Shown here: positions 1 to 64,000 of the stretch, piece after piece
Layout of the letters: each line of letters starts with the position of its first letter
How positions within the stretch are numbered: position 1 is the first letter of the stretch
From: Mobula hypostoma
Taxonomy: Eukaryota
Direction of reading: 5' to 3'
NCBI RefSeq assembly: GCF_963921235.1
Contig: NC_086097.1
Span: 105,464,001 to 105,528,000 of the forward strand
Length of the DNA: 64,000 nt
The notes under the pieces: model-generated
The model's input: the letters and a program-made list of their open reading frames with translations, nothing else
Database searches by the model: none
What the model was told of the DNA's origin: nothing
Program-made: the position numbers and the translations under genes

Positions 1-1817
1 CATGGTTTGAACAGTTTCCCATTCTATACTCACCATAGTGTGAACAGTTTCCCATTCTGCAATCTCGATAGAGTGAACAGTTTCTCATTATATGTACACT
101 ATAGTTTGTTGAGTTTCCGATTTTGTAATCACCATAGGGTGAACAGTTTCCCATTCTGTTATCACTATAATTTGTATAGTTTCCGATTTTGTAATCACCA
201 TAGGGTGAACAGTTTCCCATTCTATTATCACCAAAGGTTGTTTAGTTTCCCATTCGGTAATCACCATAGAGTGTACAGTTTCCCATTCTGTAATCACTAT
301 AGGTTGTATAGTTTCCCATTCTGTAATCACCGTGGAGTGAACAGTTTCCAATTCTGTATTCACCATAAAGTGAGCAGTTTCCCATTCTGTATTCGCCATA
401 GATCGAACAGTTTCCCATTCTGTAATCACGGTCGGGTGAACAGTTTCCCATTCTGTAATCACCGTAAAGTGAACCGATAGCAATTCTGTAATCAACATAG
501 TGTGAACAGTTTTCCCATTGTGTAATCACCATAGTGTGAGCAGTTTCCCATTCTACAATCATCATCGAGTGAACACTCTCCCATTCTGTAATCAATATAG
601 ATTATATAGTATCCCATTCTGTAATCACCATAGGTTGTATAGTTTCCCAATTGTGTAATCAACAGAAACTGTATATTTTCCAATTCTGTAATCACCACAG
701 GGTGAGCAGATTCCCATTCTGTAATCACCAAAGGGCGTAATGTTTCCCATTCTGTAATCAATACAGGGCGAGGAGTTTTCCATTCTGTAATGACCATTAT
801 GTGAACAGTTTACCATTCTGTAATCACCATAGAGTGAACAGTTTCCCATTATATGATCACCATAGAGTACACAGTTTCCCATTGTGTAATCACTATAGAG
901 TGAACAGTTTCCCATTCTGTGAATAGCATAGTGTTTTCTGTGTCCCATTCTGTTATCACCATAGTGTGTACAGTTTCCCATTCTGTGATCACCAACGTGT
1001 GTACAGTTTACCATTCTGTAATTACCGGAGATTGAACAGCTTCCCATTATATAATCAGCATAGAGGGAACAGTTTGCCATTCGGTAATCACCATCGAATG
1101 AACAGGTTGCCATTCTGTAAACACCATAGGATCAAAAGTTTCCCATTCTGTAAACAACATAGGGTGAAGAGTTTCCCATTCTGTAATCAGCGAGCATGAA
1201 CAATTTCCAATTCTGTAATCATGGTAGGGTGAACAGTTTCCCATTCTGTAATCACCGTAGGGTTTGCAGTTTCCAATTCTGAAATCACTGTCGGCTTAAC
1301 AGTTTCCCATTCTCTATTCGCCGTAGGGTAAACAGTTTCCCAGTCTGTAATCACCGAAGAGTGAACAGTTTCCCATTTTGTAATCACCATAGAGTGAACC
1401 CAGAGCAATTCTGTAATCAGCATAGTGTGAACAGTTTCCCATTGTGTAATCAACATAGAATGAACAGTTTCCCATTCTACAATCATCATCGAGTGAACAC
1501 CTTCCCATTCTGCAATCAACATAGGTTGTACAGTTTCCCAATCTGTAATCACCAGGTGGATATTTTCCCATTCTGTAATCACCATAGGGTTCATAGTTTC
1601 TCATTCCGTAATCACCATAGTTTGAACAGTTTACCATTCCATAATCACTATAGTTTGTATAGTTTCCGATTTTGTAATCACCAAAGGGTGAACAGTTTCC
1701 CATTCTGAAATCACCATAGGTTGTATAGTTTCCCATTCGATTCTTACCATCGGGTGTACAGTTTCCCATTCTGTAATCACCATAGGGTGAACAGTTTCCA
1801 ATTCTGTATTCACCATA
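1..1817. repeat. 33-bp tandem satellite block
   Basis: Diverged tandem monomers of GTTTCCCATTCTGTAATCACCATAGAGTGAACA; gives 11-aa periodic pseudo-ORFs (VNSFPFCNHHR / MVITEWETVHS / MGNCSLYGDYR). Confidence 0.97.
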
Positions 1818-2550
1818 GAGCGATCCCTGCGGAAAGTGGGGGGGGGGGGGAGAGGGAAAGATGTGCTTAGTGGTGTGATCCCGTTGGAGGTGGCGGAAGT
1901 TACGGAGAATAAAGGTGTAGCTATGGGCACACGTATGAGTCCTAGCTCTGCCTGCCTTTTTGTTGGCTTTGTGGAACGATCTATGTTCCGTACCTATTCT
2001 GGTATCTGTCCCCCACTTTTCCTTCACTACATCGACGACTGCATTGGCGCTGCTTCCTGCACGCATGCAGAGCTCGTTGACTTTATTAACTTTGCCTCCA
2101 ACTTTCACCCTGCCCTTCATGACACCCTTGTCCATTCGTTCCCCCCCCCCCATCCCTCCCCACTGATCTCCCTCCTGGCACTTATCCTTGTAAGCAGAAC
2201 AAGTGCTACACATGCCCTTACACTTCCTCCCTTACCACCATTCAGGTCCTCAGACAGTCCTTCCAGGTGAGGCGACACTTCACCTGTGAGTCGCCTGGGG
2301 TGATATACTGCGTCTGGTGCTCCCGATGTGGCCTTCTATATATTGGCGAGACCCGACGCAGACTGGGAGACTGCTTTGCTGAACACCTACGCTCTGTCCG
2401 CCAGAGAAAGCAGGATCTCCCAGTGGCCACACATTTTAATTCCACATCCCATTCCCATTCTGACATGTCTATCCACGGCCTCCTCTACTGTAAAATGAAG
2501 CCACTCTCAGGTTGGAGGAACAGCACCTTATATTCCGTCTGGGTAGCCTC
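1818..2550 (+). mobile_element. Rearranged Penelope-like element fragment (RT and GIY-YIG pieces; 1818-1911 inverted)
   Basis: KGVAMG and LHYIDD RT motifs; VIYCVWC..LLYIGET GIY-YIG motif (ORF 2267..2569); segments match the longer copy at 57587-59873. Confidence 0.92.
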
Positions 2551-2759
2551 TGTAATCGCCATCGAGTGAACACCTTCCCATTCTGCAATCAAAATAGGTT
2601 GTACAGTTTCCCAATCTGTAATCACCAGAAGCTGTATATTTCCCCATTCTGTAATCAGAATAGTGTGAACAGTTTCCAATTCTGTAATCACCAAAGGGCT
2701 TATTAATTCCCATTCTGTAATCACTATAGGGTTAGGAGTTTCCCATTCTGTCATGACCA
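2551..2759. repeat. 33-bp satellite block
   Basis: About 6 monomers. Confidence 0.95.
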
Positions 2760-3007
2760 GTGTCAGCAACACACATCAAAGTTGCTGGTGAACGCAGCAG
2801 GCCAGACAGCATCTCTAGGAAGAGGTACAGTCGACGTTTCAGGCCGAGACCCTTCGTCAGGACTCATGCTGACTTTGTCAGCATCTGCAGTGTTGCTTGA
2901 ATTTCCAGCATCTGCTGTGTTGCTTGAATTTCCAGCATCTGCACGTTCACCAGCAACTTTGATGTGTGTTGCTTGAATTTCCAGCATCTGCATCCTGTTG
3001 TTTGCGT
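2760..3007. mobile_element. Miniature fold-back insertion made only of Penelope terminal sequence
   Basis: 2765-2864 is the reverse complement of the Penelope 3' end (59742-59841). 2944-3000 is the same terminus in forward orientation. Flanked by the duplication ATGACCA (2753-2759 / 3008-3014). Confidence 0.88.
2829..2864 (-). ncRNA. Minimal type I hammerhead ribozyme (Penelope-type)
   Basis: Minus strand reads AGTC-CTGACGA-AGG-gtctcgg-CCT-GAAA-CG-TC-GACT: stem I AGTC/GACT, CUGANGA and GAAA core boxes, stem II AGG/CCT, palindromic ACGT stem III, GUC cleavage triplet. Confidence 0.85.
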
Positions 3008-5080
3008 ATGACCATAGTGTGAACAGTTTCCCATTCTGCAATCAACATAGGCTGTATAGTTTCCCATTCTGTAATCACAACAGGTTGTATAGTTTCCCAA
3101 TCTGTAATCACCAGAAGGTGGATATTTTCCCATTCTCTAATCACCAGAGACTGAACAGTTTCCCATTATATAATCAGCATAGAGGGAACAGTTTGCCATT
3201 CGGTAATCACCATAGAGTGAGCACGTTTCCATTCTGTAATCACCATCGAATGAACAGGTTGCCATTCTGTGAACACCATAGGATGAAAAGTTTCCCATTC
3301 TGTAAACACCATAGTGTGAAAAGTTTCCCATTCTGTAATCACCGTAGGGTTTGCAGTTTCTCAGTCTCTAATCACCGTAGGGTGAACAGTTTCCCATTCT
3401 GTAATCAGGATAGTGTGAACAGTTTCCCATCGTGTAATCATCATCTAGCAAACACTTTCCCATTTGCAATCAACTTAGATTGTATAGTTTCCCATTCCAT
3501 AATCACAAAAATGTATACAGTTTCCCATTCTGTAATCAACGTGGAGTGAACAGTTTCCAATTCTGTATTCATCATAGGGTGAACAGTATCCTATTCTGTA
3601 ATCACTGTTGGGTGAACAGTTTTGCATTCTCTAATCACCGTAGAGTGAACAATTTCCCATTCTGTAATCGCCATAGGGTGAACTGTTTCCCAGGCTGTAA
3701 TCACTGTAGTGTGAACAGTTTCCCATTCTGTAATCGCCATAGGGTGAACTGTTTCCCAGGCTGTAATCACTGTAGTGTGAACAGTTTCCCATTCTGTAAT
3801 CGCCATAGGGTGAACTGTTTCCCATTCTGTAATCACTGTACGTAAGCAGTTTCCCATTCTGTAATCACCACAGTGTTAACTATTTCCCATTCTGTAATCA
3901 CCGTAAAGTGAACAGTTTCCCATTCTGTAATCGCCATAGTGTGAACAGTTTCCCATTCTGTAATCGCCATAGGGTGAACTGTTTCCCATTCTGTAATCGC
4001 CATAGGGTGAACTGTTTCCCAGGCTGTAATCACTGTAGTGTGAACAGTTTCCCATTCTGTGATCACCGTAAAGTGAACAGTTTCCCATTCTGTAATCGCC
4101 ATAGGGTGAACTGTTTCCCAGGCTGTAATCACTGTAGTGTGAACAGTTTCCCATTCTGTAATCACCGTAAAGTGAACAGTTTCCCATTCTGTAATCGCCA
4201 TAGGGTGAACTGTTTCCCATTCTGTAATCGCCATAGGGTGAACTGTTTCCCAGGCTGTAATCACTGTAGTGTGAACAGTTTCCCATTCTGTGATCACCGT
4301 AAAGTGAACAGTTTCCCATTCTGTGATCACCGTAAAGTGAACAGTTTCCCATTCTGTAATCGCCATAGGGTGAACTGTTTCCCAGGCTGTAATCACTGTA
4401 GTGTGAACAGTTTCCCATTCTGTAATCGCCATAGGGTGAACTGTTTCCCATTCTGTAATCACTGTACGTAAGCAGTTTCCCATTCTGTAATCACCACAGT
4501 GTTAACTATTTCCCATTCTGTAATCACCGTAAAGTGAACAGTTTCCCATTCTGTAATCGCCATAGTGTGAACAGTTTCCCATTCTGTAATCGCCATAGGG
4601 TGAACTGTTTCCCATTCTGTAATCGCCGTAAAGTGAACAATTTCCCATTCTGTAATCGCCATAGGGTGAACTGTTTCCCAGGCTGTAATCACTGTAGTGT
4701 GAACAGTTTCCCATTCTGTGATCACCGTAAAGTGAACAGTTTCCCATTCTGTAATCACCGTAAAGTGAACAGTTTCCCATTCTGTAATCGCCATAGGGTG
4801 AACTGTTTCCCAGGCTGTAATCACTGTAGTGTGAACAGTTTCCCATTCTGTGATCACCACAGAGTGAGCAATTTTCCATTCTGTATTAAGAGAGCGAGCA
4901 GTATCCCATTCTGTAATCACATTGTTGTGTACAGTTTCCCATTTTGTAATCACCGCAGATTGAACAGTTTCATATTCTCTAATCACCGGAGAGTGTACAG
5001 TTTCCCAATCTGTAATAAGCATAGTGTGAACAGTTTCCCATTTGTTATCATCATCGAGTGAACACTTTCCCATTCTGCAA
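3008..5080. repeat. 33-bp satellite block with a highly homogeneous patch (~3650-4860)
   Basis: Tandem monomers; a few exact monomer variants (e.g. ...TTTCCCAGGCTGTAATCACTGTAGTGTG) recur many times. Confidence 0.97.
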
Positions 5081-6210
5081 TCAGAATCAGACTCAGAATC
5101 CTTTATTATCACCATGTATGTGGACACAGTCAGGGAATTTGATGCCGGTTTCCCCGAGCTCTCGCTGTACAGAATCTAAAAGCAAACAAAACAATAGTGC
5201 AAATATGTACAGGTGGATTTGGTTCATAATAGACTAAAATTGAAGTGTTCATAAGACTGATGGCATACGGAAAGAAACTGTTCTTGTACCTATTTGTCCT
5301 GGCATACAGTGATCTGAAGCGCCTACCAGAAGGAAGGAGTTGGAACAGGTGATGTCCAGGGTGTGATGGGTCTACAATGATGCTGCTTGCTCGCTTCCTG
5401 ACTCTAGATGCATCGAGGGCAGCTTCACACCAATAATCCTTTCCGCAGCCCTGACGGTTCTTTGGAGTCTATTCTTGTCTTGTTTGGTAGCTGATCCAAA
5501 CCAGACAGTGATGGACGAACAGAGAGCAGACTGGATTATTCCTGAGTAGAATTGAATCAGCAGCTCCTGAGGCAGGTTGTACTTCCTGAGTTGACGTAGG
5601 AAATACAACCTCTGCTGAGCCTTTTTGATAAGAGTGTCCGCGTTGGGTGTCCACTTCAGGTCCTGGGAGATCGTGACACCCAGAAACCTGAAGGTCTCCA
5701 CAGCAGACACAATACTGTTGAGTATAGTGAGTGGGGGGAGTATTGAGGGGGCTCCTACTGAAGTCCACTGTCATCTCCACAGTCTTGAGCGTATTTAGCT
5801 CCAGATTGTTCTGACCACACCAGAGGGCCAGCCATTCCACCACCTGTCTGTATACAGACTCATCACAGTCTCGGATAAGGCGAATGACAGTTGTGTCGTC
5901 TGCAAACTTCAGAAGTTTAACAGATGGATCCTGTGAGGTGCAGTCATTAGTGTAAAGGGAGAAGATGTGGCGGTCCACTTTCTAGCACACACGAAAAGGG
6001 CGTCAGGCTGTCTTCACCAGCAGGGGGAAGATCCCGCGCGCGGGAAGGGTCTGCGAATATACATTCCACACAGCAGTCCCGCCCAGGGAGGGTGGGAATG
6101 GAAAGGCTTTAAAGGAGGCCACGAAGTTTGAATAAATCTCCTTTATCGCAACTCCAACTCACCGACTACATGTTGTTATTCTAGCGCTGTGTGTAGCGCA
6201 TCACCACAAT

Positions 6211-6224
6211 TGGTGACCCCGACG
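6211..6224 (+). promoter_or_regulatory. Primer binding site, tRNA-Trp
   Basis: TGGTGACCCCGACG, 2 nt after the LTR end; complementary to the 3' end of vertebrate tRNA-Trp. Confidence 0.9.
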
Positions 6225-6248
6225 GCCCAAACGATATTTGGACCAGAG

Positions 6249-6953
6249 ATGACCGACGCTGCATCTGTTCATGCAGTTTCATTAAAACTGCCAAGCTTCT
6301 GGACGCTGCGACCCCAATTATGGTTCGAACAAGCAGAAGCACAATTCCACATTCGGTAGATAACCGTGGATTCCACTGGTTACTACTACGTGCTGAGCTC
6401 CCTCGACCAGGAGACTGCTGCACAAGTTGAAGAGTTTATACAGTCGCCCCCGGAGGACGGCAAATACACAGCATTCAAAGCCCTGCTCATAAGGACTTTT
6501 GGACTCTCATGGCGTGAACAAGCTGCCCGCTTACTGCACCTGGATGGTTTGGGAGACAGGCCGCCGTCAGCATTAATGAACGAGATGCTGGCCCTGGCTG
6601 AAGGACACAAACCCTGCCTCATGTTTGAGCAGGCGTTCCTAGAGCAACTGCCCGAGGACATATGACTGCTGCTGTCCGACGCAGATTTCAGCAACCCCCG
6701 GAAGGTGGCGGCCCAGGCAGATGTGCTGTGGAAGGCCAGGAAAGAGAGAGGGGCATCCGTCGCACAGATCACCAAGCCGTGTGCCCAACGACAGACCAGA
6801 CCGGGCCCGGCAGCAGAGCCTACAAAACCCGGCGACGGGAGTGAGGAGCCCAACGAACAATGGTGTTTCTACCACCAGCAGTGGGGCACAGAGGCCCGCC
6901 GCTGCAGACCGCCCTGCAAATTCCCGGGAAATGCCAGAGCCAGCCGCCGCTGA
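6249..6953 (+). pseudogene. gag: Gypsy gag, two in-frame stops (6357-6359, 6663-6665)
   Basis: Colinear with the intact gag at 51495-52199; C-x2-H-x9-C-x3-C motif CFYHQQWGTEARRCRPPC. Confidence 0.92.
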
Positions 6954-9900
6954 TGGCTACGGCGACTGGCCATCAGGACAGCCTCCTGTACGTCTGGGAC
7001 AAGCAGTCGGGACGCCGCTTTTTGGTCGACACCGGAGCGGAGATCAGCGTCTTACCTCCAACGAGTTACGACACCCACAACAGAGAACCCGGACCCACCC
7101 TGAGGGCCGCAAATGGCAGCACAATACGAACCTACAGCACCCACATGGTGCGGCTACAGTTCAGCTCCAGCCGGTTCACGTGGGACTTCACACTGGCCGC
7201 CGTGGCCCAACCACTGCTGGGGGCAGATTTTCTATGAGCCCACAGCCTGCTGGTCGACTTGCAAGGGAAGCGATTAGTCCACGCCAAGACTTTTCAAACG
7301 TTCTCCCTGGGTGAAGCACAGTTGCCAGCCCCACACCTGGACTCCATCACGCTGTCCGACGATGAATTCACCAGGGTCCTGGTGGATTTCCCATCAGTAC
7401 TGACACCGCAGTTCACGGCAGCCATGCCCAGTCACGGAGTACAGCACCACATCCCGACCCAGGGACCACCCCTCCACGCCCGTGCTCGAAGGCTCCCCCT
7501 GGACAAGCTCCGACTGGCGAAGGAGGAGTTCAAGAAGATGGAGGAATTGGGGATCATACGACGGTCCGACAGCCCATGGGCCTCCCCACTTCACATGGTG
7601 CCCAAGGCAACGGGGGGGGCTGGAGACCATGCGGTGACTACCGCAGACTGAATGAGGCTACAACGCCAGACCGCTACCCTGTGCCGCACATTCAAGACTT
7701 CGCAGCAAACCTACACGGCGCAAGGATCTTTTCCAAGGTAGACCTCGTCCGGGGATACCATCAAATCCCTGTACATCCGGACGACATCCCCAAAACAGCA
7801 CTTATCACCCCGTTCGGACTTTTCGAATTCCTCCGAATGCCGTTCGGCTAAAGAATGCCGCACAGATGTTCCAGCGGTTAATGGATGCGGTGGGACGTGA
7901 CCTGGACTTTGCATTCATCTATTTGGACGACATCCTCATAGCCAGCAGTAGTCGGCAGGAGCATCTGTCCCACCTCCGCCAGCTCTACTCCCGCCTGAGC
8001 GAATTCGGCCTTACAATCAACCCGGCCAAATACCAGTTCGGACTCGACACCATCGACTTCCTGGGCCACAGGATTACTAAAGGCGGGGCAACCCCGCTGC
8101 CCGCCAAGGTAGACGCGGTCCGCCACTTCCCCCGACCCAACACAATCAAAGGCTTGCAGGAATTCGTGGGTATGGTGAATTTCTACCACCGTTTCCTCCC
8201 CTCAGCAGCCCGAACCATGCGCCCCTTGTTCACTCTAATGTCGGGTAAGGGCAAGGACATTACCTGGAACGAAGAGGCCGCAACCGCTTTCGTTAAAACC
8301 AAAGAAGCCTTGGCAAACGCCGCGATGCTAGTGCACCCCAGAACGGACGTTCCTACTGCCCTCACGGTGGACATATCCAACACAGCAGTCGGTGGAGTGC
8401 TGGAACAACTCATCGAGGGTCGCTGGCAACCCCTGGCGTTCTTCAGCAAACACCTACGACCACCCGAACTCAAATACAGTGCTTTCGACCGGGAGCTATT
8501 GGCACTATACCTGGCACTCTGGCATTTCAGGTACTTCTTAGAAGGTAGGCCCATCATCGCGTTTACAGACCACAAACTGCTTACCTTTGCGTTCACTAAT
8601 GTGTCCGACCCCTGGTCGTCCCGCCAGCAGCGACATCTGTCCTACATCTCCGAGTACACGACGGACATCCGGCATGTCTCTGGAAAGAACAATGTCGTGG
8701 CAGACGCACTTTCCAGACCCACCATACAGGCCCTGTCCCAGGGGGTGGACTATGCAGCGCTGGCAGAGGCACAGCAGGCAGACGCTGAGATCCCCAGTTA
8801 CAGGACTGCAGTCTCCGGTTTACAGCTCCAAGACCTCCCCGTAGGCCCAGGTGAGAGGACCCTACTATGTGACGTAGCTACTGGCCAACCCCGCCCTGTC
8901 GTCCCAGCAGCCTGGCGCCGGCGGGTGTTCGAATCCATTCACAACTTAGTGCACCCCTCCATCAGGACAACTGTCCGGCTGGTCTCCAACAGGTTCGTGT
9001 GGCATGGACTTCGTAAACAGGTCAGTGAATGGGCCAAAACGTGTATGCAGTGCCAAACGGCCAAGGTGCAGCGGCACACCAAGGCTCCACCGCAGCGGTT
9101 CGAACCCACCCGCCGGAGGTTCGACCACATCCATGTGGATATCGTGGGGCCCCTGCCAGTGTCACGAGGAGCGCGGTACCTCCTAACTATGATAGACCGG
9201 TTCACCAGATGGCCAGAGGCAGTCCCGCTCACCGACACCACCGCCGATTCCTGCGCCCGAGCATTGATCGCAACCTGGGTAGCACGCTTTGGGGTACCAG
9301 CCCACATTACCTCCGACAGGGGCGCCCAGTTCACCTCCAGCCCATGGTTAGCTGTGGCCAGCCTATAGGGAACACAGCTACGCCACACAACTGCCTACCA
9401 CCCACAGTCGAACGGACTAGTGGAGCGCTTCCACCATCACCCGAAATCGGCTCTCATGGCCGGCCTGGAGGGGCCTAACTGGGTGGATGAGCTTCCCTGG
9501 GTCCTGCTCGGAATCCGCACGGCGCCCAAGGAAGATCTGTACACCTCGTCGGCCGAGTTGGTGTATGGCGCACCCCTGGTCGTCCCAGGAGAGTTCATAC
9601 CAGCCCCAAGGGGGCAGGAGGAAGAACCCACAGCAGTCCTGGACAGACTACGGGAGAGGCTCAGTAACCTGGCCCCCATACCCACTTCACAGCACGGACA
9701 GAGCCCAACCTGCGTACCCAAAGACCTGCAGAACTGTAAGTTTGTCTTTGTACGAAGGGGTGCACACCGGGCACCGCTACAGCGGCCCTACGAGGGGCCG
9801 TTTAAGGTGATCAGCAACAACGGGTCCACGTTCGTGCTGGACATTGGGGGGTAAGAGGAGGTTTTCACGGTGGACCGACTCAAACCGGCCCATGTGGACT

Positions 9901-9980
9901 TGGCGCAGCTGGTCCGGGCTCAGGCACCGCGGCACAGAGGCCGATCCAGACTGTGGACATTGGGGGGTGTATCACTGGTT
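6926..9980 (+). pseudogene. pol: Gypsy pol (protease, RT, RNase H, integrase), disrupted
   Basis: [46 protein letters not shown]. Stops at 7235 and 9852; frameshifts near 7612, 7848 and 9365. Confidence 0.95.
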
Positions 9981-11036
9981 CTGGGGGGGGGGGGGGTTAC
10001 GTGTCGCACTCGAACCGGCTCACAAAAACGGCCCGCCGGCAGAGAGGCCGGCCCCAAAAAGGGCACCAAGCTGTCTTCACCAGCAGGGGGAAAATCCCGC
10101 GCACGGGAAGGGTCTGCGAATATGCATTCCCCACAGCAGTCCCGCCCGGGGAGGGCAGGGAACAGGAAGGCTTTAAAGGAGGCCATGAAGTTTGAATAAA
10201 TTTCTTTTATCGCAACTCCAACTCACCGACTACATGTACATGTCGTTATTCTAGCGCTGTGTGTAGCACACCGCCACAAAGAGCAGTGGGGACAGTACAC
10301 ATCCCTGGGGGGCACCGGTACTGATTGTCCAGGTGCTAGAAATGATGCTCCCCAGCCTCACTTGCTGCACCCTGTCAGTCAGGAAGCTTGTGATCCACTG
10401 ACAGATGGCAGGGGAGACAGTGAGATGGGTGAGTTTGGAGTGGAGGGTGATGGTGTTGAACGCCGAGCTGAAGTCAACAAAAAGGACCCTCGTAGAAGTT
10501 CCTGGGTTGTCGAGGTGTTGTAGTATTTAATGCAGTCCCATGTTGACTGCATCATCCACCGACCTATTGCCCGATAAGCAAACTGCAGGGGGTCCAGCAG
10601 GGGGCCTGTGAAGTCCTTCAGGTGAGCCAACACTAGTCTCTCAAAGGACTTCATGACCACAGATGTCAAGGCAACAGGCCTGTATTCATTTAGTCCCTTG
10701 ATAGTGGGTTTTTTTCAGGGACTGGAATGATAATGGAGCGCTTGAAGCAATGAGGGACTTCACACAGCTCCAGTGATCTATTGAAGATCGTGTGTAGATG
10801 GGGACCAGCTGATCAGCGCAGGTCTTCAGGCAGGAGGGCGACATGCTGTCTGGGCCTGGTGCTTTCATGGTCTTCTGCCTCCGGAACAACTGAATCACCT
10901 CCCTCTCACAGATCCTGAGTGCAGGTCACAAGAGGGTTGAAGTGAAGGTGGGTAGGGGGAGCAGTTTTTGTAATCTGGGGTGAGAAAGCGGATACTGAGA
11001 AGTTGGGGTGATGGATGATGTACACCCAACAGAGGA

Positions 11037-11228
11037 TGTATAGTTTCCCATTCCGTAATCAGCAATGTGTGAACAGTTTCCCCATTGTGTAATCACCATA
11101 GTGTGAACAGTTTCCCATTCTGCTATCATCATCGAGTGAACACTTTCCCATTCTGTAATCAACATAGGTTGTGTAGTTTCCCAATCTGTAGTCACCAGAA
11201 GGTGTATATTTTCCCATTGTGTAATCAT
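11037..11228. repeat. 33-bp satellite block
   Basis: About 6 monomers. Confidence 0.93.
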
Positions 11229-13207
11229 AGTCATACTTTATTGATCCCAGGGGAAATTGGTTTTCGTTACGGTTGCACCATAAATAATAAATAGTAATAG
11301 AACCATAAATAGTTAAATAGTAATATGTAATTTATGCCAGTAAATTATGAGATAAATCCAGGACCAGCCTATTGGCTCAGGGTGTCTGACCCTCCAAGGG
11401 AGGAGTTGTAAAGTTTGGTGGCCACAGGCAGGAATGACTTCCTATGACGCTCTGTGCTGCATCTCGGTGGAATGAGTCTCTGGCTGAATGTACTCCTGTA
11501 CCCAACCAGTACATTATGTAGTGGATGGGAGACATTGTCCAAGATGGCATGCAACTTAGACAGCATCCTCTTTTCAAACACCACCGTGAGAGAATCCAGT
11601 TCCATCCCCACAACATCACTGGCCTTACGAATGAGTTTGTTGATTCTGTTGGTGTCTGCTACCCTCAGCCTGCTGCCCCAGCACACAACAGCAAACATGA
11701 TAGCACTGGCCACCACAGACTCGTAGAACATCCTCAGCATCATCTGGCAGATGTTAAAAGGTCCTCAGTCTCCTCAGTAAATAGAGAAGGCTCTGACCCT
11801 TCTTGTAGACAGCCTCAGTGTTCTTTGACCAGTCCAGTTTATTGTCAATTCATATCCCCAGGTATTTGTAATCCTCCACCATGTCCACACTGACCCCCTG
11901 GATGGAAACAGTGGTCACCGGTACCTTAGCTCTCCTCAGGTCTACCACCAGCTCCTTAGTCTTTTTCACATTAAGCTGCAGATAATTCTGCTCACACCAT
12001 GTGACAAAGTTTCCTACCATAGCCCTATACTCAGCCTCATCTCCCTTGCTGATGCATCCAACTATGGCAGAGTCATCAGAAAACTTCTGAAGATGACAAG
12101 ACTCTGTGCAGTAATTGAAGTCCGAGGTGTAAATGGTGAAGAGAAAGGGAGACAAGACAGTCCCCTGTGGAGCCCCAGTGCTGCTGATCACTCTGTCGGA
12201 CACACAGTGTTGCAAGCACACGTACTGTGGTCTGCCAGTCAGGTAATCAAGAATCCATGACACCAGGAAAGCATCCACCTGCATCGCTGTCAGCTTCTCC
12301 CCCAGCAGAGCAGGGTGGATGGTGTTGAACGCACTGGAGAAGTCAAAAAACATGACCCTCACAGTGCTCGCTGGCTTGTCCAGGTGGGCGTAGACACGGT
12401 TCAGCAGGAAGGCGATGGCATCCTCAACTCCTAGACGGGGCTGGTAGGTGAACTGGAGGGGATCTAAGTGTGGCCTGACCATAGGACGGAGCAGCTCCAG
12501 AACAAGTCTCTCCAGGGTCTTCATGATGTGGGAGGTCAATGCCACCGGTCTGTAGTCATTGAGGCCGCTGGGGCGCGGCGTCTTCGGCACAGGGACGAGG
12601 CAGGATGTCTTCCACAGCACAGGAACCCTCCGGAGCCTCAGGGTCAGGTTGAATACATGGCGAAGTACTCCACATAGCTGAGGGGCACAGGTTTTGAGCA
12701 CCCTGGTATGCCACCATCCGGTCCTGCAGCCTTGCTTGGGTTGAGATGTTTCAGCTGTCTTCTCACCTGTTCAGCTGTGAAGCCCACTGTGGTGGTTTCG
12801 TGTGGGGAAGGGGTATAGTCATGAGAGCAGGGTGGGGGACTGTGAGGAGGGGTAGGAGGGGAGAGTGGAATATGTGTTGGTTGGGGGCTGACAACAGATG
12901 GCTCATGTGGGTGATGGGCAGGGGCCACAATGTCAAATCTGTTAAAGAACAGGTTAGATTCGTTGGCCCTGTCCACACTGCCTTCAGCTCCTCTGTTGCT
13001 AGTTTGCCAGAACCCAGTGATGGTCCTCATCCCCCTCCAGACCTCTCTCATGTTGTTCTGCTGGAGTTTCCACTCAAGCTTCCTCCTGTACCTGTCTTTA
13101 GCCTCCCTGATCCTGGCTTTCAGGTCCCTCTGTATTGCCCTCAGCTCCTCCCTATTTCCATCGCTAAATGCCCTCTTTTTAGCGTTCAGGATGTCCTTAA
13201 TGTCCTT
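11229..13207 (-). mobile_element. 5'-truncated Rex1/Babar-type LINE (family B)
   Basis: ORFs 12644..13249, 11850..12701 ([36 protein letters not shown]) and 11369..11743; AATAAA plus (TATGAC)n tail; TAATCA at both junctions. Confidence 0.93.
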
Positions 13208-13269
13208 AATCACCATAGTGTGAACAGTTTCCCATTCTGCTATCATCATTGAATGAACATTTTCCCATT

Positions 13270-13675
13270 TGTAAGGCCAGTGATGTTGTGGGGATGGAAC
13301 TGGACTCTCTGACGGTGATGTCTGAAAAGAGGATGCTATCTAAGTTGCATGCCATCTTGGTCAATGTCTCCCATCCACTACATAATGTACTGGGTGGGCA
13401 CAGGAGTACATTCAGCCAGAGACTCATTCCACCGAGATGTAACACTGAGCGTCATAGGAAGTCATTCCTGCCTGTGGCCATCAAACTTTACAACTCCTCC
13501 CTTGGAGGGTCAGACATCCTGAGCCAATAGGCTGCTCCTGGACTTATTTCATAATTTACATATTACTATTTAACTATTTATGGTTCTATTACTATTTATT
13601 ATATATGGTGCAACTGTAATGAAAACCAATTTCCCCCAGGATTAATAAAGTATTACTATGACTATGAATATGACT
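13270..13675 (+). mobile_element. 3' fragment of Rex1/Babar LINE family B
   Basis: ORF 13249..13530 repeats the C-terminus KASDVVGMELDSL...GGSDILSQ; AT-rich 3' UTR and (TATGAC)n tail. Confidence 0.93.
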
Positions 13676-14906
13676 ATTCTGTAATCACCATAGAGTGAAC
13701 ATTTTCCCATTCTGTAATCACCATAGAGTGAACATTTTCCCATTCTGTAATCGCCATAGAGTGAACAGTTTCCCATTCTGTAATCACCGTAGAGTGAACA
13801 GTTTCCCATTCTGTAATCACCATAGAGTGAACAGTTTCCCATTCTGTAATTAGGATAGTGTGGATAATTTCCCATTATGTAATCATCATCTGGTGAACAC
13901 TTTCCCATTTGCAATCAACATAGGTTGTATAGTTTCCCATTCCGTAATCAGAAAAATGTACACAGATTCCCATTCTGTAATCACTGTGGAGTGTACAGTT
14001 TTCCAATTCTGTGATCACAATAGAGTGAACAGTTTCCCATTCTTACTCACCATAGGTTGGAATGTTTCTCAATCTGTAACCACCATAGGGAGTACAGTTT
14101 CCCATTCTGTAATCATGATCGAGTGAATACTTTCCCATTCGGCAATCAGCATAGGTTGTACCCATTCCGTAACCATTCAAAATGTGAACAGTTTCCCATT
14201 CTGTAATCAGCACAGTGTGAACAGTTTCCAATTCTGTAATCAACTTAGTTTATATAGTTTCCCAATCCGTAATCACCAGAAGGTGCATATTTTCCCATTC
14301 TGTAATCACCATAGTGTGAGCAGATTCACATTCTGTAATCACCAAAGGGCGTATTGTTTCCCATTCTGTAATCACTCTAGGGTGAAGAGTTTCCCATTCT
14401 GTCATGACCATAGTGGGAACACTTTCCCATGCTGTAATCACAATAGGTTGCATAGTTTCCCAATCTGTAATCACCAGAAGGTGGATATTCTCCCATTATG
14501 AAATCACCATAGGGTGCACAGTTTCCCCTTCTGTAATCACCATAGATATTATGAACAGATTCCCATTCTGTAATCACCATAGTTTGAAGAGTTTCCCATT
14601 CTGTATTCCCTGTAGAGTGAACAGTTTCCCATTCTGTAATCATCATCGAGTGAATACTTTCCCATTTTGTAATCACCACAGTGTGAACATTTTCCCATTA
14701 TGTAATCACCATAGGTTGTGTAGTTTCCCATTCAGTAATCACCATCGGGTGTATATTTTCGCATTCTTTAATCACCATAGAGTGAACAGTTTCCCATTCT
14801 GTAATCACCATAGGTTGTATGGTTTCCCATTCTATACTTACCATCAGGTTTATAGTTTCCAATTCTGTAATCACCATAGAGTGAACAATTTCCAATTCTG
14901 TAATCT
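13676..14906. repeat. 33-bp satellite block
   Basis: Tandem monomers. Confidence 0.96.
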
Positions 14907-17900
14907 CATAGAACATAGAACATAGAATAGTACAGCACATTACAGGCCCTTCAGCCCACAATGTTGTGCCGGCCCTCAAACCCTGCCTCCTATATAACCC
15001 CCCATCTTAAATTCCTCCATATACCTGTCTAGTAGTCTCTTAAATTTCACTAGCGTATCTGCCTCCACCACTGACTCAGGCATTTCATTCCATGCACCAA
15101 CCACTCTCTGAGTAAAAAACCTTCCACTCATATCCCCCTTGAACTTCCCACCCCTTACCTTAAAGTCATGTCCTCTTGTATTGAGCAGTGGTACCCTGGG
15201 GAAGAGGCGCTGGCTATCCACTCTATCTATTCCTCTTATTATCTTGTACACCTCTATCATGTCTCCTCTCATCCTCCTTCTCTCCAAAAAGTAAAGCCCG
15301 AGCTCCCTGAATCCCTGATCATAATCCATACTCTCTAAACCAGGCAGCACCCTGGTAAATCTCCTCTGTACCCTTTCCAATGCTTCCACATCCTTCCTAT
15401 AGTGAGGTGACCAGAACTGGACACAGTACTCCAGGTGTGGCCTAACCAGAGTTTTATAGAGCTGCATCATTACATCGCAACTCTTAAACTCTATCCCTCG
15501 ACTTATGAAAGCTAACACCCCATAAGCTTTCTTACCTACCCTATCTACCTGTGAGGCAACTTTCAGGGATCTGTGGACATGTACCCCGAGATCCCTCAGC
15601 TCCTCCAGATTAGCAAGTATCCTGCTATTTACTTTGTACTTTGCCTTGGAGTTTGTCCTTCCAAAGTGTACCACCTCACACTTCTCCGGGTTGAACTCCA
15701 TCTGCCACTTCTGAGCCCACTTCTGCATCCTATCAATGTCTCTCTGCAATCTTCGACAATCCTTTACACTGTCTACAACACCACCAAACTTTGTGTTGTC
15801 TGCAAACTTGCCAAAGCACCCTTCTACCCCCACATCCAGGTCGTTAATAAAAATCACGAAAAGTAGAGGTCCCAGAACAGGTCCTTGTGGGACACCACCA
15901 GTCAGAATCCTCCAATCTGAATGTATTCCCTCCACCACGACCCTCTGTCTTCTGCAGGCAAGCCAATTTTGAATCCACCTGGCCAAACTTCCCTGGATCC
16001 TATGCCTTCTGACTTTCTGAATAAGCCTACCGTGTGGAACTTTGTCAAATGCCTTACTAAAATCCATATAGATCACATCCACTGCACTACCCTCATCTAT
16101 ATGCCTGGTCACCACCTCAGAGAACTCTATCAGGCTTGTTAGACATGATCTGCCCTTCACAAAGCCATGCTGACTGTCCCTGATCAGACCATGATTCTCT
16201 AAATGCCCAGAGATCCTATCTCTAAGAATCTTTTCCAACAGCTTTCCCACCACAGACGTAAGGCTCACTGGTCTATAATTACCCGGACTATCCCTACTAC
16301 CTTTTATGAACAAGGGGACAACATTCGCCTCCCTCCAATCCTCCAGTACCATTCCTGTGGAGAACGAGGACATAAAGCTCCTAGCCAGAGGCTCAGTAAT
16401 CTCTTCCCTCGCCTCATGGAGCAGCCTGGGGAATATTCCGTCAGGCCCCGGGGACTTATCCATCCTAATGTATTTTAACAACTCCAACACCTCCTCTCCC
16501 TTAATAACAACATGCTCCAGAACATCAACCTCACTCATATTGTCCTCACCATCATCAAGTTCCCTCTCATTGGTGAATACCGAAGAGAAGTATTCATTGA
16601 GGACTTCGCTCACTTCCACAGCCTCCAAGCACATCTTCCCAACTTTATCTCTAATTGGTCCTACCTTCACTCCTGTCATCCTTTTGTTCTTCACATAATT
16701 GAAGAATGCCTTGGGGTTTTCCTTTACCCTGCTCGCCAAGGCCTTCTCATGCCCCCTTCTTGCTCTTCTCAGCCCCTTCTTAAGCTCCTTTCTTGCTTCC
16801 CTATATTCCTCAATAGACCCATTTGATCCTTGCTTCCGAAACCTCATGTATGCTGCCTTCTTCCACTTGACTAGATTTTCCACCTCACTTGTCACCCATG
16901 GTTCCTTCACCCTACCATTCTTTATCTTCCTCACTGGGACAAATTTATCCCTAACACCCTGCAAGAGATCCCTAAACATCGACCACATGTCCATAGTACA
17001 TTTCCCTGCAATAACATCATCCCAATTCACACCCGCAGGTTCTAGCCTTATAGCCCTTCCCCAGTTAAAAGATTTCCTGTCCTCTCTGATTCTATCCTTT
17101 TCTATGATAATGCTAAAAGCCAGGGAGCGGTGGGCACTGTCCCCCATATGCTCACCCACTGAGAGATCTGTGACCTGACCTGGGTCATGACCTAGTACTA
17201 GATCTAGAATAGCATTCCCCCTGGTCGGCCTGTCCACATACTGTGACAGGAATCCATCCTGGACACACTTAACAAACTCTGCCCCATCTAAACCCTTGGA
17301 ACTAATCAGGTGTCAATCAATATTAGGGAAGTTAAAGTCACCCATGATAACAACCCTGTTATTTTTGCACCTTTCCGAAATCTGCCTCCCAATCTGCTCC
17401 TCTGTATCTCTGCTGCTACCAGGGGGCCTATAGAATACTCCCAATAGAGTAACTGCTCCCTTCCTGTTCCTGACTTCCACCCATACTGACTCAAAAGACG
17501 ATCCTGCTACATTACCCACCCTTTCTGTAGCTGTAATAGTATCCCCGACCAGTAATGCTACCCCTCCTCCCCTTTTTCCGCCCTCTCTATCCCTTTTAAA
17601 GCACAGGAATATTGAGAATCCATTCCTGCCCTGGTGCCAGCCAACTCTCTGTAATAACCACTACATCATAATTCCATGTATGTATCCAAGCTCTCAGTTC
17701 ATCACCTTTGTTCCTGATGCTTCTTGCATTGAGGTGCACACACCCTTTTGCCTTACTACCTTTACACATTTATTCTGCTTCTCTTTCCTCAAAGCCTCTC
17801 TGTATGTTAGATCTGGCTTTACTCCATGCACTTCTTTCACTGCTCTATCGCTCTGGGTCCCATCCCCCTTGCAAATTAGTTTAAACCCTCCCAAACCATG

Positions 17901-18424
17901 CTAGAAAACCTACCTGCAAGGATATTGCTCCCCCTCGAGTTCAGGTGCAACCCATCCAATCTGTACAGGTCCCACCTTCCCCAGAAGGGATCCCAATGAT
18001 CTAAAAATCTAAAACCCTGCTCTCTGCACCAACTCCTCAGCTATGCTTTCAACTGCCATCTCCTCCAATTCTTACCATCACTGTCACGTAGCACTGGCAG
18101 CAATCCTGAGAACGCCACCCTTGAGGTCCTGTTCTTCAGCCTTCTGCCTAGTTCCTGAAACTCACACTTCAGGACCTCATCACTCTCCCTGCCTATGTCG
18201 TTGGTACCAACATGTATCACGACTTCTGGTTGCTTTCCCTCTCATACCAGGATGTTGTGCACCTGGTCAGAGACATCCCAGACCCTGGCGCCCGGGAGGC
18301 AACAAACCATGTGGGTGTCCTTCTCACGTCCACAAAATCTCCTGTCTGCTCCCCTGACTCTAGAGTCTCCAATGACTCTTCACCGTCCCACCCTTCTGCG
18401 CCACTGGGTCAGACTCAGTGCTGG
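14907..18424 (-). mobile_element. CR1 LINE, 5'-truncated inside ORF1
   Basis: (CATAGAA)n tail on the plus strand; ORF2 RT 14976..17237; APE endonuclease remnant (GVFYRPP, MGDFNFP); SGNH esterase remnant at ~17870-18380. Confidence 0.95.
14976..17237 (-). pseudogene. CR1 ORF2 segment (end of endonuclease plus RT), 753 codons open
   Basis: KSPGPDG, GNYRPVSLTS, QHGF, MDFSKAFD, GVPQG, RPHLEYCVQFWSP; the catalytic motif reads FADN; the upstream endonuclease is frameshifted. Confidence 0.93.
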
Positions 18425-18752
18425 AGGATGAAATTCTCCATAAGGTGAAATGTTTCCCATTCTATAATCACAATACGGTGAACCATTTCTATTCTGTAAT
18501 CACCATAGGGTGAACTGATTCCCATTCTGTAATGACTATAAAATGTTCAGTTTCCAATTGTGTAATCTCCATAGAGTGAACAATTTCCCATTCTGTAATC
18601 ACCGTGGAATGAACAGTTTCCCATTCTGTAATCTCCATAGACTTAACTTTCCCATTTTGTAACCACCATAGTGTTAACAGGTTCCCATTCTCTAATCACC
18701 ATAGGTTGAACAGGTTCCCATTCTGTAATCTCTATAGAGTGAACAGTTTCCC
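18425..18752. repeat. 33-bp satellite block
   Basis: About 10 monomers. Confidence 0.94.
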
Positions 18753-19918
18753 TGTCACAGTGGGGACGCTGGTGATGGGAACAGACCCAAATGCAAGACA
18801 GACACTGAAGTACAAGGTACAGGACTTGACTAGAGTAGGGACGTGACAGGATTCAGACAAGGAGCAGGGACAAGAACACAGACTTGTGCTTGGACCCTGA
18901 GCCAGAGACTGGTCAAGGACCCAGAACCTCAGCCTTGCCTCGAGCTTCGGCCCCAGAACCAGGCATGGACATGACGTGACTTCATGACTGGAGGCTGGGG
19001 TCTTGAGGCTTGAGGCTTGGAGACAGGGTTGGAGGCTTCAGACTTGGGGTCTTGAGGCTTGAGGCTTGGAGACAGGCTTGGGGTCTTGACGCTGTAGGTT
19101 GGGGTCTTGGGTCTTGGAATGCGGAGTCTGATAACTCGGAGGCTGGAGCTTGGAGATAAACTGGGAACTGTACATCAACATGGAGCCGGGACTTATCCTT
19201 CGAAAAGCCAGGACTCATCTTCAACACGACACCAACATGAGACAGGACAGTACATAGACAAAGAGCCGGGACTTATACTTAGACCTGCCAGGACTCAACA
19301 TCATCTCCACACCAAGGTGGGACAGGACCATCCGTTAGGTAACGGCAGAACGGCCGGACTTACCCAACAGAGGCAAAGAAAAGACAAGACAAGACAGGAC
19401 CCTCCGCAGGGCAACGGCAGAACAGCCTGACTTACCCCACTGAAGCAAGGACAAGACAAGACAGATCCCCCCACAGGGCAATGGCAGAATGGCCTGACTT
19501 ACCCCACGGAGGCAAGGACAAGACAAGACAGATCCCCCCGCAGGGCAACGGCAGAACGGCCTGACTTACCCCACAGAGGCGAGGCCAACAAGAGACAAAC
19601 ACCAAAGAACAACAGACAGTTCCATCTCTGCATTGGTGATTGAACTCGACAGTGGTGCAGACAAGGTATCCAGGCAGAGGGTCAGGCGAGGTTTCCAGGC
19701 AGAGAGTCAGGTAAGGGGGGGGGTGGGGGAGGGAGACAGAGAGGGAAACAGGACAGTCCAGCAGGGAATCCCTAGTTTGCAGAGGTATTTATGTCTCAGC
19801 ACCAAAACAAGAATCATGTGCCCACAGCAGAAACTGGGGAAAACCAGAAACCCTGGAACAGGGAATCATGGACCGGGCTGTGAACCGGAACACGGACTTC
19901 ACGGACCGGATCATGACA
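18753..19918 (-). mobile_element. Complete solo LTR (copy A; progenitor-type of the amplified composite unit)
   Basis: TGTCA...TGACA termini; 5-bp TSD TTCCC (18748-18752 / 19919-19923); no coding capacity; four internal ~65-bp repeats at 19341-19590; homologous to 29792-31207 in opposite orientation. Strand is inferred from that homolog. Confidence 0.85.
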
Positions 19919-20001
19919 TTCCCATTCTGTAATCACCATTGAGTGAACAGTTGCCCAGTCTGCAATCACCATAGGTTGTATAGTTTACCATTCTGTAATC
20001 A

Positions 20002-23000
20002 CCATACAATCATATAACAATTACAGCACGGAAACAGGACATTTCGGCCCTTTTAGTCCATGCCGAACTCTTACTCTCACCTAGTCCCACCGACCTGCAC
20101 TCGGCCCATAACCCTCCAGACCTTTCCTGTCCATATATCTATCCAATTTAACTTTGAACGACAACATCAAACCTGCATCAACCACTTCTGCTGGAAGCTC
20201 GTTACATACAGCTACCACTCTCTGAGTAAAGTTCCCCCTCATACCCCTAAACTTTTGCCCTTTAACTCTCAATTCATGTCCTCTTGTTTGAATCTCTCCC
20301 CGTTCTCAATGGGAAAAGCCTATCCACGTCAACTCTATCAATCCCCCTCATAATTTTAAACACCTCTCTCAAGTCCCCCCTTAACCTTCTACACTCCAAA
20401 GAATACAGACCTAACTTGTCCGACCTTTCTCTGTAACTTAGGAGATGAAACCCAGGCAACATTTTAGTAAATCTCCTCTGTACTCTCTCAATTTTATTGA
20501 CATCTTTCCTATAATTCGGTGACCAGAACTGTACACAATACTCCAAATTTGGCCTTACCAATGCCTTATACAATTTCAACATTACATCCCAACTCCTATA
20601 CTCAATGTTCTGATTAATAAAGGCCAGCATACCAAAAGCTTTCTTCACCACCCTATCCACATGAGATTCCACCTTCAGGGAACTATGCACCATTATTCCT
20701 AGATCCCTCTATTCTACAGCATTCTTCAATGCCCTACCATTTACCATGTATGTCCTATTTTCATTAGTCCTACCAAAATGTAGCACCTCACATTTTTCAG
20801 CATTAAACTCCATCCGCCATCTTTCAGCCCACTCTTCTAACTGGCCTAAATCTCTCTGCAAGCTTTGAAAACCTACTTCATTATCCACAGCGCCACCTAT
20901 CTTAGTATCATCTGCATACTTACTAATCCAATTTACCACCCCATCATCCAGATCATTAATATATATGACAAACAACATTGGACCCAGTACAGATCCCCGA
21001 GACACACCACTACACACCGTCCTCCAATCTGACACAGAGTTATCCACCACTCCTCTCTGGCATCTCCCATCCAGCCACTGCAGAATCCATTTTACTACAT
21101 CGATATTAATGCCTAACAATCGATCCTTCCTAACTACCCTTCTGTGTGGAACCTTGTCAAAGGCCTCACTGAAGTCCATATAGACAACATCCACCGCTTT
21201 ACCTTCATCAACTTTCCTAGTAACCTCATCAAAAAATTCAATAAGGTTAGTCAAACATGACCTTCCATGCACAAATCCATGTTGACTGTTCCTAATCAGA
21301 TCCTGTCTATCCAGATAATTATATATACCATCTCTAAGAATACTTTCCATCAATTTACCCACCACTGACGTCAAACTCACAGGCCGATAATTGCTAGGTT
21401 TACTCTTAGAACCCTTTTTAAACAATGGAACCACGTGAGCAATACGCCAATCCTCCAGCACCATCCTTGTTTCTAATGACATTTGAAATATTTCTGTCAG
21501 AGCTCCTGCTATTTCCACACTAACTTCCCTCAAAGTCCTAGGGAATATCTTGTCTGGACTTATCCACTTTTATATTCCTTAAAAGCGTCAGTACTTCCTC
21601 TTCTTTAATCGTCATGCTTTCCATAACTACCCTTCTTGTTTCCTTTACCTTACACAATTCAATATCCTTCTCCTTAGTGAATACCGAAGAAAAGAAATTG
21701 TTCAAAATCTACCCCATCTCTTTTGGCTCCTGCAAATAGCCGTCCACTCTGATTCTCTAAGGGACCAATTTTATCCCTCACTATCCTTTTGCTATTAACA
21801 TAACTGTAGAAACCCTTTGGATTTATTTTCACCTTACTTGAAAAAGCAGCCTCGTATCTTCTTTTAGCTTTTCTAATTTCTTTCTTAAGATTCTTTTTAC
21901 ATTCTTTATATTCCTCGAGCACCTCATTAACTCCAAGCTGCCTATATTTATTGTAGATCCCTCTCTTTTTCCGAACCAAATTTCCTATATCCCTTGAAAA
22001 CCATGGTTCTCCAAACTTTGAACCTTTCCTTTCAACCTAACAGGAACATAAAGATCCTGTACCCTCAAAATTTCACCTTTAAATGACCTCCATTTCTCTA
22101 TTACATCCTTCCCATAAAACAAATTGTCCCAATCCACTCCTTCTAAATCCTTTCGCATCTCCTCAAAGTTAGCCTTTCTCCAATCAAAAATCTCAACTCC
22201 ATAATTATATTGAAACTAATGGTATTGTGATCACTGGACCTGAAGTGCTCCCCAACACATACCTCCGTCACCTGACCCATCTCATTCCCTAACAGGAGAT
22301 CCAACACTGCCCCTTCTCTAGTTGGTACCTCTATGTATTGCTGCAAAAAACTATCTTGCACACATTTGACAAAGTCCAAACCATCCAGTCCTTTCACAAA
22401 ATGTGCTTCCCAGTCTATGTATGGAAAATTAAAATCTCTCACAATCATAACCTTGTGCTTACTACAAATATCTGCTATCTCCTTACAAATTTGCTCCTCC
22501 AGTTCTCGGTCCCCATCAGGTGGTCTATAATATACCCCTATAAGTGTCACTACACCTTTCCCATTCCTCAATTCCACCCAAATAGCCTCCCTAGACGAGC
22601 CCACTAATCTATCCTGCCAGAGCACCACTGTTATATAATCTCTGACAAGCAATGCAGCACCTCCCCCTCTTGTCCCTCCTATTCTTTCACATCTGAAGTA
22701 ACGAAATCCTGGAATATTTAGTTGCCAATCACACCCCTGCGACCATGTTTCACTAATAGCTACAACATCATTTTTCCAGGTATCAATCCATGCTCTAAGC
22801 TCATCCACCTTTCTTACAATGCTCCAAGCATTAAAATAAATGCATTTAAGAAACTCTCCACCTCTTACTCTCTGTTTATCCTTAATGGAGTTAACAACTT
22901 TGTTATCTTTTTCTTCCTTGACCCCTACATCTTTCGTCTGAGTGCTCCCATTCTCTGTCCCCTGCCTATCCTCCCTCACACACTGTCTACTAGCTTTCTC

Positions 23001-24150
23001 TATTTGTGAACTAACCTCCTCTCTCCTACTCTCTTTAATTTGATTCCCACCCCCCAACCATTCTAGTTTAAAGTCACCTCAGTAGCCCTCGGAAATCTCC
23101 CCGCCAGAATATTGGTCCACCTAGGATTCAAGTGTAACCCGTCCTTTTTGTACAGGTCACACCTGCGCCAAAAGAGGTCCCAATGATCCAAAAACTTGAA
23201 TCCCTGCCCCCTGCTCCAATCCCTCAGCCACGCATTTATCCTCCACCTCATTGCATTCCTACTCTCATTGTCGCGTAGCACAGGCAGTAATCCCGAGATT
23301 ACTACCTTTGCGGTCCTTTTTTTCAACTCCCTTCCTGAATCCCTATATTCTCCTTTCAGGACCTCTTCCCTTTTCCTAACTATGTCATTGGTACCTATAC
23401 GTACCACGACCTCTGGCTCCTCTCCCTCCCACTTCAGGCTATCTTGGACGCGATCAGAAACATCCCGGACCCTGGCACCAGGGAGGCAAACTACCATCTG
23501 GGTCTCCGGACTACATCCACAGAATTGTCTATCTGACCCCCTAACTATAGAGTCCCCTATTACTACTGCCCTCCTCTTCCTTTCTCTACCATTCTGAGCT
23601 ACAGGGCCGGACTCTGTGCCGGAGGCACGGCCACTGTTGCTTCCCCCAGGTAAGCTGTCCCCACCAACAGTACTTAAAGAGGAGTACTTATTGTCAAGGG
23701 GCACAGGCACTGGGGTACTCTCTATCACCTGACTCTTCCTCTTCCCCCTCCTAACCATGAACCACTTGTCCCGTGGCCCCGGTGTGACCACCTGCCTGTA
23801 ACTCCTCTCTATCAACTCCTCACTCTCCCTGACCAGATGAAGGTCATCGAACTGCAGCTCCAGTTCCCTGACGCAGTCTCTTAGGAACTGCAACTCGGCG
23901 CAGGTGGCGCAGATGTGGACATCCAGAGGCTGGGAGACTCCAGGAACTCCCACATCCGGCACTCAGAACAACAAGCTGCCCTCACACTCATACTTACCCC
24001 TCTCCTCAAATAACAGGAAAAAATGAATACCAAACCTTCCTTGCCTCGCCCGTTTCTGCATAAGCCCGTTGAGCCAAAGCCCTTAAGCCTTCACTCTGCT
24101 CCCGGCTCACTCCGCAGCCCGCAGACTATGCTGCCCGATGTATAAGGCTC
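20002..24150 (-). mobile_element. Near full-length degenerate CR1 LINE
   Basis: ORF1 23063..23962; ORF2 in pieces 22143..23057 (APE endonuclease), 21674..21979, 20709..21533 (KYADDTK), 20274..20693 and 20081..20272; 5' UTR to ~24150. Confidence 0.95.
23063..23962 (-). pseudogene. CR1 ORF1 with Cys motif, coiled coil and SGNH/GDSL-type esterase domain
   Basis: HICATC, LRDCVRELELQ, VIGDSIVRG, IGTND, DGLHL motifs; the true N-terminus appears frameshifted. Confidence 0.88.
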
Positions 24151-27100
24151 TAACTATGTGTTTCCCATTCTGTAATCACCATAGGATGAACAATTTCCCA
24201 TTCTGTAATCACCATAGTGTGAACAGTTTCCTATTCTGTAATCACCATCGAGTGAACAATTGCATATTCTGTAATCACCACAGGGTGAGCAGCTCCCCCC
24301 CCCCCCCCGTAATCCAAATAGGTTGTAAAGTTTCCCATTCTGTAATCACCAGAGGGTGAACTGATTCGCAATCTGTAATGACTATAAAGTGAACAGCTTC
24401 CCATTGTGTAATCACCATAGGGTGTTCAGTTTTCCATTCTGTAATCACCATAGAGTGAACAGTTCCCCATTCTGCAATCACCATAGAGTGAACAGTTCCC
24501 CAATCTGTAATCACCATAGCTGTATCATTTCCCATTCTGTAATTACCACAGAGTGAACAATTTCCTATTCTGTAATCACCATTGGGTGAATAGTTTCCCA
24601 TTCTGTAATCAACATAGGTTGTATAGTTTCCCATTCGGTATTTACCGCAGAGTGCACAATTTCCCATTCTGTTATCACCGTAGAGTGAACAGTTTCCCGT
24701 TGTGTAATCAGAATAGTGTGAACAGTTTCCTATTGTGTAATCACCATAGTGTTAACAGTCTCCCATTCTGTTCTCACCATAGAGTGAACAGGTTCCCGTT
24801 CTGAAATCTCTGCAGAGAGAACAATTTTTAATTCTGTAATCGCCAGAGGATGAAATGTTTCCTATTCTGTGATCACAATATGGTGAACAATTTCCCATTC
24901 TGTAATCACCATAGGTTGGACTGATTCCCATTCTGTAACGAGTATAAAGTGAACAGCTTCTGATTGTGTAATCACCATAGAGTGAACAGCTTCCCATTCT
25001 GTAATCACCATCGAGTGAACAGTTTCCCATTCTGTAATCAACATAGGTTGTATACTTTCCCATTCTGTAATCACCATAGTCAACAGTTTCCAATTTTGTC
25101 ATCACCACAGAGTGAACAGTTTCGCATTCTGTAATCACCACAGAGTGAACAGTTTCCCATTCTGTAATCACCACAGAGTGAACAGCTTCCCAATTTCTAA
25201 TCACCATAGAGCGAACAGTTTCCCGTTCTGTCATCACAACAGAGTGAACAGTTTCCCATTGTGTAAACAGAATAGTGTGAACAGTTTACTATTGTGTAAT
25301 CAACATAGTGTTAACAGTTTGCCATTCTGTTCCCACCATAGTGTGAACAGATTCCCATTCTGAAATCTCGGCAGAGAGATCAATTTTCAATTCTGGAATC
25401 TCCATAGGATGAAATGTTTCCTCTTCTGTAATCACCCTTGAGTGAACAGTTTCCCATTCTGTAATCAGCATAGTGTGAACAGGTTCCCAATCTCTAAACA
25501 CCGTGGTGTGGACAGTTTCCCATTCTGTCATCACCACAGAGTGATCAGTTTCCCTTTTTGTAATCAACATAGGTTGTATAGTTTCCCATTCTGCAATCAC
25601 CAGAGGGTGCATATTTGCCCATTCTGTAATCAGCACAGGGTGAACAGTTTCCCATTCTGTAATCACCATCGAATAGACAGTATCCAATTCTGTAATCACC
25701 ATAGGGTGAACAGTTTCTCATTCTGTAATCACCATCGGGTGAACAGTTTCCCATTCTTTAATCACAGCAGAGTGAGCAGTTGCCCTTTTGGTAATCACAA
25801 TGTGGTGAATAGTGTCCCATTATGTAATGACCATAGCTGTATAGTTTCCATTCTGTAATCAACAGAGTGAACAGTTTCCCATTCTGTAATCACCTCAGAG
25901 TGGACAGTTGCCCATTCTGTAATCACTGTAGGGTGAATAGTTTCCCATTCTGTAATCAACATAGGTTGTATAGTTTCCCATTCTGTAATCACCAGATGGT
26001 GTATATTTTCCCATTCTGTAATGACCACAGGTTGTTTTGTTTCTCATTCTGTAATGACCGTAGAGTGAAATGTTTCCCATTCTGTAACCACAATAGTGTG
26101 AACAGGTTCCCATTCTATCCTCACCATAGAGTGAACAGTTCCCCAATCTGTAATCACCATAGCTGTATCATTTCCCATTCTGTAATCACCATTGGGTGAA
26201 TAGTTTCCCATTCTGTAATCAACATAGGTTGTATAGTTACCCATTCGGTAATTACCGCAGAGTGCACTATTTCCCATTCTGTTATCACCGTGGAGTGAAC
26301 AGTTTCCCGTTGTGTAATCAGAATAGTGTGAACAGTTTCCTATTGTGTAATCACCATAGTGTTAACAGTCTCCCATTCTGTTCTCACCATAGAGTGAACA
26401 GGTTCCCATTCTGAAATCTCTGCAGAGAGAACAATTTTTAATTCTGTAATCGCCAGAGGATGAAATGTTTCCTATTCTGTGATCACAATATGGTGAACAA
26501 TTTCCCATTCTGTAATCACCATAGGTTGGACTGATTCCCATTCTGTAACGAGTATGAAGTGAACAGCTTCTGATTGTGTAATCACCATAGAGTGAACAGC
26601 TTCCCATTCTGTAATCACCATCGAGTGAACAGTTACCCATTCTGTAATCAACATAGGTTGTATACTTTCCCATTCTGTAATCACCATAGAGTCAACAGTT
26701 TCCAATTTTGTCATCACCACAGAGTGAACAGTTTCCCATTCTGTAATCACCACAGAGTGAACAGTTTCCCATTTTGTAATTGCCATCGAGTGAACAGTTT
26801 CACATTCTGTAATCCCCACAGTATGAAAAGTTTCCCATTCTGTAATCACCATAGTGTGAATAGGTTCCCATTCTCTAATCACCATAGAGTTAACAGACTC
26901 CCATTCTGCAAACACCATAGTGTGAACAGCTTCCCAATTTCTAATCACCATAGAGCGAACAGTTTCCCGTTCTGTCATCACAATAGAGTGAACAGTTTCC
27001 CATTGTGTAAACAGAATAGTGTGAACAGTTTACTATTGTGTAATCAACATAGTGTTAACAGTTTGCCATTCTGTTCCCACCATAGTGTGAACAGGTTCCC

Positions 27101-27876
27101 CTTCAGAAATCTCGGCAGAGAGATCAATTTTTAATTCTGGAATCTCCATAGGATGAAATGTTTCCTTTTCTGTAATCACCCTCAAGTGAACAGTTTCCCA
27201 TTCTGTAATCACCATAGTGTGAACAGGTTCCCAATCTCTAAACACCGTGGTGTGGACAGTTTCCCATTCTGTTATCACCACAGAGTGAACAGTTTCCCTT
27301 TTTGTAATCAACATAGGTTGTATAGTTTCCCATTCTGCAATCACCAGAGGGTGCATATTTGCCCATTCTGTAATCACCACAGGGTGAACAGTTTCCCATT
27401 CTGTAATCAACATAGGTTGTATAGTTTCCCATTCTGTAATCACCATAGTTGTTTCATTTTCCATTCTGTAATCACCATCGAATGGACAGTTTCCAATTCT
27501 GTAATCACCATAGGGTGAACAGTTTCTCATTCTGTAATTACCATCGGGTGAAAAGTTTCCCATTCTGTAATCACAGCAGAGTGAGCAGTTGCCCTTTCGG
27601 TAATCACAATGGGGTGAATAGTTTCCCATTATGTAATGACCATAGCTGTCTAGTTTCCATTCTGTAATGAACAGAGTGAACAGTTTCCCATTCTGTAATC
27701 ACCATCAAGTGAACAGTTTCCCATTCTGTAATCAACATAGGTTGTACAGTTTCCCATTCTGTAATCACCATCGAGTGAACAATTCACCATGCTGTAATCA
27801 CAGTGGAGTGAGCAGTTTCCCATTCTTTTATCACATTCGAGTGAACAGTTTCCAATTCTGTAATCACCATACAATG
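24151..27876. repeat. 33-bp satellite block with kb-scale higher-order duplication
   Basis: Tandem monomers; runs of variants recur at offsets of 1610 and 1744 bp. Confidence 0.96.
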
Positions 27877-28558
27877 TAGATTAGATTAGATTGGATTAGA
27901 TTAGATTATGAGGACACGCAGTCCTCGTTTATTGTCATTTAGAAATGCATGCATTAAAAAATGATACAATTTTCCACTGGTGAGATATCACAAGACAGAC
28001 CAAGACTAAAACTGACAAAAACCACATAATTATAAAATAGAGTTACAGCAGTGCAAAGCAATATAGTAATTTCATAAGAGCAGACCATGGGCACGGCAAA
28101 AAAAGTCTCAAAGTCGCGATAGCCCCAACATCTCACGCAGACGGTAGAAGGGAGAAACTCTCCCTGCCATGAGCATCCAGATGCAACTTGCCGATATAGC
28201 ACCCTGAAAGCACCTGACCACTGTTCGACTCTAAGTCCGTCCAAAAACTTCGAGCCTCCGATCAGCCATTTGACAGCGAGCACCGAGCACCATCTCTGCC
28301 GAGCGCTTCGACCCCAGCCTCGGCCACCAGCAACAGGCAAAGCTGAAGATTCGGGGCCTTCCCCTCCGGAAATTCTGTGTCTCACAGTAGCAGCGGCAGT
28401 GAAACAGGCATTTCAGAGGTTTCACAAGATGTTCCTCCGTGCTGTCACGTCTGCCTCCATCAAATCAGAATTGTGGATGGCATCCTAGTTGGCAGATAAC
28501 AGATATTCATCACGGGAGAGGCCGCGTGCGCTGCATCGCGTTGCCATCTTCTCCTCCT
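27877..28558 (-). mobile_element. Short non-autonomous retroposon (LINE-derived or SINE-like)
   Basis: Minus strand starts GGAGGAGAAGATGGC and ends AATAAA, hairpin GAGGAC-N5-GTCCTC and an (AATCT)n tail; no recognisable ORF; satellite on both sides. Confidence 0.7.
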
Positions 28559-29791
28559 GTCTAGTTTCCCATTCTGTAATGACTAAAAAGTGAACAGTTT
28601 CCCATTCTGTAATCAACATCGACTTAACAGTTTCCCATTCTGCAAACACCATAGTGTGAACAGGTTCCCAATCTCTAATCACCAGAGAGTGAACAATTTC
28701 CCATTCTGTAATCACCATAGGGTGAATAGTTTCCCATTCTGTAATCACCATTGGGAGAACATTTTCCCATTCTGTGATCACCATAGCTGTATCGGTTCCC
28801 ATTCTGTAATCACCACAGAGTGAACAGTTTCCCATTCTGTAATCACGAAAGGGTGAATAGTTTCTGATTCTGTAATCAACATAGGTTGTACAGTTTCCCA
28901 TTCGGTAATCACCAGAGCGTGTATATCTTCCCATTCTGTAATGACCATAGCTGTATAGTTTCCCATTCCGTAATCACCATAGAGTGAACAGTTTCCCATT
29001 GTGTAATCACCATAGTGTTAACAGTCTCCAATTCTGTTCTCACTATAGAGTGAACAGGTTCCCATTCTGAAATCTCTGCAGAGAGAACAATTTTAAATTC
29101 TGTAATCTCCATAGGATGAAATGTTTCCTATTCTGTAATCACAATACGGTGAACAGTTTCCCATTCTGTAATCACCGTGGAGTTAACAGTTTCCCATTCT
29201 GTTATCACCATCGAGTGAACAGATTCCCATTCTGTAATCAACATAGGTTGTATACTTTCCCATTCTGTAATCACCATAGCATGATCTGTTTTCCATTCTG
29301 TAATCACCATACGGTGTATAGTTTCCCATTCTGTAATCACCAATACGGTGTATAGTTTCCTATTCTGTAATGACCAGCGAGTGACCAGTTTCCCATTCTG
29401 TAATCACCATACGGTGAACAGTTTCCCATTCAGTCATCACCGAAGGGCGTATAGATCGCATTCTGCAATCACCATAGAGTGAGCAGTTTCCAATTCTGTC
29501 ATCACCACAGAGTGAACAGCTTCCCATTCTGTAATCACCATCAAGCAAACAGTTTCCCATTGTGTAATCACCACAGTATGAAATGTTTCCCATTCTGTAC
29601 CCACAATAGGTTCCCATTCTCTAATCACCATAGAGTTAACAGATTCCTATACTGCAAACACCATAGTGTGAACAGGTTCCCATTCTAGAATGATCATGAA
29701 ATTAACTATTTCCCATTCTGTAATCACCAGAAAGTGAACAGTTTCCCATTCTGTAATCACCACAGGGTGAACTGTTTCCCATTCTGCATTC
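28559..29791. repeat. 33-bp satellite block
   Basis: Tandem monomers. Confidence 0.96.
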
Positions 29792-31207
29792 TGTCATTGT
29801 CCGGATCGGGGTCCCTTTAAATTTAGCTTGTTTATGTTACGATCCGGACCATTGATTCCCTGTTTCCCCATGTCCCTCGACTTTGGTGATTAGAGGCAAT
29901 TAACACTCGGCTGAACCGGTAGTTTATCGTCTCCGGCTGTCAGCCGTTCGGTGCGGGAACGTCTGCAAAGTCACGGCGTGCCAATGTCATCTGGCCGGAG
30001 CAAGACTTGTCTCCGCCCGAAGCGAGTGCCGGTAATTCGCCTTTCCTCACCGGAGCAACCCTGTCCAGTTACCTCGCCAAAGCGAGCCTGCAAAGTTTCC
30101 TCATCAAGGTGGGTCCGTCAGTTAACCCACTGGAGAGAATCAAGAGCCGCTGACTACTGTTCCCGGGCCGAGTCGAGAGCCTGGCACTACCCGGAGGTTC
30201 CAAGCACCACGTCCTGGCTCTGGCGGCATCCAAGTACCATGTCCACGTCCTGGCTCTGGCGGCATCCAAGTACCGCGTCCACGTCCTGGCTCTGGCGGCG
30301 TTCAAGTACCATGTCAAGTCCTGGCCCTGGAGGTGTTCAAGTACCAAGTCAAGTCCTGGCTCTGGCGGCGTTCAAGCACCAAGTCAAGTCCTGGTCCTAG
30401 AGGCTTCCCAGTTCTGAGTCAAGTCCCGCCCCTGGTGGTCTGTGATTCCTGTCCTATCCCCTTGTCTGAATCCCTTCTCTGCCCCTCTTGCCCCTAGCCC
30501 TCGTCTGCAGCCCCTGCCTGCACTTCGGCCTCGTTCCATCACCGGAGCTATATAGGTACTGTCTGGTGTTCATTGGTGTTGGTCTTGTCTTGTCTGGTCC
30601 TCACCTCCGTGGGGTAAGTCAGGCCGTCTTGCCATTGCTCCGCGGGGGGTCATGTCTTGTCTTGTCTGGTCCTCGCCTCTGTGGGGGTAAGTCTGACCAT
30701 CTTGCTGTTGCCCTGCAGAGGGTCATGAGTCCTGGCCCTATATCCTGTACCCTAGGAGGGGTCCCGGCCCTCTGTTCAGTGTAAGTCCCAGCCCTATGTC
30801 CTGTACCCAAGGAGGGGTCCCGACTCTGTGTTCTGTGTATGTGTCCATGGTTCCATGTACCTGCTCTCCCGAGACCGAGGCTCAGTGTTTCCATGTTCCT
30901 CCTCTCCCTAGCCCATGTCATGTCCATGCCTGGTTCTGGGGTCTGAGCCCAAGGCAAGACCCAGTCTCGGGCTCGGAGTCCATACCCTAGCCTCTTCATG
31001 TCTCCTCTAGTTCTGGGAGCCGATTCCGAGTCCAAGCCCAGACCCTTGGTCCCAGCCTAGTCGTAGTCCTGAGTCCTTGTCCAGTTTGCTACTCCTGCTC
31101 CTGCCTTGCTCTCCTAGTATCGAACAATAAACTAAATCTAAGTAACCTCACAAGATGTGTCTTGCATTTGGGTCCACACTTGCTCCCAATGCCCCGCCAT
31201 TGTGACA
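29792..31207 (+). mobile_element. Complete solo LTR (relative of copy A)
   Basis: TGTCA...TGACA termini; 5-bp TSD CATTC (29787-29791 / 31208-31212); AATAAA at 31126; shares GTCTTGCATTTGGGTC and GGGGTAAGTCAGGCCG blocks with the reverse complement of copy A. Confidence 0.87.
30210..30400. repeat. ~35-bp minisatellite inside the solo LTR
   Basis: GTCCTGGCTCTGGCGGCATCCAAGTACCATGTCCAC-like unit, about 5-6 copies. Confidence 0.85.
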
Positions 31208-32358
31208 CATTCACCGCAGAGTGAACAGTTGCCCATTCTGTAATCACCACAGGGTAAATAGTTTCCCATTCTGTAATCACCAGAGGGTGTATATTTTCCC
31301 ATTCTGTAATGACCATAGGTTCTATTGTTTCTCATTCTGTAATCACCATAGAGTGAAAGGTTTCCCTTTCTGTAATTACCATCGAGGGAACTGTTTCCCA
31401 TTCTGTAATGACCATAAAGTGGACTGTTTCCCATTCCGTATTTTTCATAGGGTGAATAGTTTCCTATTCTATTCTGTAATCAACATAGGTGGTATAGTTT
31501 CCCATTCTGAATCACCATAGTTGTTTTGTTTTCTATTCTGTAATCACCATCGAGTGAACAGCTTCCTGTTCTGTAATCACCATAGACCTAACAGTTCCCC
31601 ATTCTGTAATCCCCATAGCTGTATCATTTCCCATTCTGTAATCACTACAGAGTGAACAGTTTCCCATTCTGTAATCACCGTAGGGTGAATAGTTTCCCAT
31701 TCTGTAATCACCATAGGTTGTATAGATTCCCATTCGGTAATCACCGCAGAGTGATCAATGTCCCATGCTGTAATCACTACAGAGTGAACAGTTTCTAATT
31801 CTGTAATCACCATCAGGCGAACAGTTTCCCATTCTGTGATCACAGCAGAGTGAGCAGTTTCCCTTTCGGTAATCACAATGGGGTGAATAGTTTCCCATTA
31901 TGTAATGACCATAGCTGTATAGTTTCCCATTCTGTAATCAACACAGAATGAACAGTTTCCCATTCTGTAATCACCGCAGACTGGGCAGTTGCTCATTCTG
32001 TAATTACCGTAGGGTGAATAGTTTCCCATTCTGTAATCAACATAGGTTGTATAGTTTCTCCTTCTGTAATCACCAGAGGGTGTATATTTTCCCATTCTGT
32101 AATGACCTCAGGTTGTTTTGTTTCCCATTCTGTAATCACCATAGAGTGAACAGTTTCCCATTCTGTAATCACCATCGAGTGAACAGTTTCCCTTTCCTGT
32201 AATTACCACAGTATGTAATATTTCCCATTCTGTAATCACCATATTGTGAACAGGTTCCCAATCTCCAATCACCGTAGAGTTAACAATTTCCCATTCTGCA
32301 ATCACCATAGGGTGAACAGGTTCCCATTCTTTAATCTCTGTAGAGTGAACAGTTTCCC
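31208..32358. repeat. 33-bp satellite block
   Basis: Tandem monomers. Confidence 0.96.
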
Positions 32359-33860
32359 CGTCACAGTGGGGACGCTGGTGACGTGAACGGACCCAAATGC
32401 AAGACACAGACACTGAAGTAGAAGGTACAGGACTTGACTAGAGTAGGGACGTGACAAGATACAGACAAGGAGCAGGGACAAGAACGCAGACTTGGGCTTG
32501 GACTGCGAGCCAGAGTCTGGAGAAGGACCTAGCACCTGAGCCTTGCCTTGGGTTTGGGCCCCAGAACCAGGCATGGACATGATATGTCTGCATGACTAAA
32601 GGCTGGGATCTTGTGGCTTGAGGCTTGGAGACAGGGTTGGGGTCTTGAAGCTTGAGGCTCAGAGACAGGCTTGGTGTCGTGAGGCTTGAGGCTTGGGTCC
32701 TGAGGCTTGAGGCTTGGAGACAGGCTTGTAGACTGGCTTGGAGGTTGAACCTTGAGGCTTGGAGACAGGCTTGGTGTCGTGAGGATTGAGGCTTGGAGAC
32801 AGGATTGGGGACATGAGGCTGGAGGCTTGGAGACAGGCTTGGTGTCTTGAATCTGGAGGCTTGGAGACAGGCTTGGAGTCGTGAGGATTGAGGCTTGGAG
32901 ACAGGATTGGGGACATGAGGCTGGAGGCTTGGAGACAGGCTTGGTGGCTTGAATCTGGAGGCTTGGAGAAAGGCTTGTGGTCTTGAGGCTGGAGGCTTGG
33001 AGACAGGCTTGGAGTCTTGAGGCTTGACGCTTGCAGACAGGCTTGGGGTCTTGAGGCTTAGAGAGAGGCTTGGGGCTTGGGTCTTGGATTAGAAACATAG
33101 AAACATAGAAAATAGGTGCAGGAGTAGGCCATTTATTATGATCATGGCTGATCATCCAACTCAGAACCCTGCACCAGCCTTCCCTCCATACCCCCTGATC
33201 CCCGTAGCCACAAGGGCCATATCTAACTCCCTCTTAAATATAGCCAATGAACTGGCCTCAACTGTTTCCTGTGGCAGAGAATTCCACAGATTCACCACTC
33301 TCTGCGTGAAGAAGTTTTTCCTAATCTCAGTCCTAAAAGGCTTCCCCCTTATCCTCAAACTATGACCCCTCGTTCTGGACTTCCCCAACATCGGGAACAA
33401 TCTTCTTGCATCTAGCCTGTCCAATCCCTTTAGGATTTTATACGTTTCAATCAGATCCCCCCTCAATCTTCTAAATTCCAATGAGTACAAGCCTAGTTCA
33501 TCCAGTCTTTCTTCATATGAAAGTCCTGCCATCCCAGGAATCAATCTGGTGAACCTTCTTTGTACTCCCTCTATGGCAAGGATGTGGAGGCTGGAGCTCT
33601 GAGACAGACTGGGAACTGTACATCAACATGAAGCCAGGACTTATCCTTCGAAAAGCCGGGACTCATCTTCAACACGTCACCAACATGAGTCAGAACAGTA
33701 CAGAGACATTGAACCGGGACTTAAAATTAGACAAGCCGGGACTAAACTTCATCTCCACACCAAGGTGGGACAGGACCATCCGCCGGGTAACGCAAAATGG
33801 CCGGACTTACCCAACAGAGGCAAGGAGAAGACAAGACAGGTCCATCCGCAGGGTGCTGGG
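32359..33860 (-). mobile_element. Truncated LTR copy B (interrupted by CR1)
   Basis: Same left junction as copy A; ends GCAGGGTGCTGGG|TCTCTAATCACC. Confidence 0.9.
33090..33583 (-). mobile_element. CR1 3' fragment
   Basis: (CATAGAAA)n tail; ORF 33161..33544 LGLYSLEFRRLRGDLIE...FFTQRVVNLWNSLP. Confidence 0.93.
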
Positions 33861-34865
33861 TCTCTAATCACCATAGAGTGAACAGTTTCCCATTCTGCAA
33901 TAGGTGTATTGTTTCCCATTTTATAATCACCAATGGGTGAACAGTTTCTCTTCCTGTAATTGTGAACAGTTTCAATTTCTCTAATCACCACAGTATGAAA
34001 TGTTTGCCATTCTGTAATGACCAAAAAGTGAACAGTTTCCCATTCTGCAATCACCATAGTGTGAACAGATTCCCATTCTGTAATCACCACAGGGTGTATA
34101 GTTTCCCAATCTCTAATCACTTTCGGGTGCATAGTTTCCCATTCTGTAATCACCAAAGGGTGTATATAGTCTCCTACTGTAATCAACATAGGGTGGACTG
34201 TTTTCCATTCTGTAATCGCCATAGAGTAAGCAGTTTCCCATTCTATCATCACCACAGAGTGAAGAGTTTCCCATTCTGTACTCACCACAGGGTGAACTGT
34301 ATCCCATTCTGTATTCACCGCAGAGTGAACAGTTGTCCATTCTATAATCACTGTAGGGTGAATAGTTTCCCATTCTGTAATCACCAAAGGGTGTACATTT
34401 TCCCATTCTGTAATGACCATAGGTTGTATTGTTTCTCATTTTGTAATAACCATAAGCTGCACTGTTTTCCATTCTGTAATGACTGTAAAGTGAACTGTTT
34501 TCGATTCTGTAATCAACATAGGTGGTATAGTTTCCCATTCTGCAACCAACATAGTTGTTTCATTTTCCATTCTGTAATCAGTATATAATAGAAAGTTTCC
34601 AATTCTGTAATCACCTTAGGGTGAACTGTTTCCCATTCTGTAATCACTATAGACTTAACAGTTTCCAAATCTGTCATCACCATAGGGTGAACAGTTTCCC
34701 ATTCTGTAATCACCACAGAATGTAATATTTCCCATGCTGTAATCGCCATAGTGTGAACAGGTTCCCAATCTCCAATCACCATAGAGTTAAAAATTTCCCA
34801 TTCTGCAATCACCATAGAATGAACAGGTTCCCATTCTGTAATCTCTGTAGAGTGAACAGTTTCCC

Positions 34866-36233
34866 CATCACAGTGGGGATGCTGGTGACGGGAACGGACC
34901 CAAATGCAAGACACAGACACTGAAGTAGAAGGTACAGAACTTGACTAGAGTAGGGATGTGACAGGATATATACAAGGAGCAGGGACAAGAACGCAGACTT
35001 GGGCTGGGACCGCAAGCCAGAGTCTGGAGAAGGACCCAGCACCTGGGCCGTGCCTCGCGCTCGGGCCCCAGAACCAGGCATGGACATGATATGTCTGCAT
35101 GACTGGAGGCTGGGGTCTTGAGGCTTGAGGCTCAGATACAGGTTTGGGGTCTTGAAGCTTGAGGCTTGGAGACAGGCTTGGGGTCCTGAGGCTTGAGGCT
35201 TGGAGACAGGCTTGGAGACTTGAGCCTTGAGGCTTGGAGACAGGCTTGTGGTCATGGGGCTGGAGGTTTGGAGACAGGCTCAGGGACTCGAGGCTGCAGG
35301 CTTGGAGACAGGATTGGTGTCTTGAGTCTGGAGGCTTGGAGACAGGCTTGGTGTCATAAGGCTTGAGGCGTAGAGACAGGCTTGGGGACATGAGGCTGGA
35401 GGCTTGGAAACAGGCTTGGGGACTCGAGGTTGCAGGCTTGGTGTCTTGAGTCTGGAGGCTTGGAGACAGGCTTGGGGTCTTGAAGCTTGAGGCTCAGAGA
35501 CAAGCTTGGTATCGTGAGGCTTGAGAGCTGGAGACAACCTTGGGGTTCTGAAGCTTGAGGCTTGGAGACAGGCTTGGGTCTTGAGGCTAGAGGCTTGGAG
35601 ACTTGAGCCTTGAACTTTGGAGAGAGGCTGTGGGTCTTGAGGCTGGAGGCTTGGGGACTCGAGGCTGCAGTCTTGGATAAAGGATTTGGGTCTTGACGCT
35701 GGAGGCTTGGAGACCGGCTTGCGGTCTTGAAGCTTGAGGCTCGGGGACAGGCTAGGTGTCGTGAGGCTTAAGGCTTGGAGACAGGCTAGGTGTCATGAGG
35801 CTTAAGGCTTGGAGACAGGCTTGGGATCCTGAGGCTGGAGGCTTGGAGACAGGCTTGGCGGTTGAGGCTTGACGCTTGCAGATGGTTTGCAGTCTTGAGG
35901 CATGGAGAGAGGCTTGGGGCTTGGATCTTGGAATCCGGAGGCTGACAACTTGGAGGCTGGAGCTCTGAGACAGACTGCGAACTGTACATCAACAGGAAGC
36001 CGGGATATATTCTTCGAAAAGCCGGGACTCATCTTCAACGTGACACCAACATGAGACAAAACAGTACAGAGACATTGAGCCAGGACTTAAAATAAGACAA
36101 GCCGGGTCGAAACTTCATCTCCACACCAAGGTGGGACAGGACCATCCGCTGGGGAAATGGCAAAACGGCCGGACTTACCCAACAGAGGCAAAGACAAGAC
36201 AAGACAAGACAGGTCCATCCGCAGGGTGCTGGG
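34866..36233 (-). mobile_element. Truncated LTR copy C
   Basis: Shared junctions; expanded 34-bp minisatellite at ~35104-35930. Confidence 0.9.
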
Positions 36234-37514
36234 TCTCTAATCACCATAGAGTGAACAGTTTCCCATTTTGTAATCACCATAGGTGTATTGTTTCCCATTT
36301 TATAATCACCAATGGGTGAACAGTTTCTCTTCCTGTAATTACCACAGTGTGACCAGATTCCCATTCTGAAATCACCACAGGGTGTATAATTTCCCAATCT
36401 GTAATCACCTTCGGGTGCATAGATTCCCATTCTGTAATCACCAGAGGGTGTATATTTTCCCCTACTGTAATCACCATAGTGTGAACAGTTTCCCATTCTG
36501 TAATGACCATGAAGTGAACAATTTCCCATTCTGTAATCACCAGAGAGTGAACAGTTTCCCATTCTAGAATCACCATAGGCTGAACATTTTCCCATTCTGC
36601 AATCAATATAGGCTGTATATTTTCCCATTCTGTAATCACCAGAGGGTGTATATTTCCCCATTCTGTAATCACCACAGTGTGAACAGTTTCCATTCTGTAA
36701 CCAGCATAGAGTGAACACTTTCTCATTCTGTAATCACCGAAGGGCGCATAGTTTCCCATTCTGTAATCACCACAGGGTGAACTGTATCCCATTCTGTATT
36801 CACCGCAGAGTGAACAGTTGCCCATTCTATAATCACCGTAGGGTGAATAGTTTCCCATTCTGTAATCAGCAAAGGGTGTACATTTTCCCATTCTGTAATA
36901 CCAGAGGTTGTATTGTTTCTCATTTTGTCATCACCATAGGGTGAACTGTTTCCCATTCTGTAATGACCGTAAAGTGGACTGTTTCTGATTCTGTAATCAT
37001 CAGAGGGTGAATAGTTTCCTATTCTCTAATCAACATAGGTGGTATAGTTTCCCATTCTGTAATCAACATAGTTGTTTCATCTTCCATTCTGTAATCAGCA
37101 TAGAATGGACAGTTTCCCAATTTGTAATCACCATCAAGTGAACAGTTTCCCATTCCGTAATCACCTTTGAGTGAACAGCTTCCCATTCTGCAATCACTAT
37201 AGATTTAACTGTTCCCAATTCTGTAATCACCATAGCGTGAACAGTTTCCCATTCTGTTATCACCATAGGGTGAACAGTTTCCCATTCTGTGATGGCCATA
37301 GGTTGTTTAGTTTACAATTCTGTAATGTCCATAGGGTGAACAGTTTCCCATTCTGTAATCACCATCGAGTGAACAGTTTCCCATTCTGTATTCATCTTAG
37401 TGTGAACAGGTTCCCAATCTCCAATCACCATGGAGTTAACAATTTCCCATTCTGCAATCACCATAGGGTGAACAGGTTCCCATTCTGTAATCTCTGTAGA
37501 GTGAACAGTTTCCC

Positions 37515-38386
37515 TGTCATAGTGGGGACCCAGATGCAAGACACAGACACTGAAGTAGAAGGTACAGGACTTGACTAGAGTAGGGACGTGACAAGATACA
37601 GACAAGGAGCAGGGAGAAGAACGCAGACTTGGGCTTTGACTGTGAGCCAGAGTCTGGAGAAGGACCTAGCAAGTGAGTCTTGCCTTGGGTTCGGGCCCCA
37701 GAACCAGGCATGGAAATGATATGACTGCATGACTGGAGGCTGGGGTCTTGAGGCTTGGAGACACAGTTTGGTTGTTGAAGCTTGAGGCTCGAGACAGGCT
37801 TGGGGTCTTGACGCTTGAGGCTCGGAGACAGGCTTGGTGTCGTGAGGCTTGAGGCTTGGGGTCCTGAGGCTGGGGGCTCGGAGAGAGGCTTGGTGTCGTG
37901 AGGCTTGAGGCTTGGGGTCCTGAGGCTGGGGGCTTGGAGACAGGCTTGGTGTCTTGAGGCTTGATGCTTGGAGACAGGCTTGGGGTCCTGAGGCTGGAGG
38001 CTTGGAGACAGGCTTGGAGTCTTGAGGCTTGACGCTTGCATACGGCTTGGGGTCTTGAGGCATGGAGAGAGGCTTGGGGCCTGGTCTTGGAATCCAGAGG
38101 CTGACAACTCGGAGGCTGGAGCTCTGAGACAGACTGGGAACTGTACATCAACAGGAAGCCGGGACATATTCTTCAAAAAGCCGGGACTCATCTTCAACAC
38201 AACACCAACATGAGACAGAACAATACAGAAACATTGAGCCGCGACTTAAATTTAGACAAGCCGGTACTAAACTTCATCTCCACACCAAGGTGGGACAGGA
38301 CCATCCGCCGGGTAAAGGCAAAACGGCCGGACTTACCCAACAGAGGCAAAGACAAGACAAAACAGGTCCATCTGCAGGGTGCTGGG
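37515..38386 (-). mobile_element. Truncated LTR copy D
   Basis: Shared junctions; short deletion near the left end, shared with copy G. Confidence 0.9.
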
Positions 38387-39438
38387 TCTCTAATCAGCAT
38401 AGAGTGAACAGTTTCCCATTCTGTAATCACCATAGGTGTATTGTTTCCCATTTTATAATCACCAATGGGTGAACAGTTTCTCTTCCTGTAATCACCACAG
38501 TGTGAACAGTTTCCCATTCTGAAATCACCACAGGATGAACTGTTTCCCATTCTGTAATGACCAAAAAGTGAACAGTTTCCCATTCTGCAATCACCATAGT
38601 GTGAACAGGTTCCCATTCTGTAATCACCATAGAGTAAGTAGTTTCCCATTCTGTAATCACCACAGAGTGAAGAGATTCGCATTCTGTAATCACCACAGGG
38701 TGAACTGTATCCCATTCTGTATTCACCGCAGAGTGAACAGTTGCCGGTTCTATAATCACTGTAGGGTGAATAGTTTCCCATTCTGTAATCACCAAAGGGT
38801 GTAGATTTTCCCATTCTGTAATGACCATAGGTTGTATTGTTCCTTATTTTGTAATCACCATAGGGTGAACTGTTTCCCATTCTGTAATGACCGTAAAGTG
38901 GACTATTTCTGATTCTGTAATAATCAGAGGGTGAATAGTTTCCCATTCTTTAATCAACATAGTTGTTTCGTTTTCCATTCTGTAATCAGCATAGAATGGA
39001 CAGTTTCCCAATTTGTAATCACCTTAGGGTGAACTGTTTCCCATTCTGTAATCACCATCGAGTGAACAGCTTCCCATTCTGTAATCACTATAGATTTAAC
39101 ATTTTCCCATTCTGTAATCGCCATAGTGTGAACAGTTTCCCATTCTGTAATCACCATAGGGTGTACAGTTTCCCATTCTGTGATGACCATAGGTTTTTAG
39201 TTTACAATTCTGTAATCTCCATAGAGTGAACAGTTTCCCATTATGTAATCACTATCGAGTGAACAATTTCCCTTTTCTGTAATCACCACAGTATGTAATA
39301 TTTCCCATTCTGTCATCACCATAGTGTGAACAGGTTCCCAATCTCCAATCACCGTAGAGTTAACAATTTCCCATTCTGCAATCACTATAGGGTGAACAGT
39401 TTCCCATTCTGTAATCTCTGTAGAGTGAACAGTTTCCC

Positions 39439-40775
39439 TGTCATACTGGGGACGCTGGTGACGGGAACAGACCCAGATGCAAGACACAGACACTGAAGTA
39501 GAAGGTACAGGACTTGACTAGAGTAGGGACGTGATAAGATACGGACAAGGAGCAGGGAGAAGAACGCAGACTTGGGCTTGGACCGTGAGCCAGAGTCTGG
39601 AGAAGGACCTAGCAAGTGAGTCTTGCCTCGGGTTCGGGCCCCAGAACCAGGCATGGACATGATATGACTGCATGACTGGAGGCTGGGGTCTTGAGGCTTG
39701 GAGACACAGTTTGGGTGTTGAAGCTTGAGTCTCAGAGACAGGCTTGGTGTCATGAGGTTTGAGGCTTGGAAACAGGATTGGTGTTTTGAGGCTGGAGGCT
39801 TGGAGAAAGGCTTGGTGTCTTGAGTCTGGAGGCTTGGAGACAGGCTTGGGGACTCGAGGCTGCAGGGTCGGAGAGAGGCTTGTTGTCTTGAGTCTGGAGG
39901 CTTGGAGACAGGCTTTGGGTCTTGAAGCTTGAGGCTCGGAGACAGGCTTGGTGTCGTGAGGCATGAGGGTTGGAGACAACCTTGGGGTTCTGTGGCTTGA
40001 GGCTTGGAGACAAGCTTGGGGTCTTGAGACTATAGGCTTGGTGACTTGAGCCTTGAGGTTTGGAGACAGGCTGGGGATCTTGAGGCTGGAAGCTTGGGGA
40101 CTCGAGGCTGCAGTCTTGGATACAGGATTGGGGTCTTGACGCTGGAGGCTTGGAGACCAGGTTGCGGTCTTGAAGCTTGAGGCTCGGAGACAGGCTAGGT
40201 GTCGTGAGGCTTGAGGCTTGGGGTCCTGAGGCTGGGGGCTTGGAGACAGGCTCGGTGCTTGAGCCCTGAGGCTTGGAGACAGGTTTGGTGTCTTGAGGCT
40301 TGATGCTTGGAGACAGGGTTGGGGTCCTGAGGCTTGATGCTTGGAGACAGGCTGGGGGTCTTGAGGCTGGAGGGTTGGAGACAGGCTTGGGTTCTTGAGG
40401 CTGGAGGCTTGGAGACTTGAGGCTTGATGCTTGCAGACGGCTTGGGGTCTTGAGGCTTGGGGCTTGGGTCTTGGAATGCGGAGGCTGATATCTTGGAGGC
40501 TGGAGCTCTGAGACAGACTGGGAACTGTACATCAACATGAAGCCCAGACTTATCCTTTGAAAAGCCGGGACTCATACTCAACACGATACCAACATGAGAC
40601 AGAGCAGTATAGAGACATTGAACCGGGACTTAAAATTAGACAAACCGGGACTAAACTTCATCTCCACACCAAGGTGCGTCAGGACCATCCGCCGGGTAAT
40701 GGCAAAACGGCCGGACTTACCCAACAGAGGCAAAGACAAGACAAGACAAGACAGGTCCACCCGAAGGTTGCTGGG
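39439..40775 (-). mobile_element. Truncated LTR copy E
   Basis: Shared junctions. Confidence 0.9.
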
Positions 40776-41431
40776 TCTCTAATCAGCATAGAGTGAACAG
40801 TTTCCCATTCTGTAATCACCATAGGTGCATTGTTTCCCATTTTATAATCACCAATGGGTGAACAGTTTCTCTTCCTGTAGTTACCACAGTGTGAACAGTT
40901 TCAATTTCTCTAATCACCACAGTATGAAATGTTTGCCATTCTGTAATTACCGGAGGATGAACTGTTTCCATTCTGTAATGACCAAAAAGTGAACAGTTTA
41001 CCAGTCTGCAATCACCATAGTGTGAACAGTTTCCCATTCTGTAATCAACACAGGGTGTATAGTTTCCCAATCTGTAATCACTTTCGGGTGCATAGTTTCC
41101 CATTCTGTAATCACCAGAGGGTGTTTATTTTCCCCTACTGTAATCACCATAGGGCGAACAGTTTCCCATTCTATAATCAGCATAGGGTGAACTGTTTTCC
41201 ATTCTGTAATCACCATAGAGTGAGCAGTTTCAATTCTGTAATCTCCATGGAGTGAACAGTTTCCCTTTTCTGTAATCACCGCAGTATGTAATATTTCCCA
41301 TTCTGTAATCACCATAGTGTCAACAGGTTCCCAATCTCCAATAACCATAGAGGTAACAATTTCCCATTTTGCAATCACTATAGGGTGAACAGGTTCCCAT
41401 TCTGTAATCTCTGTAGAGTGAACAGTTTCCA

Positions 41432-42609
41432 CGTCATAGTGGGGACGCTGGTGACGGGAACGGACCCAAATGCAAGACACAGATACTGAAGTAGAAGGTA
41501 CAGGACTTGACTAGAGTAGGGATGTGACAAGATACAGACAAGTAGCAAGGGCAAGAATGCAGACTTGGGCTTGGACCGCAAGCCAGAGTCTGGAGAAGGA
41601 TCCAGCACCTGAGTCTTGCCGGGATTCGGGCCCCAGAACCAGGCGTGGACATGATATGTCTGCATGACTGGAGGCTGTGGTCTTGAGGCTTGAGGCTTGG
41701 AGACAGGGTTGGGGTCTTGAAGCTTGAGGCTCGGAGACAGGCTTGGTGTCGTGAGGCTTGAGGCTTGGAGACAGGTTTCGGGTCCTGAGACTTGAAGATT
41801 GGAGACAGGCTTGGAGACAGGCTTGGGGTCATGGGGCTGGAGGTTTGGAGACAGGCTCGGGGACTCGAGGCTGAAGGCTTGGAGACAGGATTGGGGTTTG
41901 GAGGCTTCAGGCTTGGAGACAGACTTGGTGTCTTCAGTCTGGAGGCTTGGAGACAGGCTTGGCGTCGTAAGGCTTGAGGCTTAGAGACAGGCTTGGCGTC
42001 TTGAGTCTGGAGGCTTGGAGACAGGCTTGGGGTCTTGAAGCTTGAGGCTCGGAGACAGGCTTGGTGTCATCAGGCTTGAGGGTTGGAGAAAACCTTGGGG
42101 TTCTGTGGCTTGAGGCTTGGAGACAAGCTTGGGGTCTTTAGGCTATAGGCTTGGAGACTTGAGCCTTGAGGTTTAGAGACAGGCTGGGGGTCTTGAGGCT
42201 GGAGAGTTGGAGACAGGCTTGGGTTCTTGAGGCTGGAGGCTTGGAGACTTGAGGCTTGATGCTTGCAGACGGCTTGGGGTCTTGAGGCTTGGAGAGAGGC
42301 TTGGGGCTTGGGTCTTGGAATGCGGAGGCTGATAACTCGGAGGCTAGATCTCTGAGACAGACTGGGAAATATACATCAACATGAAGCCGAGACTTATCCT
42401 TCGAAAAGCCGGGATTCATCTTCAACACGACACCAACATGAGTCAGAACAGTACAGAGACATTGAGCCGGGACTTAAAATTAGACAAGCCGGGATTAAGC
42501 TTCATCTCCACACCAAGGTGGGACAGGACCATCCGCCAGGTAACGGCAAAATATCCGGACTTACCCAACAGAGGCCAAGACAAGACAGGTCCATCTGCAG
42601 GGTGCTGGG
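41432..42609 (-). mobile_element. Truncated LTR copy F
   Basis: Shared junctions. Confidence 0.9.
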
Positions 42610-43897
42610 TCTCTAATCACCATAGAGTGAACAGTTTCCCATCCTGTAATCACCATAGGTTGTATTGTTTCCCATTTTATAATCACCAATGGGTGAACAG
42701 TTCTTCTTCCTGTATTTACCACTGTGCGAACAGTTTCAAATTCTGTAATCACCACAGGATGAAATGTTTGCCATTCTCTAATCACCAGAGGGTGAACTGT
42801 TTCCCTTCCCGTTCTGTAATCACCACAGGGTGTATAGTTTCCCAATCCATAATCACTTTCGGATGCATGGTTTCCCATTCTGTAATCACCATAGGGTGAA
42901 CAGTTTCCTATTCTGTAATCAGCATAGCGTGAATTGTTTCCCATTTTGTAATCACTATAGGCTGTATATTTTCCCATTATGTGATCACCAGAGGGTGTAT
43001 ATTTCCCCATTCTGTAATCACCATAATGTGAACAGTTTCCCATTCTGTATTAACTGAAAGGCACACAGTTTCCCATTGTGTAATTACCATAGAGTAAGCA
43101 GTTTCCCATTCTATCATCATCACAGAGTGAAGAGTTTCCCATTCTGTAATCACCACAGGGTGAACTGTATCCCATTCTGTATTCACCGCAGAGTGAACAG
43201 TTGCCCATTCTATAATCACCGTAGGGTGAATAGTTTCCCATTCTGTAATCAGCAAAGGGTGTACATTTTCCCATTCTGTAATACCAGAGGTTGTATTGTT
43301 TCTCATTTTGTCATCACCATAGGGTGAACTGTTTCCCATTCTGTAATGACCGTAAAGTGGACTGTTTCTGATTCTGTAATCATCAGAGGGTGAATAGTTT
43401 CCTATTCTCTAATCAACATAGGTGGTATAGTTTCCCATTCTGTAATCAACATAGTTGTTTCATCTTCCATTCTGTAATCAGCATAGAATGGACAGTTTCC
43501 CAATTTGTAATCACCATCAAGTGAACAGTTTCCCATTCCGTAATCACCTTTGAGTGAACAGCTTCCCATTCTGCAATCACTATAGATTTAACTGTTCCCA
43601 ATTCTGTAATCACCATAGCGTGAACAGTTTCCCATTCTGTTATCACCATAGGGTGAACAGTTTCCCATTCTGTGATGGCCATAGGTTGTTTAGTTTACAA
43701 TTCTGTAATGTCCATAGGGTGAACAGTTTCCCATTCTGTAATCACCATCGAGTGAACAGTTTCCCATTCTGTATTCATCTTAGTGTGAACAGGTTCCCAA
43801 TCTCCAATCACCATGGAGTTAACAATTTCCCATTCTGCAATCACCATAGGGTGAACAGGTTCCCATTCTGTAATCTCTGTAGAGTGAACAGTTTCCC

Positions 43898-44769
43898 TGT
43901 CATAGTGGGGACCCAGATGCAAGACACAGACACTGAAGTAGAAGGTACAGGACTTGACTAGAGTAGGGACGTGACAAGATACAGACAAGGAGCAGGGAGA
44001 AGAACGCAGACTTGGGCTTTGACTGTGAGCCAGAGTCTGGAGAAGGACCTAGCAAGTGAGTCTTGCCTTGGGTTCGGGCCCCAGAACCAGGCATGGAAAT
44101 GATATGACTGCATGACTGGAGGCTGGGGTCTTGAGGCTTGGAGACACAGTTTGGTTGTTGAAGCTTGAGGCTCGAGACAGGCTTGGGGTCTTGACGCTTG
44201 AGGCTCGGAGACAGGCTTGGTGTCGTGAGGCTTGAGGCTTGGGGTCCTGAGGCTGGGGGCTCGGAGAGAGGCTTGGTGTCGTGAGGCTTGAGGCTTGGGG
44301 TCCTGAGGCTGGGGGCTTGGAGACAGGCTTGGTGTCTTGAGGCTTGATGCTTGGAGACAGGCTTGGGGTCCTGAGGCTGGAGGCTTGGAGACAGGCTTGG
44401 AGTCTTGAGGCTTGACGCTTGCATACGGCTTGGGGTCTTGAGGCATGGAGAGAGGCTTGGGGCCTGGTCTTGGAATCCAGAGGCTGACAACTCGGAGGCT
44501 GGAGCTCTGAGACAGACTGGGAACTGTACATCAACAGGAAGCCGGGACATATTCTTCAAAAAGCCGGGACTCATCTTCAACACAACACCAACATGAGACA
44601 GAACAATACAGAAACATTGAGCCGCGACTTAAATTTAGACAAGCCGGTACTAAACTTCATCTCCACACCAAGGTGGGACAGGACCATCCGCCGGGTAAAG
44701 GCAAAACGGCCGGACTTACCCAACAGAGGCAAAGACAAGACAAAACAGGTCCATCTGCAGGGTGCTGGG
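43898..44769 (-). mobile_element. Truncated LTR copy G (apparently identical to D)
   Basis: ORF translations identical to those over copy D at an offset of 6383 bp. Confidence 0.9.
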
Positions 44770-45723
44770 TCTCTAATCAGCATAGAGTGAACAGTTTCCC
44801 ATTCTGTAATCACCATAGGTGTATTGTTTCCCATTTTATAATCACCAATGGGTGAACAGTTTCTCTTCCTGTAATCACCACAGTGTGAACAGTTTCCCAT
44901 TCTGAAATCACCACAGGATGAACTGTTTCCCATTCTGTAATGACCAAAAAGTGAACAGTTTCCCATTCTGCAATCACCATAGTGTGAACAGGTTCCCATT
45001 CTGTAATCACCATAGAGTAAGTAGTTTCCCATTCTGTAATCACCACAGAGTGAAGAGATTCGCATTCTGTAATCACCACAGGGTGAACTGTATCCCATTC
45101 TGTATTCACCGCAGAGTGAACAGTTGCCGGTTCTATAATCACTGTAGGGTGAATAGTTTCCCATTCTGTAATCACCAAAGGGTGTAGATTTTCCCATTCT
45201 GTAATGACCATAGGTTGTATTGTTCCTTATTTTGTAATCACCATAGGGTGAACTGTTTCCCATTCTGTAATGACCGTAAAGTGGACTATTTCTGATTCTG
45301 TAATAATCAGAGGGTGAATAGTTTCCCATTCTTTAATCAACATAGTTGTTTCGTTTTCCATTCTGTAATCAGCATAGAATGGACAGTTTCCCAATTTGTA
45401 ATCACCATAGGGTGAACTGTTTCCCATTCTGTAATCACCATTGAGTGAACAGCTTCCTATTCTGTAATCACTATAGATTTAACAGTTTCCAATTCTGTAA
45501 TCACCATAGGGTGAACAGTTTCCCATTCTGTAATCACCATAGGGTGTACAGTTTCCCATTCTGTGATGGCCATAGGTTGTTTAGTTTACAATTCTGTAAT
45601 CTCCATAGAGTGAACAGTTTCCCTTCTTTGTAATCACCACAGTATGTAATATTTCCCATTCTGTAATCACCATAGGGTGAACAGGTTCTCATTCTGTAAT
45701 CTCTGTAAAATGAACAGTTTCCC

Positions 45724-46909
45724 CGTCATAGTGGGGACGCTGGTGACAGGAATGGATCCAAATGCAAGACACAGACACTGAAGTAGAAGGTACAGGACTA
45801 GATTAGAACGTGACAAGATACAGACAAGGAGCAGGAAGAAGAATGCAGACTTGGGCTTGGACTGTGAGCCAGAGTATGGAGAAGGGCCTAGCAAGTGAGT
45901 CTTGCCTCGGGTTCGGGCCCCAGAACCAGGCATGGAAATGATATGACTGCATGACTGGAGGCTGGGGTCTTGAGGCTTGGAGACACAGTTTGGGTGTTGA
46001 AGCTTAAGGCTCAGAGACAGGCTTGATGTCGTGAGGTTTGAGGCTTGGAGACAGGCTTGGGGTCCTGAGGCTTGAGGCTTGGAGACAGGCTTGGAGACTT
46101 GAGCCTTGAGGATTGGAGACCGGCTTGGGAATGGGGCTGGAGGGTTGGAGACAGGCTTGGGGTCTCGAGGCTGCAGCCTTGGAGACAGGATTGGGGTTTT
46201 GAGGCTGGAGGCTTGGAGACAGGCTTGGTGTCGTAAGGCTTGAGGCTTAGAGACAGGCTTGGAGACAGACTTGGGGTCGAGGCTATAGGCTTGGAGATTT
46301 GAGCCTTGAGGTTTGGAGACAGGCTGGGGGTCTTGAGGCTGCAGGATTGGGGACTCGAGGCTGCAGCCTTGGATACAGGATTGGGGTCTTGACGCTGGAG
46401 GCTTGGAGACCGGCTTACGGTCTTGAAGCTTGAGGCTCGGGGACAGGCTAGGTGTCGTGAGGCTTGAGGATTGGAGACAGACTTGGGGTCCTGAGGCTGG
46501 GGGCTTGGAGACAGGCTTGGTGCTTGAAGCTTGATGCTTGGAGACAGGCTTGGGGTCCTGAGGCTGGAGGCTTGGAGACAGGCTTGGAGTCTTGAGGCTT
46601 GGAGAGAGGCTTGGGGCTTGGGTCTTGGAATCTGGAGGCTGGAGCTCTGAGACAGACTGGGAACTGTACATCAACATGAAGCCAGGACTTATCCTTCGAA
46701 AAGCTGGGACTCATCTTCAACACGACACCAACATGAGACAGAACAGTACAGAGACATTGAGCCGGGACTTAAAGTTAGACAAGCCGGGACTAAACTTCAT
46801 CTCCACACCAAGGTTGGACAAGACCATCCGCCGTGTAAAGGGAAAATGGCCGGACTTACCCAACAGAGGCAAAGACAAGACAAGACAGGTCCATCCGCAG
46901 GGTGCTGGG
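45724..46909 (-). mobile_element. Truncated LTR copy H
   Basis: Shared junctions. Confidence 0.9.
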
Positions 46910-48392
46910 TCTCTAATCACCATAGAGTGAACAGTTTCCCATTCTGTAATCACCATAGGTGTATTGTTTCCCATTTTATAATCATCAATGGGTGAACAGT
47001 TTCTCTTCCTGTAATCACCACAGTGTGAACAGTTTCCCATTCTGAAATCACCAGAGGGTGTATATTTTCCCCTACTGTAATCACCATAGTGTGAACTCTT
47101 TCCTATTCTGAAATCAGCATAGGGTGAACAGTTTCCTATTCTGTAATCAGCATAGTCTGAACAGTTTCCCATTCTGTAATGACCATGAAGTGAACAGTTT
47201 CCCATTCTGTAATGACCATGAAGTGAACAGTTTCCCATTCTAGAATCACCATAGGCTGAACAGTTTCCCATTCTGCAATCAGTATAGGCTGTATATTTTC
47301 CCATTCTGTAAGCACCAGAGGGTGTATATTTCCCCATTCTGTAATCACCATAGTGTGAACTCTTTCCTATTCTGAAATCAGCATAGGGTGAACAGTTTCC
47401 TATTCTGTAATCAGCATAGTCTGAACAGTTTCCCATTCTGTAATGACCATGAAGTGAACAGTTTCCCATTCTGTAATGACCATGAAGTGAACAGTTTCCC
47501 ATTCTAGAATCACCATAGGCTGAACAGTTTCCCATTCTGCAATCAGTATAGGCTGTATATTTTCCCATTCTGTAAGCACCAGAGGGTGTATATTTCCCCA
47601 TTCTGTAATCACCACAGGGTGAACTGTATCCCATTCTGTACTCACCGGAGAGTGAACAGTTGCCCATTCTATAATCACCGTAGGGTGAATAGTTTCCCAT
47701 TCTGTAATCAGCAAAGGGTGTACATTTTCCCATTCTGTAATGACCACAGGTTGTATTGTTTCTTATTTTGTAATCACCATAGGGTGAACTGTGTCCCATG
47801 CTGTAATGACCGTAAAGTGGACTGTTTCTGATTCTGTAATAATCAGAGGGTGAATAGTTTCCTATTCTCTAATCAACATAGGTGGTATAGTTTCCCATTC
47901 TGTAATCAACATAGTTGCTTCATTTTCCATTTTGTAATCAGCATAGAATGGACAGTTTCCCAATTTGTAATCACCTTAGGGTGAACTATTTCCCATTCTG
48001 TAATCACCATTGAGTGAACAGCTTCCCATTCTGTAATCACTATCGATTTAACAGTTTCCAGTTCTGTAATCACCATAGTGTGAACAGTTTCCTATTCTGT
48101 AATCACCATAGGGTGTACAGTTTCCCATTCTGTGATGGCCACAAGGTTGTTTAGTTTACAATTCTGTAATCTCCATAGAGTGAACAGTTTCCCATTCTGT
48201 AATCGCCATCGAGTGAACAGTTTCCCTTTTCTGTAATCACCGCAGTATGTAATATTTCCCATTCTGTAATCACCATTGTGTGAACAGATTCCCAATCTCC
48301 AATCACCGTAGAGTTAACAATTTCCCATTCTGCAATCACCATAGGGTGAACAGGTTCCCATTCTGTAATCTCTGTAGAGTGAACTGTTTCCC

Positions 48393-49228
48393 CGTCATAG
48401 TGGGAACGCTGGTGACGGGAACAGACCCAAATGCAAGACACAGACACTGAAGTAGAAGGTACAGGACTTGACTAGAGTAGGGATGTGACAAGATACAGAC
48501 AAGGAGCAGGGAGAAGAACGTAGACTTGGGCTTGGACTGTGAGCCAGAGTCTGGAGAAGGACCTAGCACCTGAGTCTTGCCTCGCGTTCGGGCCCCAGAA
48601 CCAGGCATGGACATGATATGACTGCATGACTGGAGGCTGGGGTCTTGAGGCTTGGAGACACAGTTTGGGTGTTGAAGCTTGAGGCTCGGAGACAGGCTAG
48701 GTGTCATGAGGCTTGAGGCATGGGGACCTGAGGCTGGGGGCTTGGAGACAGGTTTGGTGCTTGAGACTTGAGGCTTGAGGCTTGGAGACAGGCTTGGTGT
48801 CTTGAGGCTTGATGCTTGGAGACAGGCTTGGGGTCTTGAGACTGGAGGTTTGGAGAAAGGCTTGGAGTCTGGAGGCTTGACGCTTGCAGACGGCTTGGGG
48901 TCTTGAGGCTTGGGGCTTTGGTCTTGGAAACCAGGGGCTGATAACTCGGAGTCTGGAGCTCTGAGACAGACTGGGAACTGTACATCAATATGAAGCCGGG
49001 ACGTATCCTTCGAAAAGCCGGGACTCATCTTCAACACGACACTAACATGAGACAGAACAATACAGAGACATTGAGCCAGGACTTAAAGATAGACGAGCCG
49101 GGACTAAACTTCATCTCCACACCAAGGTGGGACAGGACCATCTGCCGGGTAACAGCAAAACGGCCAGACTTACCCAACCGAGGTAAAGAGAAGACAAGAC
49201 GTGACAGGTCCATCTGCTGGGTGCTGGG
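48393..49228 (-). mobile_element. Truncated LTR copy I
   Basis: Shared junctions (right end GTGCTGGG|ACTGTAATCACC). Confidence 0.9.
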
Positions 49229-51494
49229 ACTGTAATCACCATTCTGCAATCACCATAAGTATATGTATCAGGGTAAGAGTGTTGTAAAAGCGAGCCTGAA
49301 GGCTCTGTGTGTTAATGCAAGGAGCATTCATAACAAGGTGGATGAATTAAAAGTGCAGATTGTTATTCACGAATATGGTATAGTTGGGATCACAGAGCCA
49401 TGGCTCTAGGGTGACCAAGGATGGGAGCTCAATATTCAGGGATATTCAATATTCAGGAGGGATAGACATGAAAGAAAAGGAGGTGGGGTAGCATTGCTGG
49501 TTAGAGAGGAGATTAACACAATAGAAAGGAAGGACATTAGCCGGGAGCATATGGAATTGATATGGGTAGAGATGCATAACACTAAGGGGCAGAAAACGCT
49601 GGTGAGAGTTGTGTACAGGCCACCTAACAGTAGTAGTGAGGTCGGGGATGGTATTAAACAGGAAATTAGAAATGCGTGCAATAAAGGAACAGCAGTTAGA
49701 ATGGGTGACTTCAAACTACATATACCCCCAATGGGTGAACCAAATTTGTAAGAGTACTGAGGAAGAGGATTTCTTGGAATGTATGTGGGATGATATTTTT
49801 GAACCAACATGTTGAGGAACCAACTGGAGAGCAGGGTATTCTAGACTGGGTATTGAGCAATGAGGAAGGGTTAATTAGCAATCTTGTCGTGAGAGGCCCC
49901 TTGGGTAAGAGTGATCATAATACGGTGGAATTCTTCATTAAGATGGAGGGTGACATAGCTAATTCAGAAACAAAGGTTCGGAACTTAAAGAAGGGTAACT
50001 TTGAAGGTATGAGACGTGAATTAGCTAAGATAGACTGGCAAATGACACTTCAAGGGTTGACGGTGGATATGGAATGGCAAGCATTTAAAGACCGCATGGA
50101 TGAACTACAACAATTGTTCATCCCAGATTGGCAAAAGAATAAATCAGGGAAGGTAGTGCACCAGTGGCTGACAAGGGAAATTAGGGATAGTATCAATTCC
50201 AAAGAAGAAGCATACAAATTAGCCAGAAAAAGTGGCTCGCCTGAGGACTGGGAGAAATTCAGAGTCCAGCAGAGGAGGACAAAGGGCTTAATTAGGAAAG
50301 GGAAAAAAGATTATGAGAGAAAATTGGCAGGGAACATAAAAACTGACTGAAAAAGCTTTTATAGATATGTGAAAAGAAAAAGATTGTTTAAGACAAATGT
50401 AGGTCCCCTATAGACAGTAACAGGTGAATTGATTATGGGGAGCAAGGACATGCAGACCAATTGAATAACTACTTTGGTTCTGTCTTCACTAAGGATGACA
50501 TAAATAATCTTCTGAAAATAGTAGGGGACAGAGGGTCCAGTAAGATGGAGGAACTGAGGGAAATACATGTTATTAGGGAAGTGGTGTGAGGTAAATTGAA
50601 GGAATTAAAGGCAGATAAATCCCCAAGGCCAAATGGTCAGCATCCCAGAATGCTTAACAAAGTAGCCCAGAAATAGTGGATGCATTAGTGATAATTTTTC
50701 AAAACTCTTTAGATTCTGGAGTAGTTCCTGAGGATTGGCGGGTGGCTAATGTAACCCCACTCTTTAAAAAAAGGAGGAAGAGAGAAACCGGGGAATTATA
50801 GACCGGTTAGCCTAACATCAGTGGTGGGGAAAATGCTAGAGTCAGTTCTCAAAGATGTGATAACAGCACATTTGGAAAGCGGTGAAATTATCGGACAAAG
50901 TCAGCATGGATTTGTGAAAGGAAAATCATGTCTGACGAATCTCACAGAATTTTTTGAGGATGTAACTAGTAGAGCGGATAGGGGAGAACCAGTGGATGTG
51001 GTATATTTGGATTTTCAAAAGGCTTTTGACAAGGTCCCACACAGGAGATTAGTGTGCAAACTTAAAGCACACGCTATTCGGGGTAAGGTATTGATGTGGA
51101 TAGAGAATTGGTTAGCAGACAGGAAGCAAAGAGTGGGAATAAACAGGACCTTTTCAGAATGGCAGGCATGACTAGTGGGGTACTGCAAGGCTCAGTGCTG
51201 GGACCCCAGTTGTTTACAATATATATTAATGACTTGGATGAGGGAATTAAATGCAGCATTGTGGCGACCCACTTTCTGACACCCACGAACCGGCTCACGA
51301 AACAGCACGCGCAGGCAGAGGGCCGGCAGCAAAAAGGGCGGGAACGGGAAGGCTTTAAAGCGGGCCGCGAAGTTTGAATAAACCTCTTTCATTGCAACTC
51401 CAACTCACCGACTCCGTGTGGTTATTCTAGCGCTGTGTGTAGCGCATCACCACAATTGGTGACCCCGACGGCCCAAACGATATTTGGACCAGAG

Positions 51495-52199
51495 ATGACA
51501 GACGCCGCATCTGTTCACGCAGTTTCGTTAGAACTGCCAAGCTTCTGGACGCTGCGATCCCATTTATGGTTCGAACAAGCAGAAGCACAATTCCACATTC
51601 GGCCGATAACCTCGGAGTCCACTCGTTACTACTACGTGCTGAGCTCCCTCGACCAGGAGGCTGCTGCACAAGTTGAGGAGTTTATACAGTCGCCCCCGGA
51701 GGACGGCAAATACACAGCATTCAAAACCCTGCTCATAAGGACTTTCGGACTCTCACGGCGTGAACAAGCTGCCCGCTTACTGCACCTGGATGGTTTGGGA
51801 GACAGGCCGCCGTCAGCATTAATGAACGAGATGCTGGCCCTAGCTGAAGGACACAAACCCTGCCTCATGTTTGAGCAGGCGTTCCTAGAGCAACTGCCCA
51901 AGGACATATGCCTGCTGCTGTCCGACGCAGATTTCAGCGACCCCCGGGAGGTGGCGGCCCGAGCAGATGTGCTGTGGAATGCCAGGAAAGAGAGAGGGGC
52001 ATCCGTCGCACAGATCACCAAGCCGCGTGCCCAACGACAGACCAGACCAGGCCCGGCAGCAGAGCCTACAAAACCCGGCGACGGGAGTGAGGAGCCCAAC
52101 GAACAATGGTGTTTCTACCACCAGCGGTGGGGCACGGAGGCCCGCCGCTGCAGACCGCCCTGCAAATTCCCGGGAAATGCCAGAGCCAGCCGCCGCTGA
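51495..52199 (+). CDS. gag: Gypsy Gag (234 aa, intact frame) with CHCC zinc knuckle
   Basis: ATG shortly after the PBS; LPSFW...WFEQAEAQF N-terminus; CFYHQRWGTEARRCRPPC. Confidence 0.9.
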   Translation: MTDAASVHAVSLELPSFWTLRSHLWFEQAEAQFHIRPITSESTRYYYVLSSLDQEAAAQVEEFIQSPPEDGKYTAFKTLLIRTFGLSRREQAARLLHLDGLGDRPPSALMNEMLALAEGHKPCLMFEQAFLEQLPKDICLLLSDADFSDPREVAARADVLWNARKERGASVAQITKPRAQRQTRPGPAAEPTKPGDGSEEPNEQWCFYHQRWGTEARRCRPPCKFPGNARASRR

Positions 52200-52222
52200 T
52201 GGCTACGGCGGCTGGCCATCAG
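52172..52222 (+). promoter_or_regulatory. Putative -1 ribosomal frameshift signal (gag-pol)
   Basis: G GGA AAT in gag phase, 6-nt spacer, perfect 11-bp stem GCCAGCCGCCG/CGGCGGCTGGC; pol lies in the -1 frame. Confidence 0.8.
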
Positions 52223-55200
52223 GACAGCCTCCTGTACGTCTGGGACAAACAGTCGGGACGCCGCTTTTTGGTCGACACCGGAGCGGAGATCAGCGTCTTA
52301 CCTCCAACGAGTTACGACACCCACAACAGAGAACCGGGACCCACCCTGAGGGCCGCTAATGGCAACACAATACGAACCTACGGCACCCGCACGGTGCGGC
52401 TACAGTTCAGCTCCAGCCGGTTCACGTGGGACTTCACACTGGCCGCCGTGGCCCAACCACTGCTGGGGGCAGATTTTCTATGAGCCCACAGCCTGCTGGT
52501 CGACTTGCAAGGGAAGCGATTAGTCCACGCCAAGACTTTTCAAACGTTCTCCCTGGGTGAAGCACAGTTGCCAGCCCCACACCTGGACTCCATCACGCTG
52601 TCCGACGATGAATTCACCAGGGTCCTGGTGGATTTCCCATCAGTACTGACACCGCAGTTCATGGCAGCCATGCCCAGACACGGAGTACAGCACCACATCC
52701 CGACCCAGGGACCACCCCTCCACGCCCGTGCTCGAAGGCTTCCCCCGGACAAGCTCCGACTGGCGAAGGAGGAGTTCAAGAAGATGGAGGAATTAGGGAT
52801 CATACGACGGTCCGACAGCCCATGGGCCTCCCCCCTTCACATGGTGCCCAAGGCAACGGGGGGGGCTGGAGACCATGCGGTGACTACCGCAGACTGAACG
52901 AGGCTACAACGCCAGACCGCTACCCTGTGCCGCACATTCAAGACTTCGCAGCAAACCTACACGGCGCAAGGATCTTTTCCAAGGTAGACCTCGTCCGGGG
53001 ATACCATCAAATCCCTGTACATCCGGACGACATCCCCAAAACAGCACTTATCACCCCGTTCGGACTTTTTGAATTCCTCCGAATGCCGTTTGGTCTAAAG
53101 AACGCCGCACAGACTTTCCAGCGGCTAATGGACGCGGTGGGACGCGACCTGGACTTTGCATTCATCTATTTGGACGACATCCTCATAGCCAGCAGTAGTC
53201 GGCAGGAGCATCTGTCCCACCTCCGCCAGCTCTACTCCCGCCTGAGTGAATTCGGCCTTACAATCAATCCAGCCAAATACCAGTTCGGACTCGACACCAT
53301 CGACTTCCGGGGCCACAGGATTACTAAAGGCGGGGCAACCCCGCTGCCCGCCAAGGTAGACGCGGTCCGCCACTTCCCCCGACCCAACACAATCAAAGGC
53401 TTGCAGGAATTCGTGGGTATGGTGAATTTCTACCACCGTTTCCTCCCCTCAGCAGCCCGAACCATGCGCCCCTTGTTCACTCTAATGTCGGGTAAGGGCA
53501 AGGACATTACCTGGAACGAAGAGGCCGCAACCGCTTTCGTTAAAACCAAAGAAGCCTTGGCAAACGCCGTGATGCTAGTGCACCCCAGAGCGGACGTTCC
53601 TACTGCCCTCACGGTGGACGCATCCAACACAGCAGTTGGTGGAGTGCTGGAACAACTCATCGAGGGTCGCTGGCAACCCCTGGCGTTCTTCAGCAAACAC
53701 CTACGACCACCCGAACTCAAATACAGTGCTTTCGACCGGGAGCTATTGGCACTATACCTGGCAATCCGGCATTTCAGGTACTTCTTAGAAGCTAGGCCCT
53801 TCACCGTGTTCACAGACCACAAACCGCTTACCTTTGCGTTCACTAAGGTGTCCGACCCCTGGTCGTCCCGCCAGCAGCGACATCTGTCCTACATCTCCGA
53901 GTACACGACGGACATCCGGCATGTCTCTGGAAAGAACAATGTCGTGGCAGACGCACTTTCCAGACCCACCATACAGGCCCTGTCCCAGGGGGTGGACTAT
54001 GCAGTGCTGGCAGAGGCACAGCAGGCAGACGCTGAGATCCTCAGTTACAGGACTGCAGTCTCCGGTTTACAGCTCCAAGACCTCCCCGTAGGCCCAGGTG
54101 AGAGGACCCTACTATGTGACGTAGCTACTGGCCAACCCCGCCCTGTCATCCCAGCAGCCTGGCGCCGGCGGGTGTTCGAATCCATTCACAACTTAGCGCA
54201 CCCCTCCATCAGGACAACTGTCCGGCTGGTCTCCAACAGGTTCGTGTGGCATGGACTTCATAAACAGGTCAGTGAATGGGCCAAAACGTGTATGCAGTGC
54301 CAAACGGCCAAGGTGCAGCGGCACACCAAGGCTCCACCGCAGCGGTTCGAACCCACCCGCCGGAGGTTCGACCACATCCATGTGGATATCGTGGGGCCCC
54401 TGCCAGTGTCGCGAGGAGCGCGGTACCTCCTAACTATGATAGACCGGTTCACCAGATGGCCAGAGGCAGTCCCGCTCAGCGACACCACCTCCGAATCCTG
54501 CGCCCGAGCACTGATCGCAACCTGGGTAGCACGCTTTGGGGTACCGGCCCACATTACCTCTGACAGGGGCACCCAGTTCACCTCCAGCCTGTGGTCGGCT
54601 ATGGCCAGACTTTTAGGAACACAGCTACGCCACACAACTGCCTACCACCCACAGTCGAACGGACTAGTGGAGCGCTTCCACCGTCACCTGAAATCAGCTC
54701 TCATGGCCGGCCTGGAGGGGCCTAACTGGGTGGATGAGCTTCCCTGGGTCCTGCTCGGAATCCGCACGGCGCCCAAGGAGGATCTGCACACCTCGTCGGC
54801 CGAGTTGGTGTACGGCACGCCCCTGATCGTCCCAGGAGAGTTCATACCAGCCCCAAGGGGGCAAGAGGAAGAACCCACAGCAGTCCTGGACAGACTATGG
54901 GAGAGGCTCGGTAACCTGGCCCCCATACCAGCACGGACAGAGCCCAACCTGCGTACCCAAAGACCTGCAGAACTGTAAGTTTCTTTTTGTACGACGGGGC
55001 GGACACCGGGCACCGCTACAGTGGCCCTACGAGGGGCCGTTTAAGGTGATCAGCAACAACGGGTCCACGTTCGTGCTGGACATTGGGGGGAGAGAGGAGG
55101 TTTTCATGGTGGACCGACTCAAACCGGCCCATGTGGACTTGGCGCAGCCGGTCCAGGCTCAGGCACCGCGGCGCAGGGGCAGACCTCCCAAACAGAGGCT

Positions 55201-55256
55201 GATCCAGACTGTGGACATTGGGGGAGGTATCGCCGGTTCTGGGGGGGGGGGGGTTA
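52172..55256 (+). pseudogene. pol: Gypsy pol; RT-RH-IN open for 718 codons (52822..54978)
   Basis: LVDTGA, YLDDIL, VDAS, FTDHKPL, HHCC, D-D-E integrase. Stop at 52481-52483, frameshift at the G run ~52858, deletion near 54928. Confidence 0.95.
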
Positions 55257-56302
55257 TGTGGCGACCCACTTTCTGACACCCACGAACCGGCTCACGAAAC
55301 AGCGCGCGCAGGCAGAGGGCCGGCAGCAAAAAGGGCGGGAACGGGAAGGCTTTAAAGCGGGCCGCGAAGTTTGAATAAACCTCTTTCATCGCAACTCCAA
55401 CTCACCGACTCCGTGTGGTTATTCTAGCGCTGTGTGTAGCACATCGCTACAGCATCTCCAAGTCTGCGGATGACACGAAGCTGGGTGGCAGTGTTAGCTG
55501 TGAGGAGGTTGCTAATAGGATGCAGGGTGACTTGGATAGGTCAGGTGAGTGGGCAAATTCATGGCAAATGGAATTTAATGTGGATAAATGTGAAGTTATC
55601 CACTTTGGTGGCAAAAACAGGAAAACAGATTATTATCTGAATGGTGGCGGATTAGGAAAAGGGGAGGTACAACGAGACCTGAGTGTCATTATACACCAGC
55701 CCTTGAAAGTGGGCATGCAGGTACAGCAGGAGGTGAAAAAGGCCAATTTGTAATCACCATAGGGGAACAGATTCCCATTCTGTAATCACCAAAGGGTGTA
55801 CATTTTCCCATTCTGTAATGACCATAGGTTGTATTGTTTCTCATTTTGTAATCACCATAGGTTCTATTGTTTCCCATTCTGTAATCACCATAGAGTGAAC
55901 TGTTTCCCATTCTGTAATGGCCATAAAGTGGACTGTTTCCGATTCTGTAATCATCAGAGGGTGAATAGTTTCCTATTCTGTAATCAACATAGGTGGTATA
56001 GTTTCCCATTCGGTAATCAACAGAGTTGTTTCGTTTTCCATTCTGTAATCAGCAGAGAACGGACAGTTTCCCAATCTGTAATCACCATAGGGGAACAGAT
56101 TCCCATTCCATAATCACCATAGAGTGAGTAGTTTCCCATTCTGTAATCACCTCAGTATGTAATATTTCCCATTCCATAATCACCATAGTGTGAACAGGTT
56201 CCCAATCTCCAATCACCATAGAGTTAAAAATTTCCCATTCTGCAATCACCATAGGGTGAACAAGTTCCCATTCTGTAACCCCTGTAGAGTGAACAGTTTC
56301 CC

Positions 56303-57431
56303 CGTCACAGTGGGGACACTGGTGGCGGGAACGGACCCAAATGCAAGACACAGACACTGAAGTAGAAGGTACAGGACTTGACTAGAGTGGGGACGTGACA
56401 GGATACAGACAAGGAGCAGGGACAAGAACGCAGACTTGGCCTTCACCCGCGAGCCAAAGTCTGGAGAAGGACCCAGCACCTGAGCCTTGCCTCGGGCTCG
56501 GGCCCCAGAACCAGGCATGGACATGATATGACTGCGTGACTGGAGTCTTGGGTCTTGAGGCTTGAGGCTTGGAGACAAGACTTGGAGACCGGCTTGGAGG
56601 CTTGAGCCTTGAGGCTTGGAGACTGGCTTGGAGGCTTAAGTCTTGAGGCTTGGAGACAGACTAGGGATCATGGGGCTGGAGGCTTGGAGACAGGCTTGGG
56701 GACTCGGAGCTGCAGACTTGGAGACAGGATTGGGGTTTGGAGGCTGCAGGCTTGGAGACAGGCTTGGTGTCATGAGGCTTGAGGCTTGGAGACAGGCTTG
56801 GAGACATGAGGCTGGAGGCCTGGAGACAGGGTTGAGGTCTTGAAGCTGGAGGCTCGGAGACAGGCTTGGTGTCATAAGGCTTGAGGCTTGGAGACAGGTT
56901 TGGGGTTCTGAGGCTTGAGGCTTGGAGACAGGCTTGGGGTCATGGGGCTGCAGGCTTGGAGACAGAATTGGGGTCTTGAGGCTGGAGGCCGGGAGACAGG
57001 CTGTGGGTCTTGAGTCTGGAGGCTTGGAGACAGGCTTGGTTTCTTGAGGCTTGGGGTCTTGAGGCATGAGGCTTGGAGACAGGCTTGGAGTCTTGAGGCT
57101 TGAGGCTTGCAGACAGGCTTAGGGTCTTGGAATGCAGAGGCTTAATACTTAGAGGCTGGAGCTCTGAGACAGACTGGGAACTGTACATCAACATGGAGCC
57201 AGGACTTATCCTTCGAAAAGCTGGGACTCATCTTCAACACAACATCAACATGAGACAGGACAGTACATAGACATACAGCCAGGACTTATACTTACACATG
57301 CCGGGACTCAACTTCATCTCCACACCAAGTTGGGACAGGACCATCCGCCAGGTAACGGCAAAATGGCCGGACTTACCCGACAGAGGCAAAGACAAGACAA
57401 GACAAGACAGGTCCCTCCGCAGGGTGCTGGG
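56303..57431 (-). mobile_element. Truncated LTR copy J
   Basis: Shared junctions. Confidence 0.9.
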
Positions 57432-57586
57432 TCTCTAATCACCATAGAGTGAACAGTTTCCCATTCTGTAATCACCATAGGGGTATTCTTTCCCATTTTA
57501 TTATCACCAATGGTGAAACAGTTTCTGTTCCTGTAATTACCACAGTGTGAACAGTTTCCCATTCTGTAATCAGCATAGGTGTATTG

Positions 57587-59873
57587 CACCTTGTCCCCAT
57601 TCCAACCTCACTCCTTCGGAACGCTCTGCTCTCCACTCCCTCTGTACTAATCCTAACCTTACTATTAAATCCGCCGATAAGGGGGGTGCTGTTGTAGTCT
57701 GGCGTACTGACCTCTACCTTGCTGAGGCACAGCGACAACTCGCGGATACCTCCTCTTATTTACCCCTCGATCGTGACCCCACTAAGGAGCACCAGGCCAT
57801 TGTCTCCCACACCATCACCGACTTTATCCGCTCAGGGGATCTCCCATCCACTGCTACCAACCTTATAGTTCCCACACCTTGCACTTCCCGTTTCTACCTC
57901 CTACCCAAGATCCACAAACCTGCCTGTCCTGGCCGACCTATTGTCTCAGCTTGCTCCCGCCCCACCGAACTCGTTTCTGCATACCTCGACACATACATCC
58001 CCCTTTGTTCAATCCCTTCCTACCTATGTTCGTGACACTTCTCATGCTCTTAAACTTTTCGATGATTTTAAGTTCCCTGGCCCCCACCGCTTTATTTTCA
58101 CCATGGATGTCCAGTCCCTATATACTTCCATCCCCCATCAGGAAAGTCTCAAAACTCTAAGCTTCTTTTTGGATTCCAGACCTAATCAGTTCCCCTCTAC
58201 CACCACTCTGCGTCTAGCGGAATTAATCCTTACTCTTAATAATTTCTCCTTTGGCTCCTCCCACTTCCTCCAAACTAAAGGTGTAGCTATGGGCATCCGT
58301 ATGGGTCCTAGCTATGCCTGCCTTTTTGTTGGCTTTGTGGAACAATCTATGTTCCGTGCCGATTCTGGTATCTGTCCCCCACTTTTCCTTCGCTACATCG
58401 ACGACTGCATTGGCGCTTCTTCCTGCACGCATGCAGAGCTCATTGACTTTATTAACTTTGCCTCCAACTTTCACCATGCCCTCAAGTTTACCTGGTCCAT
58501 TTCCGACACCTTCCTCCCCTTTCTAGATCTTTCTGTCTTTGTCTCTGGAGACAGCTTATCCACTGATGTCTACTATAAGCCTACTGACTCTCACAGCTAT
58601 CTGGACTATTCCTCTTCTCACCCTGTCTCTTGCAAAAACGCCATCCCCTTCTCGCAATTCCTCCGTCTCCGCCGCATCTGCTCTCAGGATGAGGCTTTTC
58701 ATTCTAGGACGAGGGAGATGTCTTCTTTTTTTAAAGAAAGGGGCTTCCCTTCCTCCACTATCAACTCTGCTCTTAAACACATCTCCCCCATTTCACGTAC
58801 ATCTGCTCTCACTCCATCCTCCCGCCACCCCACTAGGAATAGGGTTCCCCTGGTCCTCACCTACCACCCCACCAGCCTCCGGGTCCAACATATTATTCTC
58901 CGTAACTTCCGCCACCTCCAACGGGATCCCACCACCAAGCATATCTTTCCCTCCCCCCCCCTGCATTTCGCAGGGATCGCTCCCTACGCGACTCCCTTGT
59001 CCATTCGTCCCCCCCATCCCTCCCCGCTGATCTCCCTCCTGGCACTTATCCATGTAAGCGGAACAAGTGCTACACATGCCCTTACACTTCCTCCCTTACC
59101 ACCATTCAGGGCCCCAGACAGTTCTTCCAGGTGAGGCGACACTTCACCTGTGAGTCGGCTGGGGTGATATACTGCGTCCGGTGCTCCCAATGTGACCTTT
59201 TATATATTGGCGAGACCCGACGCAGACTGGGAGACCGCTTTGCTGAACACCTACGCTCTGTCCGCCAGAGAAAGCAGGATCTCCCAGTGGCCACACATTT
59301 TAATTCCACATCCCATTCCCATTCTGACATGTCTATCCACGGCCTCCTCTGCTGTAAAGATGAAGCCACCCTCAGTTTGGAGGAACAACACCTTATATTC
59401 CGTCTGGGTAGCCTCCAACCTGATGGCATGAACATCGACTTCTCTAACTTCCGCTAATGTCTCACCTCCCCCTCGTACCCCATCTGTTACTTATTTTTAT
59501 ACACACACTCTTTCTCTCAATCTCCTTTTTCTCCCTCTGTCCCTCTGAATATACCCCTTGCCCATCCTCTGGTTCCCCCCCCCGTCTTTCTTCCTCCTGT
59601 CCCATGATCTTCTCGTATCCCTTTTGCCTATCACCTGTCCAGCTCTTGGCTCCATCCCTCCCCCTCCTGTCTTCTCCTATCATTTTGGATCTCCCCCTCC
59701 TCCTCCCACTTTCAAATCCCTTACTCACTCTTCCTTCAGTTAGTCCTGACGAAGGGTCTCGGCCTGAAATGTCGACTGCACCTCTTCCTAGAGATGCTGC
59801 CGGGCCTGCTGCGTTCACCAGCAACTTTGATGTGTGTTGCTTGAATTTCCAGCATCTGCAGAATTCCTGTTGT
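57587..59873 (+). mobile_element. 5'-truncated Penelope-like element (RT plus GIY-YIG endonuclease)
   Basis: KSADKGGAVVVW, FYLLPKIHK, GRPIVS, MDVQSLYTSIP, GVAMG, LRYIDD, VIYCVRC..LYIGET; 11-bp TSD TAGGTGTATTG (57576-57586 / 59874-59884); frameshifted. Confidence 0.95.
59742..59777 (+). ncRNA. Minimal hammerhead ribozyme in the Penelope 3' terminal repeat (stem III variant)
   Basis: AGTC-CTGACGA-AGG-gtctcgg-CCT-GAAA-TG-TC-GACT. Confidence 0.78.
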
Positions 59874-60058
59874 TAGGTGTATTGTTTCCCATTTTTTAAT
59901 CACCACAGAGTGAACAGTTGCACATTCGGTATCGCCATAGGGTGAACTGTTTCCCATTATGTACACAACATATGTTGTATAGTTTCCCATTCTGTAATCA
60001 CCATAGAGTGAACAGTTTCCCATTCTGTAATGACTATAAAGTGAAGTTTCCTATTCTG

Positions 60059-61426
60059 CCTTGTCCCTGTGTCAAAGACGCCGCGCCCCAGTGGTCTCAA
60101 TGACGACAGACCGGTGGCATTGACCTCCCACATCATGAAGACCCTGGAGAGACTTGTTCTGGAGCTGCTCCAGCCTATGGTCAGGCCACACTTAGATCCT
60201 CTCCAGTTCGCCTACCAGCCCCTACTAGGAGTTGATGATGCCATCGTCTACCTGCTGAACCATGTCTATGCCCACCTGGACAAGCCAGCGAGCACTGTGA
60301 GGGTCATGTTTTTTGACTTCTCCAGTGCGTTCAACACCATCCGCCCTGCTCTGCTGGGGGAGAAGCTGACAGCGATGCAGGTGGATGCTTTCCTGGTGTC
60401 ATGGATTCTTGATTACCTGACTGGCAGACCACAGTACGTGTGCTTGCAACACTGTGTGTCCGACAGAGTGATCAGCAGCACTGGGGCTCCACAGAGGACT
60501 GTCTTGTCTCCCTTTCTCTTCACCATTTACACCTCGGACTTCAATTACTGCACAGACTCTTGTCATCTTCAGAAGTTTTCTGATGACTCTGTCATAGTTC
60601 GATACATCAGCAAGGGAGATGAGGCTGAGTACAGGGCTACGGTTGGAAACTATGTCACATGGCGTGTGCAGAATTATCTGCAGCTTAATGTGAAAAAGAC
60701 TAAGGAGCTGGTGGTAGACCTGAGGAGAGCTAAGGTACCGGTGACCACTGTTTCCATCCAAGGGGTCAGTGTGGACATGGTGGAGGATTACAAATACCTG
60801 GGGATACGAATTGACAATAGACTGGACTGGTCAAAGAACACTGAGGCTGTCTACAAAAAGGGTCAGAGTCGTCTCTATTTCCTGAGGAGACTGAGGTCCT
60901 TTAACATCTGCCGGATGATACTGAGGATGTTCTACGAGTCTGTGGTGGCCAGTGCGATCATGTTTGCTGTTGTGTGCTGGGGCAGCAGGCTGAGAGTAGC
61001 AGACACCAATAGAATCAACAAACTCATTCGTAAGGCCAGTGATGTTGTGGGGATGGAATTGGACTCTCTGATGGTGATGTCTGAAAAGAGGATGCTGTCC
61101 AAGTTGCATGCCACCTTGGACAATGTCTCCCATCCACTACATAATGTACTGGTTGGGCACAGGAGTACATTCAGCTAGAGACTCATTCCACTGAGATGCA
61201 ACACAGAGCGTCATAGGAAGTCATTCCTGCCTGTGGCCATCAAACTTTACAACTCCTCCCTTGGAGGGTCAGACACCCTAAGCCAATAGGCTGGTCCTGG
61301 ACTTATTTCCTGGCATAATTTACATATTACCATTTAACTATTTATGGTTTTATTACTATTTAATTATTTATGGTGCAACTGTAACGAAAGCCAATTTCCC
61401 CTGGGATCAATAAAGTATGACTATGA
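60059..61426 (+). mobile_element. 5'-truncated Rex1/Babar LINE family B
   Basis: ORF 60069..61178 RT (KFSDDS); (TATGAC)n tail; duplication CTATTCTG (60051-60058 / 61427-61434). Confidence 0.94.
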
Positions 61427-61826
61427 CTATTCTGTAATCACCGTAGACTGTACAGTTTCCCATTGTGTAATCACCATAGTCTAAACAGTTTCCACCTCCG
61501 TTCTCACCATCGAGTGAACAGTTTCCCATTCTGTAATCACGGCAGAGTGAACAGTTACCCATTCAGTAATCAAGATAGGTTGGAGAGTTTCCCATTCTGT
61601 TATCACCATAGGTTGTATAGTTTCCCTTTCTCTAATCACCAGAGGGTGTATATTTCAGAATTCTGTAATCAACATAGGGTGAACAGTTTCCCATTCTACA
61701 TTCACCATAGGGTGAACAGTTTCCAATTCTGTCATCACCACAAAGTGAACAGTTTCCCTTTTCTGTATCACCACAGTATGAAATGTTTCCCATTCTTTAA
61801 TCACCACAGTGTGAACAGGTTCCCAT

Positions 61827-62107
61827 AGAACCATAGAACCATAGAAACAACAGCACAGAAACAGGCCTTTTGGCCCTTCTAGGCTGTGCCGAACCATTTT
61901 CTGCCTAGTCCCACTGACCTGCACACGGACCATATCCCTCCATACGCCTCCCATCCATGTATCTGTCCAATTCATTCTTAAATGTTAAAAAAGAACCTAC
62001 ATTTACCACCTCATCTGGCAGCTCATTCCATACTCCCACCACTCTCTGTGTGAAGAAGCCCCCCCAATGTTCCGTTTAAACTTTTCCCCCCTCACCCTTA
62101 ACCCATG
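61827..62107 (-). mobile_element. CR1 3' fragment
   Basis: (CCATAGAA)n tail; CR1 C-terminus (FFTQRVVGVWNELP); TCCCAT at both junctions. Confidence 0.88.
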
Positions 62108-62144
62108 TCCCATTCTGTAATCTCTGCAGAGTGAACAGTTTCCC

Positions 62145-62869
62145 CGTCACAGTGAGGAAGCTGGTGATGGGAACAGACCCAAATGCAAGACACGGACACC
62201 GAAGTAGAAGGTACAGGAGTTGACTACAGTAGGGACGTGACAGGATACAGACAAGGAGCAGGGACAAGAACGCAGACTTGGGCTTGGACCACGAGCCAGA
62301 GCCAGGAGAAGGACCCAGCACCTGAGCCTTGCCTCGGGTTCGGGCCCCAGAACCAGGCATGGACATGATATATCTGCATGACTGGAGGCTGGGGTCTTGA
62401 GGCTTAAAGACAGGCTTGGGGACATGTGGTTGGAGGCTTGGCGACAGGCTTATGGACTCGAGGCTGCAGGCTTGGAGATAGGCTTGGGTTTTGAGGCTGC
62501 AGGCTTGGAGACAGTCTTGGGGTCTTGAGGCATGAGGCTTGGAGACAGGCTTGGGGCTTGGATCTTGGAATGCGGAGGCTTAATACTCGGAGTCTGGAGC
62601 TCTGAGACAGACTGGGAACTGTACATCAACATGGAGCCGGGACTTATCCTTCGAAAAGCCGGGACTCATCTTCAACACGACACCAACATGAGACAGGACA
62701 GTACATAGACATAGAACCAGGACTTCTACTTAGACAAGCCGGGTCTCAACTTCATCTCCACACCAAGGTGGGACAGCACCATCCATCGGGTAACGGCAGA
62801 ACGGCCCGACTTACCCAACAGAGGCAAAGACAAGACAAGATAAGACAGGTCCATCCGCAGGGTGCTGGG
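62145..62869 (-). mobile_element. Truncated LTR copy K
   Basis: Shared junctions; short minisatellite. Confidence 0.9.
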
Positions 62870-62999
62870 TCTCTAATCACCATAGAGTGAACAGTTTCCC
62901 ATTCTGTAATCACCATAGGGTTAACAGTTTCCCATTCTGCAATCACCATAGGGTGAACAGATTCCCATTCTGTAATCTCTGCAGAGTGAACAGTTTCCC

Positions 63000-63086
63000 T
63001 GTCACAGCGGGGACGCTGCTGACGGGAACGGACCCAAATGCAAGACACGGGCTCTGAAGTAGAAGGTACAGGACTTGACTAGAGTA
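63000..63086 (-). mobile_element. LTR copy L (left end only, cut by CR1)
   Basis: Same left junction GTTTCCC|TGTCAC. Confidence 0.85.
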
Positions 63087-63428
63087 CATAGAACATAGAA
63101 CATAGAATAGTACAGCACATTACAGGCCCTTGGGCCCACAATGTTGTGCCGACCCTCAAACCCTGCCTCCCACCTTAAATTCCTCCATATACCTGTCTAG
63201 TAGTCTCTTAAATTTCACTAGTGTATCTGCCTCCACCACTGACTCAGGCAGTGCATTCCACGCACCAACCACTCTGAGTAAAAAACCTTCCTCTAATATC
63301 CCCCTTGAACTTCCCACCCCTTACCTTAAAGCCATGTCCTCTTCTATTGAGCAGAGCTGCCCTGGGGAAGAGGTGCTGGCTATCCACTCTAGCTATTTGT
63401 CTTATTATCTTGTGTACCTATCTTCTAT
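63087..63428 (-). mobile_element. CR1 3' fragment, same family as 14907-18424
   Basis: (CATAGAA)n TAGTACAGCACATTACAGGCCC end, matching 14907 onward. Confidence 0.9.
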
Positions 63429-64000
63429 CATAGAAACATAGAAACATAGAAAATAGGTGCAGGAGTAGGCCATTCGGCCCTTCGAGCCTGCACCGCCATT
63501 TATTATGATCATGGCTGATCATCCAACTCAGAACCCCGCCCCAGCCTTCCCTCCATACCCGCTGACCCCTGTAGCCACAAGGGCCATATCTAACTCCCTC
63601 TTAAACATAGCTAATGAACTGGCCTCAACAGTTTCCTGTGGCAGAGAATTCCACAGATTCACCACTCTCTGTGTGACAAGTTTTTCCTAATCTCGGTCCT
63701 AAAAGGCTTCCCCTCTATCCTCAAACTGTGACCCCTCGTTCTGGACTTACCCAACATCGGGAACAATCTTCCTGCATCCAGCCTGTCCAATCCCTTTAGG
63801 ATCTTATACATTTCAATCAGATCCCCCCTCAATCTTCTAAATTCCAACGAGTATAAGCCCAGTTCATCCAGTCTTTCTTCACATGAAAGTCCTGCCATCC
63901 CAGGAATCAATCTGGTGAACCTTCTTTGTACTCCCTCTATGGCAAAGATGTCTTTCCTCAGATTAGGGGACCAAAACTGCACACAATACTCCAGGTGTGG
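63429..64000 (-). mobile_element. CR1 3' part, same family as 33090-33583, runs off the window
   Basis: (CATAGAAA)n tail; ORF 63659..63982 QFWSP...RRLRGDLIE. Confidence 0.92.

Follow-up and report, generated by a model that had tools for sequence, protein, structure and literature searches.

How twelve copies of one long terminal repeat (LTR) came to lie on the same strand and in the same phase of a 33-bp satellite is the question raised by this locus of Mobula hypostoma. The window, which is the whole stretch of 64,000 nucleotides analyzed (contig NC_086097.1, positions 105,464,001 to 105,528,000), is free of any N. A first-pass annotation had proposed the birth of a composite macrosatellite by one insertion, one deletion, and tandem amplification. 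With a probability of about 0.8, as judged from the sequence, all twelve copies would derive from a single solo-LTR insertion that was truncated and then carried along by the satellite's own kilobase-scale duplications.

Layout of the array

All 12 LTR starts in the first-pass annotation were exact, and the copies, designated A to L, share one strand and one phase of the satellite. The rare monomer variant said to precede each LTR, with a T at zero-based positions 11 and 13, was present before 11 of the 12 copies, but J is preceded by another variant. It accounts for 14 of the 641 monomers and is also located at three LTR-free places, 24798, 26408, and 29064.

A unit of 1.8 to 2.7 kb had been suggested. 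This size agreed with 7 of the 11 intervals, those from B to I (2507, 2649, 1924, 1993, 2466, 1826, and 2669 bp; 20 to 44 monomers), but not with A-B (13,606 bp, of a structure unrelated to the units), I-J and J-K (7910 and 5842 bp, both containing transposable elements [TEs]), or K-L (855 bp only, with 4 monomers). The non-satellite gaps between B and I consist of the LTR relic only, plus one insert inside B. These seven units of 1.8 to 2.7 kb, located at 32359-48392, form a head-to-tail series of more than 10 kb in which the TE pattern recurs from unit to unit, and comparison of windows in register yielded values mostly between 0.88 and 0.98 versus about 0.76 off register, as in a higher-order repeat. 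They do not have the uniformity and high identity of a megasatellite, because their LTR parts are 6.4 to 11.8% apart, except for the identical D and G, and the units contain 20 to 44 monomers.

The 33-bp satellite also makes up LTR-free arrays throughout the window, and no part of A matches it, which rules out a satellite derived wholly from a retrotransposon, as in the CRM1TR type. A satellite island precedes A (18426..18752, plus strand), and only its last two to three monomers resemble the flanks of B to L. LTR-free satellite with its own duplication of about 1.6 kb is located at 24167..27887 (plus strand), and in the satellite left of B (28571..32358, plus strand) a related solo LTR has homologues of the amplified unit's middle on either side. 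No Rfam match was obtained in 18300-64000, and an exact scan of JGI metagenome contigs returned zero hits for the junction and zero for the monomer, a result that says nothing on the host genome.

Copy A and its LTR family

As previously claimed, the first copy is complete. Copy A (18753..19918, minus strand) is a solo LTR of 1166 bp with TG...CA ends and a 5-bp target site duplication (TSD), TTCCC, on both sides. Its strand was deduced from the related solo LTR, which matches A in reverse and has an AATAAA near its plus-strand end. Satellite flanks both sides of A without an adjoining internal domain, which, with the ends and the TSD, identifies A as a solo LTR; its membership in a dispersed family is seen from the aligned contigs. 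No internal part linked to an A-type LTR was found within the window, and the full elements at about 5966-10270 and at 51260-55451 carry other LTRs. The ends of the A-type LTR presumably resemble those of fish gypsy LTRs.

Contigs from 4 of 23 sequencing runs were aligned to A. Thousands of contigs aligned, with heterogeneous loose ends at 19918; the family flanks at this end, from 113 contigs in run X5 and 40 in run X10, agreed with each other only at 0.33 to 0.36. Of 388 joints and 1778 loose ends, 15 and 24, respectively, were listed; the truncation junction was missing from these 15 joints, which does not prove that it is absent. Contigs of run X1 reproduce the left junction of A exactly, at a depth of 13 to 14. 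Run X10 (organism D, 82% likeness) had no satellite depth over the island left of A, which represents a lack of cover and not a finding.

The related solo LTR (29792..31207) is on the plus strand, opposite to A, in another monomer phase, 75 to 87% identical to parts of A, and flanked by its own 5-bp duplication, CATTC; at the corresponding site, the other units carry no insertion. Variation of the inner 34-bp minisatellite extends across the dispersed family, so that the 7/34-bp level, formerly counted among the nested levels of the array, belongs to the family. The only TATA-like motif found in A is located in the part lost by truncation.

A common truncation in copies B to K

The common truncation junction of ten copies was recovered in 10 of the 11 non-A copies, at A position 659 and followed by a filler. 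Junction and filler are exact in eight copies (B, C, D, F, G, H, J, and K) and variant in E and I. Both sides of the TSD are kept in A only, and the right side was lost from B to K by the common truncation. All truncated copies are on the minus strand. Copy B (32359..33861) contains a LINE 3' tail inserted at about 33090-33585. The inner minisatellite is longest in C (34866..36234), with a span of 862 bp, and short in K (62145..62870), with 220 bp. Copies D (37515..38387) and G (43898..44770) are identical, a point absent from the first-pass annotation, the variant junctions are those of E (39439..40776) and I (48393..49229), and the remaining copies are F (41432..42610), H (45724..46910), and J (56303..57432), the last outside the B-I clade. 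Of L (63000..63086, minus strand), only the first 87 bp remain upstream of a LINE tail that cuts the copy; L may originally have been complete, which would allow the junction to be a duplication breakpoint instead. A search for a templated source of the filler in A and its flanks yielded only two matches with one mismatch each, taken as chance.

Divergence and relationships of the copies

Copies B to K differ pairwise by 6.4 to 11.8%, D and G apart, and A is the most distant copy, at 10.3 to 14.4% from the others. They are CpG depleted (observed/expected, 0.40 to 0.55), and divergence does not rise with distance along the array. With copies 6 to 14% apart and many later TEs, the array is old and decayed, and the term "birth" does not apply. 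An absolute date was rejected: the rate of 7e-10 per generation for the epaulette shark (PMC10587355) would convert a divergence of about 7% into roughly 5e7 generations, an implausible figure here, and ages are therefore given in relative terms only.

The tree groups B to I in one clade (100/97) that excludes A, J, and K. The description of A as progenitor type is valid for its structure but not for its sequence, which differs from every copy B to K at 25 of 499 columns and has a non-family letter at 11 of 16 polarizable sites. A is a diverged sister copy. At 3 of these 16 sites, all or all but one of the copies A to L share a letter absent from 87 to 96% of the family depth (runs X1 and X5), which supports one insertion. 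At site 18933, A, B, C, J, and K stand together against D to I, which carry the family letter. A site-specific, satellite-targeting retrotransposon does not agree with the shared rare letters, the related LTR in another phase, and the heterogeneous family flanks.

The two monomers left of A find their best matches in the flanks of B, C, D, E, G, H, I, and L (4 to 6 mismatches per 66 bp), and the nearest other place has 7. The flank common to A and B to L extends over only two to three monomers; the satellite block of A scores at most 8 against theirs, within the shuffled range, and the junction flanks are not the top-ranking matches of its right flank. The place of A is therefore given by the short left flank and the three letters. 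The second right-hand monomer of A belongs to the same class as that in F, which comprises 42 of 641 monomers.

Among informative non-CpG sites, 98 of 300 pairs are incompatible, and the distances of the first and second LTR halves are uncorrelated (r = 0.15, P = 0.27; nine copies, without G, which is identical to D). This indicates that the order of events within B to I cannot be read. The recommended comparison of the LTR tree with the adjacent satellite was weak, with r = -0.02 and P = 0.56 for the left flank (seven copies) and r = 0.64 and P = 0.044 for the right (six copies).

Duplication, in-register copying, and later insertions

The satellite blocks from B to I are collinear at the level of single monomers: the seven blocks form 21 pairs, of which 17 are listed with scores of 85 to 407, and the lowest block pair scores 70, compared to a maximum of 67 in 30 shuffles. 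This indicates that LTR relic and satellite were duplicated as one unit. Rare shared letters, common junction, and collinear blocks bear out the proposed sequence of one insertion, one truncation, co-amplification with the satellite, and later TEs in single units.

The LTR did not create the kilobase-scale level, since a 1.6-kb duplication also exists within the LTR-free satellite (24502-25880 versus 26145-27689, 97.8% on aligned columns), and the LTR was likely a passenger of the satellite's duplications. The satellite left of B matches the middle of the unit across the site of the related LTR with 0.887, the highest value of 458 windows (median, 0.758); the four monomers following the junction had no homologue left of B by k-mer diagonals or by eye. 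A recent tandem duplication of 264 bp (8 monomers) is located in the H-I block (47039..47566, plus strand, 98.1%).

Tandem amplification explains the collinear units but not the whole array. An exact tract of 2274 bp, consisting of satellite, copy D, and satellite (36750..39023, plus strand), is repeated with copy G at 43133..45406 (plus strand). The tracts are 6.4 kb apart and non-adjacent, which plain tandem amplification cannot explain, and the flat divergence with distance also disagrees with it. This exact repeat suggests recent in-register copying. Over the 330 bp outside the tracts, likeness drops to 76% on the left and 94% on the right.

Each later TE was confined to a single unit, as had been noted. 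The I-J unit contains a LINE (49260..55742, plus strand) that encloses a full LTR retrotransposon of another family (51260-55451) with reverse transcriptase, RNase H, and integrase, 195-bp LTRs identical at 190 of 195 positions, and a 4-bp duplication. The J-K interval (57588..62108) harbors three later retroelement pieces between short satellite blocks, at about 57588-59875, 60058-61428, and 61826-62108, which we take to be Penelope-like and Rex/Babar-like.

Proposed history

An element of the high-copy dispersed family would have inserted into the satellite and been reduced to a solo LTR, and a duplication of this site would have left copy A. In the other copy, a deletion of the end-joining type may have removed about 510 bp of the LTR together with the right TSD, leaving a filler of 7 to 8 bases, almost a repeat of the immediately preceding bases. 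Out-of-register recombination between monomers on either side would then have produced units of different length, J-K and K-L early and B to I from one later unit. Gains and losses of monomers, slippage of the minisatellite, and single TE insertions may have followed, as well as in-register copying between non-adjacent units, recently between D and G. The role of these events was likely neutral heterochromatin turnover, with no function implied.

Alternative explanations

Copy A could be an independent insertion of the same family, brought to the same phase by a target preference, so that only B to L share an origin. Its large distance from the other copies, the two to three flank monomers in common, and the three LTR-free look-alikes of the pre-LTR monomer agree with this, but the three family-rare letters common to A and B to L, the two-monomer flank closest to those of B to L, the related solo LTR at another phase and strand, and the heterogeneous family flanks at 19918 in runs X5 and X10 make it very unlikely. 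A less improbable, although still unlikely, alternative concerns the junction, which may be the breakpoint of the first tandem duplication, formed when the template switched at LTR position 659 back to satellite lying upstream, without a separate deletion; the complete original would have been at the right end, in L, and A would be an earlier duplicate. Template switching can leave a filler that nearly repeats the preceding bases, as observed here, most of the satellite of the unit has homologues left of B, and L, cut after 87 bp, could have been complete. The four post-junction monomers are without a visible homologue left of B, however, and the second one shares its class with the second right-hand monomer of A, as a deletion predicts.

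Part of the array, above all the D/G repeat, may be an assembly artifact from joined haplotypes or a false duplication, the older structure being real. The D/G part is known from the assembly alone, and 2274 bp are without any difference while other units differ by 6 to 12%. The window contains no N, however, the tract flanks (76 and 94%) differ far more than alleles would, a tract of 2274 bp should be short compared to long reads, and other recent duplications are nearby (97.8 and 98.1%), so that an artifact is quite unlikely. Least probable is that the truncated LTR drove the amplification or was selected in it, as a functional composite such as a centromeric or small-RNA source. Ten truncated copies face one complete copy, and transposon-derived tandem repeats bind CENH3 in Rosa canina (10.64898/2026.09.17.752431); on the other hand, duplications of the LTR-free satellite are of the same scale and younger, the copies are decayed, CpG depleted (0.40 to 0.55), and interrupted by many TEs, the region 18300-64000 lacks an Rfam match, and the truncation removed the only TATA-like motif found in A.

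A doubtful extension of the preferred history, one insertion followed by truncation and passive duplication, would treat the LTR relic as a mutation reporter: the core units may be copied by an error-prone, non-adjacent, in-register mechanism of the break-induced-replication type, with the 2274-bp tract of D and G as a fresh product. If true, mutagenic amplification would be measurable in a slowly evolving vertebrate lineage. With A as outgroup, the interior copies D, E, F, and H carry 2.4 to 3.3 times the non-CpG changes of the edge copies J and K. A faster change in the core was nevertheless not accepted: if all 25 A-specific columns are assigned to the branch of A, A (0.08) equals C to I (0.07 to 0.08), and B, J, and K are short.

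Comparison with known systems

Similar events have already been reported for insects, birds, mammals, and plants. No description of a cartilaginous-fish case or of this 33-bp satellite was found in the open-access literature, supplements excluded; the accessible parts of PMC11406177 and of 10.64898/2026.09.17.752431 contained no mention of this satellite and no match to shark, ray, or elasmobranch, respectively.

The latter source describes satellites with five Gypsy-LTR elements sharing identical TSDs in Anoplius nigerrimus, 11 LINEs in Porphyrio hochstetteri (takahe), as well as 6 retroviruses in Cervus elaphus (10.64898/2026.09.17.752431). There, and probably here too, one integration into a satellite, with same strand and shared flanks, was multiplied by host recombination to similar copy numbers. 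The Mobula case differs in being a truncated solo LTR that is old (6 to 14% diverged) instead of highly identical and has an intact sister beside it; those cases are centromeric, whereas the Mobula array is known here from sequence alone.

Human ACRO units of about 6 kb combine TE pieces with blocks of about 1.6 kb of a 147-bp satellite, a higher-order unit of human MaLR LTR arrays is marked by an LTR6A insertion, and megasatellite expansion was attributed to unequal crossing over (Warburton 2008, PMC2588610). Kilobase units of TE pieces and short-monomer satellite, nested levels, and the LTR as marker are common to both systems. Human megasatellites are mostly more than 94% identical and some are on many chromosomes, in contrast to seven uneven units of about 88 to 94% at one known place.

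ATHILA elements and solo LTRs were duplicated within Arabidopsis CEN180 arrays (10.1101/2021.05.30.446350), and amplified Alu and L1 copies tag expansions of human Yq12 and alpha-satellite arrays (PMC11451754). In these systems also, insertions were copied by the mechanism of the higher-order repeat and serve as internal markers, and gene conversion was proposed for non-adjacent copies, similar to D and G. The copies in these Arabidopsis and human arrays are young and mostly number two to six, unlike the 12 copies with a common internal deletion here. In maize, deletion and gene conversion shaped CRM1TR and CRM4TR, whose kilobase monomers contain LTRs and were dated by later insertions (PMC3648361). 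The Mobula units share this composition and these processes, but CRM1TR and CRM4TR are wholly retrotransposon, while about half of each Mobula unit is pre-existing satellite.

The locus provides a base-resolved record of satellite array turnover, in which a non-repetitive passenger allows insertion, truncation, rounds of duplication, later TEs, and one recent non-adjacent copying event to be ordered. Compared to the known systems, its value is not that of a new kind of system but lies in marking array evolution and in offering a test case for error-prone copying.

The LTR relic and its satellite units

The 33-bp satellite, with 641 monomer matches, makes up about 21 kb of the window and is split up by numerous retroelements, and a domain scan revealed RT or integrase domains in six of the eight frames scanned and a DUF7041 domain in a seventh. 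LINE tails like those found here are typical of cartilaginous fishes. The starts of the twelve LTR copies A to L (18753, 32359, 34866, 37515, 39439, 41432, 43898, 45724, 48393, 56303, 62145, and 63000), as claimed in the first-pass annotation, were all exact and on a single strand. Copy A (18753 to 19918, 1166 bp) is a complete LTR with TG...CA ends and a 5-bp duplication. The ten copies B to K end at position 659 of A, followed by the same 8-base filler and then satellite; junction and filler were exact in eight of them and variant in E and I. Copy L is interrupted after 87 bp. The monomer variant preceding the LTR was represented by 14 of the 641 monomers, 11 before LTR copies and three in LTR-free satellite; LTR-free look-alikes lie at 24798, 26408, and 29064. 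Seven intervals from B to I form regular units of 1826 to 2669 bp with 20 to 44 monomers each, I-J and J-K are enlarged by later transposable elements (TEs), and K-L measures 855 bp.

Satellite blocks between B and I were collinear monomer by monomer (scores of 70 to 407; shuffled maximum, 67), and the block of A scored at most 8 against them. B to I formed a clade (100/97) with A, J, and K outside and four of seven inner branches open. A related solo LTR (29792 to 31207) sits on the strand opposite to A to L, in another monomer phase and with its own duplication, at a site that is empty in the other units. The satellite flanking both of its sides, left of B, corresponds to the middle of a unit (0.887, tied for the highest of 458 windows, whose median was 0.758), and the four monomers following the junction had no visible homologue in the satellite left of B. 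The second monomer after the junction belongs to the same class as the second right-hand monomer of A, a class of 42 of the 641 monomers. The filler is a near repeat of the 7 bases preceding it, a trace that templated insertion during end joining can produce. In the simplest reading, a deletion in the LTR would have come first, followed by out-of-register recombination between monomers flanking the relic, with crossover points that may have differed for J-K, K-L, and B-I.

The earlier reconstruction of one insertion, one deletion, and tandem amplification largely stands, except that the LTR is a passenger of ordinary satellite turnover and not the source of the kilobase-scale duplication. Such duplication needs no LTR, since LTR-free satellite was duplicated as well (24502 to 25880 versus 26145 to 27689, 97.8% alike) and a 264-bp duplication (98.1% alike) occurs inside the H-I block. 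The LTR-free stretch from 24167 to 27887, with its duplication of about 1.6 kb, bears traces of an older higher-order layer. Nor was the "birth" of an array observed: it is old in relative terms, B to K, the identical pair D and G aside, being 6.4 to 11.8% apart and CpG depleted, and A diverging by 10.3 to 14.4% from the other copies.

The inner 34-bp minisatellite, previously counted as a nested level of the array, spans 163 bp in A, 220 to 862 bp in the others, and 1003 bp in B with an insert. It is the deepest part of the family coverage and showed back-jumps of 34 to 102 bp in all four runs, which indicates that it varies throughout the dispersed LTR family. The related solo LTR has different inner minisatellites of its own (35/36 bp and 56 bp), which indicates that sister LTR families develop internal tandem arrays in comparable positions.

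Probable single origin of the copies and exchange between units

The eight closest matches of the two left monomers of A were flanks of B to L, slicing artefacts at the window start being ignored. Contigs of four coded sequencing runs, aligned to A, assigned this copy to a high-copy dispersed LTR family. Across the LTR's first 660 bp, summed depth in run X1 was mostly 4e4 to 2e5 (bins of 1.8e4 to 8.9e5), depth not being equal to copy number; X1 contigs matching the left junction of A without difference had a depth of 13 to 14, and loose contig ends at 19918 were heterogeneous. Of 353 contig differences, 40 were listed, 16 of these within the aligned non-repetitive LTR parts. At three of the 16 (18818, 18931, and 19222), a letter common to all or all but one of A to L was missing from 87 to 96% of the family depth, which supports a single origin of A to L; the same letters could instead mark a small subfamily. 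A alone departed from the family letter at 11 of the 16 sites and was unlike every B to K copy at 25 of 499 columns, indicating that A kept mutating; of the remaining two of the 16, one was mixed (18933) and one uninformative. Satellite and LTR family were both matched by contigs in coded organisms A, B, and C; in coded organism D, LTR relatives were present, and the left satellite island without depth at 82% likeness reflects lack of cover.

Plain tandem amplification, as first proposed, does not account for a non-adjacent exact repeat of 2274 bp (36750 to 39023 and 43133 to 45406) whose two tracts hold D and G, lie 6383 bp apart, and have flanks that are 76% and 94% alike. Zero differences mean a divergence below about 0.13% by our own calculation, less than one-fiftieth of the array spread. 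The repeat reads as the product of a recent event in which one unit was converted by, or copied in register from, another that is not its neighbour, and it may alternatively be an assembly artefact. Divergence between copies was unrelated to their spacing in the array (rho 0.03, P = 0.86), and incompatibility was seen in 98 of 300 site pairs; either repeated exchange or homoplasy would be expected to give both results.

With A as the outgroup, D, E, F, and H carried 24 to 33 non-CpG changes versus 9 to 11 in J or K (P = 0.001 to 0.024; tests not independent), and for B, C, and I the difference was not significant on non-CpG sites. Branch lengths from the basal node were about 0.04 for B, J, and K and 0.07 to 0.08 for A and C to I. 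Polarization failed for 16 of the 25 A-specific columns; if these were on the A branch, A would be as diverged as C to I, and B, J, and K would be the odd short ones. The excess change in D, E, F, and H is a lead; for centromeric higher-order repeats, a published proposal attributes fast change to error-prone break-induced replication (PMC8997354).

Later events in the window

Every later TE is confined to a single unit. Later LINE insertions at 33090 to 33585, 49260 to 55742, and 61826 to 62108 apparently lack target duplications and coincide with losses from their flanks, amounting to about 20 bp in B and two monomers ahead of K. Two full LTR retrotransposons (about 5966 to 10270 and 51260 to 55451), 95% alike over 4 kb with partly different LTRs, are apparently each nested in a LINE; the right-hand one has LTRs identical at 190 of 195 positions and an open pol stretch of 788 codons. 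A non-LTR retroelement piece in inverted arrangement (11222 to 12606 and 13266 to 13675) recurs in the J-K interval (60053 to 61429; 94.6% over 1386 bp). Between 3626 and 4850, the satellite is homogenized locally; it is composed of some four variants of the monomer, whose order changes, and has exact matches of up to 291 bp, apparently a young short-period higher-order patch.

Comparison with known systems

The literature searched, mostly open-access main texts, contained no account of this 33-bp satellite, although supplementary satellite catalogues could list the monomer, and no LTR-satellite composite of this type for cartilaginous fishes. Copying of a single TE integration along with satellite is already known from other organisms, and the locus is a real, well-resolved case. 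Published examples of one integration copied along with its satellite are five Gypsy elements with identical target site duplications in the wasp Anoplius nigerrimus, 11 LINEs in Porphyrio hochstetteri (takahe), and six retroviruses in Cervus elaphus (red deer) (10.64898/2026.09.17.752431). Arabidopsis provides further examples in ATHILA elements and solo LTRs (10.1101/2021.05.30.446350), as do Alu and L1 copies within Yq12 and alpha satellite of humans (PMC11451754). In the human ACRO and LTR arrays, TE pieces and satellite together make up units of kilobase size (PMC2588610). Maize CRM1TR is unlike the array described here in that it is entirely retrotransposon derived (PMC3648361).
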